Of a stretch of 64,000 nt of DNA, positions 1 to 64,000 are shown piece by piece. Position 1 is the first letter of the stretch, and every line of letters begins with the position of its first letter. The notes beneath the pieces were generated by a model that worked only from the letters and a program-made list of their open reading frames with translations, did not search any database and was not told where the DNA came from. This DNA is from Candidatus Hydrogenedens sp. Lineage in GTDB: Bacteria > Hydrogenedentota > Hydrogenedentia > Hydrogenedentales > CAITNO01. The stretch covers positions 80,425 through 144,424 of the forward strand of contig JAAYJV010000048.1 of assembly GCA_012522755.1 (NCBI GenBank). Direction: 5' to 3'. The position numbers and the translations under genes were made by a program.

Positions 1-1409
1 TGGCGAAAGCACTTCTCGAACAGCCCGATGTGCTTCTCCTGGATGAACCCACAAACCATATTGACGCGGACAGTGTTCAGTGGATTGAAAATTATCTGGA
101 AAATTATGGCGGTGCCTGTGTCCTCGTTACCCACGACCGTTATTTTCTGGACCGGGTCACAAACAGGATTGTGGAGATCAACCACGGGTCACTCATGAGT
201 TTTCCGGGGAATTATGCGCGCTTCCTGGAGTATAAGGCTTCCGTGGAAGAGGAGCAGCAGCGAACAGAAGCCAACCGCCTTGCCATCATCCGTCGTGAAT
301 ATGCCTGGTATAAGAGAATGCCTCAGGCCAGAGGCACGAAGCAAAAGGCCCGTATAAGCCGTCTTATGGAAGCTGCGGCCCAGGGACCGCCTCCCGCTGA
401 TAAACGCTTCGCCTTCGCCATCCCCGAGCCGGAACGGCTGGGCAAGGATATTCTGGAGGCCCGTTTGTTGACCCAGGCTTATGGGGATCAACTGCTCTTT
501 GAACGCTTTTCACTGTACATGCAAAAAGGGATGCGCATCGGTATTGTCGGCCCCAACGGCTGCGGAAAATCCACGCTCCTGCGTGTGCTCATGGGGAAAG
601 AACAAGCTCTGTCGGGTGAACTTCTTCTGGGTGCAACAACGGAATTCCTCTATGTGGATCAGACTCTGGCCGATATGGACCCTGAGCTGACGGTTCTTCA
701 ATTCATCTCTGATGGACAGCGCCATGTGGAGGTGGGCCGACAGCGTATTCACGTTCCTTCCTATCTGGAATCTTTTCTTTTCGACAAAAGTTGTGTGGAT
801 ATGCCTGTGGGCCGTTTGTCCGGTGGTGATAAACGCAGGGATGATCTTGACAAGAAATTATTGAAGGGCGGCAAATTCCCCATACTGGACGCGACTACAA
901 ACGATCTTGATTTGTATACCCTTCGTGTTCTGGAGGAAACCATCGAATCCTTTGAAGGTTGTGCGCTCATCGTGAGCCATGACCGGTATCTGCTCAACCG
1001 GCTTTGCACACACATGCTCATCTTCGAGGGAAAAGGACAGGTCGTTCAGATTGCAGGCAATTATGAAGACTATCTGCTCTACAAAGAGAGGCTGGAGACG
1101 AAAGAGAAAGAAGAGCGGCTGATCCGGAAAAAAGCCGGGGATCCTAAAGCGGCTCCCATTCCAGCCAAAAGAGCAACACTCAGTTATCAGGAGAAAAAAC
1201 GGCTGGAAAATATGGAAGCCATCATCGCCGAGGCCGAAGAAAAACTGGAGGCCTTGCGGGCTGAAGTCAATGCACCTGCTTTTTTCGAAGGGTCTTTTGA
1301 CGAGACGCAACCCGTGCTCTCCTGTCTTGAAGCAACAGAAGCGCAGGTAAGTGCTCTTTATAATGAGTGGATGGAACTGGAAGCGAAGAAAGAGGGAAGC
1401 ACTTCCTGA
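1..1409 (+). CDS. ABC-F family ATPase (Uup/YheS/EttA-type), 5' end truncated by the window edge
   Basis: The reading frame is open from nt 3 and begins inside Walker B 'LLLDEPTNHID'. An inter-domain linker follows (QQRTEANRLAIIRREYAWYKRMP). The second nucleotide-binding domain has Walker A GPNGCGKST, the LSGG signature and H-loop SHDRY. A C-terminal coiled-coil tail (KRLENMEAIIAEAEEKLEALRAEV) resembles the Uup C-terminal domain. Confidence 0.85.
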   Translation, partial: AKALLEQPDVLLLDEPTNHIDADSVQWIENYLENYGGACVLVTHDRYFLDRVTNRIVEINHGSLMSFPGNYARFLEYKASVEEEQQRTEANRLAIIRREYAWYKRMPQARGTKQKARISRLMEAAAQGPPPADKRFAFAIPEPERLGKDILEARLLTQAYGDQLLFERFSLYMQKGMRIGIVGPNGCGKSTLLRVLMGKEQALSGELLLGATTEFLYVDQTLADMDPELTVLQFISDGQRHVEVGRQRIHVPSYLESFLFDKSCVDMPVGRLSGGDKRRDDLDKKLLKGGKFPILDATTNDLDLYTLRVLEETIESFEGCALIVSHDRYLLNRLCTHMLIFEGKGQVVQIAGNYEDYLLYKERLETKEKEERLIRKKAGDPKAAPIPAKRATLSYQEKKRLENMEAIIAEAEEKLEALRAEVNAPAFFEGSFDETQPVLSCLEATEAQVSALYNEWMELEAKKEGSTS

Positions 1410-1435
1410 TCGAAGCGGCTTCCCTTATTCTCTCA

Positions 1436-2068
1436 TCATCCGGCGGCTTCACGCGGGGCGATCACAGGCGGGTCGGCTCGGAAAGAAGCCACACTGCGCT
1501 GGATCAGACGCCGGGGATCATCATCAAAAAAGATACGGCTGCCCGTGGGTTTTTCAATAACGGGAAGAATGTCCTTTATATGATCCGCCACACCTCCTGT
1601 ACCGGTCAGCACAGCAATCATGCGCCCTTCGTCATAGGCAATGGAGAATTCTCCCAGAGTGCCGGAACGTCCGCCCACAATGACAACGATGTCGCAGCTG
1701 CGCACACCCACAATTTCACGGCCCATGAGCCCGGCGCCGGTATAGATCATCACGTCAATGTTGTCCAGAGGACTTTCATAGCGCTCCACATGTTCTTCAA
1801 TACTGAGAGCGGGGGAGACGCCGATGGTGAGACCTCCCTTTTCCTTGCATCCCACAATGGCCGCATGGGGCAGCCCCGGACATCCGCCGGTAAGGATGGC
1901 ACAGCCTTCTTCCGCAATGGCCTGGCCCAGAATGCGGCAGCGGTCCAGAATCTCTTCATCCATTTTCCCGCCGGCTGAACCCATGACACCGATCTTCGTC
2001 AAACCGCAGGTGCGACAGACGGGAACCTCCGGTTGCTGCGTCATTTGTTTCGCAAATTCGTGATTCAT
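1436..2068 (-). CDS. LOG-family (TIGR00725-like) Rossmann-fold nucleotide-binding protein
   Basis: The 210-aa product has a glycine-rich N-terminal motif (IGVMGSAGG) and 'VVIVGGRSGTLGEF', which resembles the LOG/lysine-decarboxylase-like PGGxGTxxE motif. An AGGAGA-type RBS lies upstream of the ATG at 2068. Confidence 0.55.
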   Translation of the reverse strand: MNHEFAKQMTQQPEVPVCRTCGLTKIGVMGSAGGKMDEEILDRCRILGQAIAEEGCAILTGGCPGLPHAAIVGCKEKGGLTIGVSPALSIEEHVERYESPLDNIDVMIYTGAGLMGREIVGVRSCDIVVIVGGRSGTLGEFSIAYDEGRMIAVLTGTGGVADHIKDILPVIEKPTGSRIFFDDDPRRLIQRSVASFRADPPVIAPREAAG

Positions 2069-2112
2069 AATATTCTCCTGAGTAGTAAAACCAAGGGCTT
2101 ATCATATCCTTT

Positions 2113-3780
2113 TCAGTGAAATTCTTTCAACAGTGCCCGGGCATGGCGCAGGCTGGCGGGAGAAACGGAGCCATCCAGAAGACGCGCCATTTCTTTTTCC
2201 CGTTCTTCCCCGGTCATTCTGATGACTTGTGTTGTCGTGAATTCCCCTTTTTCCTCTTCTTTCAATACTTTATAATGAGCCGCTGCAGGGGCGGCAATCT
2301 GTGCCAAATGGGTGATGCATAAAAGTTGTCGTGATGCGGCCAGAGCGCGGATCTTATCGGAGACACGTCGCGCAGTGGCACCTCCGATGCCCGCGTCAAT
2401 CTCATCGAAGACCAGCGTGGGAATGGGGTCGTGGTTCGCGAAGACGGCTTTAATGGCAAGCATGATCCGTGATACTTCACCGCCGGATGCCACCAGCCTG
2501 AGGGACTTCGGCTTTTCTCCCGCATTGGCGGCCAGCAGAAAAGAAATGCGATCCTGACCCTGCATGCCCAGACTGATACTTTCAAAATCTGTCTCAAAGC
2601 GGGCATTGGGCATATCGAGCCTGTGCAGGGCATCCTGAATTTCTTTGTCCATGCGCCTGGCCGCTTTTTTCCGTGCAGATGAAAGGGCTGTTCCTTCTTT
2701 CTCCGTCTCAGCCGACAGAGCGGTTTCTTCTTTCTGCAGCACTTCCAGACGTTCATCTTGATGATCGTACTCAAAGAGAGCCGCCGTTGTTTTATCTCTG
2801 TACGCCAGAATGTCAGTAATCTGAGCCCCGTATTTTCTTTTCAAGGTATTGATCAGATTGAGCCGTTCATTGATCACGTTGATTTCTTCCGGGTCAAAAT
2901 CCCGATCTTCGCTGTGACACCTCATTTCTTCAGCCACATTTTCGACCCGGGCACGGATCTCCGCCAGTTCGTCCAGAGCCCATTTGAATTCAGGCAATAC
3001 CTCCCTGATCTTGTCCAGGGCATTGCTGGCCCCGTCCAGTGCGTCAATGGCTGATGAGCCTTCGGCATCATAAAGGCGCTGGCAGGCTTCCTGTGACAAT
3101 TCTCTGATCGCCTCCGCATGGGTGATGCGTTTGAGTCTCTCGCGAAGCTCCTCCTCTTCATCAGGGATAAGTGCAGCTTCGTTGATCTCCTGAATTTCGA
3201 AACGCATGAAGTCGATCTGTCGGGCCTGGTCACGGCTGGTGGCTTGTAAGGCTTCCAGTTCGCGACGGATACGGTTGCGTTCGCTCACTTTTTTTGCCAG
3301 TGTCTCAGCCTGCTCAGTTGTTCCGGCGAAAGCATCGAGAAGGCGCAACTGACAGTCGCTGCGGAAAAGACTCTGATGCTCGTGCTGGCCGTGGAGATCC
3401 ACCAGCTCGTCGCCGATCTCTCCCAGCAGTGAGATGGTCACGGGTCGTCCATTGATCAGCGCACGGCTGCGCCCATCGGCGGAAACAATGCGGGACAGGA
3501 TCAAGGCGCCTTCATCCAGGGCGAGTTCACTTTCTTCCAGAAGAGTTTGCAGAGCTGTGGATGCTTTATTCAGCCGGAAGACAGCCTCGATGACGGCTTT
3601 GTCTGCGCCTCGCCGCACCACCTCAGCTGACGCCCTGGTTCCGAGGGCAAGACCCAGAGCACCGATGACAATGGATTTGCCCGCGCCCGTTTCTCCCGTC
3701 AGAACATTGAAGCCCGGCCCGAACTCTATATTCAGAGTCCGGATAAGGGCATAGTCTTGAATATGAAGGCTTTCTATCAT
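2113..3780 (-). CDS. recN: DNA repair protein RecN
   Basis: The N-terminus (MIESLHIQDYALIRTLNIEFGPGFNVLTGETGAGKSIVIGALGLALG) is the SMC-like Walker A head. A long coiled-coil middle follows, then a C-terminal ABC signature and Walker B region (GGEVSRIMLAIK...LVFDEIDAGIGG). At 555 aa the length is typical of RecN. Confidence 0.9.
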   Translation of the reverse strand: MIESLHIQDYALIRTLNIEFGPGFNVLTGETGAGKSIVIGALGLALGTRASAEVVRRGADKAVIEAVFRLNKASTALQTLLEESELALDEGALILSRIVSADGRSRALINGRPVTISLLGEIGDELVDLHGQHEHQSLFRSDCQLRLLDAFAGTTEQAETLAKKVSERNRIRRELEALQATSRDQARQIDFMRFEIQEINEAALIPDEEEELRERLKRITHAEAIRELSQEACQRLYDAEGSSAIDALDGASNALDKIREVLPEFKWALDELAEIRARVENVAEEMRCHSEDRDFDPEEINVINERLNLINTLKRKYGAQITDILAYRDKTTAALFEYDHQDERLEVLQKEETALSAETEKEGTALSSARKKAARRMDKEIQDALHRLDMPNARFETDFESISLGMQGQDRISFLLAANAGEKPKSLRLVASGGEVSRIMLAIKAVFANHDPIPTLVFDEIDAGIGGATARRVSDKIRALAASRQLLCITHLAQIAAPAAAHYKVLKEEEKGEFTTTQVIRMTGEEREKEMARLLDGSVSPASLRHARALLKEFH

Positions 3781-3994
3781 AAAAAAGCTACAGTAGTTTT
3801 AAAAATAAAATACTTCCCGGGAATCTTCATCTGCATGGCGTATTGTAACACAGTGCGGCATAGCCATAACCAAATGATTCTTTTTTCACCAAGAAACCAG
3901 GTCGGGATAAGCCTGAAAGGTTGATGCCTCTCTCGGTGACTGTGGATAACCCAAAGTCTCTTATCTGTCCCATAACCAACCGCAGCCCTTTGCA

Positions 3995-4035
3995 GATCCG
4001 ACCGATCCGACTGATTCTCCGGACACCACCGATCC
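3995..4035. repeat. Tandem 9-bp GATC-containing repeats (GATCCGACN x ~4.5) in a divergent intergenic region
   Basis: The direct reading is gatccgacc gatccgact gattctccg gacaccacc gatcc. The unit is the reverse complement of the repeat at 20358-20398. Confidence 0.7.
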
Positions 4036-4112
4036 TTTCCAGTATCTTGAATATATCAAGTCCATCTCAATAGCCTCAAATTCACTTTTCCAGCTGTTTT
4101 CATCCCTGAAAA

Positions 4113-4123
4113 CATGCTATACT
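4113..4123 (+). promoter_or_regulatory. Putative sigma70-type promoter (extended -10 TGcTATACT; TTTTCA -35-like about 16 bp upstream)
   Basis: The sequence 'ATGCTATACTG' is identical to the element at 20580-20590. It lies about 70 bp upstream of the lipoprotein ATG at 4194. Confidence 0.4.
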
Positions 4124-4193
4124 GCAATGAAGAAATGCCTCTTTCCTGCTCTTGTCAGGAAGGAGCAACCGTCAGGAGAGAACGCTGAAGATC

Positions 4194-4727
4194 ATGATGA
4201 AACAGATCCTTGAAATAACAGGCCTTTTCATGGGCCTGAGTCTTTGTTTGATGCTTTCCGCCTGTCAGAGCAGTCCCGGCACAGTGGCGGATAAAGTGCT
4301 GGCCGACTTCGGGCTCCGCGATCATCCCGAGGACTATGTTTCGCGCACTGATCAGGCCTTTGAACAACTGGATCTGGTGGGCACTACGGAAATGAAACGG
4401 ATGAACCATGCCGGGCGTCACGGTGAGATCAAATTTGAGGGGGAAGGCCGTCGCGGCAGTTATTACAAGCAGGTGAAAGTCTATTACGCTTTTCAGCCTC
4501 TCGATGCGAAAGTGGCTACAGAGGCGGGTAATAGAAGCCGGGGCTTCAGCGGCACCATCCAATATCGCTATCGGATCTATGAGAGTGAGCGTTGTTCTAC
4601 TCAGGCGGAGGCTTCGGCTCTCACTGCTGACCGGGAAACCAGTCAGGATGGCCGCGAGATTTTCAGGTATCATTTGTCTTCAGGCGGCATCTGGAACGGC
4701 GCAGCCGGTGAAAAGACCAAAGGATGA
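4194..4727 (+). CDS. Hypothetical lipoprotein
   Basis: The start was chosen at the ATG pair after SD-like GGAGAG. The signal peptide has a lipobox (MMKQILEITGLFMGLSLCLMLSAC|QSS). The stop overlaps the start of the next gene (ATGA). Confidence 0.55.
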   Translation: MMKQILEITGLFMGLSLCLMLSACQSSPGTVADKVLADFGLRDHPEDYVSRTDQAFEQLDLVGTTEMKRMNHAGRHGEIKFEGEGRRGSYYKQVKVYYAFQPLDAKVATEAGNRSRGFSGTIQYRYRIYESERCSTQAEASALTADRETSQDGREIFRYHLSSGGIWNGAAGEKTKG

Positions 4728-6271
4728 GGCCCCATTTGTTCCCCAGAACGGCCTCCCTCTTGTGCAGTCTCCTTCTGCTGATCGGCTCACTGTCGGCCTG
4801 CGCTCAGGAATCACCCATTCATGTCGTGGAGATGACAGCGCCCGATGAAGAGGCTCTCTCCCTGCTCTTGAACAGCGAGTTCAACGTGGGCAATCGCCGG
4901 GGCAATACGGTGACTTTCTATGTGAACGATGAGGAGCTGGCTGCTCTGGCAAAGCAGCCTTATCCCTGGGAGATTATTGAGACTCAATCGGGTGCTTCCA
5001 GTCCTGAAAAAGCCATCGGCTATACCAAATATGAAGAATTGGGCCCCAAGCTGCAAAGTTATGCTTCAGCCTATTCCGATCTGGTCCGGGTGATTTCCCT
5101 GGGACAGACACCCCAGTATCGGGAGATCTACGCTGTCAAAATCACCACCAACCCCGATATGGCAATGGATAAAGCGGTGGTGAAATATATTGCGGCCATT
5201 CACGGCGATGAAACAGTCGGCGTCGAAATGTGTCTGTATTTTATCGAAGATCTCCTGCAGAATTACGGGAAACATCCCTTTATTACCAATTTGATCAATG
5301 ATACGGTCATCTGGGTTGTACCCATGATGAATCCCGATGGCCATGCAGCGGTCTCACGTTACAGCGCCGGCAAAGATCTGAACAGGAATTTCCCCATATT
5401 CGGAATCCACTATCACAGTACCTTTTTTGATGGGGAAAATCTGGGCGATGATAAAGTCCCTCCAGAAAATAGGCATATCATGAGGTGGCATGAACGGGAG
5501 CCGGCGAATCTGGCTGCTAATTTTCACGGCGGAGCGCTGGTGGCCAACTATCCCTATGACAACGACCCCGGCGTATACAGTCCCCAGCCAGCCATATCCC
5601 CCGACGATGATGTGTTTCAGTACCTGTCGCTGGAGTATTCCCGCAACAATCCGCCCATGTATACCGATGGGCTCTATCCCCAAGGGATTGTCAACGGTTC
5701 AGTCTGGTACAGCATTACAGGCGGCATGATGGACTGGCACTATCGCTTTCTGGGCTGCCCGGAAGTGACCCTCGAAATTTCCAAGAACAAAATCCCTCCT
5801 GTGTCCACACTTCCTCTCTTCTGGGATCAGAACAGGGATTCCATGTACGCCTACCTGAATGTCGTCCATATGGGAATCAGAGGTGTGGTGAAAGACAGAA
5901 GAACAGGAGGAGCTGTGTGGGCCAAAGTACTGGTTGACGATAGAGAACAGCCTGTCTTCACCAATCGTGCCGTGGGCAACTACCACCGTATGCTCCTTCC
6001 CGGCCGCTACAATCTTTCTTTTCATTCTTCAGATCATATCACCTATCACGTGGATGATATTCTTGTGGAAGAAGGAGGAGCTTCCCGGGTGGATGTCACC
6101 CTGTCCAGAGGTGATGTCAACAGCGATGGCCGGGTGGACGCCGCAGATATTCAAGCTGTGGTAGATGTGTCCCTCGGCCGCTCTGATGCCTATGATGCCG
6201 ATGTGGACGGCCGAGGCGTCTCAGCCACGGACATCCAGGCTGTGATCAACGCTGTTGCCGACGCTTCCTGA
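4724..6271 (+). CDS. M14-family zinc carboxypeptidase lipoprotein with C-terminal dockerin-like module
   Basis: A lipobox signal is present (LLLLIGSLSAC). M14 motifs are present (AAIHGDETVG zinc-binding HxxE, and VVPMMNPDG). The C-terminus carries two dockerin-type calcium-binding repeats (GDVNSDGRVDAADIQAVVD and DADVDGRGVSATDIQAVINAV). Confidence 0.75.
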   Translation: MRPHLFPRTASLLCSLLLLIGSLSACAQESPIHVVEMTAPDEEALSLLLNSEFNVGNRRGNTVTFYVNDEELAALAKQPYPWEIIETQSGASSPEKAIGYTKYEELGPKLQSYASAYSDLVRVISLGQTPQYREIYAVKITTNPDMAMDKAVVKYIAAIHGDETVGVEMCLYFIEDLLQNYGKHPFITNLINDTVIWVVPMMNPDGHAAVSRYSAGKDLNRNFPIFGIHYHSTFFDGENLGDDKVPPENRHIMRWHEREPANLAANFHGGALVANYPYDNDPGVYSPQPAISPDDDVFQYLSLEYSRNNPPMYTDGLYPQGIVNGSVWYSITGGMMDWHYRFLGCPEVTLEISKNKIPPVSTLPLFWDQNRDSMYAYLNVVHMGIRGVVKDRRTGGAVWAKVLVDDREQPVFTNRAVGNYHRMLLPGRYNLSFHSSDHITYHVDDILVEEGGASRVDVTLSRGDVNSDGRVDAADIQAVVDVSLGRSDAYDADVDGRGVSATDIQAVINAVADAS

Positions 6272-6282
6272 GTGCGATTGTT

Positions 6283-8343
6283 TTATTCAGCGACAACGCT
6301 GAACTCCCGGCTTTGCTGTCCCTTGAGTACATCGGTCACTGTAATGCTTACTGTGTGGAGGCCCGGCTCTGAAAAGGCGAATACAGCTTTGTCTTTCTTG
6401 ACACGTTTGCCGTCGAAATACCATTGCACCGATTTGATGGCTGTGGCGGGATCATAGGAAAGGGCGAAACCGGCCGGCAAATGCTCCGAAAGGGTGATGG
6501 GAAGACTTCCTGCAGGAGCCCGGAGAATTTCTGTGGCATCGAAAGTGCGTTCTTCTCCCACACGAACACGCAGCTCCCGAGGAAACTCTCTGAAGCTGAG
6601 AGGGCTTTTTCCCATGAGCACCGGTGCCACCGCCTGCAGTGCCTGATGGCTTGCGTTGGAGTTGCAGTAGGAAAGAATGATGCTGTCCGCTTCCTGCAGG
6701 CGTACCGCTTCGCGTGGATCACCCAGGAAAAGCACGACAACCTTTGCGCCCGTCTGTTTCAAGGCGCGCAACAGCTCAATCTGACTTTCCATGCGCACCT
6801 CGTCTGTGAGTATGACGACAATGGTGCCCAGAGCACGCATGTTCCGTGTGAGGCGCTCAATCTCGAAACGCTCAATATCCTTCACATGGCTGGCTGTCAT
6901 GATGGCCTGGCGTACCAGTTTTTTCACCTCTTTCTCCAGCAGTTTGTACAGTTCTTCCACACCGACCACTCCCGTAATACCCACCGGTGCGCCGCCATCC
7001 TTCACCAGTGGCAAGGCATTTCCATGATTCTTGATCAGGGTTGCGGCCTGACGCTCCACAGCAATACTCCATTCACCGATCTTTTTCAGATCCACCCGCG
7101 ACTTTCTGCTGCTTGCTCTCTTGGATGGAGCGGCCTGTGCGGACTCCAGTTTCAAGGTCAATATGCGCCGTACAGAGGCATTGATCCGCTCTTCTGAAAG
7201 GATGCCGACAGCTACAGCGGCTTCTATCCCCTTGATGGCTTTTTCCGGCTGCAGCAGATTACCCTGCCACAGGAGCATGTCCGCACCAGCCCGGATCGCC
7301 GAGACAGCTGCGAGAGCAGGATCATTTTCAGCCTGAATCAAGCCATCATCCATGGGGCCCGCTGCGATAACACCCTGGAAATTCAGCTGCCGGCGCAAGA
7401 GACCTTCCAGCACCGGTGAAGAAAGACTTGCCGGCGGCGAATGCTGATCCAGAGTGGGAACCAGCACATTGCCCACATGAACGATTCCCGGGGAGTCCTG
7501 CAATACAGCCTGGTAGGGGCGACCGTCCTGTTCAAAAAGATTGGGCTGGGGCGTCGTCAGAACAGCGGCACTCCGTCCTTCACGGTTCGATCCGCCTCCG
7601 GGAAAGCCCATGGGCATCCAGATCACGGGGCTTGCGGAAAAAGCTTCCTGAAAACAACGGGCAATACGGGCCGCCTTTTCCGGATCGCTGCCCAGAGTCA
7701 GAACAGCATCGCGCCCTGTTCTGAAGGAAGGCGAAAGATCCAGTGCAGGCCCCGGGTGGAAATTGAAGCCCAGACTTTCCGCATAGAGAGACAGCAAAGT
7801 CCCATAGTCTTCATAGACTGTGGGGTTCGACGTGGCGAGAACGGACATGGGTGTCGGCAGTTGTATGAAAGCCGAAGGATGATTGCGGGCTGGCTGGGTA
7901 AATTCGTACAGGTTGGCGCCCAAAAGAAAGGACGCACCCGCTGCGGACTCAAAGCTCCGTATGGACTGGGCATAGCCTTGTGTGGTGGAAACATTGAGCG
8001 TACGCGAAAGGAGCACGGCACCCGGGGGATAATTCTTCAAATAGCTGACATCACCCAGAAGCGGGCGGCTTTCACCTTCCAGTGTCACCATCATGAGCTG
8101 TGCAATCCGCGCCTGAAGAGAACGCTCTCGGATAAATTGTTCCACGGGATCAGCCACTTCCAGGGTCACTTGTTTCGGAACCGCAGCGGGAGGCTGATCA
8201 GGGATCGGCAAGGCCTGTGCCGGTCTTTCCTTTTCAGGGAAGAAAGCGGAAGGTTGAGCCCCCAGTTCTGATTGTGTTAAAAAGCAGAGAGTCATCAGAA
8301 TCGACATAAAGAGAGGGACATTGTTGAAGACAGTTGGTTTCAT
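6283..8343 (-). CDS. Glycoside hydrolase family 3-like protein (NagZ/BglX-like) with C-terminal PKD-like domain
   Basis: The start was placed at MKPTVFNNVPLFMSILMTLCFLTQ, a signal peptide, rather than the upstream ORF extension to 8649. The central region resembles the GH3 N-terminal domain (…NFQGVIAAGPMDDGL…AIRAGADMLLW…). The C-terminus is PKD-like (VQWYFDGKRV…GLHTVSITVTD). Confidence 0.5.
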   Translation of the reverse strand: MKPTVFNNVPLFMSILMTLCFLTQSELGAQPSAFFPEKERPAQALPIPDQPPAAVPKQVTLEVADPVEQFIRERSLQARIAQLMMVTLEGESRPLLGDVSYLKNYPPGAVLLSRTLNVSTTQGYAQSIRSFESAAGASFLLGANLYEFTQPARNHPSAFIQLPTPMSVLATSNPTVYEDYGTLLSLYAESLGFNFHPGPALDLSPSFRTGRDAVLTLGSDPEKAARIARCFQEAFSASPVIWMPMGFPGGGSNREGRSAAVLTTPQPNLFEQDGRPYQAVLQDSPGIVHVGNVLVPTLDQHSPPASLSSPVLEGLLRRQLNFQGVIAAGPMDDGLIQAENDPALAAVSAIRAGADMLLWQGNLLQPEKAIKGIEAAVAVGILSEERINASVRRILTLKLESAQAAPSKRASSRKSRVDLKKIGEWSIAVERQAATLIKNHGNALPLVKDGGAPVGITGVVGVEELYKLLEKEVKKLVRQAIMTASHVKDIERFEIERLTRNMRALGTIVVILTDEVRMESQIELLRALKQTGAKVVVLFLGDPREAVRLQEADSIILSYCNSNASHQALQAVAPVLMGKSPLSFREFPRELRVRVGEERTFDATEILRAPAGSLPITLSEHLPAGFALSYDPATAIKSVQWYFDGKRVKKDKAVFAFSEPGLHTVSITVTDVLKGQQSREFSVVAE

Positions 8344-8488
8344 GATCTTTCCTAACATCAGCGGGCCGGGCTTGTTCGGACTGTCCTGTTTATATTCTGC
8401 AAGACTTTCAGGAAAAATGTTTACAGAAATGAAGTATTCTGCTATAATTGCAGTTAGCATATACATAGTAAATGTAAAGGGCAACTGA

Positions 8489-10741
8489 ATGCATGTTTTT
8501 ATACTGGCATGTACACTTCTCAGCTGTGCTGTACTTCCTCCGGAAGAAGGCACGGCCGCTTTGGATTTTGCCCATTTTCCTGACCGTGTCCATGCTTTTG
8601 TCTGGCGCAACTGGAACCTCGTTCCTGTAGAGCGTATGGCTGCCACCATTCAGGCTGAGGCATCTCAGATTCTGGACACGGGGCGATCCATGGGCCTTTC
8701 CGATCCACCGACTATTTCAACGGATCAATGGCTGCGCAGTTATATTACCATTATTCGGGCAAATTGGCACCTTCTTCCTTTTGAACAGCTGTTGACCCTG
8801 CTGGACTGGGAAGCGGAAAAGCTCGCCTACACCCTGCGTGAAGATGATTTTTTGTGGATCAAACTGGGGAGTGTCAAACCGGCCTGTGAGCCTCTGCGCT
8901 ATACGGAACCGGATGACGAGGTACAGGAACAGGCCGCTGTTGTGGCTGATCTGACAAGACGTTATTTTCGTGAAGATGTCACCGCCTGGAAAACACCGCC
9001 CTTTTCTTTTATTGAAGATCTATGTGCTGAGCCCGTCACGCTTCCTGAAGCCACAGGGAAGAATCGTTTCAATCCCCGCTTCTGTTATTCCTATTTTGCC
9101 CTTTATGGCGATCCCTTTCTGGAACAGGATCCCTTTCCCGACGGCTATCTGCAACGGCTGGCCGCCAGTGGTGTGAATGGTGTCTGGCTCCATGCCGTCC
9201 TTTACAAAATGAGCCCCTTCCCCTGGGCGCCTGAGCTCAGTGATCAATGGGAAGCTCGTCTTGAATCCCTGCGGGCCATGACGGAACGTGCGGCCCGATT
9301 CGGCATAGGCATCTATCTTTATATGAATGAGCCCCGGGCCATGCCCCTGTCTTTTTTTGAGACCCGGCCCGAGCTGAAAGGCGTTGAGGCAAACGGTTAT
9401 GCCACTCTCTGCACAGCCCACCCCGATGTGAGTGCTTATCTCAGCGATGCCATCGAAAGAATCGCCACAACTGTACCGAAGCTGGCCGGTGTTTTCACCA
9501 TTACAGCCTCGGAAAATCTGACGAACTGCTGGTCTCACCACAAAGGCGATGGCTGCCCCCGCTGTGCGGAAAAAGGTCCCGCCCGGACCATAGCCGATGT
9601 GAACGCCGCCATTGCCAGCGGGCTGGCTCGCGCAAACAGCGATGCCCGGCTCATTGCCTGGGATTGGGGCTGGGCAAAGCCCTGGGCTGCCGAATGTGTT
9701 TCTCTCCTGCCCGAAACAGCCTCTCTCATGAGTGTCAGCGAGTGGGATACTCCCATTGTCCGCGGAGGCATTCCCGCTACGGTAGGTGAATATGCCCTTT
9801 CTGTGATCGGTCCCGGCCCCCGTGCGCTGGGGCAGTGGGAAGCGGCGAAAAAGGCCGGTTTGCCTGCGCTGGCGAAGATCCAGGCCAATACCACCTGGGA
9901 GCTGGGTGCCCTGCCTTATATCCCCGCTGTCGCCAATGTGGCCAGTCATATCGCCGCCTTGAGAGACAGCGGTGTTTCCGGTCTCATGCTCAGCTGGACG
10001 CTGGGCGGTCATCCTTCCCCCAATCTGGAAGTGGTGCAGGCTCTCGGTGAAGTGCTTCCGGACGGGAGCAGTCGCAGTGCCGAGGAAGCGCTCCTTCACG
10101 TGGCGGAGAAACGTTTCGGCCCCGAGGCGGGAGAAAGCATGACTGTCGCCTGGACCATGTTGAGCCAGGCCTTCCGGGAATTTCCCTATCATGGTGCTGT
10201 TGTGTACAATGCACCCTTGCAAATCGGTCCGGCCAATCTGCTCTGGCTGCAACCCACAGGATACAGGGCCACCATGGTGGGCTTGCCCTATGACGATCTC
10301 GACGCCTGGCGGGGCATTTATCCCGCTGAGATATTTTTGAACCAACTGGAAAAAGTGGCTCAGGGCTTTGAAGAAAGTGCGCAACTCATGGAAGTGGTGC
10401 ACCGTGTCTGTGAAGAGGGAAGTGCCTTCGCAAAAGCGGTTGCCGATGAAATCAGATTGACCCGGGCGGCTGTTCTCCATTACCGGAGCATTGCTCAGCA
10501 GGGAAATTTCATTCTTCTCCGCAACAGCCTCGCAGAAGAAGGGGAGGAAGAACAACGCCACAAAATCCGCAGGAAGATGCGGGATCTGCTGGAAAAAGAG
10601 ATGGAAGCGGCTGCTGCTTTGTATGAATTACAACGCAATGATTCGCGCATAGGCTTTGAAGCGACGAACCATTATTTTTATACACCAGCCGATCTGGTTG
10701 AAAAAGTCTTGAACTGCGCCTCCCTGGAGGCTGCTCTGTAA
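8489..10741 (+). CDS. Hypothetical lipoprotein, possibly a TIM-barrel glycoside-hydrolase-like protein
   Basis: The N-terminus has a lipobox (MHVFILACTLLSC). A TATAAT sits in the AT-rich divergent promoter region 8344-8488. The central region (GVNGVWLHAVLYKM…GIGIYLYMNEPRA…TITASENLTNCWSH) loosely resembles GH35/GH42-type barrels, but the family could not be assigned by eye. Confidence 0.4.
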   Translation: MHVFILACTLLSCAVLPPEEGTAALDFAHFPDRVHAFVWRNWNLVPVERMAATIQAEASQILDTGRSMGLSDPPTISTDQWLRSYITIIRANWHLLPFEQLLTLLDWEAEKLAYTLREDDFLWIKLGSVKPACEPLRYTEPDDEVQEQAAVVADLTRRYFREDVTAWKTPPFSFIEDLCAEPVTLPEATGKNRFNPRFCYSYFALYGDPFLEQDPFPDGYLQRLAASGVNGVWLHAVLYKMSPFPWAPELSDQWEARLESLRAMTERAARFGIGIYLYMNEPRAMPLSFFETRPELKGVEANGYATLCTAHPDVSAYLSDAIERIATTVPKLAGVFTITASENLTNCWSHHKGDGCPRCAEKGPARTIADVNAAIASGLARANSDARLIAWDWGWAKPWAAECVSLLPETASLMSVSEWDTPIVRGGIPATVGEYALSVIGPGPRALGQWEAAKKAGLPALAKIQANTTWELGALPYIPAVANVASHIAALRDSGVSGLMLSWTLGGHPSPNLEVVQALGEVLPDGSSRSAEEALLHVAEKRFGPEAGESMTVAWTMLSQAFREFPYHGAVVYNAPLQIGPANLLWLQPTGYRATMVGLPYDDLDAWRGIYPAEIFLNQLEKVAQGFEESAQLMEVVHRVCEEGSAFAKAVADEIRLTRAAVLHYRSIAQQGNFILLRNSLAEEGEEEQRHKIRRKMRDLLEKEMEAAAALYELQRNDSRIGFEATNHYFYTPADLVEKVLNCASLEAAL

Positions 10742-10940
10742 ATTATATTTAAAAATATGAAAATGCCCTTTGGAGATGCCCTCTTCAAGTCTCTGAAGAG
10801 ATGATTTGAAAACAGGTTGCGTCTTGCAGGGATAATTGTATAGTATTAGTGTGCGAAGGAAGATAACTGACCCTGCTCATGAGGGTTGAATGTGGTTTGC
10901 AATAATGTCGTTTACCGCCCTTGAAACAAGGATACATGCC

Positions 10941-13457
10941 ATGAGAACACCGATTGTTTTAGTCGTCTTAACCGCTCTTGTCTGTGCGGGGCTGCTGGGA
11001 ATCGTTGGATTTACCCGAGCCCAGACAGAGTATAAAATGAGTCTGCGCGGCGCTGCATCACAACGCTATACCGTCGGAGAAGACTATGAAGAAGATGGCG
11101 TCAGATTTAATATCGAGCCGGACGGTTATCAATACCTTGTTCATGTGGACATTATACTGTTGAGCACAATGAAAGTGGCTCATAAGACCTATCTGAGCTA
11201 TATGCCGGATGTTTTCAATGACTCCCCCTATAATTTGAAGAACACACCGGGAGAATACAGGTTGGAATATCGCTATGGCGAAGATCCGAACGCGCAAATC
11301 CTGACCAGAGATCTCTGTTATTCTTCTGTTAAAGGTACACAAATCGAATTGTATGGATTTCCGGAAGTGACCCTGGAATGCCGTGCAGGCTATCCTGAAG
11401 ATCCCATGGCCTGGGCCATTGACGAGTGCGACGGCGATATCAGTCATCTGGTTCAAAAAGGGGAGATGCCCGATTTTAATGCCGTGGGCTCAGGTACAGG
11501 TTACTACTTCGTAACGAATTCACAAGGTGTAGTAAGTGAGGTGACCCGCGAGTTTATTATCGAAGATACAAAAAAACCAGTGATTACGATTGAGAGCAGG
11601 GATCTTATCAATATTCCACTGCATGGTGAATTCCTTCCTCCCGAAGCCACGGCCTACGACGAATGCGAAGGAGATCTCAGCGATGAAATAGACGTGGATA
11701 CCAGCGCTCTCAACCCGGACGAAAAAGGCGATTATGAAGTAATTTACAGTGTCATGGACAGTTCCGGCAACGAAGCGACCGCCATACTTACCGTTCGTGT
11801 CGGCTGTCAGTCCGAGGGGCCGGAAATCACGCTTGAAGGCGAAGAAGAGGTCGATGCTGAATGTGGTTATGAGTTTACAGATCCCGGTTATACAGCCTGG
11901 GACGAATGTGATGAAGATTTGACGGATTTTATTGAGATCAGCGATTTCCCGCCCGATGGTTTCGAGAGTGTGGGTCAAGTGGTGCGCACCTATACTGTGG
12001 AAAACTCCGGGGGGACACTGGACACAAAAACACGCATCATCAACGTTGTTGATACAAAAGGCCCTGACATCACACTCAATGGAAGAGATACAGTGAGCCT
12101 GGTCATAGGTGAAAAATATATAGAATTGGGTGCTACTGCTGTAGACGCCTGTGAAGGAGATGTCGAGATCCAGTGGGAAGGCGAGGTCGATTCTGACAAT
12201 GTCGGTCGCTACGAAATAATCTACAGCGCTGTCGACTCGCATGGGAATCCATCGCAGAAAAAACGGCTTGTTCGTGTCGGCTGCGGCGAAGCTCAGCTGG
12301 TTCTTGAAGGTAAAATGACTATAAATGTACAGTGCAGTGAAGAAACTTATGAGGAACCAGGTTTTACGGCCTGGGATGCCTGTGAGGATGATCTGAGCGA
12401 AGACGTGATCATTTCCTATCCTCAGGGAGAGATAGATGAAACTGTGCCGGGCCAATATAGAATTATTTACGATCTGTACGACAAGAGAGTTTTTAGAACC
12501 GTCAATGTGATTGACACGAAAAAGCCGGAGGTTACCCTGAATCCTCCCAACCCAATGACAGTTTTTATCGGTACGGAATTTGTCGATCCCGGTGCAACGG
12601 CCTGGGATGCCTGCTTCGGTGATCTGACTGACAGGATCGGAATTATCGGTGCTGATAAGGTGGACATCCATACGGAAGGGACTTATACAATCTTCTACAG
12701 AGTAGTGGATGCCTATGGTAATTTGGGTGAGGAGAAACGTACGGTGGAAGTGGGCTATGATCCGGCAAAACCCATCGTAAAATTATATGGTGATGCTATT
12801 GTGACGGTAGAGTGTGGCGATAGCTTTGAAGATCCCGGTGCCTATGCCTATAACGATCTGGAGACAGAGACCTATGAAGTGAAGGCAACAAAACTTCCCG
12901 ACGATGCGCTTCAGACTCCCGGAGAATATGTCATCATTTATTCCGCAGTCAATGAGCTGGGAAATACCATGGACGTCTCCCGGAAAGTCATTGTAGAAGA
13001 TACGAAAGACCCGGCCATTGTTTTACGTGGCGACGACGAAATAATTGTGGATCAGGGCACAGCCTATGTTGATCCGGGCGTACTTTCCGCCTGGGACGAG
13101 TGCGATGGTGATCTGAAAGATTCAGTAATCTTCACCAGCACGGTGGATACTTCTCTGGCTGGAACCTATCATGTGGAGTATTTTGTCAGAGATTCGACTG
13201 CAAATCTGGGTAGAGCCGTACGTACTGTGCAGGTTCGTGAAGTATCGGCCGTTATCGAAGGCGAAGATCCGATCGAAGGCGAAGGTGTTGTTCCTGTAGA
13301 AGGCGAGCCTTCTTTGGACGAAGGTGAAGCAGAAGGAGAAGATGAGGGGGATGAGACTCCCTGTTGCGGCTGTTTCAACTGGCTGGGCAATCTTTTCCTG
13401 GCTGGATTGAGTCTGGCCTTTCTTATCTTCATAATCTGCTACAATGAACAACACTGA
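10941..13457 (+). CDS. Large cell-surface protein with ~8 tandem DUF5011-type Ig-like domains, acidic linker and C-terminal transmembrane anchor
   Basis: The start was chosen at MRTPIVLVVLTALVCAGLLG, a signal or anchor sequence. Repeats of about 85-90 aa recur through the protein, for example 'PVITIESRDLINIPLHGEFLPPEATAYDECEGDLSDEIDVD…GDYEVIYSVMDSSGNEATAILTVRV'. They share the motifs [D/W]xC[DE]GDL[ST] and …Y.[VI].Y.[AV].D..GN…. The C-terminus has an acidic stretch (EGEDPIEGEGVVPVEGEPSLDEGEAEGEDEGDE) followed by a TM helix (NWLGNLFLAGLSLAFLIFIICY). Confidence 0.7.
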   Translation: MRTPIVLVVLTALVCAGLLGIVGFTRAQTEYKMSLRGAASQRYTVGEDYEEDGVRFNIEPDGYQYLVHVDIILLSTMKVAHKTYLSYMPDVFNDSPYNLKNTPGEYRLEYRYGEDPNAQILTRDLCYSSVKGTQIELYGFPEVTLECRAGYPEDPMAWAIDECDGDISHLVQKGEMPDFNAVGSGTGYYFVTNSQGVVSEVTREFIIEDTKKPVITIESRDLINIPLHGEFLPPEATAYDECEGDLSDEIDVDTSALNPDEKGDYEVIYSVMDSSGNEATAILTVRVGCQSEGPEITLEGEEEVDAECGYEFTDPGYTAWDECDEDLTDFIEISDFPPDGFESVGQVVRTYTVENSGGTLDTKTRIINVVDTKGPDITLNGRDTVSLVIGEKYIELGATAVDACEGDVEIQWEGEVDSDNVGRYEIIYSAVDSHGNPSQKKRLVRVGCGEAQLVLEGKMTINVQCSEETYEEPGFTAWDACEDDLSEDVIISYPQGEIDETVPGQYRIIYDLYDKRVFRTVNVIDTKKPEVTLNPPNPMTVFIGTEFVDPGATAWDACFGDLTDRIGIIGADKVDIHTEGTYTIFYRVVDAYGNLGEEKRTVEVGYDPAKPIVKLYGDAIVTVECGDSFEDPGAYAYNDLETETYEVKATKLPDDALQTPGEYVIIYSAVNELGNTMDVSRKVIVEDTKDPAIVLRGDDEIIVDQGTAYVDPGVLSAWDECDGDLKDSVIFTSTVDTSLAGTYHVEYFVRDSTANLGRAVRTVQVREVSAVIEGEDPIEGEGVVPVEGEPSLDEGEAEGEDEGDETPCCGCFNWLGNLFLAGLSLAFLIFIICYNEQH

Positions 13458-13492
13458 ACAACGTCAACCCTTCTCTGAAAAGGATAGAAGAA

Positions 13493-14526
13493 TGAAAGCT
13501 TTGTTTTCCAGCCGATCACGGACTGCAGCCCTCATAATTGTCGGCGGTCTGGTCATCCTCGCTCTGCTGTGCCCCGTGCTGCTTGCCCGGGAAGCCAGAA
13601 GAGCGGCCGATTTTTATCCTGCAGAAAAAGATCCCTTCATGGGCAACTGGACAGGTCGGTGGACAGACGATGAGGATGTGGATCCCGATATCAGCGCTCA
13701 GATCATCGCTACGGGCCGGAACCAGTATACTCTTCGTCTGGCCTCCAGACTTTTCATGCGCAGCCCCGTCCTGGCGACCCTGGAAGGTCGTGCGAAAAAT
13801 GGTGTGCTCGAGTTCACGGACAAGAATTACCGGATCAAAATTGAAGACGGTATACTGACAGGCCGTCGCAGCAGCGGCAGTTCATCCTTCTCCATGAAGC
13901 CTTATACTCTCGAAGTCTCCGCTCTGGGCAAGCCTGCTCCTGAAGGGGCCGAGGTGCTTTTTGACGGCATAGGTTTTGATGCCTTTACAGGTGCTGACGG
14001 CTGGGAAATTGTGGATGATGCCATGATGGTTCTTCCCGGAACGGATGATCTTGAGAGCCGCAATCATTATCTTGATGCGCAGCTCCATGTGGAATTCCGT
14101 CTTCCTTTCCAGCCGAAAGAACGGGGCCAGTCGCGCGGTAACAGCGGTGTGTTTCTGCAAGGCACTTATGAAGTGCAGATTCTCGACAGCTTCGGACTGG
14201 AAGGCACCTACGATGAATGTGGAGCCCTGTACAAATTGAGTGCTCCCCAGATCAATGCCTGTCTGCCTCCGGGCGAATGGCAGAGCTACGACATTCATTT
14301 CACGGCCGCCCGTTTCGCCGAAGATGGAACCCTCACTGCAAATCCGCGGATGACGGTTTACCAGAATGGCTTTCTGATCCACAATGATCAGGAACTGACC
14401 TGGATTACGGCCTGGAAAGAAAAAGAGCGGCTCCAGCCTCCCCCCACTGAAGCGGGACCCGTGATTCTCCAGTCACACCGCAGCCATTATGTGCAGTTTC
14501 GCAATGTGTGGATCAAGCCTCTCTGA
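13493..14526 (+). CDS. DUF1080 (3-keto-disaccharide hydrolase-like, LamG/jelly-roll) domain protein with N-terminal membrane anchor
   Basis: The start was chosen after AAGGA at MKALFSSRSRTAALIIVGGLVILALL. C-terminal DUF1080 signatures are present (NHYLDAQLHVEFRLP…GNSGVFLQGTYEVQILDSFG…YDECGALYKL…GEWQSYDIHFTAARF…QNGFLIHND). Confidence 0.6.
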
Positions 14527-14580
14527 CTCAATCATAAAACAACTTCGGGCGCATTCTCTTTCGAGAGTGCGCCTTTTCTT

Positions 14581-15969
14581 TTAACGGCTTCCAGTGGCCA
14601 GGGAGGGCTGCATTCGGGTATAACAGCGGCTTATCCAGGACTGAACGGCCCGCTGCGTTTCCAGTGATACAGAACGGTTATTCGCCAGCTTCACTTCTTT
14701 CAGTTTCCACAGACCACGCCGCTTCTCTATGGCCAGAGTAGCCCGCTCTGGAGCCAGGACTTTGTATACATAAAAATTCTTCTGAGCCACGATTCTCGGT
14801 AAATAAGTTGCCACACAATGGTTCTGGATACGTCCCTCTTCAGCCAGCTCTTCAGCGGAACACACAGGGACAATGGTGTCTGTACCGGGCAGAGGCGGTG
14901 GAGGAAAGGGAGAGGACTCATCCATTTGATAATGGTGGAGCTCCCGCATGAGCACATCGTGGTAGCCCTGCACTTCCTCATGGCTGTTGAGCTGTGGAAA
15001 AGCATTCTCCTCGGGATAGAGCAGTTCATACATGGCCAGACAGTCTGTCAGAAGATAAGCTGTAGCATGGTGCCGGATTTCCATGGGCATCCGGAGCGTG
15101 TTCAGGAGCAGATGATGGGAGCTGTGTGGCGCCAGCCGTCTGTCTGTAAGAAGACGAAGCATACCGCCATTCAGTGCAGGCAAATGACCCAGCCTTTTCA
15201 TCATCCCCGGTTCCTCGAGAGCATCACGCAGATAGAGCAGCTGCAGGATGGTGATCGACTCAGGGATTATTTTCGCCAGAATCCGGCGGGTCGCTTCTGT
15301 TGCTGGAAATCCCAGCCAGGCGAGAATATGGCGTTGCTTTTTTCTCAACAGATTTCGAGCGGCGCGCAAGGGGCGTTGGACAGCCGGTTTGTGAAATACC
15401 CAGTTGGAGGCCAGAGCAAAAGCCAGAGCCGGGTTGTTTTCTGTCAGCTCTCGGGCCTCAGAGCCGCAACGTGCCAGAAAAGAGAGCATGTGCCATTGTC
15501 TTTGCTGAAAGCCTGCGACCAAGGTGCGGATATCCTCGGGAATGGCCAGACTCCATTGCTCTTCACGGCTGAGAAATCCCTCCAGAGGCAGCAGCTGCTG
15601 TCCGGGACTGTCCGCCCTCTCCGGAGGGGATTGCTCTTTGGCGAAGAGAGCGGCCAACTCCGGGATAAGATTTCCCTGAGCAGCCAGATCGATGTTGTGT
15701 TCCAAGGCCAGGGGATCTGGACCACTGTTTTTTTCAGAGTTTGGCGGAGTCAGATGGATATTCGGTCGAAAGGATTCCCAACAGGCTCTTTGCTTCGTCT
15801 TCCGCCAGGCACGAGGCTCGGGCCAGGCAATCATCACCTCTATTTTGTCCGGGGAAAAACGATAGAGCTTGCCTGTTTCTTCGTGGAATACAACACCCTT
15901 TTTGGCTTTTCTGAATGTCTGTTTCATAGCAACCCCTTTATAAGTTATGAAACCCGGCCCGTCCTCCAT
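14581..15969 (-). CDS. Hypothetical protein; C-terminal module possibly PcfJ-like
   Basis: The ORF is long and has no antisense competitor. The start is ambiguous among the M codons at 16029, 15969 and 15928. The C-terminal segment is 'CSAEELAEEGRIQNHCVATYLPRIVAQKNFYVYKVLAPERATLAIEK'. I recall an EG…HCV…Y motif from PcfJ-like proteins, but this is unverified. Confidence 0.35.
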   Translation of the reverse strand: MEDGPGFITYKGVAMKQTFRKAKKGVVFHEETGKLYRFSPDKIEVMIAWPEPRAWRKTKQRACWESFRPNIHLTPPNSEKNSGPDPLALEHNIDLAAQGNLIPELAALFAKEQSPPERADSPGQQLLPLEGFLSREEQWSLAIPEDIRTLVAGFQQRQWHMLSFLARCGSEARELTENNPALAFALASNWVFHKPAVQRPLRAARNLLRKKQRHILAWLGFPATEATRRILAKIIPESITILQLLYLRDALEEPGMMKRLGHLPALNGGMLRLLTDRRLAPHSSHHLLLNTLRMPMEIRHHATAYLLTDCLAMYELLYPEENAFPQLNSHEEVQGYHDVLMRELHHYQMDESSPFPPPPLPGTDTIVPVCSAEELAEEGRIQNHCVATYLPRIVAQKNFYVYKVLAPERATLAIEKRRGLWKLKEVKLANNRSVSLETQRAVQSWISRCYTRMQPSLATGSR

Positions 15970-16147
15970 GGAACGGACAACACCAAAAACAAGCCTTGAA
16001 CAATAGCACAAGGCAAGGGTGACAATCAAAAGCAGAGACCAGAGGGTACGAGACGTGTATCAGGCTGGGGGCACGGCATGTCGGGCCCATTCAGTTCACT
16101 TGATCCACTGAGTCCTGGCTATATCTCGTTCCTCGCCCCTCGTCCTG

Positions 16148-17116
16148 CTATTTACCGCCCAGAGCCCTTCTGATTTTGCTTTCGAAGTCCGAGAGTTCCC
16201 CTTCGAGATAAACCTTATCACCCTCTCTGTCTCCGTCCCAATAGAGTGTGAATCCTTCCCCTTTCGCATGGGCCGCCACGTCATAAGCGGTATTCAGGAC
16301 GCCTTCCAATACCTCCGCTGTATCGCTGCTGTCTTTGCAATGAATCTTCACCCGGATTTGAAGAAGATCAGCTTTTACCAGAGATATGCTCATGAAGACC
16401 TCTGTGATCAGAGGGGAGAGAGCGATCAGTTCTTGCTTCGTCTTTTGCTGAATTGCCGGACGCAAAGGAGTATCAAAAGCACCCAGCAGCTCGATGAGTG
16501 TTCCATTGCCATTGTTCAGGGCCGCTTCCAGAAAATGATATCCCTGCACGGCCGGTGCCTGGAGGGGGGCATAGTGGGGGTGCAAACGGGAAAGCTGCTC
16601 CTGAGCGGTCCGGGGAATATGGACTGTGCCCGATGCAACCAGACTCCGGGAACCATAAGAGGAAATGCGGCCCCGCTCCCATATGACAGGTCTTGTGCGG
16701 GAGAAAAAGCCGCCACTTTCAAGCAGATCGGCAAAGGATTCGGAGGAGGGATGTTCCTTCACGAAAAACAGTACACCCAACTGATCAGATGCCCGTTGAT
16801 CCAGCAGAAAAGAGATCTCAAAGGGCATTTTATGGATCCACTCCGTCCGGAAATGCATGGTCTGCATGGAACTCACTTTAGGAATGCCCGGAATGAGAGA
16901 GGAGCCTGTGGGCGCGAGGGAGCTCACATATTTCTGGACAAGCACCGGTTTGAAAACCAAGCGCAGGGCTGTATCAGGAGCCAGCAGTTCTTCATGATGA
17001 ATGCCATAGCGGGGATAAACGAAAAAATAATACCAGGCTCCGCCGCCCAGGCAAAAACACAGGAGCATAACCAGAAGCGCCCAAAGAGCTGATTGTCGTT
17101 GATAGCGAATGTGCAT
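16148..17116 (-). CDS. Hypothetical membrane-anchored protein
   Basis: The product is 322 aa. It has one N-terminal TM segment (ALWALLVMLLCFCLGGGAWYYFFVY) and no recognisable catalytic motifs. Confidence 0.45.
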   Translation of the reverse strand: MHIRYQRQSALWALLVMLLCFCLGGGAWYYFFVYPRYGIHHEELLAPDTALRLVFKPVLVQKYVSSLAPTGSSLIPGIPKVSSMQTMHFRTEWIHKMPFEISFLLDQRASDQLGVLFFVKEHPSSESFADLLESGGFFSRTRPVIWERGRISSYGSRSLVASGTVHIPRTAQEQLSRLHPHYAPLQAPAVQGYHFLEAALNNGNGTLIELLGAFDTPLRPAIQQKTKQELIALSPLITEVFMSISLVKADLLQIRVKIHCKDSSDTAEVLEGVLNTAYDVAAHAKGEGFTLYWDGDREGDKVYLEGELSDFESKIRRALGGK

Positions 17117-17140
17117 GTGTTTCTCCTGTCAGCCTGGAGT

Positions 17141-19837
17141 TTATCTGGCCTTCTCCAGTGTTCTTTTCATGGACACAATGGCACGGGCCAGCGCGTCCCG
17201 TTTGCTCTGCAGGCGTGCAGGATCGTGAGAGAAGGAAACAAGACTCGGTATGATCTCCGAGAGGTCATAGGCTTCGGCGGCCTCTTTCAAAACAGCCTCC
17301 GCTCCTCGCTGATTCAACAGCCGTCGTCGATAATCCATGAGCAGAGCTAAATAGTCGTAATCTTCTATCCCGTCGCGGATGACTTCCCAGCGGATGGAGT
17401 TGATGGGGCCATCTTTGCCCGGATAGAGAAGCATTCCGTCACCATTGACAGGGGTCACATCGGCCAGACGGTTGAAAGGATCAGTGGGATCCAGCCAGTG
17501 GTTCACACTCCAATACTGCATTCCTTTGATACCCAGTGCCCAGGATTGCCAGAACAGAATGCGATGTTCCACAGGCGAGAAATCAATGAAGAAATTTCCA
17601 TAGGGCCGCGGAGGCATGTGATTGACATACCACCACACCTCTTCGCCGCTGGAAGTGCGGGCGAGAATATCCGCATTCTGGGTCGTATCCAATACCTGGG
17701 CATGAAGGGTCCAGATATCCAGCGATTCAGGGATGAAAGCGGTCAGTCCCGTTGTACTCACAGTGACGGCAATATCAGGAGCCAGGTCTTTCCATTGCTG
17801 CATCCGTTCCAATACCCGCGGCCAGGCAGGTCTTTCAGGTTCATAAGCAAGCTGCGTGAAGGCTTTGCCCGTCAGGCCATGGCGGAGCACATAGTCATTG
17901 GCGGCCTGCAACTGTCTGGGTGCTTCCAGAAGGCTGGCCGGAACAAAGAGGGTGGAGGCTCCCCGGTCCACACATTTTTCCTGCAGGGGCGTATAGGCTG
18001 ACAGTGCTTTTTCATAATCACCGGCTTCTCTGGGAAATTGTGACAGCTCACGTAAAGTGACTTTATGGGCCAGTCCATTGTCCAGCCAGGCCTGAAGAAG
18101 CTCCGGTCGTGGCAAATCCCCTCCGGAAAGTGCTCCCAGCGATTCCAATGAGAAAAGAAAATCAGTTTTCAGACTCGGCGTATCGGGCAGGGCAAAATCA
18201 AAGACCTCCACTTCCAGTGCCAGCTCCCAGGGGCCGCCATTGGAGGCCGTCACATCGATGGTACCCTGATAAATTCCCGGAGGTGTATCTTTCTTTGCAT
18301 GCACTGTTACCCACAGGGGTGTGGATTCTCCTGCCTGAGCCGTAAAGGGCCTGTGGGGCGGCAAGGCATCGGGGAACCAGCCTGTAGGCCCTTCGTAATG
18401 GCTGGGTACCTGTATCCGGTGATAATGGACATTGAAGATTTCCACATCACGGGCATCAATCTTTGTGCGCCCGTCTCTTTGCACAAGATCTGAAACAGTG
18501 ACCTGTACTTTTTCCAGAGCTTCAGTGGAAGGAAGCAATGCCAACTGAAAAGACTCAGATTCATTTTGCGCCAACCCCATCCTGTACAGAGGATTCACCA
18601 GCCCGGCACTCTGAACACGGTCTTCCTGAAAGATCTTTTCCAGAGGGGAGGCGAAGAAGAAACGTACATCCCCTTCAATGGCCAGAGGGCGCGAAAGGGT
18701 CCGTCCCCGCCTGTCCAGCAGATAAGGAGCATCTGTCCAGGGCTGCAACTCTGTTGCAGAAACTTTGCCAACAGTGAATATGGTATCGATCCCCCCGTGT
18801 GGCGAAGCTGTATCTTCGCCCAGAGCCAACGGTCCCTGATCGTTGCTCAGTTGCGCCATAAATTCATAGGTACCGGATTCCGGCGCTTCCCAGTCATAAC
18901 TGAATCTGGCCAGCCGCTCCGGCGAGCTGCTGAATTTTTTGCGGGGCAGACGCCAGACTCTTTTGTTGGGCGCCACAATACTGGCATCCAGATAAAGGTT
19001 CTCCAGGGCTTTTGTGGGAGCCAGGAGAGCCACGAGACGATTATCTTCATAGTCCAGCTGCAAAGCGAATTCATCTGTGGCAAAATCAATGTGCCTCAGT
19101 CCCCGGGCGACATTGAGGCGATACATGGTCGTCCAGGCATCGCCCGGCTTTAAAAAGCGGGGAACATAAGCCGTATGAATGGTATTCAGCACATTCTCGT
19201 CGTTGCTGACTGCGGCGAAGGCGTGAACATGATCGGCGTGGAAGATGCCATAAACACTTTCCTGTTTATTCAGATCCATCATGGCCGCCCAATTGCGCGC
19301 AGCCGGAAAAAAACCTTCACTCTCAGGATTCTGCAGGCCCCGGGTTGAAGGAAGATCCAGCCGCGCACTGCGACCCCTTTCAATGGCATTACGTACCCAG
19401 GGCGCTATCCATTGACTTTCACCGCCTTCATTCTTTACAGTCCAGGTGACACGGATGGAGCTTTCGTTCACCAGTGGCTCTATCAGTTTGCTCACGGTCA
19501 ATCCCTTGATGTTGGGGCCATCGCATTCATAAGAGGAAGTGATGATGGGCGAGCCGGAACGATCCAGAATTTCCAGTCGCTCGTTGAGACGTCGATTGGG
19601 CAGATAATAACTGCCCACGCCGAAGCCTTCCTGCAAAAGACCTTCCTGTGCCGAAAGATTGAACAAGCTGCCGAGGGTGTTCAAACCGCTCAAAATTCCG
19701 CCATCTTCAGGAAGAAAAGACCACTCCAGATATTTCCCCTCAATATGAACTTCTTCATTCACGGGTGTTCCGGCAAAAGCACAGGATGCGATGAGCAGTG
19801 AAATTATCACCCCTCTTGAAAATGCAAACGAACTCAT
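17141..19837 (-). CDS. Secreted DUF4091-containing putative glycoside hydrolase (GH123-like)
   Basis: The N-terminus has a lipobox-like signal (MSSFAFSRGVIISLLIASC). The C-terminus carries DUF4091-like motifs (WWYVNHMPPRPYGNFFIDFSPVEHRILFWQSWALGIKGMQYW…GDGMLLYPGKDGPINSIRWEVIRDGIEDYDYL). Confidence 0.6.
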   Translation of the reverse strand: MSSFAFSRGVIISLLIASCAFAGTPVNEEVHIEGKYLEWSFLPEDGGILSGLNTLGSLFNLSAQEGLLQEGFGVGSYYLPNRRLNERLEILDRSGSPIITSSYECDGPNIKGLTVSKLIEPLVNESSIRVTWTVKNEGGESQWIAPWVRNAIERGRSARLDLPSTRGLQNPESEGFFPAARNWAAMMDLNKQESVYGIFHADHVHAFAAVSNDENVLNTIHTAYVPRFLKPGDAWTTMYRLNVARGLRHIDFATDEFALQLDYEDNRLVALLAPTKALENLYLDASIVAPNKRVWRLPRKKFSSSPERLARFSYDWEAPESGTYEFMAQLSNDQGPLALGEDTASPHGGIDTIFTVGKVSATELQPWTDAPYLLDRRGRTLSRPLAIEGDVRFFFASPLEKIFQEDRVQSAGLVNPLYRMGLAQNESESFQLALLPSTEALEKVQVTVSDLVQRDGRTKIDARDVEIFNVHYHRIQVPSHYEGPTGWFPDALPPHRPFTAQAGESTPLWVTVHAKKDTPPGIYQGTIDVTASNGGPWELALEVEVFDFALPDTPSLKTDFLFSLESLGALSGGDLPRPELLQAWLDNGLAHKVTLRELSQFPREAGDYEKALSAYTPLQEKCVDRGASTLFVPASLLEAPRQLQAANDYVLRHGLTGKAFTQLAYEPERPAWPRVLERMQQWKDLAPDIAVTVSTTGLTAFIPESLDIWTLHAQVLDTTQNADILARTSSGEEVWWYVNHMPPRPYGNFFIDFSPVEHRILFWQSWALGIKGMQYWSVNHWLDPTDPFNRLADVTPVNGDGMLLYPGKDGPINSIRWEVIRDGIEDYDYLALLMDYRRRLLNQRGAEAVLKEAAEAYDLSEIIPSLVSFSHDPARLQSKRDALARAIVSMKRTLEKAR

Positions 19838-20357
19838 GAATTTTCCTTTATGGTTCTGAGATAAAAATATACTGGAGGTATTATACCGCTTTTATGCGCT
19901 CTGAGGAGTCTGAGGAGAAAAAGAAAGGTTTTAACAAATACAAGACCTATGCCGATCTCTGAGTTACTGACCGTCATCTTCCATTATTCTTTCGAAGAAG
20001 TTCATATTGCTGACTCTGCAAGTCATATGCTTTCAAGATATTGTGGGATTCTCGATTCGGCAAAGTGTCTTCCAAAAATCACGACCAAATAATGACTTGG
20101 GGAACCATAAAAGACGTTGAGAGTCACTCCTGGGAACGCCAATTTCCACATTGGCTGACGGCGCCTCATAATCCCGGGAACATATTGACTTGATTGCGGT
20201 ATGATATCTCGCTTTTCTCAAACAAATCCATTGCTCAGAAAACTTTCCGGCAGAGGATGTGCATATCGTGGGAGCAAAAAGCAAAAAAACAGGAATGACG
20301 GAGGCGGGGATATGTCGTAAGGTATATAAGATACTTGAAAAGATCAGTAGTCTCGGG

Positions 20358-20398
20358 GAGTCGGACGGATCGGTCGGATCAGTCGGATCGGACGGATG
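20358..20398. repeat. Tandem 9-bp GATC-containing repeats (GATCNGNCG x ~4.5) in a divergent intergenic region
   Basis: The direct reading is gagtcggacg gatcggtcg gatcagtcg gatcggacg gatg. It is the reverse complement of the unit at 3995-4035. Confidence 0.7.
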
Positions 20399-20579
20399 TG
20401 GGAGGGGCGGAGACATGTCTTGGGATACAAAAGAGACTCCGGGGATACATATAAGTCTCTTCCTCTCATTTTCTTAGTGAATCGACCTGTTCTTCGTGAC
20501 GTTGTGGTTAAAAGAGAAAAAATTATTTCGTTGCGGCTATGCTGCGCTGCAATTTCCATGTGGTGAATTTATGTGGTAA

Positions 20580-20590
20580 ATGCTATACTG
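20580..20590 (+). promoter_or_regulatory. Putative sigma70-type promoter (extended -10 TGcTATACT)
   Basis: The 11-mer 'ATGCTATACTG' is identical to 4113-4123. It lies 63 bp upstream of the adhesin ATG at 20653, which has an AAGGAG SD. Confidence 0.4.
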
Positions 20591-20652
20591 ATGTTGGTGA
20601 CCAGATTTGTGGTATATTATTTTATATATCAATAAAATAAGGAGTGCTCAGT

Positions 20653-23600
20653 ATGAAACTTCAACGAAAGATTTTACCGGGACTGATCTGCAGTCTCCTC
20701 GCTCTCTGTATGGCCAGTGTCAGTATCCAGGCGCAAGACTGGAACTTCAACACGAATGGAGATTTTGAAGGCTGGACACTGGGCTATCACACCAATGGTG
20801 GTGGCGTTGCCGATGGCATTTTGTGGTATGACATCCAGGCCGATGCAACAGATCCCATGGTAGTGTCTCCCACCTTTTCTCTTGCTCGTGCCAATTATCG
20901 CTGGTTGTATGTACGGGCCAAGAATAATACCCGTGGCAACTGGGCGAATATCTTCTGGCACGGTAATCTGACCGCAGACTTCGTTGGGTCCTATGAGAAA
21001 ACCTATGGCATCCGGGCCCATGATCCGGAGTTCAGCGACTACTGGGTGGATTTGAACACAGTCCCCACCTGGACGTCTACAACGACTCTTTATAAATTGC
21101 GTTTTGACTTTCCCGATGGAGTTGACGGTGGCGGTGTGCTGGGAAGTGATGGCACCCGTATTGAAGTGGACCGCATCGCCCTGCTCCCGGAAGGTCTTGG
21201 GCCGCCCTCTCCTCAGTTTGTGTATATGCGCCGTTACAGCCCCCAGGTGACACCACCCGATTTCACCAATGCCGCACAGGTGGTCTTTGAATTGAAATTC
21301 AACCAGCTCTATACCCCTGTGGCCTGGGATGAAGTGGCTTTAATAACATCCCCCGGAGTCACGATAGCTGGCATAAATACCGAGTATGTGAAACCTTTCA
21401 ATTATCTCGCCACTTTTGATGTGAGCGGAGAAGGTACATTCCGGCTGGATGGAACAGGAGAAGGGACAGGGACCTCCGATCTGACAGGGCTGTCTATCAG
21501 ACATCCTTTTATAGGAGAAACTTTCAACATTGATACAGTCCCTCCCTCCATAGCGATCAGCGAAGCTTCTGCATCCCTGACTACCGGTGATTCCGTGACC
21601 TATACGGTGAACTACGCCGATGGTGATGACGGCAGCGGCATACAAGGCATCAGTCTGACTGATGACGATATAACTCTGAACAAAACCGGCACAGCCAATG
21701 GCACTCCTTCTGTCAGTGGCTATGGCAATTTCAGAACGGTCACTGTTCAGAACATCACTGGCGTGGGAACACTCAGTATCAGAGTCGCCGCCAATACGGC
21801 AACAGACAATGCCGGTAACAGCACGATTGCCGCCGGGCCCGGCGACAGCTTTTCCGTGGATACCGAAGCTCCTGTAATCAGCCTTCTGGGTTCTACGGAA
21901 GTGGAGGCTGAGTGTAACGAAGCATATGTGGATGCCGGAGCCACGGCGCTGGACAACCCTGACGGTGATATTACGACCAGCATTATTGTGGACAATCCCG
22001 TAAATACTGCTGTTCCTGATGATTACACAGTTCGCTATAATGTTACTGACAGTGCCGGGAATGCGGCTGTGGAAGTCACCCGCCTGGTAAAGGTGCGGGA
22101 TAAGTTGCCGCCTGAAATCAGCTTGTACGGCGACAATCCCCTGAAGATTGAATGTGGCGATCCTTATGTGGAATTCGGTGCCACAGCCTGGGATAAGTGT
22201 GATGGTGACTTGAGTGCGAGTATCTCCATCAGCTATGAAGGAGAAACTGTCGACACATCCAGTAAAGGTATCCATGAAGTCACTTATACTGTGACAGATG
22301 CTGCCGGCCTCACTGCCAGTGTTGTTCGTTCTGTGGAAGTAGTGGATACGACACCCCCGGATCTGGATATGGCCGGAAATTCTCCCATGACCCTCCATCT
22401 CGGCAATACCTATGTGGAACCCGGAATCACAGCTTGGGATCATTGCGATGGTGATCTTACAGATGACATTGTTACAGTGAATCCCGTAAATGCCAATCAG
22501 GTGGGCAGCTATACTATCACCTATGATGTAACGGATGCGGAGGGGCTTGCTGCTGCACAGAAGAAACGGGTGGTGAATGTGATGGATCCGAGTGATCCCA
22601 ATGTTGAGAGTGTTACCGTGGAAAGCGAGCTTTCCGTGCTCGTGAATTACAGCAAAGACATGACCGGCGCAGTGGGACTTCTGGATCCTGACAACTACAC
22701 CCTCTCGGGATCAGGGCAGGGGACTCTGGCCGCCAATCCTGTATCGGTGGAGACTGTCACGGCAAACGTCGTGCGGCTGAACTGGCTCCGACCGGCGGAA
22801 ATGTTTGACGGTGGTGATATTCATATTGTCGTCAATCCTGCGCTGAAAGATCAGAACGGCATTACCATTCTTGTGAACGAAGGAATGGAAGCCGGTGGTG
22901 CGAAAGGACAGGCCCCTGAGATCGATCTCCCCGGCGGAACAAGCCTCGTGCATGAATGCGGCACATCTTATATCGATTCCGGTGCAACGGCTACCGATGA
23001 TGTTGACCCCAGCGTTGCTGTTCAAATAACTGGAGCCGAACTGGTGGATGGATACAACCCTGATGACTACACCATTATCTACACCGCTGTGGATGCCGCT
23101 GGCAATACGGCGACTCTCGTCAGAACCGTGAGCGTTGAGGATACGACTGCACCCGTCATCGAGTTGATCGGCCCATCGAGTGGTATTGAACTGGAATGCG
23201 GTGTGGACAGTTATGTGGAAGAAGGCGCCACAGTGACCGACGATTGTGAAGGAGATATCAGCAGCAAGCTGATTATTGGCGGTGATATTGTTGATACTTC
23301 ACAGCCCCAAAGTTATGTGGTCACCTATGATGCCGTAGACAAAGCCGGGAATGCTGCTGAAACGCAACAGCGCATCATTGTTGTTAAAGACAGTGCAGTC
23401 CCCGAGTTTTCCCTTATCGGGTCCGCTGATCTTAAAGTTGACTGCGGTCTCGAATTCGAAGCCCCCGGCGTGATTGCCTTTGATCTTTGTGATGGTGATC
23501 TGTTCGACGCTGTTGATGTGGACGGTTCCGTGAATCCGCAGGTTCCGGGCATCTATACACTGCGCTATAATCTCACCGACAGCTCCGGCAACACCGCTGA

Positions 23601-24258
23601 TGAACTGGTCCGCATTGTGACCGTTGTGGATATGAGCGCGCCGGAAATCACACTGCTTGGTGAAAACCCCCTTGTCCTGGATGGCGGTGCTTTCTATGAA
23701 GAGCCGGGCTATACCGTGCTGGATCGCTGTGAGGGAGACCTTAGTGCGGCTCTCATTGTTGATGCAGATGAGGTCAACGATCGTGCTGTCGGCAATTACA
23801 CTGTCCTGTATAAGGTGAGTGATTCTGCGGACAACGTGGCCACAGCAACGCGTAAGGTATCTGTGGAGCGTGAAGCCTGCAAGCTCCTCTACAGCCTGGA
23901 GGTCTCACCGAACCCGGCCTTGCCCGGCGAAAGCATCACCATGACAGCCGTGGAACTTCCCGGCTCCTGCAGCGTAGGCGAGGTACAGTACCAATGGCAG
24001 AAACGCAGTGGGGGTAAAGCCGACTGGATGCCCATCCTCACAGCCGAGAATGCCACGATTTTCACCATCGAATCCGCCGAAATTGAAGATGCCGGTGATT
24101 ACCGTATCGCTATTTCTGATGACATGATCACGTTCTACTCCACAGAAGTTTCTGTGCTTGTGGACACAGGTACTCCGGCTACAGGCTTCCTGGGACTTGC
24201 CCTGGCCGCTTCTCTCTCCGCTCTGGCCGGTGGACTCGCCCTGCGCAAGCGTGACTGA
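20653..24258 (+). CDS. Giant cell-surface protein with N-terminal signal peptide, multiple DUF5011-type Ig-like repeats, a C-terminal Ig-like domain and a hydrophobic/basic C-terminal sorting-anchor
   Basis: An AAGGAG SD sits 9 nt before ATG 20653. The signal peptide is MKLQRKILPGLICSLLALCMASVSIQAQ. DUF5011-type repeats recur through the protein, for example 'PVISLLGSTEVEAECNEAYVDAGATALDNPDGDITTSIIVD…YTVRYNVTDSAGNAAVEVTRLVKV'. The C-terminal tail is 'TGTPATGFLGLALAASLSALAGGLALRKRD', a TM helix plus basic tail that resembles PEP-CTERM or sortase signals but lacks a canonical PEP or LPXTG. Confidence 0.7.
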   Translation: MKLQRKILPGLICSLLALCMASVSIQAQDWNFNTNGDFEGWTLGYHTNGGGVADGILWYDIQADATDPMVVSPTFSLARANYRWLYVRAKNNTRGNWANIFWHGNLTADFVGSYEKTYGIRAHDPEFSDYWVDLNTVPTWTSTTTLYKLRFDFPDGVDGGGVLGSDGTRIEVDRIALLPEGLGPPSPQFVYMRRYSPQVTPPDFTNAAQVVFELKFNQLYTPVAWDEVALITSPGVTIAGINTEYVKPFNYLATFDVSGEGTFRLDGTGEGTGTSDLTGLSIRHPFIGETFNIDTVPPSIAISEASASLTTGDSVTYTVNYADGDDGSGIQGISLTDDDITLNKTGTANGTPSVSGYGNFRTVTVQNITGVGTLSIRVAANTATDNAGNSTIAAGPGDSFSVDTEAPVISLLGSTEVEAECNEAYVDAGATALDNPDGDITTSIIVDNPVNTAVPDDYTVRYNVTDSAGNAAVEVTRLVKVRDKLPPEISLYGDNPLKIECGDPYVEFGATAWDKCDGDLSASISISYEGETVDTSSKGIHEVTYTVTDAAGLTASVVRSVEVVDTTPPDLDMAGNSPMTLHLGNTYVEPGITAWDHCDGDLTDDIVTVNPVNANQVGSYTITYDVTDAEGLAAAQKKRVVNVMDPSDPNVESVTVESELSVLVNYSKDMTGAVGLLDPDNYTLSGSGQGTLAANPVSVETVTANVVRLNWLRPAEMFDGGDIHIVVNPALKDQNGITILVNEGMEAGGAKGQAPEIDLPGGTSLVHECGTSYIDSGATATDDVDPSVAVQITGAELVDGYNPDDYTIIYTAVDAAGNTATLVRTVSVEDTTAPVIELIGPSSGIELECGVDSYVEEGATVTDDCEGDISSKLIIGGDIVDTSQPQSYVVTYDAVDKAGNAAETQQRIIVVKDSAVPEFSLIGSADLKVDCGLEFEAPGVIAFDLCDGDLFDAVDVDGSVNPQVPGIYTLRYNLTDSSGNTADELVRIVTVVDMSAPEITLLGENPLVLDGGAFYEEPGYTVLDRCEGDLSAALIVDADEVNDRAVGNYTVLYKVSDSADNVATATRKVSVEREACKLLYSLEVSPNPALPGESITMTAVELPGSCSVGEVQYQWQKRSGGKADWMPILTAENATIFTIESAEIEDAGDYRIAISDDMITFYSTEVSVLVDTGTPATGFLGLALAASLSALAGGLALRKRD

Positions 24259-24283
24259 TTGAAACTTCTCTGATGACTCCCGG

Positions 24284-24322
24284 CGGCGTCGGTGCTTCGG
24301 TGCTGACGCCGTTTTTTGTTTT
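24284..24322 (+). terminator. Putative rho-independent terminator of the adhesin gene
   Basis: A CGGCGTC…GACGCCG stem is followed by TTTTTTGTTTT, starting about 25 nt after the stop at 24258. Confidence 0.5.
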
Positions 24323-24384
24323 GCAAGTTGACTTGACATTCAAGAGCAATAAACTCAACCAGAGAATTCAAAGAAACAAAAGAG

Positions 24385-24453
24385 ACCTCACGCCGCAGCC
24401 AAATCCACATGTTTTTACCGTCTTTACCCGCTTTCAGCCAATGTGGAAATTGG
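24385..24453. repeat. 69-bp direct repeat, copy 1 (contains internal inverted repeat CCACATG…CAATGTGG)
   Basis: The sequence CTCACGCCGCAGCCAAATCCACATGTTTTTACCGTCTTTACCCGCTTTCAGCCAATGTGGAAATTGGCG is about 93% identical to copy 2. Confidence 0.7.
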
Positions 24454-24621
24454 CGTTCCCAGGGGACATGTCTCTACGTTTTAAAGGTTTTTAAAAGTCT
24501 CGAAACATACCCAAGTCCATGTCATTCCTTCGAAAGGAGGAATCTTAATGCGATATATATGTCCCTGAAACAATCAGAGGCCGGAACTTCGCGGCAATGA
24601 CCAAAGAGACACATAGAAAGA

Positions 24622-24690
24622 GTTCTCACGCCGCAGCCCAATCCACATGTTTTTACCGCCTTTACCCGCTTTCTGCCAATGTGAAAATTG
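24622..24690. repeat. 69-bp direct repeat, copy 2
   Basis: The sequence CTCACGCCGCAGCCCAATCCACATGTTTTTACCGCCTTTACCCGCTTTCTGCCAATGTGAAAATTGGTG differs from copy 1 at 5 positions and lies 237 bp downstream of it. Confidence 0.7.
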
Positions 24691-24713
24691 GTGCTCTCAC
24701 CACTGCTGCTTCG

Positions 24714-24753
24714 TGAATAAAAAAGCCGACTGCAAGGCTAAGGTGCAGTCGGC
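24714..24753 (-). terminator. Rho-independent terminator of the minus-strand HAD hydrolase/flavodiiron protein transcription unit
   Basis: A perfect 10-bp stem (GCCGACTGCA / TGCAGTCGGC) closes a 9-nt loop. On the minus strand it is followed by TTTTTTATT, about 30 nt after the HAD stop at 24782. Confidence 0.6.
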
Positions 24754-24781
24754 AAATAGAACAGGGAAAAAGAACGTCGGA

Positions 24782-25429
24782 TTAGCGCTTCAGCAAAGCG
24801 GGATCAAAATCAGCCAGATCCTCAAGAACCAGATGGGCCCGGGAATAGTCCTGTTTGGGTCTGTCCGGTCGCGAGAGTGCCACGCCATACATGCCGGCAT
24901 CCACGCCCGCCGTGAGTCCTGCTGTGGAATCTTCAAAGACGACACAGGCTGTGGGATCCACTCCGAGCTTTTCCGCTGCAGCCAGATAGCAGGCCGGATG
25001 AGGCTTGCCCGGATGATAGTCTTCATGACCCAGATAAAAGCGCAGTAAGGGCATGATATCCATGATCTCAATGGCTTCTTTCACATCGTTGCAATAGGAG
25101 CCGGAGACTACAGCCACAGGATGGGTTTCAGCCAGTTTTTTCAACAGGTCAATGGAGCTGTGAATACGTACATCCCTGCTGTCCCGGAGTTTCAGGAAAT
25201 AGGGGGCCAGTTTGTCGCCCATTTCATCAAGTGTCCAGTCGATGGTGGGAAATTTTTGAACCAGACCATCATAAACGCCCGGCCAGGAGATGCCGTACAC
25301 GAGACTGAGCGCTGTTTCCCGATCCAGCGAATAGCCCATATCAGCGGCGAGCAGTTCCGTCGCTTCCACCCACAGGATTTCCGTATCGACCAGCGTTCCG
25401 TCCAAATCAAAAAAATATGCCTCTATCAT
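24782..25429 (-). CDS. HAD-superfamily hydrolase (beta-phosphoglucomutase/phosphatase-like)
   Basis: Motif I 'FFDLDGTLVDTE' (DxDGT) is present, along with later HAD motifs (…VVSGSY…, …FEDSTAG…). Confidence 0.75.
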   Translation of the reverse strand: MIEAYFFDLDGTLVDTEILWVEATELLAADMGYSLDRETALSLVYGISWPGVYDGLVQKFPTIDWTLDEMGDKLAPYFLKLRDSRDVRIHSSIDLLKKLAETHPVAVVSGSYCNDVKEAIEIMDIMPLLRFYLGHEDYHPGKPHPACYLAAAEKLGVDPTACVVFEDSTAGLTAGVDAGMYGVALSRPDRPKQDYSRAHLVLEDLADFDPALLKR

Positions 25430-25470
25430 TCAAATCCTTTCTCTATAAGGTTGATTTATATCAAGGTGTT

Positions 25471-26643
25471 TCAATCGAGATTCTGATGATGCTCGTAAAT
25501 ATTCTGGGCGAGGGCATCGAGATTGGCAATGTCTTCTTCCCGGGGAAGGCCTTTGCACATGAGGGTGCCCAATACCTCCACTTTCAGATTGGGGATCAGT
25601 TCTGTCAATTGTTCGGCCGCTTTGGTTCCCCAGCCGTAAGAGCCGATGATGGCCGCGAAGCGCAGTTTCGGCCGGAGGGCATTGGCCAGATGTGTTGCGG
25701 AAAAGACAAAAGGATGGGGCCCGAAGAGGACCGTGGGGGTACCTATCACAATGGTGGCTGCATCCACGAGTGCCATGGCGAGTTCGCCTATATCGGTCAC
25801 AGTCAGATCGAAGGGATGAACTTCAATGCTCCGGGCATCGAGAGAGCTCACCAGATGGGTGACCATGGCTTCCGTACTGCCGTGCATGGAGATATATGGA
25901 ATGACCACCTTGTTGGCCACATGATCGGAGACCCAGTCTTTGTAGGCATCAAGAATGAATTCCGGTTTGTTGTAGATGGGCCCGTGGCTCGGGGCGATCA
26001 TGGTGAAGGGCACTGGCTCAAGCTTGACCAGATGCTTTTTGATGAAGCTTCGGAAAGGCATCATGATTTCAGCATAGTAGCGTTTTGCGGCGATGATCAC
26101 CTGCGGATTCTCGTCGGCATAAAGAGTGGAGGTGGCCAGATGTGATCCGAAAAAGTCGCAGGAAAAAAGAATCCCTTCCTCTTCGCAGAAGCTGCACATG
26201 GTTTCCGGCCAATGCACCCAGGGGGTATAGATGAAACGCAGACTGCGGTCGCCCAGAGAGAGCACTTCATCGTCTGCAACAACACGGATACGCTCGGGAT
26301 CCATCTCAAGATGGTAGAGCAGCATATCACGGCCCTTTTCCGAGCAGAGCACCTGTGCCTGCGGATACTTTTCCATGATGACAGGGATGGCGCCGGCGTG
26401 ATCCTGTTCCGAGTGCTGAGAGACAATATAATCCACCTGCTCCACATCGGCGAGCTGTGCCAGAAGCAGATCCACTTTCTCCGGATCCACGGTGTCTATC
26501 AACGCTGTCTTTTCCGAGCCTCGAAGAAGATAAGCGTTGTAGCTCGTCCCTTCCGGCAGGGGAATCAGCGAATCAAAAAGACGCCGGTTCCAATCCACGG
26601 CACCCATCCAGGTGACCCGTTCAGTGATGATTTTTGCTTTCAT
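25471..26643 (-). CDS. Flavodiiron protein (FprA-type; metallo-beta-lactamase-like diiron domain + flavodoxin domain)
   Basis: The start was chosen at MKAKIITERVTW after AGGAGA. The metallo-beta-lactamase diiron motif 'HSEQDHAGA' is present. The C-terminal flavodoxin-like segment is 'KVVIPYISMHGSTEAM'. Confidence 0.8.
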   Translation of the reverse strand: MKAKIITERVTWMGAVDWNRRLFDSLIPLPEGTSYNAYLLRGSEKTALIDTVDPEKVDLLLAQLADVEQVDYIVSQHSEQDHAGAIPVIMEKYPQAQVLCSEKGRDMLLYHLEMDPERIRVVADDEVLSLGDRSLRFIYTPWVHWPETMCSFCEEEGILFSCDFFGSHLATSTLYADENPQVIIAAKRYYAEIMMPFRSFIKKHLVKLEPVPFTMIAPSHGPIYNKPEFILDAYKDWVSDHVANKVVIPYISMHGSTEAMVTHLVSSLDARSIEVHPFDLTVTDIGELAMALVDAATIVIGTPTVLFGPHPFVFSATHLANALRPKLRFAAIIGSYGWGTKAAEQLTELIPNLKVEVLGTLMCKGLPREEDIANLDALAQNIYEHHQNLD

Positions 26644-26946
26644 GGATATATTCTCCTGAAGGTTGAATTTTCTGTTTGTGTCATATGCTTTGAGTCGTAT
26701 TGTTGTATTGCCCCGTTGCAAACAAGGGTCGGCTGTTTCGGATCAGGCTGGGCTTGTCCAAAGAGAAATCGGACGATTTCATCAGAAAAGATTGGAACAA
26801 TCGTGCCATGACCAGTATAGCACGCTCCACACATCAGATGCAGCCGGTCAATAAGATCTGCGTTGTAACTTACCGGCAGCACCCTCTTATGCCGGAATAG
26901 TGACAGGCTCACGGACAGCATCTGGTGAAAATAACACACTCGTGCT

Positions 26947-29900
26947 TTAAAGCGAAGTGTCTGAAAAGGTCATCAGCTCTACAAGGCGCCTGGACAGTTC
27001 GAGGGATTCGTTTTTCATCAACCAGGAAGCAAGGGCCTCAAGATCAGTCTGCATCATGGCCTTTTCTTCTTTCGTCCCGGGAAGAATTTTCCGGACATTT
27101 TCCAGATTTTCCTCGCCCTCCAGATAGCGGGCGGCTGTCTGATAGAACAGCAAAAGAGGGGCCTGGTCTTTATCTGAATTTTCAGGAAGGTGAAGCCCGG
27201 CCAGTTCCTTAAACTGTGCTGAAGTGAAGAGTTCACGGCCTCTTTCCTCAAAGAGGCTATAGAACAGGTTCGTGATTTCACTGTTCTCCGGATGCCTCTT
27301 TTGAAGGTCCCGCCAGAAGCGCACTCTGTCATTGAAATCCCGACTGAGCTTTACAGTGACATACAATGCGCGGGCAACTTCGGTGGCGTATCGACCTTCG
27401 AGCAATTGTGTGAGCCCTTCTTCGGCTGTTGTATACTCTCCGGCACCCGTAAACTGCTGGCTGGCTTTCAGCGAAAGTCGATCAGGATCCGGACTGTATT
27501 CAGAAGCCAGGAGCAATATATTTCCTGCAGTATGATGCAATCCTTTTCCTGAAAGATAAAAAGCTTCTTTTTCCAGTTCTTCAAAAATAAGAATATGATT
27601 TTCCGGATACTCGGCTGCAAGTGTTTTTATCTTCTCTGTTGTTTCTTCGATGGAATTGTTCTCCGCCTGGCTGATGGTATGGCTGATCATGATCTTCGGA
27701 TCAGTGGGATCCAGGGCATATGCTTTGTTATATGCTTCTTTCGCCAGGTTTTGTTCACCTTGCAAATTCAGAGCCATAGCCAGATAGAGGAAGAAAATGG
27801 CCTGATCCGGCACCTCGTCTGTCAAGGACTTCCAGAAGTCATGTTTTTCCTCGGGTGAAAAGCCATCAGACAAGAGAATGTGCGCCCGGGTGGCCGTGTC
27901 GGTGTCGCCGGGATGATTGTGCAGATAGTCTTTGTATATTTGCAGTGCTTCTCTTTTCATGCCCCCTCTTTCACAGGCTTCAATCTTCAAGAGGGAAACC
28001 CCTTCTTTTCTTTCAGGGGCTCGTGCTTCCAGTGCGTCAAGAGCGATGAGACAGCGTTCTGTTTCCCCGTCATAGAGACTCAGTCTGGCGATCAGTTCGA
28101 TAATTTCCAGGAGCCTCTCTTTTTCTGAAGGATCTTTTGTTTCTATTTCCAGTAGGCCATCAAGTGATTCGTCAAGCAGACTGAAGTCAATCAATCGGCC
28201 TGCAGGCAAAAGCCTGTCCATGGATCGATTGGAAAGAATCAATTGTGCTTTAGCCAGGAGAATAATCTGTTCCTCAGTCCCGAAACGTTGGGCGGCATTA
28301 AAAAAGAGCGTATTATTCAATTTCTCGTGCTCAGTATGGTGATAAAAAACGGGATCAGGGAGGCACTCAGCCGTGTAAAACAAGGGATTGGGTATTTCGT
28401 TGTCCACAGAAGCAAAAGACATCAAATGAGAAATGTCTTCTGGAAGATGCACCTCATAAAGCCCACGGAATTGTGATGCATACTCTTTTGGAACGGCAAT
28501 ACCGGTAAAATGGCCTCGTGCAATACGAAGACTTTCATCCAGTCGGGGCCCCAATACCTCATAGATAGGAAAGAAATAACGTAAAATGTCACCTTTCTGT
28601 TCTGTAACAGGGATATGCAGCAGTTGCGAAAAATCGTAATTCAAAAGCAGACTGTCGTAGCAGTGTAAGATATGACTGACATCGGAAGTGCCATCAAATT
28701 CAGCCATCAGATATTTCGCACGACTGTGAAAAATACCTATTTCAGAACTTGAACAGGCTGCTATCAATCGATACAGACTTCTGAGCTCGCTTTCCTGGCG
28801 GTCAGGTTTCGAGGAAGGAAGTGAGAAAAAAGTCCATCCGCAATGCTCTCTTTCAGAAAAAGGAAGTGCTTTTCGCGGGGCTTGGATGCAGCTCTTCATG
28901 ATCGGGCGTAATTGCCGCGTCTGATACCAGCGGAGAAGAGGCATAGGTACCAGGATCAGGCTCGCACAGAGTAAAAGAACGATTAGAGCCCCTTTGTAAT
29001 GTAAAGGACGGATGTGTCTGTTTCTCCGGATTCGTTTGATAAGAGTGTCAATCAAAATCCCTGTAATCAGAAAGGGGAAGAAGGAGAGGTGAAAAGTATG
29101 TCTGGAGACAGCCTGCAGTGCCGTATAACCCAGAATATAAGCGATGATCAGAAAGGTGAATAGGGCTGTACCGGGAGTTTGCAGTGCCAACAGAATAAAA
29201 ACCACAATAGCCAGAGGAAGTCCCGCATGATGCATGAAAAAAGCAAATGACTGATGGAGACGGTTGAAAAACTGATGAAGAACCGTAGGCTCTGAAAAGA
29301 AAGGAGGGAATGCATCTGTATACCTGAGGATCCGCCAGATAGCCGTCCAACCGCGGGTAGCCAGATCAGCCGGATAAAGGAAGACAGACTCTTGCAACCA
29401 GCGTTGCCCGGCAAGAGCCGCATCTTCATTATCAAAAAGTTGTGGTGTGGTCAGATCGGGAGTGCGTGCAGCGAAATCAGCAAGAACAGCGAAGGTATAG
29501 TAGTCGGCACCGGAGATCAGGCTCTGATAGGGAGCCTGTTTGATACCCAGTTGATCCATTCTGTCCCGTGCGAATCCCTGAACAAGCACATGTTGTGGTT
29601 GAGCGTTTCCATCAAAATGTTGGAACATGGGAGAGGCAAGGGCCAAAAATATACAGAGATAGAGAAATACGGGTGACAGAGTTTTCCACAGTGCCCGGTC
29701 TGTTTTCAGGAAAACAGGAAAAATCAGAATCAAAGCACAGAGGGGAAAAAAAATCAATGCATCCTGACGAAAACCCATGAAAATCCCGTGAACTGCACCC
29801 AGTGCCACTGCGCCCAGGATTTGAAAGCGCAGTGAGGGACGTCGGATAAAGAGCCAGAGCAACAGGCAAAAAAGCGTAATCGTGAAAGGAGCTTTACTGA

Positions 29901-30429
29901 AATCGCGCAGATCAAGAAGAAGCATGAATACGGCTGGTGAAACAGTGAGGAGGCAGGTGGATATAACGGCCAGACTCCGGGACAGAAAAAATCGAAAAAG
30001 AAAATACAGGGAAAGGGCATACCATCCCAGAAAGAGGGAGATAAAAGGCTCCAGTGTTCTCCAGGAGACACCGAATATGCGCCAGAAGAGACCGACAGCA
30101 TAGAGCAGATAACGGTGATAGAAGGCAACTGAGGATCCAATAGTCTTAATGTCTGCGGGTAGCTGATCTGTACAAAAGCTTTGCTGATCCCCTTTTAAAA
30201 AAGCCCAAAGTTCAGGATATTCACTGCGATCGGGATTAATAAAACCGTGACCGGCCGCTATCATTACGGCTGGTCCGTAAAGGTCTTCTATGGTGAAGAC
30301 AGCTGATTTGTCAGTACGAAGCGATTCAAAGTGCGCCAGCCCGGCCACAAATCCAAAGACAAAGAGAAGGAACGCAATAATCCACTCTTTGCGGCGATCA
30401 GAAAATGTGAGGGAGCTGGAATGATTCAT
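26947..30429 (-). CDS. Polytopic membrane-TPR fusion protein, paralog 1 (subfamily A); GT-C/TMTC/PMT-like architecture, function unknown
   Basis: The 1160-aa ORF is intact. A short basic N-terminal tail (…SDRRKEW) precedes TM1. About 12-13 predicted TM helices are present, with a roughly 150-aa loop between TM8 and TM9. Motifs HFESL, ELYGPAVMIAAGHGF, GFRQD, QPQHVLVQGFARDRMD and SGADYYTF are conserved across the array. A soluble middle domain of about 250 aa is followed by a C-terminal TPR-rich domain of about 450 aa (for example AYNKAYALDPTDPKI). The CDS itself is near certain, but the functional call is inference. Confidence 0.5.
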   Translation of the reverse strand: MNHSSSLTFSDRRKEWIIAFLLFVFGFVAGLAHFESLRTDKSAVFTIEDLYGPAVMIAAGHGFINPDRSEYPELWAFLKGDQQSFCTDQLPADIKTIGSSVAFYHRYLLYAVGLFWRIFGVSWRTLEPFISLFLGWYALSLYFLFRFFLSRSLAVISTCLLTVSPAVFMLLLDLRDFSKAPFTITLFCLLLWLFIRRPSLRFQILGAVALGAVHGIFMGFRQDALIFFPLCALILIFPVFLKTDRALWKTLSPVFLYLCIFLALASPMFQHFDGNAQPQHVLVQGFARDRMDQLGIKQAPYQSLISGADYYTFAVLADFAARTPDLTTPQLFDNEDAALAGQRWLQESVFLYPADLATRGWTAIWRILRYTDAFPPFFSEPTVLHQFFNRLHQSFAFFMHHAGLPLAIVVFILLALQTPGTALFTFLIIAYILGYTALQAVSRHTFHLSFFPFLITGILIDTLIKRIRRNRHIRPLHYKGALIVLLLCASLILVPMPLLRWYQTRQLRPIMKSCIQAPRKALPFSEREHCGWTFFSLPSSKPDRQESELRSLYRLIAACSSSEIGIFHSRAKYLMAEFDGTSDVSHILHCYDSLLLNYDFSQLLHIPVTEQKGDILRYFFPIYEVLGPRLDESLRIARGHFTGIAVPKEYASQFRGLYEVHLPEDISHLMSFASVDNEIPNPLFYTAECLPDPVFYHHTEHEKLNNTLFFNAAQRFGTEEQIILLAKAQLILSNRSMDRLLPAGRLIDFSLLDESLDGLLEIETKDPSEKERLLEIIELIARLSLYDGETERCLIALDALEARAPERKEGVSLLKIEACERGGMKREALQIYKDYLHNHPGDTDTATRAHILLSDGFSPEEKHDFWKSLTDEVPDQAIFFLYLAMALNLQGEQNLAKEAYNKAYALDPTDPKIMISHTISQAENNSIEETTEKIKTLAAEYPENHILIFEELEKEAFYLSGKGLHHTAGNILLLASEYSPDPDRLSLKASQQFTGAGEYTTAEEGLTQLLEGRYATEVARALYVTVKLSRDFNDRVRFWRDLQKRHPENSEITNLFYSLFEERGRELFTSAQFKELAGLHLPENSDKDQAPLLLFYQTAARYLEGEENLENVRKILPGTKEEKAMMQTDLEALASWLMKNESLELSRRLVELMTFSDTSL

Positions 30430-30458
30430 CTACGGCTGCTTTCTATAAAAACCGCCTT

Positions 30459-30468
30459 ATTCTAACAG
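30459..30468 (-). promoter_or_regulatory. Putative extended -10 element (TGTTAGAAT) of paralog 1
   Basis: On the coding strand, CTGTTAGAATAAGGCGG lies about 30 nt upstream of the ATG. The element is shared with the other five paralogs. Confidence 0.35.
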
Positions 30469-30663
30469 ACTTTGGAAGAGCTGACAAAGGAAAGAGAACT
30501 ATTGTCAAGGGCGCGAGTTCAATATCGAAACGCAATTTTTAGCAGACAAAAAGAGGAGCTGCTGCATCCGGGAAACAATCATCGGTATCGGCTCTCAGGC
30601 GAAAGGATGGTCAGGCTGTTCCCGAATAATGAAGATGGGAGGAGAAGAGATTGAAGGCTTGTC

Positions 30664-32871
30664 TCAGTTGATATAACCCAGCGCTTTTAAAATTTCTATC
30701 TCTAAAGGATCTACTGAAATCGCCGATTCTTGAGATTCTTCTTCCGGGCCCAAGCTGTTGAAAATCCTTGTCTGTTTCTCCATGTGCTGATCCAATAATT
30801 GACGAAAGGCTTCCATTTTCTCCGGATGTGTTTCGCTAAGGTCAACAAGTTCTTCCCGGTCTGATTGGAGGGAGAAAAGCTTTTCACCGTCCGTATCGAA
30901 ACGCCTGTACTTCCAACCGTCCTGAATCACACTCGCGTTCTCCTGTTTCCACGCCAGAAAAGAAAAAGTGGGAGTCGGGTTCAGCTTGCCGCCATTGAAC
31001 AGGGTCAGAAGGTTTCTCCCTTGATACACAGGCGGTACGGCAATTTCAGCCATAGCCGGAAGAGTGGCGGAGAGATCGGTGAGTGTCACTTCCTCTTGAC
31101 GTACAGAGGCGGGTATTCCGGGGCCGCTCATGATCAAAGGAATATGAATTTGATGCTCGTAAGGAACGAAGCTGTGTCCATAAAGCCCATGTTCGTGAAG
31201 AGCTTCTCCATGATCGGAAGTGAAAATAACAATTGTATTTTCCAGAAGATTCAGGTCAGCAAGTTTGTTATAAATTTTTCTGAAATTGTAATCTGCATAT
31301 GCAATAGCGGCATCGTATTGCTCTGACTCATTTGCTTCGGATGAAATTTCCCAAATCTCTTTGTGGGCTTGATCATCAAGAGGGCAAAGAGTCGGGTGCG
31401 GTTCCATCCTGTCGTGCACTTCCATAGTATGCACATATAAATAAAAGGGTCGATCCCGGTGTTTTTCCAGAAATTCAAAGGTACATTGCTCTGTTTTGTT
31501 GCATACCTCTGGTCCGTCGAGAGGATTTATCTGAAACAGTTTGGAAAACATTTTCTGAGAAAGCGATACGGGAGGCGAATAATTGTTCTGGGAAATCGCA
31601 CAAGTTTCATAGCCTTCCTGTCGCAACAAGGCGGGATAGAAGGGAGGTTCATTTTTATAGTGAAGGCCGTGAGAGCAGGTAAAACGATGAGCTGCACTGT
31701 CGATTCCCGAATGCAAAGACATCATGGAAGCTTTTGTGCAGGTTTCATGGGAACGATATTCTTGAAAAAGACTTCCTGATTTTGCCCATTCTTTTATGAA
31801 AGGTGCTGTGGGACGGTCATAACCGTATGCATCCAGGCGGTTTGCTTTCAAAGCATCAACCAGATAAACAAGAATATTGGGTTTCCGTGTTTCTTTTTTA
31901 TCTTGACGGGCTTCATAGATGGAGGGGTTGCTCCAGAGTACGGTTTGCCCGGCCTGTTCTGAAGATGCGGACAGTGTGACCTCCACTTCCTTTCCTGCAT
32001 AGGCCTTGAGACTGTATTGTTTATCGAGCCAGCGGTGATTGTTTTCAAGTTTTTCCTCAAGGAGCGATGTTGTAGCGCCATCACAGGTTATTGAAACTTG
32101 AAAGGTAACCGGGCTGTGTTCTTCCACAAAGTTCATCCCTGTCGCAAAAACAGGATTTTCGGGGAGTGTTAATCGGTACCGGAAAGATGCAGGTGTGTGG
32201 GCATAGATAACCTGTCGGAACTCTCCTACCATATATATATTTTTACAGCCAACAGGAATATCAGCGAAGTTGGAAGATTTTTTGCGCAACTCTATTTTGT
32301 GGATTTCAATCGTTGCCTGTCCATCAGTTTTGATTCTTAAACCATCTATGATATCAAGACGATTCCAGTACTCCAGGTTATCCAGACGAACGATATAACT
32401 GCGCGTCTGTCCGTCGGCAACCACTGGAAGCTTGAAAAAGCAATTATCAAAATGCTCCATTTCAAGCCAGTGTTTTAAAGAAAATCTCCAGTAAAAGCTG
32501 AGCTCCGATACACCCTCGACAGCCGCAGTGATTATCATCGCGTCAAAGTCCGGGGCGTATACATCGATATCTTCATGAAGAGAAAGAGTGCTTGCTTCCG
32601 CAGTATTCCAATGAAGTAAATCTTTCTTAATGGTGACCGTGTCTTGTTTGAAATCCGTGTTCTCATGCTCAAGGTCCGGCCAAATGACAACAGAGGTGGA
32701 AAAAGAAAGATCGCGGGAGCCGTGATGCAAGATTTCCGCATCGTCAATATGATCGTCCAGACGGTAACAGGAAAGCAGCTTGTCTTCATTACCAAATGCG
32801 GTGACGGAGACGCATACAATGATGAGTGAGAAAAAACAATACCATAGAACAGGATCCTGTTGCCGCTTCAT
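30664..32871 (-). CDS. Sulfatase-family (alkaline-phosphatase superfamily) protein lacking the CxPxR formylglycine motif; novel ~330-aa N-terminal domain
   Basis: Sulfatase hallmarks are present ('ILVYLVDALKANRLDAYG' and 'IVIFTSDHGEALHEHGLYGHS'). At the position of the sulfatase signature C-x-P-x-R the sequence reads 'ETCTKASMMSLHSG' (C-T-K-A-S). An N-terminal signal or anchor is present (VLWYCFFSLIIVCVSVTAFG). Confidence 0.6.
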   Translation of the reverse strand: MKRQQDPVLWYCFFSLIIVCVSVTAFGNEDKLLSCYRLDDHIDDAEILHHGSRDLSFSTSVVIWPDLEHENTDFKQDTVTIKKDLLHWNTAEASTLSLHEDIDVYAPDFDAMIITAAVEGVSELSFYWRFSLKHWLEMEHFDNCFFKLPVVADGQTRSYIVRLDNLEYWNRLDIIDGLRIKTDGQATIEIHKIELRKKSSNFADIPVGCKNIYMVGEFRQVIYAHTPASFRYRLTLPENPVFATGMNFVEEHSPVTFQVSITCDGATTSLLEEKLENNHRWLDKQYSLKAYAGKEVEVTLSASSEQAGQTVLWSNPSIYEARQDKKETRKPNILVYLVDALKANRLDAYGYDRPTAPFIKEWAKSGSLFQEYRSHETCTKASMMSLHSGIDSAAHRFTCSHGLHYKNEPPFYPALLRQEGYETCAISQNNYSPPVSLSQKMFSKLFQINPLDGPEVCNKTEQCTFEFLEKHRDRPFYLYVHTMEVHDRMEPHPTLCPLDDQAHKEIWEISSEANESEQYDAAIAYADYNFRKIYNKLADLNLLENTIVIFTSDHGEALHEHGLYGHSFVPYEHQIHIPLIMSGPGIPASVRQEEVTLTDLSATLPAMAEIAVPPVYQGRNLLTLFNGGKLNPTPTFSFLAWKQENASVIQDGWKYRRFDTDGEKLFSLQSDREELVDLSETHPEKMEAFRQLLDQHMEKQTRIFNSLGPEEESQESAISVDPLEIEILKALGYIN

Positions 32872-33168
32872 ATTTTATAATCCTTCCGGATGTACCAGAC
32901 AATACTTTAAAATCAAGAGCTGGCTGTTTCAACCATGGATGAACTGGTTAATTGTAACATCAATACTGTTCCCCGATGTAAAGGGATTCATGGATGACGA
33001 ATTATGAACCTGGCTTTTGGCGTGTTTTTCAGGAAAGGCTGTTCTGTCATCCGATGAATGGAGAAGAGGATAGAAAACCTTCCAGAGACCTCGTCCCAAG
33101 ACTCTCACTATCATCTCCCTGAACGATCACCTGGATTTTATCTGTATATTCCGAAAAAGCAATTTGTT

Positions 33169-36100
33169 TTATGGCAAAGAGACCCAAATGGCCATCAGTG
33201 CTGCCAGGCGGGCCGACTGTTCATGCCTTTCCTCTTTGGTCAGTGCAGATGCAAGAGATTCAAGATCGGCTGTCACCAGTGCTTTTTCCTCTTCCGTGAC
33301 AAAAAAGTTTCTTTGGATACTATCCAGATCTTCCTGTCCCTCCAGATAGCGGGCTATTGTCTGATAGAGCTGTAAAATGGGCCTTTGTTCTTTTGACATC
33401 CTTTGTGGAAGCTTCAGACGGCCCAATTCTTCCAGGGCCGCTGAGCTGAAGAGTTCATGGACTCTTTCCTCATGAAGCAGGTATAACAAGTCTGCTGTTT
33501 GGCTGTTGTCAGGGTGTGCCTCCAGAAGTCCGAGCCAGAAGTTTACACGCTCAGGAAAATCACGGCTGAGTTTGATTGTCACGTAAAGTGCCTGAGCGGC
33601 CTCTTCTCCATAATTGCTTTGAAGAAGTTCAAGAAGCCCCTTTTCAGCCTTTTCATAGTCTCCTGCGCCCGTAAACTGTTGATACGCTTTAAGTGTGAGC
33701 CGATCCGGATCGTCGCTGCAGTCGGCGGCCAGAAGCAACAGAGTCCCGGCCTTTTGATGCTGTTCTTTTTCGGAAAGGTAAAATGCTTCCCGTTCCAGAT
33801 GTTCAAAAATAAGGAGATCATTGTCCGGATAATCAGCTGCAAGTGTTTGAATATTTTCCACAGTTTCTTCTATCGGATTCTTGTCCGCTTGTGCAAGAGT
33901 ATGACAAATGCGGATCTTGGGGTTCTCTGGATCCAGGGCAAAGGCTCTGGCGTATGATTCTTTTGCCAGAGACTCTTTGTTGACAAGATCCAGTGCCATA
34001 GCCAGATAGAGATGGAAATGGGCCTGATCCGCAAATTGATCTGTGAGTGAGAGCCAGAAGGCCTGTTTTTCCTCTGAAGAAAAACCATCGGATAAGAGGG
34101 CATGCACCCGTGCAGCTGTGGATGTGTCTTCAGGATGAGTTCTGAGATAATCTTTGTATAGCTCCAGAGCCTCTTGCCTCATTCCGGCTCTTTCACAGGC
34201 TTCAATTTTCAAGAGAGAAATATTCCCTTTTCTTTCAGGAGCCCGTATTTCCAGAGCATCAAGAGCGGCCAGGCAATGTTCTGTTTCATCGTTGTAGAGG
34301 CTCAGTTTCGCAATCAGTTCCAGGCTGTCCAGAACCATCTCTCTTTCTGAATGATCCGTGGTTTTGATTTCCAAAATACCTTCCAGCGATTCATCAAGCC
34401 GGTTGAGGTTTATCAGTTTTTGGGCGGCCCAGATTTGATGAGTGGGATCTGTGGACAGAATCAATTCAGCTTGAGTAAATAAAATGCTTTGCTCTTCACT
34501 TCCGAAACGGCGGGCCGCTTGAGAAAAAAGTGTATTATTCACCTTCTCGTGTTCAGTGTGGTGATAGTAAACGGGATCCGGCCGGCATGCCGGTGTGTAA
34601 AACAAGGGACTGGGTATTTTGTCGTCCAGAGAAGTAAAGGCAATCAAATGGCTAAGGTCTTCAGGAGGATGAACCTCATAGAGTCCCCGGAAGTGCGAAG
34701 AAAATTCCTTTGGGATGGCAATACCTGAGAAATGACCGCGCGCCAGAACTAAAGCGTTGTCCGATCCCGGCCCGAATAATTCATATACAGGGAAAAAATA
34801 GCGTAACACCTTCCCTGTCTGTTCTGTTTTCGGAACACGGAGCAGTTGTGAAAAATTAAAATTCAAAATTTTGCTGTCATAGCAGTGCATAAGATGTGTG
34901 ATATTACAGGAGCCGTCAAATTCAGCCATCAGATATCTGGTACGCACATTCCAGAGGCGCAGTTCAGGGCTGAAAGATGCAGCCAGCAGCCTGTAAAGGC
35001 TTTTGATCTCACTGATACTGTTGTCGCTCTGAGCTGTCTCGAGACTGAAAAAAGTCCAACCGACGCGATCTTGTTTTGTATAGACCAGAGGGCTTCGCTG
35101 AGATTGAATGGCGTTTTCAAAAAGTGGAGCAAGTTGCCGGGTCTGATACCAACGCAGAAAGGGTATGGGCACAAGGATCAACGCTGTGCAGAACAAAAGA
35201 GTGGCCAGAGCGGCTGTATAGCGCTTTATCGGTAGAGGAAAGATAATTGACTGAGCAGTTCTTTTTTTCCTGATTTGCTTTATTACTGTCTCAATCAAAA
35301 ATCCAGCAATCAGAAAAGGGAAAAAAGAGAGATGAAAAGTGTGTCTGCAGACCACTTGTAAGGCTGTGTATCCCAGAATATAGGAGGTAAACAGAAAGAT
35401 GAACAGCGCTGTGAGCGGCGACTTCAAGGCTACCAGGAAAAAGGCCAGGATAGCCAAGGGAAGTCCTGCACGATGCATGAAAAAAGCAAAATAACGGTGA
35501 ACTTGATTGAAAAATCTATACAGTGCGTCAGGTTCGGAAAAAGAGGGTGGGAAAGCATCGGCATACCTGAGGATTCGCCAGATGGCTGACCAGCCACGGC
35601 TAGCCAAATCCGCTGGATGAAGAAAAATCGCCTCTTTCAGCCAGCGTTGCCCCGCTGTAACAGTATTTTCGTCATCGAAATGGACGGGTATGGACTGACC
35701 GGGATTGCGGGAAGCAAAATCGGAAAGCATGGAGAAAGTATAGTAATCCGCACCGGAGAGTGGGTGATGATAAGCGGCTTCTTTCATGCCCAACAGATCC
35801 ATTCTATCGCGAGCAAATCCTTGAACAAGCACATGCTGCGGTTGGGAACCTCCTTCCATGTGCTGAAGCAAGGGAGTGGCAAGAATGGCAAAAAGACTGA
35901 GATAGATAAGAAGGGGCGACAGACTTTTAAAACGCGCGACATTTGTTTTAAGAAAGACAGGAAATATCAGTACGCACATAGAGAGAGGAAGGAATATGAG
36001 GGCATCCTGACGAAAGCCCATGAAAATGCCGTGAAAAATTCCCAGTAACAGGGCGCCTCTTATTTGATAGCGCAAAGAGGACGCTGAAATAAGAAGCCAG

Positions 36101-36672
36101 AGCAGTATACAAAAGAGCGTGATAGTGAAAGGGGCCTTACTGAAATCGCGCAAATCCAAAACAAGCATGAATACAGCCGGCGAAACAGTTAAGAAAAGGG
36201 CGCATAGAAAAGCCAGGATGCGTGAGAGAAAAAAGCGAAATAAAAAATAGAGAGAAACAGCATACCATCCGAGAAAGAGGGAGATGAAGGGTTCCAAATT
36301 CTTCCAGGAGATACCGAAAATACGCCAGATGAGTGCCACGGCATACAACAGATAGCGGTGATAAGAGGCGACAGCGGAAGGGCGTTGTTCAATATTGGCC
36401 GGGAGGCTGGCGGGAGAAAAACTCTGTTTATCCCCCTCTAAAAACTGATGAAGTTCAGGATATAAGACATAATCAGGAACGATAAAACCATGACCGGAGG
36501 CCATCATCACAGCGGGACCATAGAGGCCGGGTATCAGAAAGACAGCAGATTTTTCGCCGCGAAGTGCCTCAAAGTGCGCCAGCCCTGTCAAAAACCCGAA
36601 AAAGAACAGAAGAACTGCGATAGTCCATTCTTTACGATGGGGAAAATATGTGCCGGCTCGGAGAGTATTCAT
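33169..36672 (-). CDS. Polytopic membrane-TPR fusion protein, paralog 2 (subfamily A)
   Basis: The 1167-aa product has the same architecture and conserved loop motifs as paralog 1. Its N-terminus is MNTLRAGTYFPHRKEWTIAVLLFFFGFLTGLAHFEALR. Confidence 0.5.
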   Translation of the reverse strand: MNTLRAGTYFPHRKEWTIAVLLFFFGFLTGLAHFEALRGEKSAVFLIPGLYGPAVMMASGHGFIVPDYVLYPELHQFLEGDKQSFSPASLPANIEQRPSAVASYHRYLLYAVALIWRIFGISWKNLEPFISLFLGWYAVSLYFLFRFFLSRILAFLCALFLTVSPAVFMLVLDLRDFSKAPFTITLFCILLWLLISASSLRYQIRGALLLGIFHGIFMGFRQDALIFLPLSMCVLIFPVFLKTNVARFKSLSPLLIYLSLFAILATPLLQHMEGGSQPQHVLVQGFARDRMDLLGMKEAAYHHPLSGADYYTFSMLSDFASRNPGQSIPVHFDDENTVTAGQRWLKEAIFLHPADLASRGWSAIWRILRYADAFPPSFSEPDALYRFFNQVHRYFAFFMHRAGLPLAILAFFLVALKSPLTALFIFLFTSYILGYTALQVVCRHTFHLSFFPFLIAGFLIETVIKQIRKKRTAQSIIFPLPIKRYTAALATLLFCTALILVPIPFLRWYQTRQLAPLFENAIQSQRSPLVYTKQDRVGWTFFSLETAQSDNSISEIKSLYRLLAASFSPELRLWNVRTRYLMAEFDGSCNITHLMHCYDSKILNFNFSQLLRVPKTEQTGKVLRYFFPVYELFGPGSDNALVLARGHFSGIAIPKEFSSHFRGLYEVHPPEDLSHLIAFTSLDDKIPSPLFYTPACRPDPVYYHHTEHEKVNNTLFSQAARRFGSEEQSILFTQAELILSTDPTHQIWAAQKLINLNRLDESLEGILEIKTTDHSEREMVLDSLELIAKLSLYNDETEHCLAALDALEIRAPERKGNISLLKIEACERAGMRQEALELYKDYLRTHPEDTSTAARVHALLSDGFSSEEKQAFWLSLTDQFADQAHFHLYLAMALDLVNKESLAKESYARAFALDPENPKIRICHTLAQADKNPIEETVENIQTLAADYPDNDLLIFEHLEREAFYLSEKEQHQKAGTLLLLAADCSDDPDRLTLKAYQQFTGAGDYEKAEKGLLELLQSNYGEEAAQALYVTIKLSRDFPERVNFWLGLLEAHPDNSQTADLLYLLHEERVHELFSSAALEELGRLKLPQRMSKEQRPILQLYQTIARYLEGQEDLDSIQRNFFVTEEEKALVTADLESLASALTKEERHEQSARLAALMAIWVSLP

Positions 36673-36702
36673 TTGCGTCTGTGCCTGTTTGAAAACTGTG
36701 TC

Positions 36703-36712
36703 ATTTTAACAG
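36703..36712 (-). promoter_or_regulatory. Putative extended -10 element (TGTTAAAAT) of paralog 2
   Basis: On the coding strand, GGTCTGTTAAAATGACACAG lies about 30 nt upstream of the ATG at 36672. Confidence 0.35.
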
Positions 36713-36853
36713 ACCTGAGAGATACAGACAAAGTAAAGACAAGCTTAAATCCCTCCGTTGAATGAGAAAGCGGCTGCATGAAGCTCTGTATTTTGAAGTA
36801 CTTCAAAGGATTCTTGCATCCTTGAAAAAAGCCCGTAAGCAGGTACAATATTG

Positions 36854-39800
36854 TTATGGCGTGAAATTTAAAAAGGTCATTACCGCTGTCAATCGTTCAG
36901 ATAGTTCATTGACTCCCTGCAAGCCCAGAGAAGAAGCCAAAGCTCTAAGATCGGCGGCAATCATTTCCTTTTCTTCTTCAATACCGGAGAAATATTTCTG
37001 GATACTCTCCAGATCTTCCTGCGCTTCGAGGTAGCGGGCCATTGTCTGATAAAGGAAGAAAAAGGGAGTCTTTTCTTTGACTGTATTTTCAGGAAGGCTC
37101 AGGCTTGCCAGTGTCTTCAGATCAGCTGTTCTTAACAATTCTCTTGCCCTGTCGTCATACATGGTATACAACAAACTTGTTATGGTGCTGTTGTCCGGGT
37201 GTGCCTCTTGCAGTCCAAGCCAGAAGTCACGCCTGTCAGAGAATTCTCGGCTGAGTGTGACTGTTACATAAAGTGCCTGAGCAGCTTCCTCTGCATAGCT
37301 GCTGTCAAGAAGTTTTACAAGTCCCTTTTCCGCTCTTTCGTAATCTCCCGCACCTGTAAACTGTTGACTGGCTTTCAGTGAGAGGCGTTCTGAATCCGGA
37401 CTGTATTCGGCCGCCAGAAGCAACAAAGCCCCCGCTTTTTGATGCAATCCTTTTTCTGAAAGATAAAATGCCTCCCGTTCCAAACGCTCACAAATAAGGG
37501 GACGATGCTCCGGATGATTGGCTGCAAACTCTTTTGTGTTTTGCCCGATTTGCTCAACAGAATCGTCTTCTGCTTGAGCAATGGTGTGGCTGATCATAAT
37601 CTTCGGATCCTGGGGATCCAGGGCAAAAGCTTTGGCGTACGCTTCTTTTGCCAAAGATTCTTTGTTTTTCAGATCGAGAGCCATGGCCCGATAGAGCTGG
37701 AAATGCCCCTGATCCGGGGAGTGATCTGTGAGTGACAGCCAGAAGGCATACTTTTCGTCGAGAGAAAATCCATCTGATAAAAGGATGTGGCCCCGGGTGG
37801 CTGTGGCTTTGTCATCAGGAAATTCTCTGAGATAGTCACCGTATATCTCCACAGCTTCCTCTTTCCAGCCAACTCTTTCACAGGCTTCAATCTTTAACAG
37901 GGATGTGGTTATTCTTTGTTCAGGGGCAAGTGTTTCCAAAGCCGTGAGAGCCGTCAGACAACGTCCTGTTGCATTGTCATAGAGACTGATTCTTGCAACC
38001 AAATCCAGAATTGCCAGAAGTTTTTCTTTTTCTGAAGGATCGGTTATTTTGATTTGCAACAGGCCATCCAGTGACTCATCCAGGCGGTTAAGATTTATCA
38101 ATCTTTGAGCAGCCACCATTTGATCCGTGGGTTCATCCGATAAAATCAGCTGCGCCTCAGAAAAAAGAATAGTCTGTTCATCGCTTCCGAAACGGTGGGC
38201 CCCTTCGGAAAAAACAGTATTTGTCAGTTTATCGTTCTCAACATGGTGATAACATACAGGGTCAGGTAAGAGATCCGGTGTGTAAAACAAAGACCTGGGT
38301 ATTGCCTCGTCCACAGAAGTGAAGGCGATCAAATGGCGATGCTCTTGAGGAAGGTGAATTTCATAGAGTCCCCGGAAGTGTGAAGCGAATTCTTTTGGGA
38401 CAGCGATGCTGGTAAAACGTGTCCGTTTAAAAAGAAACCTTTCCTCCAGTTCGGGTCCCAACACCTCGTATACAGGAAAAAAATATCGTAAAACCTGTCC
38501 TGTTCCTTCTGCTTTTGGGATACGCAGTACTTGCGAAAAATTAAAATTCAAAATCGGGCTGTCGTAATTGTGCAACAGACAGGTGATCTCGGAGGAACCA
38601 TCAAATTCAGCCATCAGATATTTTGTCCGGGTATGGAAAAGATTTATTTCAGAATTGAAGCAAGCGGCCAGCAGACTGTAGAGAGCTGTGAGCTCAGTTC
38701 TTGCATTGGATCTTTTTGCTGTCTTCAGAGTAAAAAAAGTCCAGCCACAGTGGTCCTTTTCGCTGAAGAGCAGTGGCGTTCTATGGGCTTGGATACAGCT
38801 GTTGATAACAGGGCGAATCTGTCGGATCTGATACCAGCGTAAAAGAGGCACAGGCAAAACAATCAGAGCAATACAAAGCAGGAGAACACCCAGAGCCGCT
38901 TTATATTGTTTTTTGGGATGTACTGTTGAGTGAGTTTGTTTTCTTTTCCAGATTTGCTTTATAGCGGACTCAACCAGAAAAGCCGTAATCAGAAAAGGAA
39001 AGAAAGAGAGATGGAAAGTATGTCTGCTGGCTGTTTGCAGTGCTGTATATCCCAGAATATAAGAGCTGCACAGAAATATAATCAAGGCTGTACCAGGTGA
39101 TTTCAGAGCCACCAGAACAAGAGCCAGGATGCCCAGGGGAAGTCCTGCGCCATGCATAAAATAAGAAAAAGAACGGTGGAGCTGGTTGAAAAAGCGGTAA
39201 AGGCCTGCAGGCTCAGCAAAAAAAGGAGGGAAAGCATCGGCATATCTGAGAATTCGCCAGATGGCCATCCAGCCCCGGGTCGCCAGATCTGCGGGATAGA
39301 GAAAAACAGCCTCTTCCAACCAGCGTTGACCAGCGGCGACAGCATCTTCATCATTATATATTTGTGGCACAGTCAGGTCAGGAGTGCGCGAAGCGAAATC
39401 AGAAAGAAAAGCGAAGATATAAAAGTCGGAACCGGAGAGAAGGCTCTGATAAGATGCTTCTTTTATGCCCAGTTGGTCCATTCTATCACGTGCAAAACCC
39501 TGAATAAGCACATGTTGCGGTTGTGCGGCCCCTTCCATACGTTGAAGCATGGGGGAGGCGAGGACAAAAAAAACACTGAGGTAGAGAAACAGGGGAGCGA
39601 GGGATTTCCAGAGAGCAATGTCTTTTTTTAAAAAAACAGGAAATATCAGTACGCAAATACACAGGGGAAGGAATATGAGGGCGTCCTGACGGAAACCCAT
39701 GAAAATACCGTGAAGTGTGCCCAGTAAGAGAGCACCGACAATCTGAGAGCGCAGCGGCGGTCGTTTTATAAAAAACCAGAGCAGCAGACAAAAGAGCGTT

Positions 39801-40351
39801 ATCGTGAAAGGGGCTTTGCTGAAGTCGCGCAGTTCCAGAACTACCATGAATACAGCCGGCGAAACAGTCAATAGAAAAGCTGAAAAAAAAGCAAGACAGC
39901 GTGAGAGGAAATATCGCAAAAGAAAGTAAAGAGAGAGGGCGTACCATCCCAGAAAAAGAGCAATCAAAGACTCCAGACTTTTCCAGGAAACTCCGACAAT
40001 ACGCCAGTAGATACCTACAACATAGAGCAGATAGCGATGATAAGAAGCTACTGATGAATGGCTTGTTTTAATCTCCTCCGGGAGCTGGTCGGGAGATAAA
40101 CTGTCCTGATTCCCTTTTAAAAAATTCTGGATCTCCGGATGCTGTGTGCGGTCAGGGGTAATAAAACCACGACCAGAGGCAAGCATCACAGCAGGGCCGT
40201 AAAGATCTGTGATAGGAAAAATAGCAGATCGGCTATGGCGAAGAGCGTCAAAGTGTGCCAGTCCCACCAGAAATCCGAAGATGAAAAGGCTGAACGCAAT
40301 AATCCAGTCTTTGCGACGATCAGACAATATGCGGGGTCTCGGATGAGTCAT
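36854..40351 (-). CDS. Polytopic membrane-TPR fusion protein, paralog 3 (subfamily A)
   Basis: The product is 1165 aa, with N-terminus MTHPRPRILSDRRKDWIIAFSLFIFGFLVGLAHFDALRH. The upstream leader is nearly identical to that of paralog 1 (ttattctaacagactttggaagag). Confidence 0.5.
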   Translation of the reverse strand: MTHPRPRILSDRRKDWIIAFSLFIFGFLVGLAHFDALRHSRSAIFPITDLYGPAVMLASGRGFITPDRTQHPEIQNFLKGNQDSLSPDQLPEEIKTSHSSVASYHRYLLYVVGIYWRIVGVSWKSLESLIALFLGWYALSLYFLLRYFLSRCLAFFSAFLLTVSPAVFMVVLELRDFSKAPFTITLFCLLLWFFIKRPPLRSQIVGALLLGTLHGIFMGFRQDALIFLPLCICVLIFPVFLKKDIALWKSLAPLFLYLSVFFVLASPMLQRMEGAAQPQHVLIQGFARDRMDQLGIKEASYQSLLSGSDFYIFAFLSDFASRTPDLTVPQIYNDEDAVAAGQRWLEEAVFLYPADLATRGWMAIWRILRYADAFPPFFAEPAGLYRFFNQLHRSFSYFMHGAGLPLGILALVLVALKSPGTALIIFLCSSYILGYTALQTASRHTFHLSFFPFLITAFLVESAIKQIWKRKQTHSTVHPKKQYKAALGVLLLCIALIVLPVPLLRWYQIRQIRPVINSCIQAHRTPLLFSEKDHCGWTFFTLKTAKRSNARTELTALYSLLAACFNSEINLFHTRTKYLMAEFDGSSEITCLLHNYDSPILNFNFSQVLRIPKAEGTGQVLRYFFPVYEVLGPELEERFLFKRTRFTSIAVPKEFASHFRGLYEIHLPQEHRHLIAFTSVDEAIPRSLFYTPDLLPDPVCYHHVENDKLTNTVFSEGAHRFGSDEQTILFSEAQLILSDEPTDQMVAAQRLINLNRLDESLDGLLQIKITDPSEKEKLLAILDLVARISLYDNATGRCLTALTALETLAPEQRITTSLLKIEACERVGWKEEAVEIYGDYLREFPDDKATATRGHILLSDGFSLDEKYAFWLSLTDHSPDQGHFQLYRAMALDLKNKESLAKEAYAKAFALDPQDPKIMISHTIAQAEDDSVEQIGQNTKEFAANHPEHRPLICERLEREAFYLSEKGLHQKAGALLLLAAEYSPDSERLSLKASQQFTGAGDYERAEKGLVKLLDSSYAEEAAQALYVTVTLSREFSDRRDFWLGLQEAHPDNSTITSLLYTMYDDRARELLRTADLKTLASLSLPENTVKEKTPFFFLYQTMARYLEAQEDLESIQKYFSGIEEEKEMIAADLRALASSLGLQGVNELSERLTAVMTFLNFTP

Positions 40352-40382
40352 CTGCAGCGGCTTTCTTATGAAAAACTGCCTT

Positions 40383-40392
40383 ATTCTAACAG
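40383..40392 (-). promoter_or_regulatory. Putative extended -10 element (TGTTAGAAT) of paralog 3
   Basis: On the coding strand, CTGTTAGAATAAGGCAG lies about 30 nt upstream of the ATG at 40351. Confidence 0.35.
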
Positions 40393-40474
40393 ACTTTGGA
40401 AGAGGTGATAAAGGGAAACAGAAGGTGTGCAGGGCACAGAAAAAAAGGCTGTGACAGCATAAGTCTCAAAGCAG

Positions 40475-43400
40475 TCATAAAATACTGTCTGAAATGTTTT
40501 TAAGAATCGCTATTCGCTCAGATATTTCCGAATTTGGGTCTGTTGCTAAAAGAGAAGCGAGGACTTCCAAATCAGAGAGAATAGTTTTCTGAATGTTTTC
40601 CAAACTGGCTGACAGAGCCTGAATTTTGTCTAATTGGTCCCGGCCTGTTAAATAGCGGGCAAGTTGCGGATATATCAGGCAAAAAGCATTGTCTTGAGCC
40701 TGGATCTCTTTGAGGCCGGAGAGATCGGCGAGTTCTTCCAGGCGTGCTGATCTGAAAAGTCCGCGCATAGTATCTTCATATACAGAGCTGAGTATTGAAG
40801 AAATGGCTTCATTATCCGGGTGACTGTTTTGAAGGTCCAGCCAGAAATTCAATCGATCAGGAAAGTCCCGGTTCAACTTTGCAGTTATATAAAGTGCTTG
40901 TACAGCTTCGCGAGAACAGGAACTTTCGAGAAGTGTGAGCAATCCATCTTCAGCTTTCTGGTAATTACCAGCTCCCGTATACTGTTGATACGCCTTGAGC
41001 ATAAGAGAATCGCGATTGTTGCCATAGTCTGCGGCCAGAAGCAGTAGGCTCGCCGCTTTGTCATGCTGTCCTTTCTCACTGGAATACGAGGCTTCTTTTT
41101 CCAGACGCTCAACGATGAAAGGATGCTCTTGCGGGTGAAGTGCGGCCAGCTCCATGATTCTATTTTTTGTGTCTTCAATAGCCGTGTTTTCAGATTCTGC
41201 CAAGGTGTGACAGATTATATTCAGGAGATCTTTCGGATCCAGATTATAGGCTTTTCGATAGGCGTCTTTGGCAAGTTCCTCTTTGTCCAGCTGGTCAAAA
41301 GTCATTGCAAGATAACGGAAAAAATAAGCCTGATCTTCGTTGTTTGCGATAAGGAGTTGCCAAAAAGCGCATTTCTCTTCGGGAGACAAAAAGTCGGACA
41401 TGAGAATATGAGCACCTGAGGCGACAGACTGGTCGTTGGGAAAGCGAAGAAGGTATTTCTGATAGACTTCCAGAGCTTCCTTTTTCAAACCTGCTCTTTC
41501 ACAGGCTTCTATGCGGAAAAGAGCAAATTTTGAATATTCTTCCGGTGCGAGAACCTCCATTGCATCAAGGGCCACCAGACAGCTTTCCGTATCATTGCGA
41601 TAAAGACTCAGTTTTGCAATCATCTCCAGATTATCCAGCAGCAGGTGTTTTTCCAAATGGTTTGCGGGTTTGACAGACAACGCCCCTTCCAGTGCCACAT
41701 CCAAGCGGTCCAGAGTTATAAGATTATGGATAGCTGCAATCTGTATTGCAGGCAAATCAGACAGGATTACCTGTGCTTCAGCAAAGAGCACGGCTTCTGC
41801 TTTTGTACCGAAATGGAGTGCTGCGGCTGAAAGATCAGCATTGCAAAATTTCCGGTCTTCAGTGTGATAATAATAAAGAGGATTTGGAACAGGATCGATA
41901 GTGCAGAACAGTGGGCCGGGTATTTTATCATCTGTGCAAGAAAAGGATATGAGATGCGTCAACTTTTCTGAAAGCTGCACTTCATAAAGTCCTGAAAAAT
42001 ATGGTGCCAGCTCTTTTGGAACGGCAATGCCTGTGAAGTGGTTTCGTCCAAAGGCTGGAGCTTCATGAATTTCAGGTTTCAATAATTCATAGACAGGAAA
42101 AAAATAACCTACTGTCTTTCCGGATCGCAGGGGCTTGGGGATACGAAGTAATTGTGAGAAGTTGTTGTCTACAGTCGATCTGCTATAGAGGTGTATCAGA
42201 TGATCGAGGTCAGCCACAGCCTCAAATTCAGCCATCAGATATTTTGTTCGTGAATGCCATAGCCTTAATTCTTTGTTGAAACATGCAGCCACCAGCTTAT
42301 ATAGACTCTTGAGCTCACCTGGGTTGCTGTCGGTTTCGGAAGATTCAAGTGAAAAGATCGTCCATCCCAAACAGTCTTGTTTTGAAACCGATAGTGGAGT
42401 TCTCGCAGCATGAATACAGTTTTCAATAATCGGGCGCAGCTGTTGAGTTTGATACCAGCGCAGGATCCATAAAGGGAAAAAAACTATACAGAAGAAGGCA
42501 AGCAGTGTGCCCCAGATAATATAAGGATTCCTTTTCTGATTCAGGTTGATAGCAGAACCGGGATTCTTCAGTGCCCATAGCTTCTTTATAAGTGCCTCCA
42601 GACAAAAGCAGAGCACGAGTATAGAGGTAAATGAGAGATGAAAGCTGTGCCGGGAAAAAGCCTGCAGTGATGTATATCCCAGGACATAAGATGTTGCCAG
42701 AAATAACCACAGCGCTTGTGCAGGAGATTTCCTGACCAGAATGACAAGTGCGATCATGGCAAGCAGTACACCAGCGTAATGCATGGCAAACGCAAAAGAA
42801 CGATGAAGATTGCAGATATATTTATGGATTACTGTAGGCTCTGGCAAAGAAGGCGGGTAGGCGCCGGAGTATCTGAAACTCTGGCACACTGCAGCCCAGG
42901 CACGTGTCACCATGTCAGCAGGGAAGAGGAGCAATGATTCCTGCAGCCAGCGTTGTCCGACAGCCTCGGCGTTTTTGTCATCAAAAACATCTGGTACGCT
43001 CAGATGCGGGCTGCGGTCGGCGAAGCTGTAGAGCATTGCAAAAGTATAATAGTCAGCACCGGAGAGCATGGTGTAATAGGGTGCTTCTTTTATGCCCAAA
43101 AGATCCAGACGATCTTTGGCAAAGCCTTGTACAAGTGCATGTTGTGGCTGAGCGGCACCTTCCATACGTTGAAGCAGGGGGGAGGCTAAGAGAAAGAAAA
43201 GGCTGAGATAGATAAGCAGCGGGAACAGTCGCTTCCATCGCGAAGCACTCTGTTTAAGCAGAATCGGGAAAGCCAGGACACAAACACTCAAGGGAAAAAG
43301 TATTAACATGTCCTGGCGGAAGCCCAGGGCAATACCATGAACTGTTCCCAGTACAGTTGCGGCGATGATCTGAAACTGAAGGTGGGTACGCTTATTGGAT

Positions 43401-43981
43401 AGCCAGAGCAAAATACATAGAAGCGTTATCGTGAAAGGGGCTTTACTGAAATCACGCAAATCTGGAAGAACAGCCAATACAGCTGGCGAAACGACAAAAA
43501 AGAGTGTCGACAAAAACGACAACAGACGGGATAGAAAAAAACGAAAAAGAAGATATAAGGAGACAGCGAACCATCCGAGCATGACTGAGATGACAATTTC
43601 CAGATGCGCCCAGGAAATACCGAAAATACGCCAGACAGCGGCCACCATATAGAGCAGATAGCGGTGGTATGCGGCCACAGTGGAGGAGCCGCTTTTGATA
43701 TCTTCAGGCAGAAGGTCTTTGGAAAAAGTTTCTTCCTCCCCTTCCAAAAACTTGCGCAATTCAGGATGGGATGACTCACTGGGATAAATAAAACCATGTC
43801 CGCATGCCATCATCAATGCGGGTCCGTACAGCTCTACAACGACAAAAACTGCTGACTTCCCATCCTCGCGCAGAGATTCAAAATGCACCAGACCCACGGA
43901 AAGACCGTAAAAAAAAAGAAGCAGTATGCATAGCCAGTCTTTACGATAACCTTTGCGTGCACTGTCTGTGTATTTGCTCAT
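40475..43981 (-). CDS. Polytopic membrane-TPR fusion protein, paralog 4 (subfamily B)
   Basis: The product is 1168 aa, with N-terminus MSKYTDSARKGYRKDWLCILLLFFYGLSVGLVHFESLREDGKSAVFVVVELYGPALMMACGHGF. This is nearly identical over that stretch to paralog 6 (MSKHTDNARKHHPKEWLCILLLFLYGLTVGLVHFESLREDGKSAVFVVVELYGPALMMACGHGF). Confidence 0.5.
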   Translation of the reverse strand: MSKYTDSARKGYRKDWLCILLLFFYGLSVGLVHFESLREDGKSAVFVVVELYGPALMMACGHGFIYPSESSHPELRKFLEGEEETFSKDLLPEDIKSGSSTVAAYHRYLLYMVAAVWRIFGISWAHLEIVISVMLGWFAVSLYLLFRFFLSRLLSFLSTLFFVVSPAVLAVLPDLRDFSKAPFTITLLCILLWLSNKRTHLQFQIIAATVLGTVHGIALGFRQDMLILFPLSVCVLAFPILLKQSASRWKRLFPLLIYLSLFFLLASPLLQRMEGAAQPQHALVQGFAKDRLDLLGIKEAPYYTMLSGADYYTFAMLYSFADRSPHLSVPDVFDDKNAEAVGQRWLQESLLLFPADMVTRAWAAVCQSFRYSGAYPPSLPEPTVIHKYICNLHRSFAFAMHYAGVLLAMIALVILVRKSPAQALWLFLATSYVLGYTSLQAFSRHSFHLSFTSILVLCFCLEALIKKLWALKNPGSAINLNQKRNPYIIWGTLLAFFCIVFFPLWILRWYQTQQLRPIIENCIHAARTPLSVSKQDCLGWTIFSLESSETDSNPGELKSLYKLVAACFNKELRLWHSRTKYLMAEFEAVADLDHLIHLYSRSTVDNNFSQLLRIPKPLRSGKTVGYFFPVYELLKPEIHEAPAFGRNHFTGIAVPKELAPYFSGLYEVQLSEKLTHLISFSCTDDKIPGPLFCTIDPVPNPLYYYHTEDRKFCNADLSAAALHFGTKAEAVLFAEAQVILSDLPAIQIAAIHNLITLDRLDVALEGALSVKPANHLEKHLLLDNLEMIAKLSLYRNDTESCLVALDAMEVLAPEEYSKFALFRIEACERAGLKKEALEVYQKYLLRFPNDQSVASGAHILMSDFLSPEEKCAFWQLLIANNEDQAYFFRYLAMTFDQLDKEELAKDAYRKAYNLDPKDLLNIICHTLAESENTAIEDTKNRIMELAALHPQEHPFIVERLEKEASYSSEKGQHDKAASLLLLAADYGNNRDSLMLKAYQQYTGAGNYQKAEDGLLTLLESSCSREAVQALYITAKLNRDFPDRLNFWLDLQNSHPDNEAISSILSSVYEDTMRGLFRSARLEELADLSGLKEIQAQDNAFCLIYPQLARYLTGRDQLDKIQALSASLENIQKTILSDLEVLASLLATDPNSEISERIAILKNISDSIL

Positions 43982-44026
43982 GAGCTCACATTCCAGTAGA
44001 AAACAGTCTCATTCCATGGATTTTAT

Positions 44027-44036
44027 TTTAATAAAA
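44027..44036 (-). promoter_or_regulatory. Putative -10 element (TTAAAAT) of paralog 4 with B-type conserved leader
   Basis: The coding-strand leader reads TTATTAAAATAAAATCCATGGAATGAGACTGTTTTCTACTGGAATGTGAGCTCATG. Confidence 0.3.
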
Positions 44037-44167
44037 GTTTCGTTTCGATCTTGGCGCCATGGACCCTGTGTCAATTGTTTCGTCCTGCAGGCACCTGAAA
44101 TCTTCGACTGCGACTCAAAGAATCCTTTGTTTATATAAACAGCGTCCATGTGGCTATTATAAAGACA

Positions 44168-47100
44168 TCAGGGAATGAGGTCTAAAAAGTGCATTACTTC
44201 CGCGATTCTCTCCGATTGTTCCTGGTTGTCTTCCAGATTCAGAGAAGCACCCAGGCTTGCGAGATCACTCCCGACCTTTTCCTTTTCTTCGGTTGTGACT
44301 GGAAAATCTCTTGAAATAGTTTTCAGATCTCCCTGACCCTTCATATAACGGGCTATTGCCTGATAAAGCAGCAAGAAGGGCGTTTTTCCTGTATCCATGC
44401 TGTCAGGAAGGTTGAGACTTCCCAATTCTTCCATCTGTGCTGAAACGAAGAGTTCTCGTGCCCTGTCTTCATACATGGTATACAACAAACTTGTTATGGT
44501 GCTGTTGTTCGGATGTGTTTCTTGCAGTCCAAGCCAGAAGTGAAGTCTGTCAGCGAAATCTCGACTGAGTTTGACAGTTACATAAAGTGCCTGCGCAGCT
44601 TCTTGCCCGTAATCACCGCTCAACAGTGTCATCAGTCCCTTTTCCGCTTTTGCATAGTCGCCAGCCCCTGTAAACTGCTGGTGTGCCTGGAGAATGAGCC
44701 CTTCTGATTCTGGACTGTATCGGGCTGCCAGGAGCAACAAGCTTCCGGCTTTCTCATGCAGTCCTTTTTCCGAGAGAAAAAATGCTTTCTTTTCCAGCTG
44801 CTGAAAAACAAGGATTTTATTTTCAGGATATTCAATCGCGAAGTGTTTAATATTTTCCACTGTTTCCTCTCTGGGATTGTGTTCAGCTTGTGCAATCAGA
44901 TGACAGATCATGATCTTCGGGTCATTGGGATCGAGTGCAAAAGCTTTGTTGTACGCTTCAGTTGCCGGGAATTCTTTCCCCTGCAGATCCAGAGCCATAG
45001 CCAGATAAAGCTGAAAGTACGCCTGGTCCGGGATGTGATCTGTAAGTGATTGCCAGAAAGCATGCTTTTCCTCGGAAGTAAAACCATGGGATAAAAGAAT
45101 GTGGGCATGGGTCACCGCCGATTCGTCGTCTGGATGTTCTTTGAGATAGTCTCTGTATATCTCCAACGCTTCCTCTTTCATGCCGGCTCTTTCACAGGCT
45201 TCAATTTTCAAAAGAGAGGCCCGTGTCCGGTGTTCAGGAATCAGTGTTTCCAGGGCTTCAAGAGCATACAAACAACGCTTTGTTTCCCCTTCATAGAGGC
45301 TCAGTTGGGCAATCAACTTGAGAGTTTCCAGAAGCATCTCCCGTTCTTCGGAATCAGTTGTCTCTATTTGTAAAGCAAGTTCGATCGCATCTTGAAAACG
45401 GCGAAAGTTCATGAATTTGTTGACCATTCTGATTTGGTCAATGGGTTCATTGAAAAGAAAGAGGATACTTTCCACTTCAGTGAAGAAAGTCAGCTGTTCT
45501 TGAGTTCCATAACGTTGAGCCGCTTCAGAAAAAAAAGTATTATTTATTTTCTTATGCTCAATATGCTGATAAGAGACCGGATCAGGAAAGCAGTCGGGTG
45601 TGTAAAATAAGGGGCTTGGAATTTTATCATCCAGAGATGTGAAGGCCATGAGATGGGTCACTTCCTCAGGGAGATCTACTTCGTAAAGGCCCCGTAATTG
45701 TGAAGAGAATTCCCTTGGAAGAGCGATGCCTGAAAAACGGCCTCGCGCCACATAAGCTTTATAGACCTCATCATGTGCTACCACCTCATAGACCGGGAAG
45801 AAGTAGCGCAGGACATCTCCGGAAAGTTTTGTGACTGGCATGTGAAGCAATTGTGAGAAATTGAAATTCAGAATTCGGCTGTTATAGCAATGCAAAAGAT
45901 CGGTTATGTCTGTGGAACCGTCGAATTCAGCCAGGATATATCTGGTACGAACATTCCAAAAATGCAATTCAGGGTTTGAACATGCCGCTATAAGTCTGTA
46001 CAGTGCCTCCAGGTCACTTCTACAGCTGTCAGGCTGTGGGAGATCAAGAGTGAAAAGAGTCCAATTGCGATATTCTTTTTTAGTGAAAGGCAATCGGGTT
46101 CTGGGTGCCTGGATGCAGCTCTCAAAGATCGGGCGAAGTTGTCTGGCCTGATACCACCGCAGAAGGGGCATTGGTAAAACGACCAGAGAAGCACACAGCA
46201 AGAGAACACCCATAGCCGCTTTATATTGTTTTTGTGGTACAGAGTGTGCCGTTGAGTGAGTTTGTTTCCTTTTCCAGATTTGTTTTACGAGTATCTCAAT
46301 CAGAAACGCAGTAATCAGAAAAGGAAAAAAGGAGAGGTGAAAAGTGTGTCTGCAGGCTGTTTGCAGTGCTGTATATCCCAGAATATAAGAGCTTATCAGG
46401 AAGAAGGCCATGGCTGTTCCGGGAAAACGCAATGCCACCAGAAAAATAGCCAGAATACCCAGAGGAAGCCCTGCACGATGCATGAAAAAAGCAAAAGAAC
46501 GATGAACACTATTAAAATATTGATGAAAAACGGTAGGTTCTGTAAAACAAGAGGGAAAAGCATCGGCATATCTGAGGATCCGCCAGATAGCTGTCCAGCC
46601 ACGGGTGACCAGATCGGCCGGATAAAGAAACACCGACTCCTGCAGCCAGCGCTGCCCGGCCGCCATAGTGTCCGGATCATTGTGGAGCTGCGGAGTGGTG
46701 AGGTCAGGCGTGCGGGAAGCGAAATCGGAAAGCATGGAAAAAGTGTAGTAATCGGCACCGGATAGCAGACTCTGATAAGATGCTTGCTTCATGCCCAGCT
46801 GATCCATTCTGTCCCGGGCAAAACCCTGAACCAGAACATGTTGTGGCTGAGCATTTCCTTCCAGACTCTGAAACATGGGCATGGCAAGAGCAAAGAACAG
46901 GCTGAGATAGAGAAAGAGTGGCGTGAGTGCTTTCCAGAGTGCAAGATCTTTTTTCATGAACACAAAGAAAAGAAGCAAACAAATACACAGAGGAAGGAAT
47001 ATGAGTGCATCCTGACGAAAGCCCATGAAGATACCGTGAAGCATACCCAATAAAACAGCACCCAGGATCTGAGATCGCAGGGAATGGCGTTTTGTGAAAA

Positions 47101-47677
47101 GCCAGAGCAGCAGACAAAAAAGCGTTATCGTGAAGGGAGCTTTACTGAAGTCCCTCAGGTCAAGAACAACCATGAATACCGCAGGCGATGCAATCAAAAG
47201 CAAAGAGGATAGAAAAGCCAGACAGCGCGACAGGAAAAACCGTAAAAGGAAATAAAGAGACAGGGCATACCACCCCAGAAATAAGGCTATGAAAGGTTCC
47301 AGAGTTTTCCAGGAGATACCGAAAATACGCCAGATGAAACCCACCGCATAGAGCAGATAACGATGATAAAAGGCCGCGGCGGAGTAGCCTGTTTCAATGT
47401 CTTCAGGAAGATGATCTGGAGAGAGGTCGTCCTGATTTACCCTTAAAAAATCCTGAAACTCTGGATATTCCGCGTAATCGGGAACGATAAACCCGTGCCC
47501 CATAGCTATCATCACGGCGGGCCCATAGAGATCTTCTATGGGAACAATGGCGGATGTATCCTGGCGGAGGGATTCAAAATGTGCCAGTCCAGCCAAAAAT
47601 CCGAAGAGGAAAAGCAGCGTTGCAATTATCCAGTCTATGCGGCGATCAAGATATGTACTTGTGCTGGAATGATTCAT
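44168..47677 (-). CDS. Polytopic membrane-TPR fusion protein, paralog 5 (subfamily A)
   Basis: The product is 1169 aa, with N-terminus MNHSSTSTYLDRRIDWIIATLLFLFGFLAGLAHFESLRQD. It carries the conserved loops and TPR C-terminus. Confidence 0.5.
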   Translation of the reverse strand: MNHSSTSTYLDRRIDWIIATLLFLFGFLAGLAHFESLRQDTSAIVPIEDLYGPAVMIAMGHGFIVPDYAEYPEFQDFLRVNQDDLSPDHLPEDIETGYSAAAFYHRYLLYAVGFIWRIFGISWKTLEPFIALFLGWYALSLYFLLRFFLSRCLAFLSSLLLIASPAVFMVVLDLRDFSKAPFTITLFCLLLWLFTKRHSLRSQILGAVLLGMLHGIFMGFRQDALIFLPLCICLLLFFVFMKKDLALWKALTPLFLYLSLFFALAMPMFQSLEGNAQPQHVLVQGFARDRMDQLGMKQASYQSLLSGADYYTFSMLSDFASRTPDLTTPQLHNDPDTMAAGQRWLQESVFLYPADLVTRGWTAIWRILRYADAFPSCFTEPTVFHQYFNSVHRSFAFFMHRAGLPLGILAIFLVALRFPGTAMAFFLISSYILGYTALQTACRHTFHLSFFPFLITAFLIEILVKQIWKRKQTHSTAHSVPQKQYKAAMGVLLLCASLVVLPMPLLRWYQARQLRPIFESCIQAPRTRLPFTKKEYRNWTLFTLDLPQPDSCRSDLEALYRLIAACSNPELHFWNVRTRYILAEFDGSTDITDLLHCYNSRILNFNFSQLLHMPVTKLSGDVLRYFFPVYEVVAHDEVYKAYVARGRFSGIALPREFSSQLRGLYEVDLPEEVTHLMAFTSLDDKIPSPLFYTPDCFPDPVSYQHIEHKKINNTFFSEAAQRYGTQEQLTFFTEVESILFLFNEPIDQIRMVNKFMNFRRFQDAIELALQIETTDSEEREMLLETLKLIAQLSLYEGETKRCLYALEALETLIPEHRTRASLLKIEACERAGMKEEALEIYRDYLKEHPDDESAVTHAHILLSHGFTSEEKHAFWQSLTDHIPDQAYFQLYLAMALDLQGKEFPATEAYNKAFALDPNDPKIMICHLIAQAEHNPREETVENIKHFAIEYPENKILVFQQLEKKAFFLSEKGLHEKAGSLLLLAARYSPESEGLILQAHQQFTGAGDYAKAEKGLMTLLSGDYGQEAAQALYVTVKLSRDFADRLHFWLGLQETHPNNSTITSLLYTMYEDRARELFVSAQMEELGSLNLPDSMDTGKTPFLLLYQAIARYMKGQGDLKTISRDFPVTTEEKEKVGSDLASLGASLNLEDNQEQSERIAEVMHFLDLIP

Positions 47678-47710
47678 TTGTTACCGTTCTGGAATAAGCA
47701 GCAATGGGTT

Positions 47711-47720
47711 ATTTTAACAG
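47711..47720 (-). promoter_or_regulatory. Putative extended -10 element (TGTTAAAAT) of paralog 5
   Basis: On the coding strand, GCCTGTTAAAATAACC lies about 35 nt upstream of the ATG at 47677. Confidence 0.35.
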
Positions 47721-47815
47721 GCCCTTCACTGAGAGAGCAATGGGATAAACGAGGTGTCGAGATTGTTACGATACTTTCTTTGAAGTGTAAATTGCCTTTC
47801 GCCCTTGTGTCCGAC

Positions 47816-50800
47816 TCATGAAGCATTCTCCAAAATATTTTGCAACAGTGCTATTCGCTCAGCTCTTTTCGAACTTGCGTCTGTTGTCAGGGCAATTGCC
47901 AGAGATTTCAAATCAGAGGAAATGGTTTCCCGACTGTTTTCCAACCTGGCGAGTGCGCTTTGAATAGTGTCCAGTTTTTCCAGCCCTGTTATATAGCGGG
48001 CAATTTTCGGATATAAAAGGGGAAAACAATTCTCTTCAATAAAATCTCCTTTTGGGGGAGAAAGATCGATGAGTTCTTCCAAGCGCGCGGATATGAAAAG
48101 TTCACGCACTGCTTCTTCGTATGCAGCGGTGAGTATGGAAGAAATGTTTTCATTGTCCGGGTGATTGTTTTGAAGGTCCAGCCAGAAGTGAAAGCGATCG
48201 GGGGAGTCCCGGTTTAACTTTGTAGTTATATAAAGTGCTTGTGCAGCTTCGTGAGCACAGGAGCCTTCGAGAAGTGTGAGTAATCCATCTTCAGCTATCT
48301 GGTAATCACCAGCTCCTGTAAATTGTTGATGTGCCCTTAAAATAAGAGTGTCGCGGTTGTTGCCATACTCTGCGGCCAGAAGAAGTAATCTCGCCGCTTT
48401 GTCATGCCGCCCTTTTTCACTTGAATACCAGGCTTCTTTCTCCAGACGTTCAACGATGAAAACATGTTCTTGTGGGTGAAGCGCAGCCAAGTCCATGATT
48501 TGGTGTTTTGTTTCTTCAAAAGTCGTATTTTCAGATTCTATCACGGTGTGACAGATTATATTCTGGGGATCTGTCGGATCCAGTTTATAAGCTCTACGAT
48601 AAGCGTCTTTGGCAAGATCTTCTTTATCCAGCAGATCCAAAGCCAATGCGAGATAGCGAAGAAAAAGAGGCTCATCGGGAGTTGTATCGACAAGATACAG
48701 CCAGAAGGCGTATTTCTCCTCGGGAGATAAAAAGTCGTACATCAGAATATGAGCACCTGCAGCACTCGACTGATCTTCGGGAGAGAGACGAAGATATTTC
48801 TGATAAACTTCCAGAGCTTCCTTTTTTAAACCGGTTCTTTCATAGGCTTCGATGCGAAGGAGAGCCGACTGCGAATATTTTTCTGGTTCGAGGGCTTCCA
48901 TTGCATCAAGAGCAGCCAGACAATATTCTATTGGACCCTGATAAAGGTACAATTTTGCGATCAGTTCCAGAGTGTCCCAAAGCAACCTCTTGTTTTGAAA
49001 GTTTATTGCTTCGTCAGCCGATGTATTTCCCAGCGATTTTTCCTGCTGATTATGAATTATAAGATTTTGGACAGCTGGAAACTGCAACTGAGGCTCATCG
49101 GCCAGGATCACTTGCGCTTCAGAAAAAAGTACTGCTTCTGGTTTTTTATGAAATCGTTTGGCTGCTTCAGAAAATGCCGTATTGCGAAATTTCCGAGCTT
49201 CGGTGTGATAGTAATAGAGAGGATCTGGAAGACTGTCGGGACTGCAGTATAGTGGATTGGGAATTTTGTCATCCACGCAAGCAAAAGATATGAGGTGCGT
49301 AATTTCTTTCGGGAGCCGGATTTCATAAAGGCCTGAAAAATGTGGAGCCAGTTCTTTTGGAACAGCAATCCCTTTAAAGCTGTTCCGTGCAAAGGATACA
49401 GTGCCGTGCCATTCAGGTTTTAACAGTTCATAAACAGGAAAAAAATAACGCAATTTCTCTCCTGATTGTCGAACTTTGGGAAGACGGAGTAATTGTGAAA
49501 AATTGTTATCTAAAGTTGGTGCGCCATAGAGGTGCATCAGATGATTGAGGTCAGCAGTAGCCTCAAACTCAGCCATCAGATATTTTTCTCGTGAATGCCA
49601 TAGCTTTAATTCTTTATTGAAACATGCAGCCGCCAGCTTATACAGGCCCTTAAGTTCACTTGGGCTGCTGTCGGTCTCAGAAGACTCAAGCGAAAAGATA
49701 GTCCATCCCCAACAGTCTTCTTGTGAAACAGATAGTGGAGTTCTTGGCGCCTGAATGCAGTTTTCAATAATCGGGCGCAACTGTTGAGTTTGATGCCAGC
49801 GAAACATCCATAACGGCGGAAAAATTATAAAAAAGCAGGAAAGAAGTGTTCCCCAAAAAAAATAAGGATTTCTTTTCTGATCCAGGCTGACAGCAGCACT
49901 GGGGTTCTCTACTGACCATAGCTTCTTTATGAGGGCCTCCAGACAAAAGCAGAGCACAAGTAAAGAGGTAAATGAGAGATGAAAGCTGTGTCGGGAAGAG
50001 GCCTGGAGTGAGGTATATCCCAAGACATAAGATGTTGCCAGAAATAACCACAGCGCTTGCGCAGGAAATTGCCTGGCCAGAAGAATGAAAGCGGTAATGG
50101 CGAGCGGTACACCTGCGTAATGCATGGCAAAAGCAAAAGAACGATGGAGATCATAGATAAAATTGTGAGTTCTTGTCGGTTCTGAAAAAGAAGGTGGAAA
50201 GGCGCTGGAATATCTGAAGCTCTGACACACCGCAGCCCAGGCACGGGCAATAAGATCAGCCGGGTAGAGGAAGGCGGACTCCTGCAGCCATCGCTGTCCG
50301 ATAATCTCGGATTGCTTGTCGTTAGAAAAATCCGGCGTGCTCAGATCCGGGCTGCGATCCGCAAAGCTGTACAGCATGGCAAAAGTATAATAATCAGCAC
50401 CAGAGAGCACGGTGTAGTAAGGAGCTTCTTTCATACCCAAAAGATCCAGGCGATCTTTGGCAAAACCCTGTACAAGTGCGTGTTGTGGTTGAGCTGCTCC
50501 TTCCATGCGTTTCAGCAGAGGGGATGACAGGAGAAAAAAAAGGCTCAGATAGATAAGCAGAGGAAACAACCGTTTCCATCGTTCGGTATCCGGTTTGAGT
50601 AGAATCGGAAAAGTAAGCACACAAACACACAAGGGAAAAAGTACCAAGGTGTCCTGGCGAAAGCCCAGAGCAATACCATGGACTGTTCCCAATACTGCTG
50701 CAGCTATTATCTGAAACTGAAGGTGGGTACGCTTATTGAACAGCCAGAGCAAAATGCATAAAAGCGTTACCGTGAAAGGGGCTTTGCTGAAATCACGCAG

Positions 50801-51322
50801 ATCAGGAAGTACAGTCATTACGGCTGGTGAAACAATAAAAAAGAGTGTAGACAAAAGCGATAATATGCGGGAGAGAAAAAAGCGAAAAAGAAGGTATAAG
50901 GAAACAGCATACCATCCCAGCATGACTGAGATGACAATTTCCAGATGCGCCCAAGAAATACCGAAAATACGCCAGACAGCAGCCACCATATAGAGCAGAT
51001 AACGGTGGTATGCCGCAACAGCGGATGAAGTGGTTTCGATATCTGCAGGAAGAAGATCTTTGGAAAAAGTTTCCTGCTCTCCTTCCAAAAACTTGTGGAG
51101 TTCAGGGTAGAGAGACTGATCTGGAGAAAGAAAACCATGTCCACATGCCATCATTAATGCGGGACCGTATAGCTCTACAACGACAAAAACTGCTGACTTC
51201 CCATCCTCTCGCAGTGATTCAAAATGCACCAGGCCCACGGTAAGACCGTAAAGAAAAAGAAGAAGTATGCATAGCCATTCCTTAGGGTGATGTTTGCGGG
51301 CATTGTCTGTGTGTTTGCTCAT
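47816..51322 (-). CDS. Polytopic membrane-TPR fusion protein, paralog 6 (subfamily B)
   Basis: The start was set at the ATG at 51322 (MSKHTDNARK…) by analogy with paralog 4. The ORF track extends to a TTG at 51343. The product is about 1168 aa. Confidence 0.5.
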   Translation of the reverse strand: MSKHTDNARKHHPKEWLCILLLFLYGLTVGLVHFESLREDGKSAVFVVVELYGPALMMACGHGFLSPDQSLYPELHKFLEGEQETFSKDLLPADIETTSSAVAAYHRYLLYMVAAVWRIFGISWAHLEIVISVMLGWYAVSLYLLFRFFLSRILSLLSTLFFIVSPAVMTVLPDLRDFSKAPFTVTLLCILLWLFNKRTHLQFQIIAAAVLGTVHGIALGFRQDTLVLFPLCVCVLTFPILLKPDTERWKRLFPLLIYLSLFFLLSSPLLKRMEGAAQPQHALVQGFAKDRLDLLGMKEAPYYTVLSGADYYTFAMLYSFADRSPDLSTPDFSNDKQSEIIGQRWLQESAFLYPADLIARAWAAVCQSFRYSSAFPPSFSEPTRTHNFIYDLHRSFAFAMHYAGVPLAITAFILLARQFPAQALWLFLATSYVLGYTSLQASSRHSFHLSFTSLLVLCFCLEALIKKLWSVENPSAAVSLDQKRNPYFFWGTLLSCFFIIFPPLWMFRWHQTQQLRPIIENCIQAPRTPLSVSQEDCWGWTIFSLESSETDSSPSELKGLYKLAAACFNKELKLWHSREKYLMAEFEATADLNHLMHLYGAPTLDNNFSQLLRLPKVRQSGEKLRYFFPVYELLKPEWHGTVSFARNSFKGIAVPKELAPHFSGLYEIRLPKEITHLISFACVDDKIPNPLYCSPDSLPDPLYYYHTEARKFRNTAFSEAAKRFHKKPEAVLFSEAQVILADEPQLQFPAVQNLIIHNQQEKSLGNTSADEAINFQNKRLLWDTLELIAKLYLYQGPIEYCLAALDAMEALEPEKYSQSALLRIEAYERTGLKKEALEVYQKYLRLSPEDQSSAAGAHILMYDFLSPEEKYAFWLYLVDTTPDEPLFLRYLALALDLLDKEDLAKDAYRRAYKLDPTDPQNIICHTVIESENTTFEETKHQIMDLAALHPQEHVFIVERLEKEAWYSSEKGRHDKAARLLLLAAEYGNNRDTLILRAHQQFTGAGDYQIAEDGLLTLLEGSCAHEAAQALYITTKLNRDSPDRFHFWLDLQNNHPDNENISSILTAAYEEAVRELFISARLEELIDLSPPKGDFIEENCFPLLYPKIARYITGLEKLDTIQSALARLENSRETISSDLKSLAIALTTDASSKRAERIALLQNILENAS

Positions 51323-51367
51323 GAACTGAAATTCCAGCAGCAAAAAGTCTCATTATATATATGGGTT

Positions 51368-52948
51368 CTATTTTAACAGAGTTTCCAATAGGGGCCGAAG
51401 TGCATGGCCCATGAGCTTGATTTTTCTTTCAATCCCAGCCTCGTTAAGATCTCTGAAGTCCTGAAAAATGCTGAGATTGCCAGTTTCTGTTTTGTCTGCA
51501 GGAAAATAAAATATCCCGGAAGTATGTGCTTGGGATTCCAGAAGAGTATTGAAAACATGAATTAAACGGGCATAGCTTTCAATGGAGAAAGCGGGAAAGT
51601 CAAAAACCTCTTTTCCCAGCCAGTTGAAATAAGTGAGTTCCTGAGAGCTGAGCAGATCCGGATCGGGGCATGGTTGAGCAATGAGGACACAGGGAATATT
51701 TTTTTCCTTCAGCAATGCCAGAAAAAGATTCAGGTTAATACCGAGAGAGTGTTCCAGTGCTTCAAAAAAAGCGGAGGAGGAGGGAGCCAGGAGTTCGGGA
51801 AGAAACCATCGGGCTGCATGTGAAAAGGAAGGAAGAAAATTAATCCACCCCGTATGATAGAGATTCAGAAGGTCACTGCTACCGGGCTGGAAAAGTATCA
51901 GATCGGGATCCAGAGCCATATAGTCAAAAAAGCGCAACAGCTGTCCTGAACTGTCGATTCCTGAAATGCCGGCATTGAGTACTTCTATTTTCTGTTCCGG
52001 CAAAAGATCACGAAGATGCTCTTCCAATAGAGCCGGATAAGTGCTGTTGTTATCCTTTCCTTTCACGGTTGAATCGTCGCCTATGCAGAGAATACGAAAA
52101 GTTCCTTCAGGCTTGGGAATGTCTCTTTCCTGATCACGATAACCAAGACTGTTGGTTCTGAAATTGGAGGGAGCTTCAGCCTGATAATTTGCTTTATAGC
52201 GAAAACGGACTGTTTCAAAGGGCGAGGAGAAAAGATCGTTTTCTCTTTCCGAACGTTCAACTTTTTCCGGGTGCCTGGCAACAAAGAGATAGTCGTGGGC
52301 CCAGGCGGGACCGCTGCGAAGACCGGGAACACACCAGGCGGTAAAGACAGGGCTGTTGGCGACCTGTTCTGACCAGGGAAAAGAAAACTCCAGCGCTTTG
52401 TCCTTATCCCGCACTGATGCCAGAGCTTTATGGACTTTTTTCAAAATACCCGCATGATGCAAAAAAGCCAGCGTGATGGCACCTTGGTTCCCTTCAAAAT
52501 AAGGAGCATCTGTACCATAACAATGCCGGACAGTATTTTCAGCATTGAAGACGATTACTGTTTCCCGGGTCAGCCGCGCATAATATTCTCTGGCCTGCCC
52601 TGACCAGCTGCGGAAGTCGAGTCTGAGCTGCATCTGCTTTTCACCATCAGGATCCGGCTCAGCCAAAAAGGCTTCCATCAGTTGAAGCGTATCAGGATTC
52701 AACTTCAGATGTGATGGACTCTTCGGCTCGGACCATCCCTGAATTTCTGTATGCGAGAGGGTGAAATCAGGAACTTCATCAGCAACAGGCGGCTCCTCGC
52801 CGGCCAGAGCCGCTGCTATGAGCGGATTGTTCTTTTGCAGATGCCTCTCATAAAGATACCCCGCTCCTTCCAGAAGCAGGCCGATCCCTGACAAAAGTAT
52901 GAGCAGGTACAAAAGGAAGAGGCTGTATTTTTTTATGAAACGAAACAT
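51368..52948 (-). CDS. Membrane-anchored SGNH/GDSL-type hydrolase family protein
   Basis: The N-terminus has a TM anchor (YSLFLLYLLILLSGIGLLL). A C-terminal block I-like motif is 'FRILCIGDDSTVKG', and later motifs are '…EVLNAGISGIDS…' and '…LILFQPGSSDL…'. Confidence 0.5.
   Translation of the reverse strand: MFRFIKKYSLFLLYLLILLSGIGLLLEGAGYLYERHLQKNNPLIAAALAGEEPPVADEVPDFTLSHTEIQGWSEPKSPSHLKLNPDTLQLMEAFLAEPDPDGEKQMQLRLDFRSWSGQAREYYARLTRETVIVFNAENTVRHCYGTDAPYFEGNQGAITLAFLHHAGILKKVHKALASVRDKDKALEFSFPWSEQVANSPVFTAWCVPGLRSGPAWAHDYLFVARHPEKVERSERENDLFSSPFETVRFRYKANYQAEAPSNFRTNSLGYRDQERDIPKPEGTFRILCIGDDSTVKGKDNNSTYPALLEEHLRDLLPEQKIEVLNAGISGIDSSGQLLRFFDYMALDPDLILFQPGSSDLLNLYHTGWINFLPSFSHAARWFLPELLAPSSSAFFEALEHSLGINLNLFLALLKEKNIPCVLIAQPCPDPDLLSSQELTYFNWLGKEVFDFPAFSIESYARLIHVFNTLLESQAHTSGIFYFPADKTETGNLSIFQDFRDLNEAGIERKIKLMGHALRPLLETLLK
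51370..51379 (-). promoter_or_regulatory. Putative extended -10 element (TGTTAAAAT) of paralog 6; overlaps the stop codon of the upstream SGNH gene
   Basis: The coding-strand leader reads CTCTGTTAAAATAGAACCCATATATATAATGAGACTTTTTGCTGCTGGAATTTCAGTTCATG. Its TAG is the stop of the 51368-52948 CDS. Confidence 0.3.
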
Positions 52949-52994
52949 AAGAATCTTTCGCCACCTCTGAGCAGATCATCAGATGCTCCAGAGA

Positions 52995-53690
52995 TCATCC
53001 CCGGCGAAGCGATGCTTTGCCTTCATGAAGGGCAATCCATCGATCGGCCTGTTGCGCCATGCTCTCATCATGGGTGACCACAACAAAGGAAACATGTTTA
53101 TCCTGATTCAACTTCCAGAGGAGCTCCATGATTTCCCGGCCGGTATTTTCATCCAGATTTCCGGTAGGTTCATCACAAAGGAGCAGCTCCGGTTCGTTGA
53201 AAAGAGCTCTGGCAATGGCCACACGCTGCTGTTCGCCACCACTGAGCTGACCGGGCTTATGACTTCTGCGATCAGTCAGGCCCACTTGTTCGAGCAGTTC
53301 CGAGGCCCGTTCAAGACAGTGGCGTTTGTGTGCTCCTTTGTTCAGGGCGGGCATCATCACATTTTCCAGTGCGGTGAATTCGGGCAGGAGATGGTAAAAC
53401 TGAAATACAAAGCCGATATGCCTGTTGCGGATACGATTGACTTTTGCGGCACTCATGGTGGCCAGGCTCTCGCCCCGCAGGAAGAGTTCGCCTGAAGTGG
53501 GGGTATCCAGTGTGCCCATGATGTGGAGGAGCGTGCTTTTCCCGACGCCGGAAGGCCCGCTGATGGCGACAATCTCTCCTTCCGGTATTTCCAGTGAGAT
53601 GTCTTCCAGGATGACCAGCTCACGGGTTCCGTCGCGATAGCACTTGCGAAGATGGCGACATTCCAGGATGGGGGTGGAGCATTTATTCAT
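52995..53690 (-). CDS. lolD: Lipoprotein-releasing system ATP-binding protein LolD (MacB/FtsE-type ABC ATPase)
   Basis: The start was set at [18 protein letters not shown]. Walker A is GPSGVGKST and the signature is [15 protein letters not shown]. Walker B is [12 protein letters not shown] and the H-loop is VVVTHD. The gene overlaps the stop of the upstream permease gene by 8 nt. Confidence 0.8.
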
Positions 53691-54959
53691 AGCGCAGAGC
53701 ATCCACAGGGTTGAGACGGGCCGCACTCCAGGCCGGGTAGAGAGTGGAGATAAAAGTCAGCACTACAGCGGAGAGGGTGATCCAGACGATATCCAAGGCC
53801 ACAATGGCGACAGGAATTCCATCAAAATAATAGATGGTACTGTTGAAGAGATCCAGACCCAGCAATCCCGCGATAAATTCGGCCACGGCATTGATATTAT
53901 GGGCGAGAAGGACACCCAGAATAAGACCGATAAAGGTGCCGCTCAGGCCGATCATGAGCCCTTCGAGAATGAAGATGGACAGGATGGAGCGACTGCTGGA
54001 GCCCAGTGTCCGGAGAATGCCTATATCCCGCCGTTTTTCCATGACAATCATGATGAGTGTGCTGGTGATATTGAAAGCGGCCACGAGGACGATGAACACC
54101 AGAATGATGAACATGACCACTTTCTCCTGCTTGAGCGCTTCGAAAAAAGCCTCCTGACTCTGATACCAGGTCTCGGCTCTGTAGGGGAGCTTCTCTTCAA
54201 TGAGCCTGGCTACGGGATCGGCGATAAAAGCATCAGAGAGCCGCAGGTGAACGCCGTCCACGCCTTGTCGTCCCGTGAGCATTCTGGCTGTTTCTATATT
54301 GATGAAGGCATACAAATTGTCAAAGTCTGACATTTTCGCCTGGGAGATGCCGCTCACCCGCAGGAATACCTGATTGCCCGGTCGCATGCCGAAGGGGGTG
54401 ACCGTGGGTTTATCGGTCATGACGGCGATTTCCGTGCCCACCCGGGCGGCCAGTCGATGAGCGAGGCGGAAACCGAGTACGATCTCCTTGTCACCGGGCA
54501 AGGTGCCTTCACCGAAAGTGCGTCCGCCGTTTCGGGTCAGATTCTGGGCAAGATCGGTTACACCCGACTCCAACTCCGGGTCGATGCCCAGCAGAAAAGC
54601 GCCGGTTGTATATTTATTTCGTTTGATGAGTGCTTCCGTCTGGATGATTGGCCCTACGCCGAGGATGTCAGGACTCAAGGTGGTGAGTTCTTCAATGACC
54701 TCCTCCACATTGTCCATGGGCCGGCCCATGGGATTGGCAACAGTGAGGTGCGCCCGGTTACCGATGATGGTCTCACGAAGGGCATTGTCAAAGCCGGTCA
54801 TGACACTCATGACCACGATAAGGGCTGTAACCCCGACACTTACCCCTGCGATGGAGATGATGGTAATGAGGCTGATGAAGCGGGTACGACGTTTGCCCCG
54901 CAGATATCGGGCTGCTACGAAACTTTCAAAGCGCACGGCTGAGATCTTTCTCAATATCA
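53683..54959 (-). CDS. Lipoprotein-releasing system permease, LolC/LolE family (FtsX-like with MacB-type periplasmic domain)
   Basis: The N-terminus '…FESFVAARYLRGKRRTRFISLITIISIAGVSVGVTALIVVMSVMTGF' matches the LolC/E start. Four TM helices with a large periplasmic loop are predicted. No ATG fits, so the likely start is the TTG at 54959. Confidence 0.75.
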
Positions 54960-55624
54960 AGGAGGAGTTCTTTGAAGGGTCTGTCCCTCAGGTTGTCCAC
55001 ACGCCGTTGATAGCCCTTGAGTGCGGCTGCACGGGTGACCTGGTTGGGCACTGCTATGCAGTATATATCAGCTGCGACGGCTGCTGCAATGCCCTGAGGT
55101 GAATCTTCAAGCGTACAGGCCTGATCCGCCTGCACGCCCATGCGCTCCAGAGCAAGTTCATAGACGTCCGGAGCAGGTTTTACAGCTTCCACTTCATTGC
55201 CACAGCAGAGGGTATCAAAATAGGAAAGCAGTTGTAATCGTTCCAGATTGCTCTCCACCCATTCACGATTGGAGCTGGATACAATGGCCAGAGGCAGTCC
55301 GATGGATTTAACCGCCTTCAGGGCTTCTGCAATACCGGGGAGGGGGTCCAGTGTGGCCGCTTGCTCAAAAAACCAGGCACGCCGTTCGTCATTGACCTCT
55401 TCCCGGTTGAGCGTTATACCCGCCTCCTTTTCAATATGCGTGATGGGATCAAAAAGATGGTATTGATAGCCTCCAGCATTGGCGGCCCATTCTTTTAAAG
55501 GGAAAGAACAACCGTGACTTTCAGCCACGTGGCACCAGGACTTGAAAAGCATGGTTTCCGTATCAAGAATAACTCCGTCAAAATCGAAAAAGACAGCACG
55601 TAAAGAGGAAAAATTGTTCGTCAT
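54926..55624 (-). CDS. HAD-superfamily hydrolase
   Basis: The start was set at MTNNFSSLRAVFFDFDGVILDTE (DxDGV motif I). A 1-nt gap separates it from the eda stop. Confidence 0.7.
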   Translation of the reverse strand: MTNNFSSLRAVFFDFDGVILDTETMLFKSWCHVAESHGCSFPLKEWAANAGGYQYHLFDPITHIEKEAGITLNREEVNDERRAWFFEQAATLDPLPGIAEALKAVKSIGLPLAIVSSSNREWVESNLERLQLLSYFDTLCCGNEVEAVKPAPDVYELALERMGVQADQACTLEDSPQGIAAAVAADIYCIAVPNQVTRAAALKGYQRRVDNLRDRPFKELLLDIEKDLSRAL

Positions 55625-55625
55625 A

Positions 55626-56285
55626 TCAAGACCGTAATGCCAGCCGGGCTTCAGCCAGAGCTTCCACATAGCGGCGGGCATTGTCCGTCAATCCTTTATA
55701 GTCTTTGGCTTCAATCAGTTTTTTACTGACCAGATTGCCACCGGCGCCGATGAGGGTGACACCGGCTTTCACAAAATCGGCCAGATTGTTCAGATCCACG
55801 CCCCCTGTGGGAATGAGCGGGATCTGGGGGAGAGGCGCACGGATGGCTTTGATATAGTCCAGCCCGCCGCAACTGGCCGGAAAGACCTTGATGATATCCC
55901 CGCCCAGCAGCCAGGCATTGTAAATCTCCGTGGGTGTGTAAGCACCGGGCATGCAGGGCTTCCCATAGCGATGGGCCATATCAATGATCTCCGCCGAGGT
56001 GATGGGGCTGGCCACATACTGGGCACCGGCAAGAATAGCCAGCCTGGCCGTGGCTCCGTCCAACACACTGCCCACGCCCAGTGAAACATCCGCTCCCGCC
56101 AGTGATTTGGATGCGGAAGTGAGGCATTCCAGTGCGCCCGGCGTGGTCATGGTCACCTCTATGCAGCGAACGCCGCCTTCCATGATGGCTTCAACGATAC
56201 GGGTCAGTCCGTCCGCACTGTCGGCGCGGACAACAGCCACGATACCATGTTTTACCAGATAATTGTGGATGGCCAGTTTATCCAT
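55626..56285 (-). CDS. eda: KDPG/KHG aldolase (2-dehydro-3-deoxyphosphogluconate / 4-hydroxy-2-oxoglutarate aldolase)
   Basis: The product is 219 aa. '…GGVRCIEVTMTTPGALE…' and a C-terminal '…VTLIGAGG…' segment resemble the Eda family. Call is by family resemblance; the Schiff-base Lys was not located. Confidence 0.7.
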   Translation of the reverse strand: MDKLAIHNYLVKHGIVAVVRADSADGLTRIVEAIMEGGVRCIEVTMTTPGALECLTSASKSLAGADVSLGVGSVLDGATARLAILAGAQYVASPITSAEIIDMAHRYGKPCMPGAYTPTEIYNAWLLGGDIIKVFPASCGGLDYIKAIRAPLPQIPLIPTGGVDLNNLADFVKAGVTLIGAGGNLVSKKLIEAKDYKGLTDNARRYVEALAEARLALRS

Positions 56286-57345
56286 GGAAGCACTCCTTGT
56301 TTATTAAGCCGGAAGAAGGTTCTAGCGAAATGCGACAGCCTTTTTCCGATGACGCATAGACAGCTTCAAGCACCTGCATATAGCGCAGCCCTTCCTCGAA
56401 GTCCGGGCGGTAGGCGCAGCCGGTGCGGATGGCGGCAATGAAATCTTCTTCCACCCGCCAGTTGTTCAGGTCATAATATTCTTCAGCCAGAGGGACCACA
56501 GGCTCACGCTTTTCCTCCGTACAGAAATAAAGTTTATCGCCGGTCACATCATAATGAAGAGCGCCCTTCTCACCATAAACATCGATACTTTCGCGCGCCA
56601 CAGCGGAAACACCACTGATGAGATAATGCACGGAGATATCTTTATCAACGACAGTGTTGGCTGTGATCTGATCCGGAATTTTCACTTCAAAATCAGTACC
56701 CTGTGCATCTTTGCGTACGGAGGTATACAGAAAACTCTCAGCCGATACTTGTGTGGTCTGTCCGAACCAGCGATGAACCACTTCAATATACATGCCCAGC
56801 GTCTGCATATTCAGTCCGGAGAGTCTGTGATCTTTTCGCCAATTGATGGGCGTTGCCGGATCATTCCATAAAGGAGCCAGACTGCACACGTTTACCTGTC
56901 GGATCTTTCCAAGTGCCTCTTCTTTCAAAAGACGCGCCACAGTGCGGTCATAGCTCAGCCCGAAAGGAACAGGACACAAACCGGAAACAAGCCCGGGCGC
57001 CGCCTGGGCCGCTGCAAGCATTTCCCGCGCTTCCCGGCCAGTGCGAGCCATGCGTGCCTGGCAGAAAACATGTTTGCCCGCTTTCAGCGCCGCAACGCTC
57101 GCATCACGATGGAGGATGGGCCAGGCTCCGATGAGCACCATATCAATATCGTCGGCTTGGACAAGATCCAGCCAGTGATCATAAGTCTTCGGGATATTGA
57201 ATTCTGCCGCGGCTTTTTCCGCGGATGCCCGGGAGCTGTTCGCTACAGCACGAAATTCTATGCCCGGGATCCGCTGCAGTCCGGGAATATGACGTTGCCG
57301 ACAGATACCGCCCAGTCCGATGAATCCAATGCGAATTCTGTCCAT
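56278..57345 (-). CDS. Gfo/Idh/MocA-family NAD(P)-dependent oxidoreductase
   Basis: The N-terminal Rossmann motif is 'MDRIRIGFIGLGGICRQRHIPGL'. The product is 355 aa, typical for the family. The gene overlaps the eda start by 8 nt. Confidence 0.75.
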   Translation of the reverse strand: MDRIRIGFIGLGGICRQRHIPGLQRIPGIEFRAVANSSRASAEKAAAEFNIPKTYDHWLDLVQADDIDMVLIGAWPILHRDASVAALKAGKHVFCQARMARTGREAREMLAAAQAAPGLVSGLCPVPFGLSYDRTVARLLKEEALGKIRQVNVCSLAPLWNDPATPINWRKDHRLSGLNMQTLGMYIEVVHRWFGQTTQVSAESFLYTSVRKDAQGTDFEVKIPDQITANTVVDKDISVHYLISGVSAVARESIDVYGEKGALHYDVTGDKLYFCTEEKREPVVPLAEEYYDLNNWRVEEDFIAAIRTGCAYRPDFEEGLRYMQVLEAVYASSEKGCRISLEPSSGLINKECFHG

Positions 57346-57357
57346 GTCCTTCTCCTC

Positions 57358-58416
57358 TCATGCCCTGTAGAGGCTGCGTCCTATACCCATGGCTTCACGG
57401 CAGGCTTCCACCGTTTCCAGTGCCACGGGAGCGACCCGTTTGGCATTTTCACGGAGAAACTCTTCTATGAAGGCATCATCATGAGCCGGATCATTATAAC
57501 TCTCAATAATGGGTGCATTGAATTCAGACACATAGCGGGCCACTTCTTTTTTGAGGTTACCGTAGAATTTGCCGCCCTGACGGTATTGCTCCAGAAAATC
57601 CAGATAGGCATCTTCAGGGGCCAGCAGGGACAGCAGTCTGTATAGCACGGCCACGCCCGGGGGCATTTTGGGAAGCACCATCTCAGGCTCATTGCTTTCC
57701 GTATCCAGCGGCAAGGGATCTGTAGTCGTCGGCACCGCTTTGATCTTGCGCAATACCGTTGCGGGATCATCAAGAAGATCCAGTGTGTTGTTATCGCTTT
57801 TGCCCATCTTGGCGGACCCGTCCAGACCCGGAAGGCGCAGGGCATCTCGGCCCAGCGCTTTGGGAATATGCAGGGTCTCGCCGAAGCGGTGATTGAATTT
57901 TGCGGCAATATCACAGGCCATTTCCAGATGCTGCCGTTGATCATCACCCACAGGCACCAGATCAGCCTTGACAATGAGAATATCGGCAGCCATGAGCACA
58001 GGATAACCCAGAAGACCATAGGACAGGGGGTTCCCTTCCATTTTCGGATCATCCTGCAGGCGACCGAGTTTATCCTTGTAGGTCGTACCTCTTTCCAGAT
58101 GACCGATATTGGTCACCATGCCCAGCAACAGAGCCAGTTCTGCCGTGCAGGGAAGGTCGCTTTGCCGATAAATAACGGATTTATGCGGATCAAGACCACA
58201 GGCCACATAGGTCCGCAACATTTCCAGAGTAGCCTGATAGATTTCTCTGCGGTCCGTAATGGTGGTGAGAGCATGATAATCAGCAACGAAATAATAGCAG
58301 TTGGCATCACGCTCCTGAAGCCGCAGAAAATGGGTCAGAGCACCGAAATAATTGCCATAATGAAGCCGCCCTGTAGGACGGATCCCGGATAAAATAACTT
58401 CTTTTGCAGTTGACAT
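57358..58416 (-). CDS. trpS: Tryptophan--tRNA ligase
   Basis: The start was set at MSTAKEVILSGIRPTGRLHYGNYFGA, a HIGH-type motif typical of TrpS. The KMSKS motif 'KMGKSDNN' is present. Confidence 0.85.
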   Translation of the reverse strand: MSTAKEVILSGIRPTGRLHYGNYFGALTHFLRLQERDANCYYFVADYHALTTITDRREIYQATLEMLRTYVACGLDPHKSVIYRQSDLPCTAELALLLGMVTNIGHLERGTTYKDKLGRLQDDPKMEGNPLSYGLLGYPVLMAADILIVKADLVPVGDDQRQHLEMACDIAAKFNHRFGETLHIPKALGRDALRLPGLDGSAKMGKSDNNTLDLLDDPATVLRKIKAVPTTTDPLPLDTESNEPEMVLPKMPPGVAVLYRLLSLLAPEDAYLDFLEQYRQGGKFYGNLKKEVARYVSEFNAPIIESYNDPAHDDAFIEEFLRENAKRVAPVALETVEACREAMGIGRSLYRA

Positions 58417-58530
58417 GGTTTTTCCCCGAAATAGAAGATGAAGCCGGAAAACCGGCATGACAATGAGGATAGGACCCCTGTAGAATACCTGAAATCGGGT
58501 ATTTTGAGCAAGTTAATTCTTGATGCGGGG

Positions 58531-60354
58531 TCAGTGACCGGGGCTGTGCCAGCGGCTGAATACCAGCAGTGGCCATAAACGCCAACTGTGATCACGCTGT
58601 TGATTGAGATGTTCGCCCACCAGTTTCTCCACAGTTTCTGCGTTGAAAAGGCCTGTTCTGTCCAAGGCCCGGACGAAAGAGGCCGATTCGTCGGGTGAAG
58701 ACAACCACTCCTTCAGCCACAGGCCCATGGGCGGATTGAGTCCCATCTTTCGTCGGGGCTGACTTTTTTTGGGCAAGCGACGGCGAAGGAGCTGGTGCAG
58801 GAGATCTTTGTCCCGGAAGAGTCCTGTTTTCAAAGAGGAAGGCATTTGCAGCAGATGAGTCAACAGACGGCCTTCACAAAGAGGCGTCCGCAATTCCACA
58901 CCATGGGCCGTACTCAGTCGATCGCCATAGGCAAGAACATTGCCCGGAAGAAATAGAGCCACATCACTGTAGAGAGCACGGGTCAGCAGATCTCGCGAAT
59001 CGCTTTGTTCCAGGATTGTGGAAACAGCCTCGCCGGCTCGGCGTCCCTGCAACGCAGTCGACAGTTCCGGGCTGTACAAGGCGTGCCTCTCCTCGTAGTC
59101 CTGTTGTTCCCTCCACAGGGCATAAGCACTTGCGCTGTCCAACAGCAGACCCTGAGAAAAACGCCGCAGTCTTCGTATGCTGTGGGAGCCTGTGGTGCTC
59201 TCTGGGAGACGTTGAACCAACGAGGGGAGAAGGCGTTGAGTGAAGAAGGGGGGCAGCTTTTTGAAGTGCTCCGCCCAGAGCAGGCCTTTATATCGGGGGT
59301 ACCCGCCAAAGCCTTCGTCGCCGCCATCACCGGAAAACAGAACTTCCACTGCCTTCGATGCTTCCCGAAAAAGCGCCTCTGACAGCACAGCGCCGGGATT
59401 GCCGAAGGGTTCATGAAAGTGTTGCAGAAGGGTATCAGCCACCGTGGGGAGATGAGGTTTTATAAAAAACTCATGGAGTTCCATTCCCAGCAATGCCGCT
59501 GTTTCACGGGCTCCTTTTCTTTCGTCATACTTCTTTTCTGCTTGTTGGAAGCCCAGTGTGAAGGCCGGAAGTTCGGGACGTGAAGAGGCCAGATAACTGC
59601 TGACGATGGTGGAATCCAGGCCGCCGCTCAACAATGTGCCCAGCCTTTGATCCGTAGTGCCATAGGCTTCCACAACTTCTGATAAAAGGCTGTCGGTACT
59701 TTCCAGCCAGTCAACGGCATCGCTGCTCTCCTCAGTCTCGGAAAGGGGATGCCAGTACTGTTGAATCTGAAGGTGGTCTTCATGCCAACAGGCACAGTGC
59801 CCCGCAGGCACCTGCCGGATATCCTTGTAGAAAGTGCGGGGCGGAAGGGGATGGAGGAAAGCGAGGTAATCATCCAGCGCTTCCGGATCCAGGTCCAGCT
59901 TTATACCGGGACAGCAGAGGAGCGCCTGGATGGTGGAAGCGAAATACAGCACGTCGCCACGCTGACAATAATAGAGAGGCTTGGTGCCGGCCCGATCACG
60001 AACCAGCCAGAGTCTTTGTTTTTCCTCATCCCACAGGGCGAAAGCAAACATCCCCTCCAGTCGCAGCAGTGCATCCAGACCCCATTCCAGCCAGGCCTGT
60101 TTCAGAATACCCTTTTCTTCTTCAGAGCCGGCATATCCCTTCTCCTCCAGAGCCCGATTCAAGTGCTTTTTGTTGGCAATGAAGCCATCGAGGACTGCAC
60201 AGTACCTTTGCTCTTGAGTGGCGGAATTTTTAAAATCCGCAAGCATGACCTGATTGCCGCAAGAGTGGATCGAAACTTTCCCTTTAGCTCTATAGGATTG
60301 CCGTGCCATCATCTCCTGCAGGAGAGAAGGATCGGAAGATAAGGTGTATCCGGC
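58531..60354 (-). CDS. Asparagine synthetase B-family amidotransferase homolog with Gly replacing the N-terminal catalytic Cys
   Basis: The start was set at MGAIAGYTLS, corresponding to the canonical MCGIAG. The DNA confirms GGT (Gly) at codon 2. The PP-loop 'LLSGGLDSTIV' is intact. The ATG lies 17 bp after the stop of the GT4 gene. Confidence 0.7.
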   Translation of the reverse strand, partial: AGYTLSSDPSLLQEMMARQSYRAKGKVSIHSCGNQVMLADFKNSATQEQRYCAVLDGFIANKKHLNRALEEKGYAGSEEEKGILKQAWLEWGLDALLRLEGMFAFALWDEEKQRLWLVRDRAGTKPLYYCQRGDVLYFASTIQALLCCPGIKLDLDPEALDDYLAFLHPLPPRTFYKDIRQVPAGHCACWHEDHLQIQQYWHPLSETEESSDAVDWLESTDSLLSEVVEAYGTTDQRLGTLLSGGLDSTIVSSYLASSRPELPAFTLGFQQAEKKYDERKGARETAALLGMELHEFFIKPHLPTVADTLLQHFHEPFGNPGAVLSEALFREASKAVEVLFSGDGGDEGFGGYPRYKGLLWAEHFKKLPPFFTQRLLPSLVQRLPESTTGSHSIRRLRRFSQGLLLDSASAYALWREQQDYEERHALYSPELSTALQGRRAGEAVSTILEQSDSRDLLTRALYSDVALFLPGNVLAYGDRLSTAHGVELRTPLCEGRLLTHLLQMPSSLKTGLFRDKDLLHQLLRRRLPKKSQPRRKMGLNPPMGLWLKEWLSSPDESASFVRALDRTGLFNAETVEKLVGEHLNQQRDHSWRLWPLLVFSRWHSPGH

Positions 60355-60370
60355 AATGGCACCCATGTCC

Positions 60371-61527
60371 TTACTCCAGCGCCGCAATGGCACGGACGAG
60401 CAGAGCGCCGTCTTTTTGCCAGTTATATTTCTTTTCAACGGCGAGACGTCCCTGTTTTCCAAGTCTGTCAGCTTCTTCAGGATTTTGCAGGATCTGAAGA
60501 ATCGCCGCTGCAATGGCCTGCGGAGAAGTGACATCAATGAGGAGTCCACACTCCGCCTCTTTCACGATCCGCGACACTTCCACAGCGAAATCAGGAGCGA
60601 TGACCGCTTTGCCTTCTCGCATGTAATCAAAGAGTTTATGGGGCATGGCCAGACAGTGATTCACAGGTCCCGGCTGAAAGAGGATGAGACCTCCCTGAGC
60701 GGCTGCAATATAGGCGGGTACTTCTTCAAAGGGAACCTCGTCCAGAAGAATCAGATTCTTTTCCAACCCTGCAGCGATGATAGCCTCTCTGTAAGACTGT
60801 CCATCACCGTAGACATAAGGGCCGAGAAGCAGGCAACGGGCTTCGGGCATATTTTCCGTAACCAGTTTCATGGCTTCCAGCAACTGTAAAGAGCCGCGAC
60901 TCTCTCCGAATATACCCTGATGCAGGACAGTGGGGGCGTCCCCGAAGAGTTCACGGACAGTATCCGGAATGATATGAGTGGCAGGCTGGAGCCAGTTGCT
61001 GTTGATCACCACGACCCGGGGTGTGGCGACTCCGTTCCAAAGAGGCTCAAAACTTTCCCGAGTCAGAATGATCAGATCAGAGCAGCGACCGGCCACTCTC
61101 ATGGCAATGCGTGTAAATCTTTCGATCAGTCTTCTTGAAAAGGGCGGGAAAAACTTGGCGAATTCGTCCGGCACATATTCATGCATATCAAATACGACAC
61201 GGCCGCCTCCGCAGAGTTTGATGAGCAACGCCGCAACCCAGGATTCCGCTTCCGGTGCCAGATAGAGATCCGCCTTTTGCCGACGGCCCAGCTTCACAAG
61301 CCTGAAGATGGCTCTGAAACGCTGAAAAAAAGAAAGGGCTGGCTCCGTGAAAACAAATCGCACAGAGGGCAGCCCTTCAACAGATTCATGGTTGTCCTGC
61401 GAAAGAAAAGGAGAAGGCGGCGATACAGATACAACTTCGTGCCCGGCGTCCAGCAGACTCCGGGCGACTTTGTAATACATGCGTTTATCGAGTGCATCAT
61501 GAAGCACATTGAGAATGCATATTTTCA
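60371..61527 (-). CDS. Glycosyltransferase family 4 (GT-B, group 1) protein
   Basis: The start was set at MKICILNVLHDALDKRMYYKVARSLLDAGHEVVSV. A C-terminal GT1 motif region is present (…LLGPYVYGDGQSYREA…LGKQGRLAVEKKYNW). Confidence 0.7.
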
Positions 61528-61571
61528 TGGGCCCATCCCGCATGCCGGAATCTTCTCCGTTAAGGAATTGC

Positions 61572-63989
61572 TTATTCCTCCTCAAGATAATAGAGATCAA
61601 AAATCATCCAGCCATTGCCACCGGGTTGGTCATCCAGATAAACTTTCAGCGTATAGTCATTCTCCGCTGAAGGCTGTTCCAGTATAAAGGGGTGCATGGG
61701 CCGGGATTCAAGATCATCAATAATTACTTTAACGGGTCGCTTGGGCAGGGGCTCCAGAAATTCAGCCAGCCGCACGGAAACGCCGTCATAATAGAGGTTT
61801 TTGATGGAGAACTGATCATCCTGAATAATGACCAGATCCTGACCGTCACAAAGAAGCTCAAACTTTGCGAAGCGAACGGCTTTGTCCTTATGGTCTTTCA
61901 GAGCCTGTCGGTATCCGTCCTGTTCCTTTTTGATCTGCGCATCCAGCTGGGAACGGGTGGGGATTTCATTATAAACCCGGATGGCTTCTTCGCGGTTATC
62001 CAGCATATCTTTGGCATTGTCAAAAAGAATGTCAATGGCAAAGAGCTGATAAGCGAAACCCGGCGTATTCTTGAAGTCTTCCCGGGCCTCTTCCAGTTGA
62101 TGGAGCGCTTCGGCCAGAGCTTTCTTATTGGCCTTTGTATCTTGTGCTTTATAATCGAAATAGGCGAAGATGGTTGTCACATAGCCGATATTCGTGCGGA
62201 TGAGGTTGCGGGTCATCATGAGCCGGTTGCCCACATCTTCAGCCACAGCGGCATCTTCAATTTTATCACGACCCGATTCAAAATCTTTGATCATCTGCTC
62301 AGCCTGCTCCAGACCGTAATATTGTGCACGGAGTGTGGCTTCTGACCAGGGTTCACAACGCAGATAGATTTTGTAGAGATTTTCCATATGCTCTTTGCCA
62401 CTGTCCAGAGCCGGATAGCCTTCCGCCGGGAAGGTGTTCACACGCATATGGGGGAAGGAATTGAACTGACCGTAGGAAATGGGCTCAATATGGAGCCCGT
62501 ATTTATAGGCGGCTGGAGAGGCGAGATACACGGCCGCCATGCTCTCCGCCGCAGCTGGACCGAAGTAAATACTTGCGAAATCTCTGGCGATCTGCTCCAT
62601 GGACTCGTTCAGATCCCAGGTGAGCCGGTAAAGGACATAACTGTAGGCATTCACTGTACCCCAACCATCCCGCATGGGACCGGCAAGAAGACCGATGCCT
62701 TCCACATTGCTGTCCTCCGGAGCGAGAAAGCGCTGCAGTCCCCGCTGAAAATACTGACCGGAGAAAGTGGGAAAGAGTTTTGATATCCCGCCTTCATAAT
62801 AATTCATTGTTTCAAATAGAACCAGAGTCTTATGAGGGGTGAGGTTGAAGGTGGCGTTATAAGGCTGATGCCACCAGCGGTCGCCGCGGGTTATTTTCGG
62901 CATGAGATAAAGATTGTCCGTGGGAATATTGTCTTTGAAAATCTCTTTGAACACCTCAGGCTGACAGTGAATTTCATGCTCACGAAGTCCCCAGGTGAAA
63001 TAGAAATGCTGCTTGCCGAATTCGCCATTCACCACCTCCTGCACTTTCTGCATGAAGGTGTTGTAGCGTTTGGTATAGGACCAATCACATTCCGGCGCCT
63101 CACGCATGACATCAAAGGGGAGATAATTGCCCCAGAAGCCTGAGAGGTCATCGTTGCACAGTTCTATGCCGTCAAGTTCCGGCAAGGCCTGGAAAAGACG
63201 TCTGTAGGTTTCCTGTACCGCATCCCAGAACTTCGGGTCTTCCGGGTTCAAGGTGGCATCAAATTCCTCCAGAATGGAAGGATGGTAGACATAGGCATTG
63301 GAGAAGCTGAAATATTTCATGCCCAGGCTGTGCGCATAGGCGATGAGTTCCCGGGCTTTTTCACGATGGTCCGCATTCTCTGTCGCTTCCGGTTCCGCCG
63401 ACCAGGGGATCAGATCGAGGACATTGGGGCCTGACACCCAGTTGATGCTGTTGCGCAAAGCACCACGCATCTGTTCTTTCGTGCTGCCTCCATAGCCGCG
63501 TCGACCCCAGGCACCAGCCAGACGGATGGGGAATTCAGGTTCACGGACAGCGTTGATCTCGGGGATCTGATGGAAGACGCGCATGCGATCACGCAACCAG
63601 TATATGCCATAAGCATCACCAATGGCGGAAGCGCCTGCAATGACCATGATCTTCCGATTCCCATCCTGCACAGTGACAATCTCATAGCCTTCAGTGTTTT
63701 CAGGTACGGCCGGTTTCCACAAACCCTCTGAAATCATTTTGGCAATGAGGGGATGTTGCGGTGCATAACTCAGGATGATGACATTGCCGGAGACGGTCTC
63801 AGCATTTTCCACCATGACCAGGGGTTGGCCAAGCTCTTCCGCTGACTGTAGTAAATCTTCCAGAGCCAGGCGAACCGATTCTTCTGAGGCCCTTTCAGGA
63901 AGAACACAAAAATGCCAACTCTCCACCGAGTAAGCGACATTGACAAAGGAGATGCCCAGAAGCAGGCTGAGTACTAAAACTTTACGCAT
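61572..63989 (-). CDS. Secreted putative glycoside hydrolase with GH20b/GH67/GH115-type N-terminal domain (family unresolved)
   Basis: The signal peptide is MRKVLVLSLLLGISFVNVAYS. The N-terminal segment 'EGYEIVTVQDGNRKIMVIAGASAIGDAYGIYWLRDRM' resembles the N-domain of alpha-glucuronidase and hexosaminidase enzymes. The product is 805 aa. Confidence 0.4.
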   Translation of the reverse strand: MRKVLVLSLLLGISFVNVAYSVESWHFCVLPERASEESVRLALEDLLQSAEELGQPLVMVENAETVSGNVIILSYAPQHPLIAKMISEGLWKPAVPENTEGYEIVTVQDGNRKIMVIAGASAIGDAYGIYWLRDRMRVFHQIPEINAVREPEFPIRLAGAWGRRGYGGSTKEQMRGALRNSINWVSGPNVLDLIPWSAEPEATENADHREKARELIAYAHSLGMKYFSFSNAYVYHPSILEEFDATLNPEDPKFWDAVQETYRRLFQALPELDGIELCNDDLSGFWGNYLPFDVMREAPECDWSYTKRYNTFMQKVQEVVNGEFGKQHFYFTWGLREHEIHCQPEVFKEIFKDNIPTDNLYLMPKITRGDRWWHQPYNATFNLTPHKTLVLFETMNYYEGGISKLFPTFSGQYFQRGLQRFLAPEDSNVEGIGLLAGPMRDGWGTVNAYSYVLYRLTWDLNESMEQIARDFASIYFGPAAAESMAAVYLASPAAYKYGLHIEPISYGQFNSFPHMRVNTFPAEGYPALDSGKEHMENLYKIYLRCEPWSEATLRAQYYGLEQAEQMIKDFESGRDKIEDAAVAEDVGNRLMMTRNLIRTNIGYVTTIFAYFDYKAQDTKANKKALAEALHQLEEAREDFKNTPGFAYQLFAIDILFDNAKDMLDNREEAIRVYNEIPTRSQLDAQIKKEQDGYRQALKDHKDKAVRFAKFELLCDGQDLVIIQDDQFSIKNLYYDGVSVRLAEFLEPLPKRPVKVIIDDLESRPMHPFILEQPSAENDYTLKVYLDDQPGGNGWMIFDLYYLEEE

Positions 63990-64000
63990 GGTTTCCTTTC

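What the first reader, a model, noticed from the sequence alone, without database searches (positions are those of the whole stretch)
26947..51343. 24-kb tandem array of six ~1,165-aa paralogous membrane-TPR proteins with GT-C/TMTC-like architecture
Six intact, co-oriented genes of 3.48-3.53 kb each occupy more than a third of the window. Each product has a short basic cytoplasmic tail ending in R(K/R)xW and about 12-13 TM helices. An acidic residue follows TM1 directly (HFE/HFD), and a roughly 60-aa first extracytoplasmic loop carries 'ELYGPAxMMAxGHGF'. A roughly 150-aa loop between TM8 and TM9 contains the invariant 'QPQHxLVQGFAxDRxD' and 'SGADYYTF'. A soluble middle domain of about 250 aa and a C-terminal TPR domain of about 450 aa follow. 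A polytopic domain with a catalytic-looking first loop plus a TPR domain is the architecture of GT-C glycosyltransferases such as eukaryotic TMTC1-4/PMT O-mannosyltransferases and bacterial GT39/PMT_2-TPR proteins. Six tandem copies, each 1.1-1.2 kDa, are a very unusual dosage for such enzymes. The neighbourhood is glycan-centred: a sulfatase-family gene inside the array, an SGNH hydrolase upstream, and giant Ig-like surface proteins nearby. This suggests a multi-specificity envelope or protein glycosylation system. I could not place the family in any named Pfam by eye.
Basis: partly seen in the sequence, partly recalled or inferred. Interest (0 to 1): 0.8.

Follow-up and report, generated by a model that had tools for sequence, protein, structure and literature searches.

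The report
Six-gene array of unnamed GT-C glycosyltransferases
Six neighbouring genes in an uncultured Hydrogenedens bacterium encode large membrane enzymes with the fold of lipid-linked-sugar glycosyltransferases; they belong to an unnamed, fairly widespread family that most likely decorates the cell envelope from the outside of the inner membrane.

Summary
Six intact, co-oriented paralogs of 1,160-1,169 aa (49-73% identical) lie at 26947-51343. A sulfatase-like gene interrupts them and an SGNH-like gene precedes them.

The core interpretation also holds:
- Charge distribution supports 11 TM helices, N-terminus in and C-terminus out, with every invariant polar residue on the periplasmic side.
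- A CBM-like beta-sandwich and a TPR-like tail follow the membrane domain.

The proteins are not members of TMTC, PMT or ArnT. No Pfam model hits their membrane domain, and the acid after TM1 that looks catalytic is not conserved across the family. They belong to an unnamed family of at least 150 clusters at 50% identity, found mostly in Hydrogenedentota MAGs.

In 22 of 75 genomes a family member lies within 10 kb of an ArnC/GtrB-type polyprenyl-phosphate glycosyltransferase. In some genomes it occupies the ArnT position of an Arn-like amino-sugar operon. This supports a polyprenyl-phosphate-sugar donor.

The array grew in place from a conserved two-gene B-A pair. The acceptor and the sugar are unknown.

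The parts
26947..30429 (-). Paralog 1 (A-type), 1160 aa, identical to database protein P0002. GT-C membrane domain aa 1-494 (nt 28948-30429); beta-sandwich aa ~517-690 (nt 28360-28881); TPR-like tail aa ~700-1160 (nt 26950-28332).
30664..32871 (-). Sulfatase-family (alkaline-phosphatase superfamily) gene inserted in the array, 735 aa. It has an N-terminal anchor, a ~330-aa domain of unknown family, then the sulfatase domain. The nucleophile motif reads CTKAS rather than CxPxR.
   Evidence: Pfam Sulfatase 6e-40, residues 331-605. NCBIfam arylsulfatase, choline-sulfatase and PEtN-transferase hits, all below their cutoffs. Full-length orthologue (38% identity over 708 aa) lies two genes upstream of a family member in L003 and next to one in L012.
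33169..36672 (-). Paralog 2 (A-type), 1167 aa
36854..40351 (-). Paralog 3 (A-type), 1165 aa
40475..43981 (-). Paralog 4 (B-type), 1168 aa, identical to P0004
44168..47677 (-). Paralog 5 (A-type), 1169 aa, identical to P0001
47816..51322 (-). Paralog 6 (B-type), 1168 aa from the ATG at 51322, identical to P0003. The mechanical ORF extends to a TTG at 51343.
51368..52948 (-). Membrane-anchored SGNH/GDSL-like protein, 526 aa, immediately upstream of the array. It is the most consistent partner of the family in other genomes. In this lineage the block I serine and the block V histidine are replaced (IGDDST; DFRD).
   Evidence: Weak Pfam NonGDSL and Lipase_GDSL_2 matches. 46% identical orthologue at the same position in L001. 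Homologues next to family genes in L005, L006, L007, L012, L014, L024, L028, L043, L083 and L084. Catalytic-motif alignment.

Best explanation
Each of the six genes encodes an inner-membrane glycosyltransferase of the GT-C superfamily, from a family that no database names.

The proposed mechanism, inferred from fold, topology, conservation and gene context, has three steps:
1. A cytoplasmic-face GT2 enzyme of the ArnC/GtrB type loads a sugar onto undecaprenyl phosphate. This gene is not in the window.
2. The lipid-linked sugar is flipped to the periplasmic face.
3. The 11-helix GT-C domain binds it at the periplasmic membrane surface and transfers the sugar to an envelope acceptor.

The likely phosphate and lipid-head-group contacts are the invariant basic residues R146, R175, K179, R221, R443, H444 and H447. 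The likely metal ligands or catalytic base are the invariant acids D176 (EL2), D223 (EL3) and D309/D355 (EL4). The CBM-like beta-sandwich after the last helix holds the acceptor, which is most likely a glycan chain. The C-terminal TPR-like solenoid docks partner proteins, probably including the SGNH-like and sulfatase-like proteins encoded alongside.

The array is an in-place expansion of a conserved two-gene unit: a B-type gene followed by an A-type gene, downstream of the SGNH-like gene. The two types probably act as a pair or in succession. The extra copies add further specificities.
For: Fold:
- The AF2 model of residues 1-730 has pLDDT 86.7 and pTM 0.85.
- The Foldseek top 19 are all GT-C.

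Sequence link: PMT_2 is the only non-TPR Pfam family hit recurrently, in 20 of 59 family members (best 1.9e-6). Single hits to DUF2079 and TMEM260-like also occur.

Topology: an 11-TM reading with N-in and C-out fits the positive-inside rule at every loop, including IL5, which has 6 K/R and no D/E.

Conservation over 178 members: R146, R175, D176, K179, R221, D223, D309, D355, R359, R443, H444 and Q503 are each 97-100% conserved. All are present in the six paralogs. D176, R221 and R443 sit where ArnT D158, ArnT K203 and the EL5 arginine are described (PMC7801869). This placement is by topology only.

Donor:
- An ArnC/GtrB-type GT2 lies within 10 kb in 22 of 75 GTDB loci, and within 1.5 kb in 12.
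- Its density is 5.9 per 100 kb next to the gene, against 0.5-1.9 per 100 kb at 3-10 kb.
- Six of these GT2 genes were scanned; their best NCBIfam matches are PgfS and ArnC over the full length.
- In L020, L021 and L047 the order is dehydratase/epimerase, DegT aminotransferase, acetyltransferase, GT2, family gene. That is an Arn-like operon with the family member in the ArnT position.

Pair origin: the order SGNH, B, A is found in L083 and L084, and SGNH followed by two family copies in L001/L010, within flanks syntenic to the window. The NJ tree separates first-position (B) genes from second-position (A) genes.
Against: - The aspartate or glutamate at the start of EL1, reported as universal and essential in characterised GT-C enzymes (PMC7801869; PMC11127046), is not conserved here. 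No EL1 column exceeds 50% acidic residues, and about 20 full-length members have no D/E between TM1 and the GPAVM motif.
- No sequence-level match links the window proteins to any solved structure or Pfam/NCBIfam glycosyltransferase model.
- hhalign against an ArnT alignment found nothing, although that alignment was very shallow.
- No GT2 donor synthase or flippase is encoded in the 64-kb window.
- Residue roles are assigned from topology, because model coordinates could not be inspected.
- Nothing here is experimental.
Confidence: 0.7

Rival explanations
1. The six proteins are protein O-glycosyltransferases in the manner of TMTC, TMEM260, PMT or the streptococcal Pgf system. The TPR domain would select folded Ig-like or beta-propeller surface proteins encoded nearby, and the GT-C domain would glycosylate them. 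Six paralogs would then mean six sets of client proteins.
For: - The layout of 11 TM helices, a long TM7-TM8 loop and a C-terminal TPR is that of TMTC1-4, which act on cadherin domains (PMC7801869).
- Large Ig-like surface proteins lie in the window and in the syntenic L001.
- A 2,032-aa FG-GAP protein sits directly upstream of the family gene in L003.
- Among the six GT2 neighbours scanned, PgfS, the GT2 of a surface-protein glycosylation system, is the best or second-best NCBIfam match (PMC5856776 listed).
- One family member hits TMEM260-like at 4.9e-3.
Against: - The domain right after the last TM helix is CBM-like, as in the glycan-directed GT136, Emb and AftD enzymes (PMC11127046).
- Many family members (~700 aa) have no TPR at all, so the TPR is an accessory.
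- The Ig-like genes are on the other strand, several kb away, inside a conserved syntenic backbone. They have no Ser/Thr-rich stretches.
- No DUF1736 or PMT match, and no conserved DD/DE motif in EL1.
- Some relatives sit in Arn-like amino-sugar operons or next to a GT9 heptosyltransferase gene, which suggests lipid or glycan acceptors.
Confidence: 0.2
2. The proteins keep the GT-C fold but are not conventional glycosyltransferases. Lacking the EL1 catalytic acid and rich in invariant Arg and His, they might handle a polyprenyl-diphosphate-linked glycan as a ligase or polymerase in the manner of WaaL or Wzy. They might instead transfer a non-sugar group, or act as non-catalytic lipid-binding scaffolds like PIG-U/Gab1 for the SGNH-like and sulfatase-like partners.
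For: - No conserved acid in EL1.
- Seven invariant basic residues lie on the periplasmic face.
- The family constantly partners with alkaline-phosphatase-superfamily and SGNH-fold proteins, which could carry the chemistry.
Against: - Four invariant aspartates (D176, D223, D309, D355) on the same face are hard to explain for a pure scaffold.
- Tight linkage to monophosphate-type ArnC/GtrB GT2 genes and Arn-like operons indicates the ordinary GT-C reaction with a polyprenyl-monophosphate sugar.
- In the window lineage it is the SGNH-like partner that has lost its catalytic Ser and His, not the GT-C protein its conserved residues.
Confidence: 0.1
3. The N-terminal domain is a transporter or protease rather than an enzyme of glycan assembly.
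For: It is a polytopic membrane domain with no Pfam assignment. A MacB-type ABC transporter is encoded just upstream.
Confidence: 0.02

Closest known systems
GT136 (Citrobacter youngae ORF12) and bacterial three-component extracytoplasmic glycosylation systems (PMC11127046)
   Same: The core is the same: an 11-TM GT-C domain followed by a beta-rich CBM after the last helix, facing the periplasm. The family is genetically coupled to a polyprenyl-phosphate-sugar synthase in many genomes.
   Different: The window has no donor synthase or flippase. A ~450-aa TPR-like tail is added. The catalytic aspartate after TM1 (D31 in ORF12) has no conserved counterpart. Sequence similarity to GT136 could not be tested.
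ArnT (GT83) and the arn operon
   Different: No detectable sequence similarity: hhalign probability was 0.2 against a shallow ArnT alignment, and the window proteins have no PMT or PMT_2 hit. There is no conserved EL1 Asp. The C-terminal beta-sandwich and TPR are extra.
TMTC1-4 (GT105) and TMEM260, eukaryotic GT-C + TPR protein O-mannosyltransferases
   Same: 11 TM helices, long EL1 and TM7-TM8 loops on the non-cytoplasmic side, and a C-terminal TPR domain on that side.
   Different: No DUF1736 or TMEM260-like match for the window proteins. No DD motif. A beta-sandwich sits between the membrane domain and the TPR. The proteins are bacterial. The acceptor is unknown.
EmbA-EmbB, EmbC and AftD of mycobacteria; Pmt1-Pmt2 of yeast
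   Same: These are GT-C enzymes with C-terminal CBMs that hold the acceptor glycan (Emb, AftD; PMC11127046). They are also paralogous GT-C proteins that work as heterodimers, a possible model for the conserved B-A gene pair. That they are heterodimers comes from my own knowledge of the 7bvf and 6p25 structures.
   Different: Hetero-oligomerisation of the B and A types is only inferred from conserved gene order. There is no sequence similarity. The donor sugar is unknown.
Bacterial PMT_2-TPR proteins (Pfam PF13231 plus TPR)
   Same: The domain logic is the same. A third of distant family members reach weak PMT_2 scores.
   Different: The six window proteins and most of the family fall outside the PMT_2 model. 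The family has its own invariant motifs: GPAVM-A-G-GF, LRDFSKAPF, GFRQD, FPAD, RHxFH and RxYQ.

Membership tests
GT-C glycosyltransferase superfamily (fold level) | GT-C fold of the polytopic membrane domain | tested here: met
GT-C glycosyltransferase superfamily (fold level) | Long first extracytoplasmic loop with short helices, a second long loop, and the active face on the non-cytoplasmic side | tested here: met
   EL1 (residues 38-105) contains helices 52-58 and 72-78, and EL4 spans residues 270-382. The positive-inside count supports 11 TM helices with N-in and C-out. No dedicated topology predictor was available.
GT-C glycosyltransferase superfamily (fold level) | Catalytic Asp/Glu at the start of EL1, directly after TM1 | tested here: not met
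   E/D35 is present in all six paralogs. Family-wide, position 35 is R, A or F, no EL1 column exceeds 50% acidic, and about 20 full-length members have no acid before the GPAVM motif.
GT-C glycosyltransferase superfamily (fold level) | Conserved Asp in EL2, basic residue in EL3, and phosphate-binding Arg in EL5 before TM10 (as in ArnT, TMTC and OST) | tested here: inconclusive
   D176 (98%), R221 (100%) and R443 (100%) lie in the topologically matching loops. No structure-based residue alignment could be made.
GT-C glycosyltransferase superfamily (fold level) | Polyprenyl-phosphate-linked sugar donor | tested here: inconclusive
   At family level, an ArnC/GtrB-type GT2 is within 10 kb in 22 of 75 loci and within 1.5 kb in 12, and Arn-like operons occur. 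No such gene is in this window.
PMT_2 / GT39 / GT83 (Pfam PF13231, PF02366) | Match to the family profile above its gathering score | tested here: not met
   No PMT_2 or PMT hit for any of the six at E<=1. P0027 reaches 28.6 bits against a cutoff of 26.1, and 20 of 59 relatives hit at E<=0.1. This indicates clan-level kinship only.
TMTC (GT105) | DUF1736 loop between TM7 and TM8, and a DD motif in EL1 | tested here: not met
   No DUF1736 hit. No conserved DD/DE motif.
TMTC (GT105) | 11 TM helices with a C-terminal TPR domain on the non-cytoplasmic side | tested here: met
   Topology. TPR_14 is above its cutoff in three paralogs, and the profile hits TPR structures. Longer relatives carry strong TPR matches.
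GT136 / Emb / AftD type (GT-C with C-terminal CBM) | Beta-rich carbohydrate-binding-like domain after the last TM helix | tested here: met
GT136 / Emb / AftD type (GT-C with C-terminal CBM) | Sequence similarity to a characterised member (the CAZy criterion) | not tested
   No CAZy library or GT136 sequence was available. No PDB chain, including Emb, AftA, AftB and AftD, matches the family profile by sequence.
Sulfatase family (inserted gene 30664-32871) | Pfam Sulfatase domain with metal-site residues | tested here: met
   PF00884 at 6e-40, 137.8 bits. The DHG motif is present in the sequence.
Sulfatase family (inserted gene 30664-32871) | C/S-x-P-x-R formylglycine motif | tested here: not met
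   The sequence reads ETCTKASMMSLHSG. The L003 orthologue reads ETCTKPSVMTLHTG.
SGNH hydrolase (upstream gene 51368-52948) | Block I nucleophile Ser and block V DxxH histidine | tested here: not met
   The window has IGDDST and DFRD where distant homologues have IGGSTT and DxCH. L083 and L084 are also degenerate. Pfam scores are below their cutoffs.

The most novel reading that the evidence does not exclude
This could be a GT-C family with a rebuilt active site. It would lack the EL1 catalytic aspartate and rely on EL2/EL3/EL4 acids and an Arg/His-rich face. It would work as obligate heterotypic B-A pairs together with a catalytically dead SGNH-like subunit and a non-canonical sulfatase-like enzyme. 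The six-gene expansion would then give a combinatorial set of complexes that build or decorate a Hydrogenedentota-specific envelope polymer or its Ig-like surface proteins.
Probability: 0.2. Interest if true: 0.75.

Novelty: new variant of a known kind. Interest (0 to 1): 0.55.

Why it matters
GT-C enzymes build essential and antigenically important envelope structures, including N- and O-glycoproteins, lipid A modifications and mycobacterial arabinan. New families are still being founded one at a time; GT136 dates from 2024.

This locus exposes a sizeable family that sources annotate only as 'hypothetical' or 'TPR protein'. It has at least 150 clusters at 50% identity and is spread over several phyla of uncultured bacteria. 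The family has a clear GT-C fold and a recurrent genetic link to polyprenyl-phosphate-sugar synthesis, yet it lacks the aspartate regarded as the universal catalytic residue. If it is active, it would widen the accepted active-site repertoire of GT-C enzymes.

The conserved B-A pair, the degenerate SGNH-like partner and the sulfatase-like partner together define a testable multi-protein module. The six-fold expansion suggests that envelope glycan diversity matters to Hydrogenedens, a lineage whose cell surface is essentially unknown.

Tried and rejected
- Sequence searches against all PDB chains, using the full-length profile, the 730-aa profile and the membrane-domain-only profile, returned only TPR proteins or noise.
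- The 25-sequence alignment A2 kept about 270 TPR columns as profile positions. As a result, the counts from the exhaustive representative search (211,138 hits at E<=0.001; 2,784 at 1e-30) are inflated by TPR-only proteins. Only the top 150, all of which cover the membrane domain, were used.
- The word-indexed homologue search greatly under-reports the family, finding 40 and 13 hits.
- hhalign of the family profile against an E. coli/Citrobacter ArnT alignment gave probability 0.2. That alignment had Neff 1.6, so the result is uninformative rather than negative.
- The afdb50 fold library was not installed.
- Promoter and terminator scans of the array were at chance level. The intergenic regions share no repeats.
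- Residues fixed differently in the A and B clades number only 20 and are mostly conservative, so they give no clue to specificity.
- Horizontal transfer was considered as an explanation for the low GC of the block. It is disfavoured because the locus is syntenic in relatives, and the two family genes in L001 show a milder version of the same GC3 dip.
- The neighbouring Ig-like proteins were considered as Ser/Thr-rich O-glycosylation clients. No such stretches were found.


Full report
OBSERVATION. The window carries six intact ORFs on the minus strand: 26947-30429, 33169-36672, 36854-40351, 40475-43981, 44168-47677 and 47816-51343. The last more probably starts at the ATG at 51322, as in database protein P0003. 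They encode 1,160-1,169 aa. The six align over their full length at 49-73% identity. At DNA level they form six copies with a 3.62-3.70 kb period and 60-82% identity, with no near-identical tracts. They are therefore old, individually maintained paralogs, not a recent amplification or an assembly artefact.

A 735-aa sulfatase-family gene (30664-32871) separates copy 1 from copy 2. A 526-aa SGNH-like gene (51368-52948) lies 24-45 bp upstream of copy 6. Four of the six products are identical to proteins from a Candidatus Hydrogenedens sp. MAG (GX130_03160 to GX130_03185), named there only as hypothetical, TPR or PilF-like.

ANATOMY. Pfam and NCBIfam see only one to three weak TPR units between residues ~770 and 1050. 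They see nothing in the first ~750 residues.

An AlphaFold2 model of residues 1-730 of copy 1, built on 25 homologues, is confident (pLDDT 86.7, pTM 0.85). It shows a helical membrane bundle up to residue ~494, a long stalk helix, and a beta-sandwich at ~517-690.
- The top 19 Foldseek hits are also all GT-C.

TOPOLOGY AND CONSERVED RESIDUES. The basic N-terminus and the strongly basic loop 466-480 (6 K/R, no acid) must both be cytoplasmic. This requires an odd total of 11 spanning helices, with the hydrophobic segment 151-171 acting as a non-spanning hairpin. Every other loop then also obeys the positive-inside rule.

This places EL1 (38-105), the hairpin with LRDFSKAPF (EL2), GFRQD (EL3), the 113-aa loop 270-382 (EL4), RHxFH (EL5) and the whole C-terminal part outside the cytoplasm. 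It is the same plan as described for TMTC1-4 and for GT136 ORF12.

Across 178 family members, R146, R175, D176, K179, R221, D223, D309, D355, R359, R443, H444 and Q503 are each 97-100% conserved. All six window proteins keep them. D176, R221 and R443 sit in the loops where ArnT D158, ArnT K203 and the phosphate-binding EL5 arginine of ArnT, TMTC and OST are described. This correspondence rests on topology, not on superposition.

In the family as a whole no EL1 position is more than 50% acidic. About twenty full-length members have no acid at all before the GPAVM motif.

THE FAMILY. The word-indexed search found only 40 relatives. The exhaustive search of 1.84 billion cluster representatives returned 150 listed proteins, all with E<1e-155 and all spanning the membrane domain plus beta-sandwich. 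Many are about 700 aa, so the TPR tail is optional.

A scan of one genome per GTDB species for the RDFSKAPF motif found 75 loci. Most are in Hydrogenedentota MAGs. Others are in Nitrospirales, Acidobacteriota, Gammaproteobacteria, Opitutales, Desulfobulbaceae and elsewhere. No organism with a family member is cultured. Several genomes carry three to five copies on different contigs. Within 10 kb the maximum elsewhere is three, so six in a row is the largest cluster seen.

When 59 members were scanned individually, PMT_2 was the only non-TPR Pfam family hit repeatedly (20 of 59, best 1.9e-6). DUF2079 and TMEM260-like each appeared once. The family is thus a remote, un-modelled branch related to the PMT_2 group of GT-C families. 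The family profile matches no solved structure by sequence.

CONTEXT AND ORIGIN OF THE ARRAY. The flanks are conserved in a related metagenomic contig (L001 = L010, Hydrogenedentes ADurb.Bin170). On one side lie GFO oxidoreductase, aldolase, HAD, MacB/FtsX and ABC genes. On the other lie an ODP/flavodoxin gene, HAD, GH123 and an Ig-like protein gene. That contig holds only two family genes after the SGNH-like gene, and no sulfatase gene. Two further contigs (L083, L084) show ABC, a 39x-aa protein, SGNH-like, and then two family genes.

A neighbour-joining tree puts the first-position genes with window copies 4 and 6 (clade B, bootstrap 82-100). It puts the second-position genes with copies 1, 2, 3 and 5 (clade A, bootstrap 78-100). 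The window order is SGNH, B, A, B, A, A, sulfatase, A. The array is therefore an in-situ expansion of an ancestral B-A pair. A duplication of the B-A unit is the simplest reading, since copies 6/4 are 73% identical and copies 5/3 are the closest A pair.

Homologues of the SGNH-like gene lie next to family genes in the window and in L001, L005, L006, L007, L012, L014, L024, L028, L043, L083 and L084. In L007 and L014 an SGNH domain is fused to a TPR domain. Full-length orthologues of the unusual sulfatase-like protein accompany family genes in L003 and L012.

THE DONOR. This is the most informative context result. An ArnC/GtrB-type GT2, found by tblastn with E. coli ArnC, is present in 22 of the 75 GTDB loci. 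It is within 1.5 kb of the family gene in 12 of them. Its density falls about ten-fold beyond 3 kb. Six of these GT2 genes were scanned. They match PgfS and ArnC models over their full length, though below the equivalog cutoffs.

In L020, L021 and L047 (Hydrogenedentota) the order is dehydratase/epimerase, DegT aminotransferase, PglD-like acetyltransferase, GT2, family gene. The family member thus sits where ArnT sits in the arn operon. DegT/ArnB-like genes occur in 14 loci and ArnA-like genes in 5. The window itself has no such gene.

MECHANISM (inferred). A polyprenyl-phosphate sugar made by a GT2 encoded elsewhere is flipped to the periplasmic face. The basic face of the GT-C domain binds it there. 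One or more of the invariant aspartates D176, D223, D309 and D355 replace the missing EL1 acid as base or metal ligand. The sugar is transferred to an acceptor presented by the CBM-like domain. The TPR tail docks partners.

Shown here: gene structure, paralogy, fold, conservation, gene neighbourhoods and the history of the array. Inferred: topology, residue roles, donor class, acceptor class and pairing of the B and A types.

COMPARISON. The core works like, and is built like, GT136 ORF12 and the Emb/AftD enzymes (GT-C plus C-terminal CBM). Some relatives are operon-level analogues of ArnT. The TPR tail recalls TMTC and TMEM260. Membership in any of these families fails on the sequence criterion. 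The superfamily's hallmark EL1 acid is not conserved. I therefore file this as a new, divergent family within the GT-C superfamily.

RIVALS.
- A protein-directed (TMTC/Pgf-like) role remains possible at about 0.2. The optional TPR, the CBM-like domain and the Arn-like and LPS-like contexts weaken it.
- A non-canonical or non-catalytic role, prompted by the missing EL1 acid, is rated at about 0.1. The four invariant aspartates and the GT2 linkage argue against it.
- A transporter or protease reading is excluded by the fold search.

LIMITS.
- Model coordinates could not be inspected.
- No topology predictor, CAZy library or HHpred database was available.
- The ArnT profile was too shallow for a fair hhalign test.
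- All organisms are uncultured.
- Nothing is experimental.

Noticed in passing
window 30664-32871 (-); orthologues L003:1405-3750 and L012:3130-5295: The sulfatase-family protein has CTKAS (CTKPS in L003) where sulfatases have the C/S-x-P-x-R formylglycine motif, yet it keeps the DHG metal motif. It also has a ~330-aa N-terminal domain with no Pfam match. It may not be a sulfatase at all, and could instead be a phospho- or other transferase or hydrolase of the alkaline-phosphatase superfamily.
   Followed up: partly
window 51368-52948 (-); L083:2384-3970; L084:2378-3961: The SGNH-like partner has lost the canonical catalytic residues in this lineage. Block I reads IGDDST, DDAT or DDVV instead of GGSTT, and block V reads DFRD, DFRQ or SFTR instead of DxxH. 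Distant homologues in L006 and L007 keep both. It is possibly a pseudo-enzyme that serves as a binding subunit.
   Followed up: partly
window 26947-52948: The whole block from the SGNH-like gene to paralog 1 has GC3 of 0.41-0.47, against 0.52-0.65 in the flanking genes. The two family genes in syntenic L001 show a milder dip. This looks more like weak codon bias in low-expression genes than recent transfer, but it is unresolved.
   Followed up: partly
L020:5831-12556; also L021 and L047: These are Arn-like operons in other Hydrogenedentota: dehydratase/epimerase, DegT aminotransferase, PglD-like acetyltransferase, ArnC-like GT2, then a member of this family in place of ArnT.
   Followed up: partly
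L014:10881-13058 and L007:12253-14361: Single proteins here combine an SGNH/GDSL domain with a TPR domain, and are encoded between or beside family copies. This links the three modules that in the window are split differently (TPR fused to the GT-C protein). L014 also has three family copies, a GT2 and a GT9 heptosyltransferase gene within 15 kb.
   Followed up: partly
window 10890-13457 (+) and 20644-24258 (+): Two large surface proteins each have seven Bact_surface_Ig-like repeats, a signal peptide, and a C-terminal hydrophobic segment followed by basic residues (for example ...TPATGFLGLALAASLSALAGGLALRKRD). This resembles an exosortase/PEP-CTERM-type sorting tail. The TPR region of paralog 1 also weakly hits the PEP-CTERM TPR protein PrsT (5.9e-7).
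   Followed up: no
window 4724-6271 (+): An M14 zinc carboxypeptidase carries a C-terminal dockerin type I domain (E 1.6e-4, just below the cutoff), which is unusual outside cellulosome-forming Firmicutes.
   Followed up: no
window 14581-16029 (-) and 16148-17116 (-): A PcfJ-like protein (a family known from conjugative elements) sits beside a 322-aa protein with no Pfam match. In the window the first Ig-like gene lies nearby. The 322-aa gene has a 321-aa counterpart at the same place in L001.
   Followed up: no
window 8489-10741 (+) and 61572-63989 (-): Two large ORFs (750 aa and 805 aa) have no significant Pfam match. The 805-aa product has only faint glycoside-hydrolase-like hints.
   Followed up: no
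window 58531-61600 (-): An asparagine synthase (AsnB-type) gene lies next to a GT4 glycosyltransferase gene about 6-9 kb upstream of the array. Such pairs are common in exopolysaccharide loci. No link to the array was established.
   Followed up: no

Follow-up and report, generated by a model that had tools for sequence, protein, structure and literature searches.

Among described members of the alkaline-phosphatase superfamily, the phosphoethanolamine transferases EptA/LptA, EptC and MCR-1 operate with a Thr nucleophile and Zn, and in MCR-1 that residue, Thr285, has been seen in its phosphorylated form. EptA and LtaS carry a polytopic N-terminal domain of five transmembrane helices; LtaS uses phosphatidylglycerol directly and has a different motif around its Thr, and YejM/PbgA (LapC), held in the membrane by a five-helix anchor, is mostly a regulator. 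The S1 sulfatases (e.g., choline sulfatase, 6fny, and GlcNAc-6-sulfatase, 5g2v) employ a Cys/Ser nucleophile, and the second sulfatase signature, PS00149, covers the sulfate-binding Lys and His. In MCR-1, residues E246, D465 and H466 are Zn1-type ligands, and H478 is the second-site His with E468 as its partner (PMC5216409). In 4,058 formylglycine (FGly)-sulfatases, an Arg at +4 of the formylglycine position is 99% conserved (PMC5066984).

The target gene considered here lies in a 64-kb window (the whole stretch of Candidatus Hydrogenedens sp. DNA analysed, 64,000 nucleotides), and sequence comparison places its product in a large uncharacterised branch of the same superfamily. The 735-aa open reading frame was confirmed at its position (Table 1), and the three strings quoted in a previous sequence-only reading of this DNA (ILVYLVDALKANRLDAYG, ETCTKASMMSLHSG and TSDHGEALHEHGLYGHS) were all found in the encoded protein. 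The identical NCBI entry is named 'sulfatase [Candidatus Hydrogenedens sp.]'. Matches to Pfam Sulfatase PF00884 (aa 331-605, E 6e-40) and SGSH_C (aa 560-698) bear out the assignment of the C-terminal part to the sulfatase/alkaline-phosphatase superfamily made in that reading. The overall fold is of the sulfatase type, including the C-terminal sulfatase subdomain, and the best overall matches in sequence and structure are S1 sulfatases. The target has a single hydrophobic segment, at aa 1-27, which is a low-pLDDT helix in the AF2 model; about five such segments are found in clade members P0074, P0075, P0077 and P0081. A sequence scan around the gene gave no promoter or terminator sites above shuffled expectation.

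Table 1. Features of the target gene and its surroundings, in coordinates of the 64-kb window
Feature	Coordinates	Strand	Basis or remark
Target gene, predicted exported alkaline-phosphatase-superfamily enzyme of Thr type, 735 aa, annotated 'sulfatase'	30664..32871	-	ORF; PF00884 E 6e-40; NCBI identity
Putative N-terminal signal peptide or signal anchor, aa 1-27, MKRQQDPVLWYCFFSLIIVCVSVTAFG	32791..32871	-	Sole hydrophobic segment
Beta-sandwich domain 1, aa 35-200	32272..32769	-	AF2 model, HMM
Beta-sandwich domain 2, aa 205-322	31906..32259	-	Adjoins catalytic domain; C-terminal end is the conserved G-Q-x-x-L-W-S-x-P
Catalytic alkaline-phosphatase/sulfatase-fold domain with sulfatase-type C-terminal subdomain, aa 330-705	30757..31884	-	
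First metal-ligand strand L-V-D339-A-L-K (D-D or D-Q in sulfatases)	31846..31863	-	Clade alignment
Nucleophile motif E-T-C-T379-K-A-S-M; T379 at the formylglycine position, C378 the variable -1 residue	31723..31746	-	Clade alignment
H481-T-M-E484-V-H486-D, two conserved His	31411..31431	-	Clade alignment
D553-H554-G-E556-x9-H566 motif	31174..31215	-	Spacing as in MCR-1 D465/H466/E468/H478
Module-terminal L-K-A-L-G-Y-I-N motif	30667..30690	-	L731, G732 and Y733 invariant in homologue set A1
GT-C-fold membrane glycosyltransferase-like protein with beta-rich middle domain and TPR, 1160 aa, paralogue 1 of 6	26947..30429	-	Directly downstream of target
Five more tandem GT-C/TPR paralogues: 33169-36672, 36854-40351, 40475-43981, 44168-47677, 47816-51343	33169..51343	-	ORFs
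SGNH/GDSL-like protein, 526 aa, head of array	51368..52948	-	Weak NonGDSL and Lipase_GDSL_2 matches

The clade is large, with 1,163 cluster representatives matching the target at E<=1e-30, and residue counts were taken from 170 aligned members, with six true sulfatases for comparison (five in the PS00149 region). Aligned with the Cys of the true sulfatases is position 379, which is Thr in 166 of the 170 members and Ser in two; T379 is the predicted nucleophile. The preceding position varies among the 170 relatives (W 68, C 27, K 18). The pentapeptide matching C-x-P-x-R in the alignment is T379-K-A-S-M, with the Pro at +2 kept in most clade members and position 383 (+4), an Arg in 6/6 true sulfatases, occupied by Met in the target and by V/H/M in the clade. 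The sequence-only reading had held that CxPxR is absent and that the protein is unlikely to be a sulfatase. The absence stands, and a formylglycine sulfatase is indeed very unlikely, but the segment it had aligned, C-T-K-A-S, is one residue out of register; the Cys it had focused on, C378, is the variable -1 residue (most often Trp in relatives) and has no bearing on the argument from maturation. A conserved [CS]x[PA]xR is found nowhere in the target protein; the one stretch that fits the minimal pattern (SAAHR, 392-396) does so by chance, for the homologues read ..AHG there, in a GIDSxAHG segment. The possibility of a sequencing error in the CTKAS region, raised in the same reading, is ruled out by conservation of E-T-C-T-K-[PA]-S across 15 homologues from independent assemblies.

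The further hallmarks of sulfatases are likewise replaced. The PROSITE/SulfAtlas sulfatase signature has no match in the target but does match the controls P0023 and P0025; all three SulfAtlas signatures (patterns from PMC5066984) fail, and each true-sulfatase control passes some. Against the PS00149 pattern, G-[YV]-x-[ST]-x(2)-[IVAS]-G-K-x(0,1)-[FYWMK]-[HL], the target reads G-Y-E-T-C-A-I-S-Q-N: clade-wide, [ST]-[EQ]-N stands in place of G-K-[WM]-H (the sulfate-binding pair G-K-x-H), with E/Q substituting for the Lys that all five aligned true sulfatases possess. The first Ca-binding pattern, ending in [DE]-[DQ], breaks at D339-A340, for position 340 is A/T/C/S in 170/170 and never D/Q; D339 itself is present in 169/170, and the second Ca-binding Asp of sulfatases is absent from the clade. 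The second pattern, D-[NHQ]-G after a T/S-x-D strand, is matched by the invariant T-S-D553-H554-G555, but it is common to sulfatases and EptA/LtaS and so does not discriminate. At +13 from the D-x-G Asp, the sulfatase Lys gives way to H566 in 170/170, and choline sulfatase has a Lys aligned to this residue. Set against the S1 sulfatases, the target has Thr at the nucleophile position and is without Arg at +4, G-K-x-H, Lys at +13 and a second Asp.

The pattern that takes their place is familiar from the Thr-nucleophile members. Besides H566, both D553 and H554 are conserved in all 170 members, and E556 is in 149; H566 at +13 and E556 at +3 from D553 have the spacing of H478 and E468 in MCR-1. 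Two candidates for the equivalent of MCR-1 H395 emerge from the sequence alignment: H481 (165/170), which is clade-specific and missing from true sulfatases, and H486 (167/170), also a His in 6/6 true sulfatases. NCBIfam EptA/phosphoethanolamine-transferase models match aa 333-580 (E 1e-11 to 1e-12), but no score reaches NCBIfam's curated threshold for EptA, MCR, CptA or YejM (the best, EptA model PRK09598, has 42.5 bits vs 561). The active-site loops of the AF2 model have pLDDT <50. The metal centre, as predicted from the sequence together with the identity of its metal, would consist of D339, T379, D553 and H554, with help from H481/H486 and from H566, itself held by E556, so that the active-site layout of the EptA/MCR-1 and LtaS transferases would be built on a scaffold nearest to the S1 sulfatases in shape and C-terminal subdomain. 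The EptA/MCR-1/LtaS-type kinship suspected in the sequence-only reading is therefore supported, T379, D339 and the D553/H554/E556/H566 pattern all having their match in Thr-nucleophile enzymes. The likeness to EptA/MCR-1 extends to the acidic ligand on strand 1, to a conserved His ahead of D-H-G-E-x9-H that is a candidate counterpart of MCR-1 H395 and to an extracytoplasmic place in envelope decoration, which for the target is predicted. Unlike EptA/LtaS, the target lacks a polytopic membrane domain, and a transferase role is for that reason not established above a hydrolase role; from LtaS/LtaP (lipoteichoic acid synthase/primase) and the phosphoglycerol transferase GacH it differs in having only the signal/anchor segment plus CBM-like modules.

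In the first ~300 aa, Pfam finds no family (only a sub-threshold InhA-like_MAM match, E 0.003-0.006), in agreement with the sequence-only reading, which had recognised none in the first ~330 aa. Domain 1 is all-beta in the AF2 model, with block pLDDT mostly 70-95, and the N-terminal region as a whole matches the CBM51-like (CBM51/NPCBM) beta-sandwich fold, although membership of the CBM51/NPCBM sequence family is not found with Pfam. Traced with local HMMs across 176 proteins, domain 2 accompanies the catalytic domain in 158, and domain 1 matches 97, in each case alongside domain 2. That reading had described the motif as lost and the N-terminal domain as gained. Neither description can be kept: the absence of CxPxR and the conserved beta-sandwich pair are shared across a very large old clade, and no loss or gain event in the target is called for. 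The Thr motif and the sandwiches are thus placed by sequence comparison as ancient clade traits. Glycan binding by the sandwiches is probable from their modelled fold. At the other end of the protein, L-x-x-L-G-Y falls within 12 aa of the C-terminus in 152/170 clade members and recurs at the end of each module in multi-module proteins. This internal occurrence, closing each alkaline-phosphatase (AP) module, weakens the idea of a TPR-docking C-terminal peptide, and LxALGY more probably caps the module structurally. In P0059, LxALGY directly precedes a TPR array.

Paralogues of ~1165 aa, six in tandem, surround the target, which separates the first copy from the second. Compared with paralogue 1, the five further copies are 49-63% identical across their full length and 52-67% identical in the N-terminal 720 aa. 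A GT-C membrane fold was found for the partner encoded directly downstream (26947-30429), whose membrane domain has no Pfam match even at E<=10 and which has no profile match in the PDB outside the TPRs. With 21 database hits the family is a rare one; D176, D223, D309 and D355 are invariant in it. Judged from the modelled fold, the flanking paralogues represent a novel family of GT-C-fold glycosyltransferases with TPR; from the GT-C O-mannosyltransferases of the PMT/TMTC type, which also have TPR, they differ by an extra beta-rich middle domain and by a membrane domain that matches no Pfam family. Around orthologues of the target with >=36% identity, synteny of SGNH, AP enzyme, FG-GAP giant protein and GT-C/TPR genes is conserved in Hydrogenedentota: the FG-GAP gene follows in 8/8 loci, the GT-C/TPR gene follows in 5/5 loci that reach far enough, and the SGNH gene is upstream in 4 loci. 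The window's own 526-aa SGNH protein has 33-34% full-length identity to neighbours of target orthologues (E 4e-92 and 5e-102). Natural fusions join PMT_2, (TPR), beta-sandwich and Thr-AP domains (P0056, with PMT_2 at 42.6 bits, P0036 and P0041), P0059 combines an AP domain with a TPR array, and in another lineage the second gene downstream of the L011 homologue encodes a PMT-family protein. By BLAST, the fusion membrane domains are not significantly similar to the window's GT-C proteins, apart from one TPR hit, so the argument from fusions runs through the fold class (PMT_2 being a GT-C family) and not through orthology. A genetic tie between the AP enzyme and GT-C membrane glycosyltransferases is thus supported in three ways, by synteny, fusions and the PMT-family neighbour, and the proposed fit of the gene to a glycosylation array gains from the GT-C fold of the flanking paralogues and from the repetition of the pairing as synteny and fusions. 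Physical or functional coupling of the AP enzyme with the GT-C/TPR proteins may well follow.

Based on this evidence, the target is best understood as an exported Thr-nucleophile metallo-phosphotransferase or phosphodiesterase acting with GT-C enzymes on an envelope glycoconjugate, a reading to which we give a probability of roughly 0.55. The protein would be exported through its N-terminal signal peptide or anchor and would hold a glycan with the beta-sandwich pair, and phosphoryl transfer would proceed through a covalent phospho-Thr intermediate, a phosphodiester-linked head group (e.g., phosphoglycerol or phosphoethanolamine) being put onto the glycan or cleaved from it. The target may share one pathway with the adjacent GT-C/TPR membrane glycosyltransferases and the SGNH-type protein (a presumed esterase or acyltransferase), the three jointly assembling and decorating a glycoconjugate of the envelope or surface; the ~2000-aa FG-GAP/fn3 surface protein, encoded between the AP and GT-C/TPR genes in related genomes, is a possible carrier or target. 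The phosphoryl chemistry is a prediction. Given the Thr, the EptA/MCR-1-like metal site and the GT-C tie, it is most likely that phosphate-linked groups on surface glycans are handled and that sulfate is not removed. Retention of sulfatase activity with an unconventional nucleophile, be it Thr379 directly or Cys378 after an unknown maturase, would agree with the S1 sulfatases as best overall matches and with the features still shared with them: a C-terminal subdomain of sulfatase type, H486 and, in most of the clade, the Pro at +2. Yet C378 is unconserved, and other residues stand in place of the Arg, the Lys/His pair, Lys at +13 and the second Asp. The scanned ORFs of the 64-kb window include neither an FGE nor an anSME gene, and oxidation of Thr would give a ketone instead of formylglycine and has never been demonstrated (PMC5066984); we consider such a sulfatase highly improbable.

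The active-site evidence would serve equally well for a secreted degradative phosphodiesterase or phosphatase whose CBM-like modules bind foreign phosphorylated glycans (teichoic-acid-like or phosphomannan-like) and which frees phosphate or head groups as nutrients, its place among GT-C genes reflecting co-regulation or chance. The target by itself lacks a membrane domain, modules of the CBM type are characteristic of degradative enzymes, distant relatives have no GT-C neighbours, and the window also carries GH3, GH123 and 3-keto-disaccharide hydrolase genes. These glycoside hydrolase genes, however, are >10 kb from the target and outside the low-GC module, and free scavenging would not easily account for the GT-C/TPR, SGNH and FG-GAP synteny kept at all orthologous loci examined, or for the covalent joining of such enzymes to PMT_2 membrane domains and to TPR arrays. 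Degradation therefore appears unlikely, though it retains some weight. A non-catalytic protein comparable to YejM/PbgA, which binds a lipid or glycan intermediate and modulates or scaffolds the GT-C/TPR enzymes, is improbable: D339, T379, D553, H554, H566 and H486 are conserved in 166-170 of 170 divergent members, which argues for catalysis, and the target differs from YejM/PbgA (LapC) in its fully conserved catalytic residues and in having GT-C/TPR proteins as partners. As an extension of the phosphotransferase/phosphodiesterase reading, SGNH, Thr-type AP, FG-GAP/fn3 giant protein and GT-C/TPR could constitute a previously undescribed bacterial system in which a GT-C enzyme, guided by its TPR, O-glycosylates a giant adhesin at the surface (or assembles some other surface glycan) and the AP-fold enzyme installs or edits a phosphodiester substituent on the glycan. 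We regard this as a speculative and rather doubtful proposal. If true, it would represent a bacterial equivalent of O-mannosylation by PMT/TMTC-type enzymes with subsequent elaboration of a phospho-glycan or, alternatively, of the pairing of GT-C mannosyltransferase and AP-fold phosphoethanolamine transferase in the GPI pathway, and the six-fold GT-C/TPR amplification would diversify acceptor or donor specificity.

Lastly, our analysis has importance for annotation. The target is publicly named "sulfatase" or "arylsulfatase A-like enzyme", and the clade it represents is large. Metagenome studies take PF00884 hits directly as "formylglycine-dependent sulfatases", and one of them inferred degradation of sulfated polysaccharides in Hydrogenedentes (PMC9723792); SulfAtlas has warned that Thr is found in half of the PF00884 seed (PMC5066984). 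The clade can be set apart by a simple filter that asks for T-x-P-S, for [EQ]-N where sulfatases have K-x-H, for a His at +13 and for an LxALGY end. An EptA/MCR-like active site set in a sulfatase-like scaffold could help to clarify how nucleophile and specificity are switched in the alkaline-phosphatase superfamily, and the link of the AP enzyme to a novel GT-C/TPR family, through synteny and fusions, points to an uncharacterised pathway of glycoconjugate decoration in poorly known phyla.

The 735-aa target protein, listed as "sulfatase [Candidatus Hydrogenedens sp.]" in the NCBI entry for the identical protein and as "arylsulfatase A-like enzyme" by JGI, is understood here as a non-sulfatase of the alkaline-phosphatase (AP) superfamily that probably uses threonine, as a specialist would expect given the motif. 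Its C-terminal part has the sulfatase fold that the sequence-only reading had assigned to it: in Pfam, residues 331-605 match PF00884 (Sulfatase; E 6e-40) and residues 560-698 match SGSH_C, the C-terminal subdomain of sulfatases, and the three peptide strings quoted in that reading are all found in the protein. FGly-sulfatases are defined by PS00523, PS00149 and calcium-binding patterns, with a signature Arg that is 99% conserved according to SulfAtlas (PMC5066984). In the target, PS00523, PS00149 and Ca-binding pattern 1 all fail to match; of the control proteins, true sulfatases taken from the same set of hits, every one carries some of these signatures. G-Y-E-T-C-A-I-S-Q-N replaces the sulfatase G-Y-x-T-x-x-[IV]-G-K-[WM]-H, the Lys of which is E or Q throughout the clade of Thr-type relatives, and the second Asp of the sulfatase D-D/D-Q pair is Ala in the target. 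The residue 13 positions after the Asp of D-x-G, Lys in sulfatases, is His in 170 of 170 clade members. A CxPxR or CxAxR hidden elsewhere in the protein was rejected, the sole match to a minimal [CS]x[PA]xR (SAAHR, residues 392-396) being unconserved, and the motif is thus missing as originally noted. No FGE or anSME gene was found within the 64-kb window. Because six features defining the S1 sulfatases were tested and none was found, the target is placed by its sequence outside that family, and the earlier judgement that it is unlikely to be a sulfatase stands. Thr occupies the nucleophile position in 30 of the 59 PF00884 seed sequences, for which a sulfatase role cannot be assumed (PMC5066984); Thr-type non-sulfatases within PF00884 are hence a general phenomenon already known.

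Pairwise alignments of the target with choline sulfatase leave a one-residue ambiguity at the nucleophile, which is settled by the family-wide data. Fifteen full-length homologues (34-40% identity) have E-T-C-T-K-[PA]-S in common, a 27%-identical clade member has A-T-W-T-K-V-S, and further relatives show S-S-W-T-R-P-A, S-T-W-T-K-P-A and A-P-W-T-L-P-S; in these last a Gly follows the Thr at +10, which matches the spacing in the C-x-P-x-R...G of true sulfatases found by the same search. When 170 clade members are aligned with 6 true sulfatases, position 378 is W (68), C (27), K (18) or another residue in the clade and variable in the sulfatases, and position 379 is T (166) or S (2) in the clade and Cys in 4 of 6 sulfatases. 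Pro at position 381 is present in 105 of 170 clade members (Ala in the target) and all six sulfatases; position 382 is Ser in 162 of 170, and S/T/A/C in the sulfatases; position 383 is V/H/M in the clade and Arg in 6 of 6 sulfatases. By these counts T379 occupies the formylglycine position and C378 of C-T-K-A-S, taken previously as equivalent to the sulfatase Cys, is its variable neighbour, the register having been off by one.

The active site is predicted to work like that of EptA, MCR-1 and LtaS. In MCR-1, Glu246, Thr285, Asp465 and His466 are the Zn1 ligands, and the second site consists of His395 and His478, in contact with the phospho-Thr, with Glu468 hydrogen-bonding His478 (PMC5216409). 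Matched to these are D339 (169/170 clade members), T379 (166/170), D553, H554 and H566 (170/170 each) and E556 (149/170), whereby the 0/+1/+3/+13 spacing of D553/H554/E556/H566 is identical to that of MCR-1 residues 465/466/468/478. The equivalent of His395 is likely either H481, which is clade-specific (165/170), or H486, which is present in 167/170 and also in sulfatases. The analogy with EptA/MCR-1/LtaS drawn in the sequence-only reading is therefore apt for T379 and the motif spacing, but it does not extend to membership: the target is not one of these families, since it lacks their 5-TM domain, matches the NCBIfam EptA and phosphoethanolamine-transferase models far under their cutoffs (E 1e-11 to 1e-12) and, unlike them, has a sulfatase-like scaffold. 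Other clade members have ~5 N-terminal TM segments, as in LtaS and EptA.

When 1.84 billion representatives were searched exhaustively with HMMER, the threshold of E<=1e-30 was passed by 1,163 proteins and that of E<=1e-10 by 35,315. Full-length-similar genome matches are mostly from Hydrogenedentota, the others from Nitrospiraceae, Latescibacterota and one bin that carries the label Bathyarchaeia. Relatedness limited to the catalytic domain is seen in Aminicenantes, Acidobacteriota, Myxococcales, Spirochaetales and Gammaproteobacteria. The contig labelled Candidatus Bathyarchaeia archaeon (DATKVG010000212.1, locus L011) encodes a bacterial-type YidC with periplasmic domain and is probably a mis-binned bacterial contig. 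With family-built HMMs, and in a set biased towards full-length matches, the second N-terminal beta-sandwich was detected in 158 of 176 proteins, always 0-30 aa ahead of the catalytic domain, and the first in 97 of 176, never without the second. Homology thus marks the region as a family feature, not as the novel domain that the target gene had been thought to have gained. The family ends in L-x-A-L-G-Y, which in 152/170 lies no more than 12 aa before the C-terminus; proteins with several modules have it at each module end (P0030, P0059, P0119). Some relatives have two Thr-type AP modules per polypeptide: the 1302-aa protein at L010:7897-11805 has two Sulfatase stretches, and P0030 and P0119 have two LxALGY ends each. 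Adjacent sets of two or three AP paralogues are found at several loci (L002, L010, L011).

Three independent lines, namely synteny, fusions and an unrelated contig, tie the target's family to the GT-C/TPR proteins, glycosyltransferase-fold membrane paralogues that flank it. Among orthologues of at least 36% identity at eight loci, an FG-GAP/fn3 gene follows the AP gene in 8/8, the window's GT-C/TPR protein has a homologue downstream (30-36% identity, E down to 1e-142) in 5/5 sufficiently long loci, and the SGNH/GDSL-like gene of the window has one upstream in four. Other Hydrogenedentota also encode the SGNH protein, whose first ~270 aa belong to no recognisable family, next to their AP gene, with 33-34% identity across its whole length. 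In the fusions P0056, P0036 and P0041, a PMT_2 domain at the N-terminus (in P0056 at 42.6 bits, over the Pfam cutoff) precedes the beta-sandwich and Thr-AP region, in P0041 with TPRs also ahead of that region; in P0059, a very large TPR array follows the AP region. At L011, the next two genes after the homologue are another of AP type and, beyond it, a PMT gene that Pfam recognises. Nowhere in the 64-kb window is there a homologue of the FG-GAP gene, whose product may serve the pathway as substrate or carrier; the gene may have been lost or relocated in this genome.

Coordinates of features in the window and of the FG-GAP/fn3 gene at loci (L) carrying target homologues
Feature	Position	Strand	Remarks
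Target ORF	30664-32871	-	intact; 735 aa
L-x-A-L-G-Y motif of target	30667-30690	-	conserved end of essentially every clade AP module
Six tandem GT-C-fold + beta-rich domain + TPR paralogues	26947-51343	-	1160-1175 aa
SGNH protein	51368-52948	-	526 aa; N-terminal hydrophobic segment; weak SGNH/GDSL (NonGDSL) signature
SGNH, GT-C/TPR and AP block	26947-52948		GC 0.45-0.47
FG-GAP/fn3/Flg_new_2 protein	L001:12339-18437; equivalents L004-L009, L012		~2000 aa; between AP and GT-C/TPR genes
Two large proteins	10890-13457 and 20644-24258	+	7 Bact_surface_Ig-like repeats each
ORF	8489-10741	+	750 aa; no Pfam match at E<=0.001
ORF	61572-63989	-	805 aa; no Pfam match at E<=0.001
PcfJ-like protein	14581-16029	-	outside SGNH-GT-C/TPR-AP module
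SLOG cluster4 (LDcluster4) protein	1436-2068	-	outside SGNH-GT-C/TPR-AP module

The target lies between the first and second of the six tandem ~1165-aa paralogues, all on the same strand and 49-67% identical. Their membrane domain has no Pfam family, only 21 relatives of the family were found in a 5.8-billion-protein database, and the six-fold amplification of this novel GT-C family is worth a separate finding. The GC content of the block, compared to ~0.52-0.53 in both flanks, suggests an island of distinct composition that was possibly acquired. The Bact_surface_Ig-like proteins are near GH123, GH3 and 3-keto-disaccharide hydrolase genes, in what looks like a separate glycan-degradation neighbourhood.

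The analysis establishes the fold, the pattern of conservation, the failure of the sulfatase signatures, the EptA-like spacing of the motif, the fold of the partner proteins, the synteny and the fusions. On top of these we propose an exported enzyme in which Thr379, acting at a metal centre that probably holds Zn or Mn, would attack a phosphate ester to form a phospho-enzyme; a transferase would then hand the phospho group to a glycan acceptor, a phosphodiesterase to water. Glycan binding would fall to the beta-sandwiches, and the GT-C/TPR enzymes, the SGNH protein and the target may share one envelope or surface glycoconjugate. Because the target has no polytopic membrane domain of its own, it may be either a transferase or a hydrolase; this is the main uncertainty of the proposal, and the chief rival explanation, a degradative phosphodiesterase, builds on it.

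No description of the clade or of its pairing with GT-C/TPR proteins was found in the literature searched. Two things are new: an architecture that joins CBM-like sandwiches to a hybrid AP domain ending in LxALGY, and the conserved coupling of this architecture with a novel GT-C/TPR family. The analysis corrects a widespread "sulfatase" annotation that metagenomics takes at face value, and outlines an uncharacterised module for envelope modification that is open to testing.
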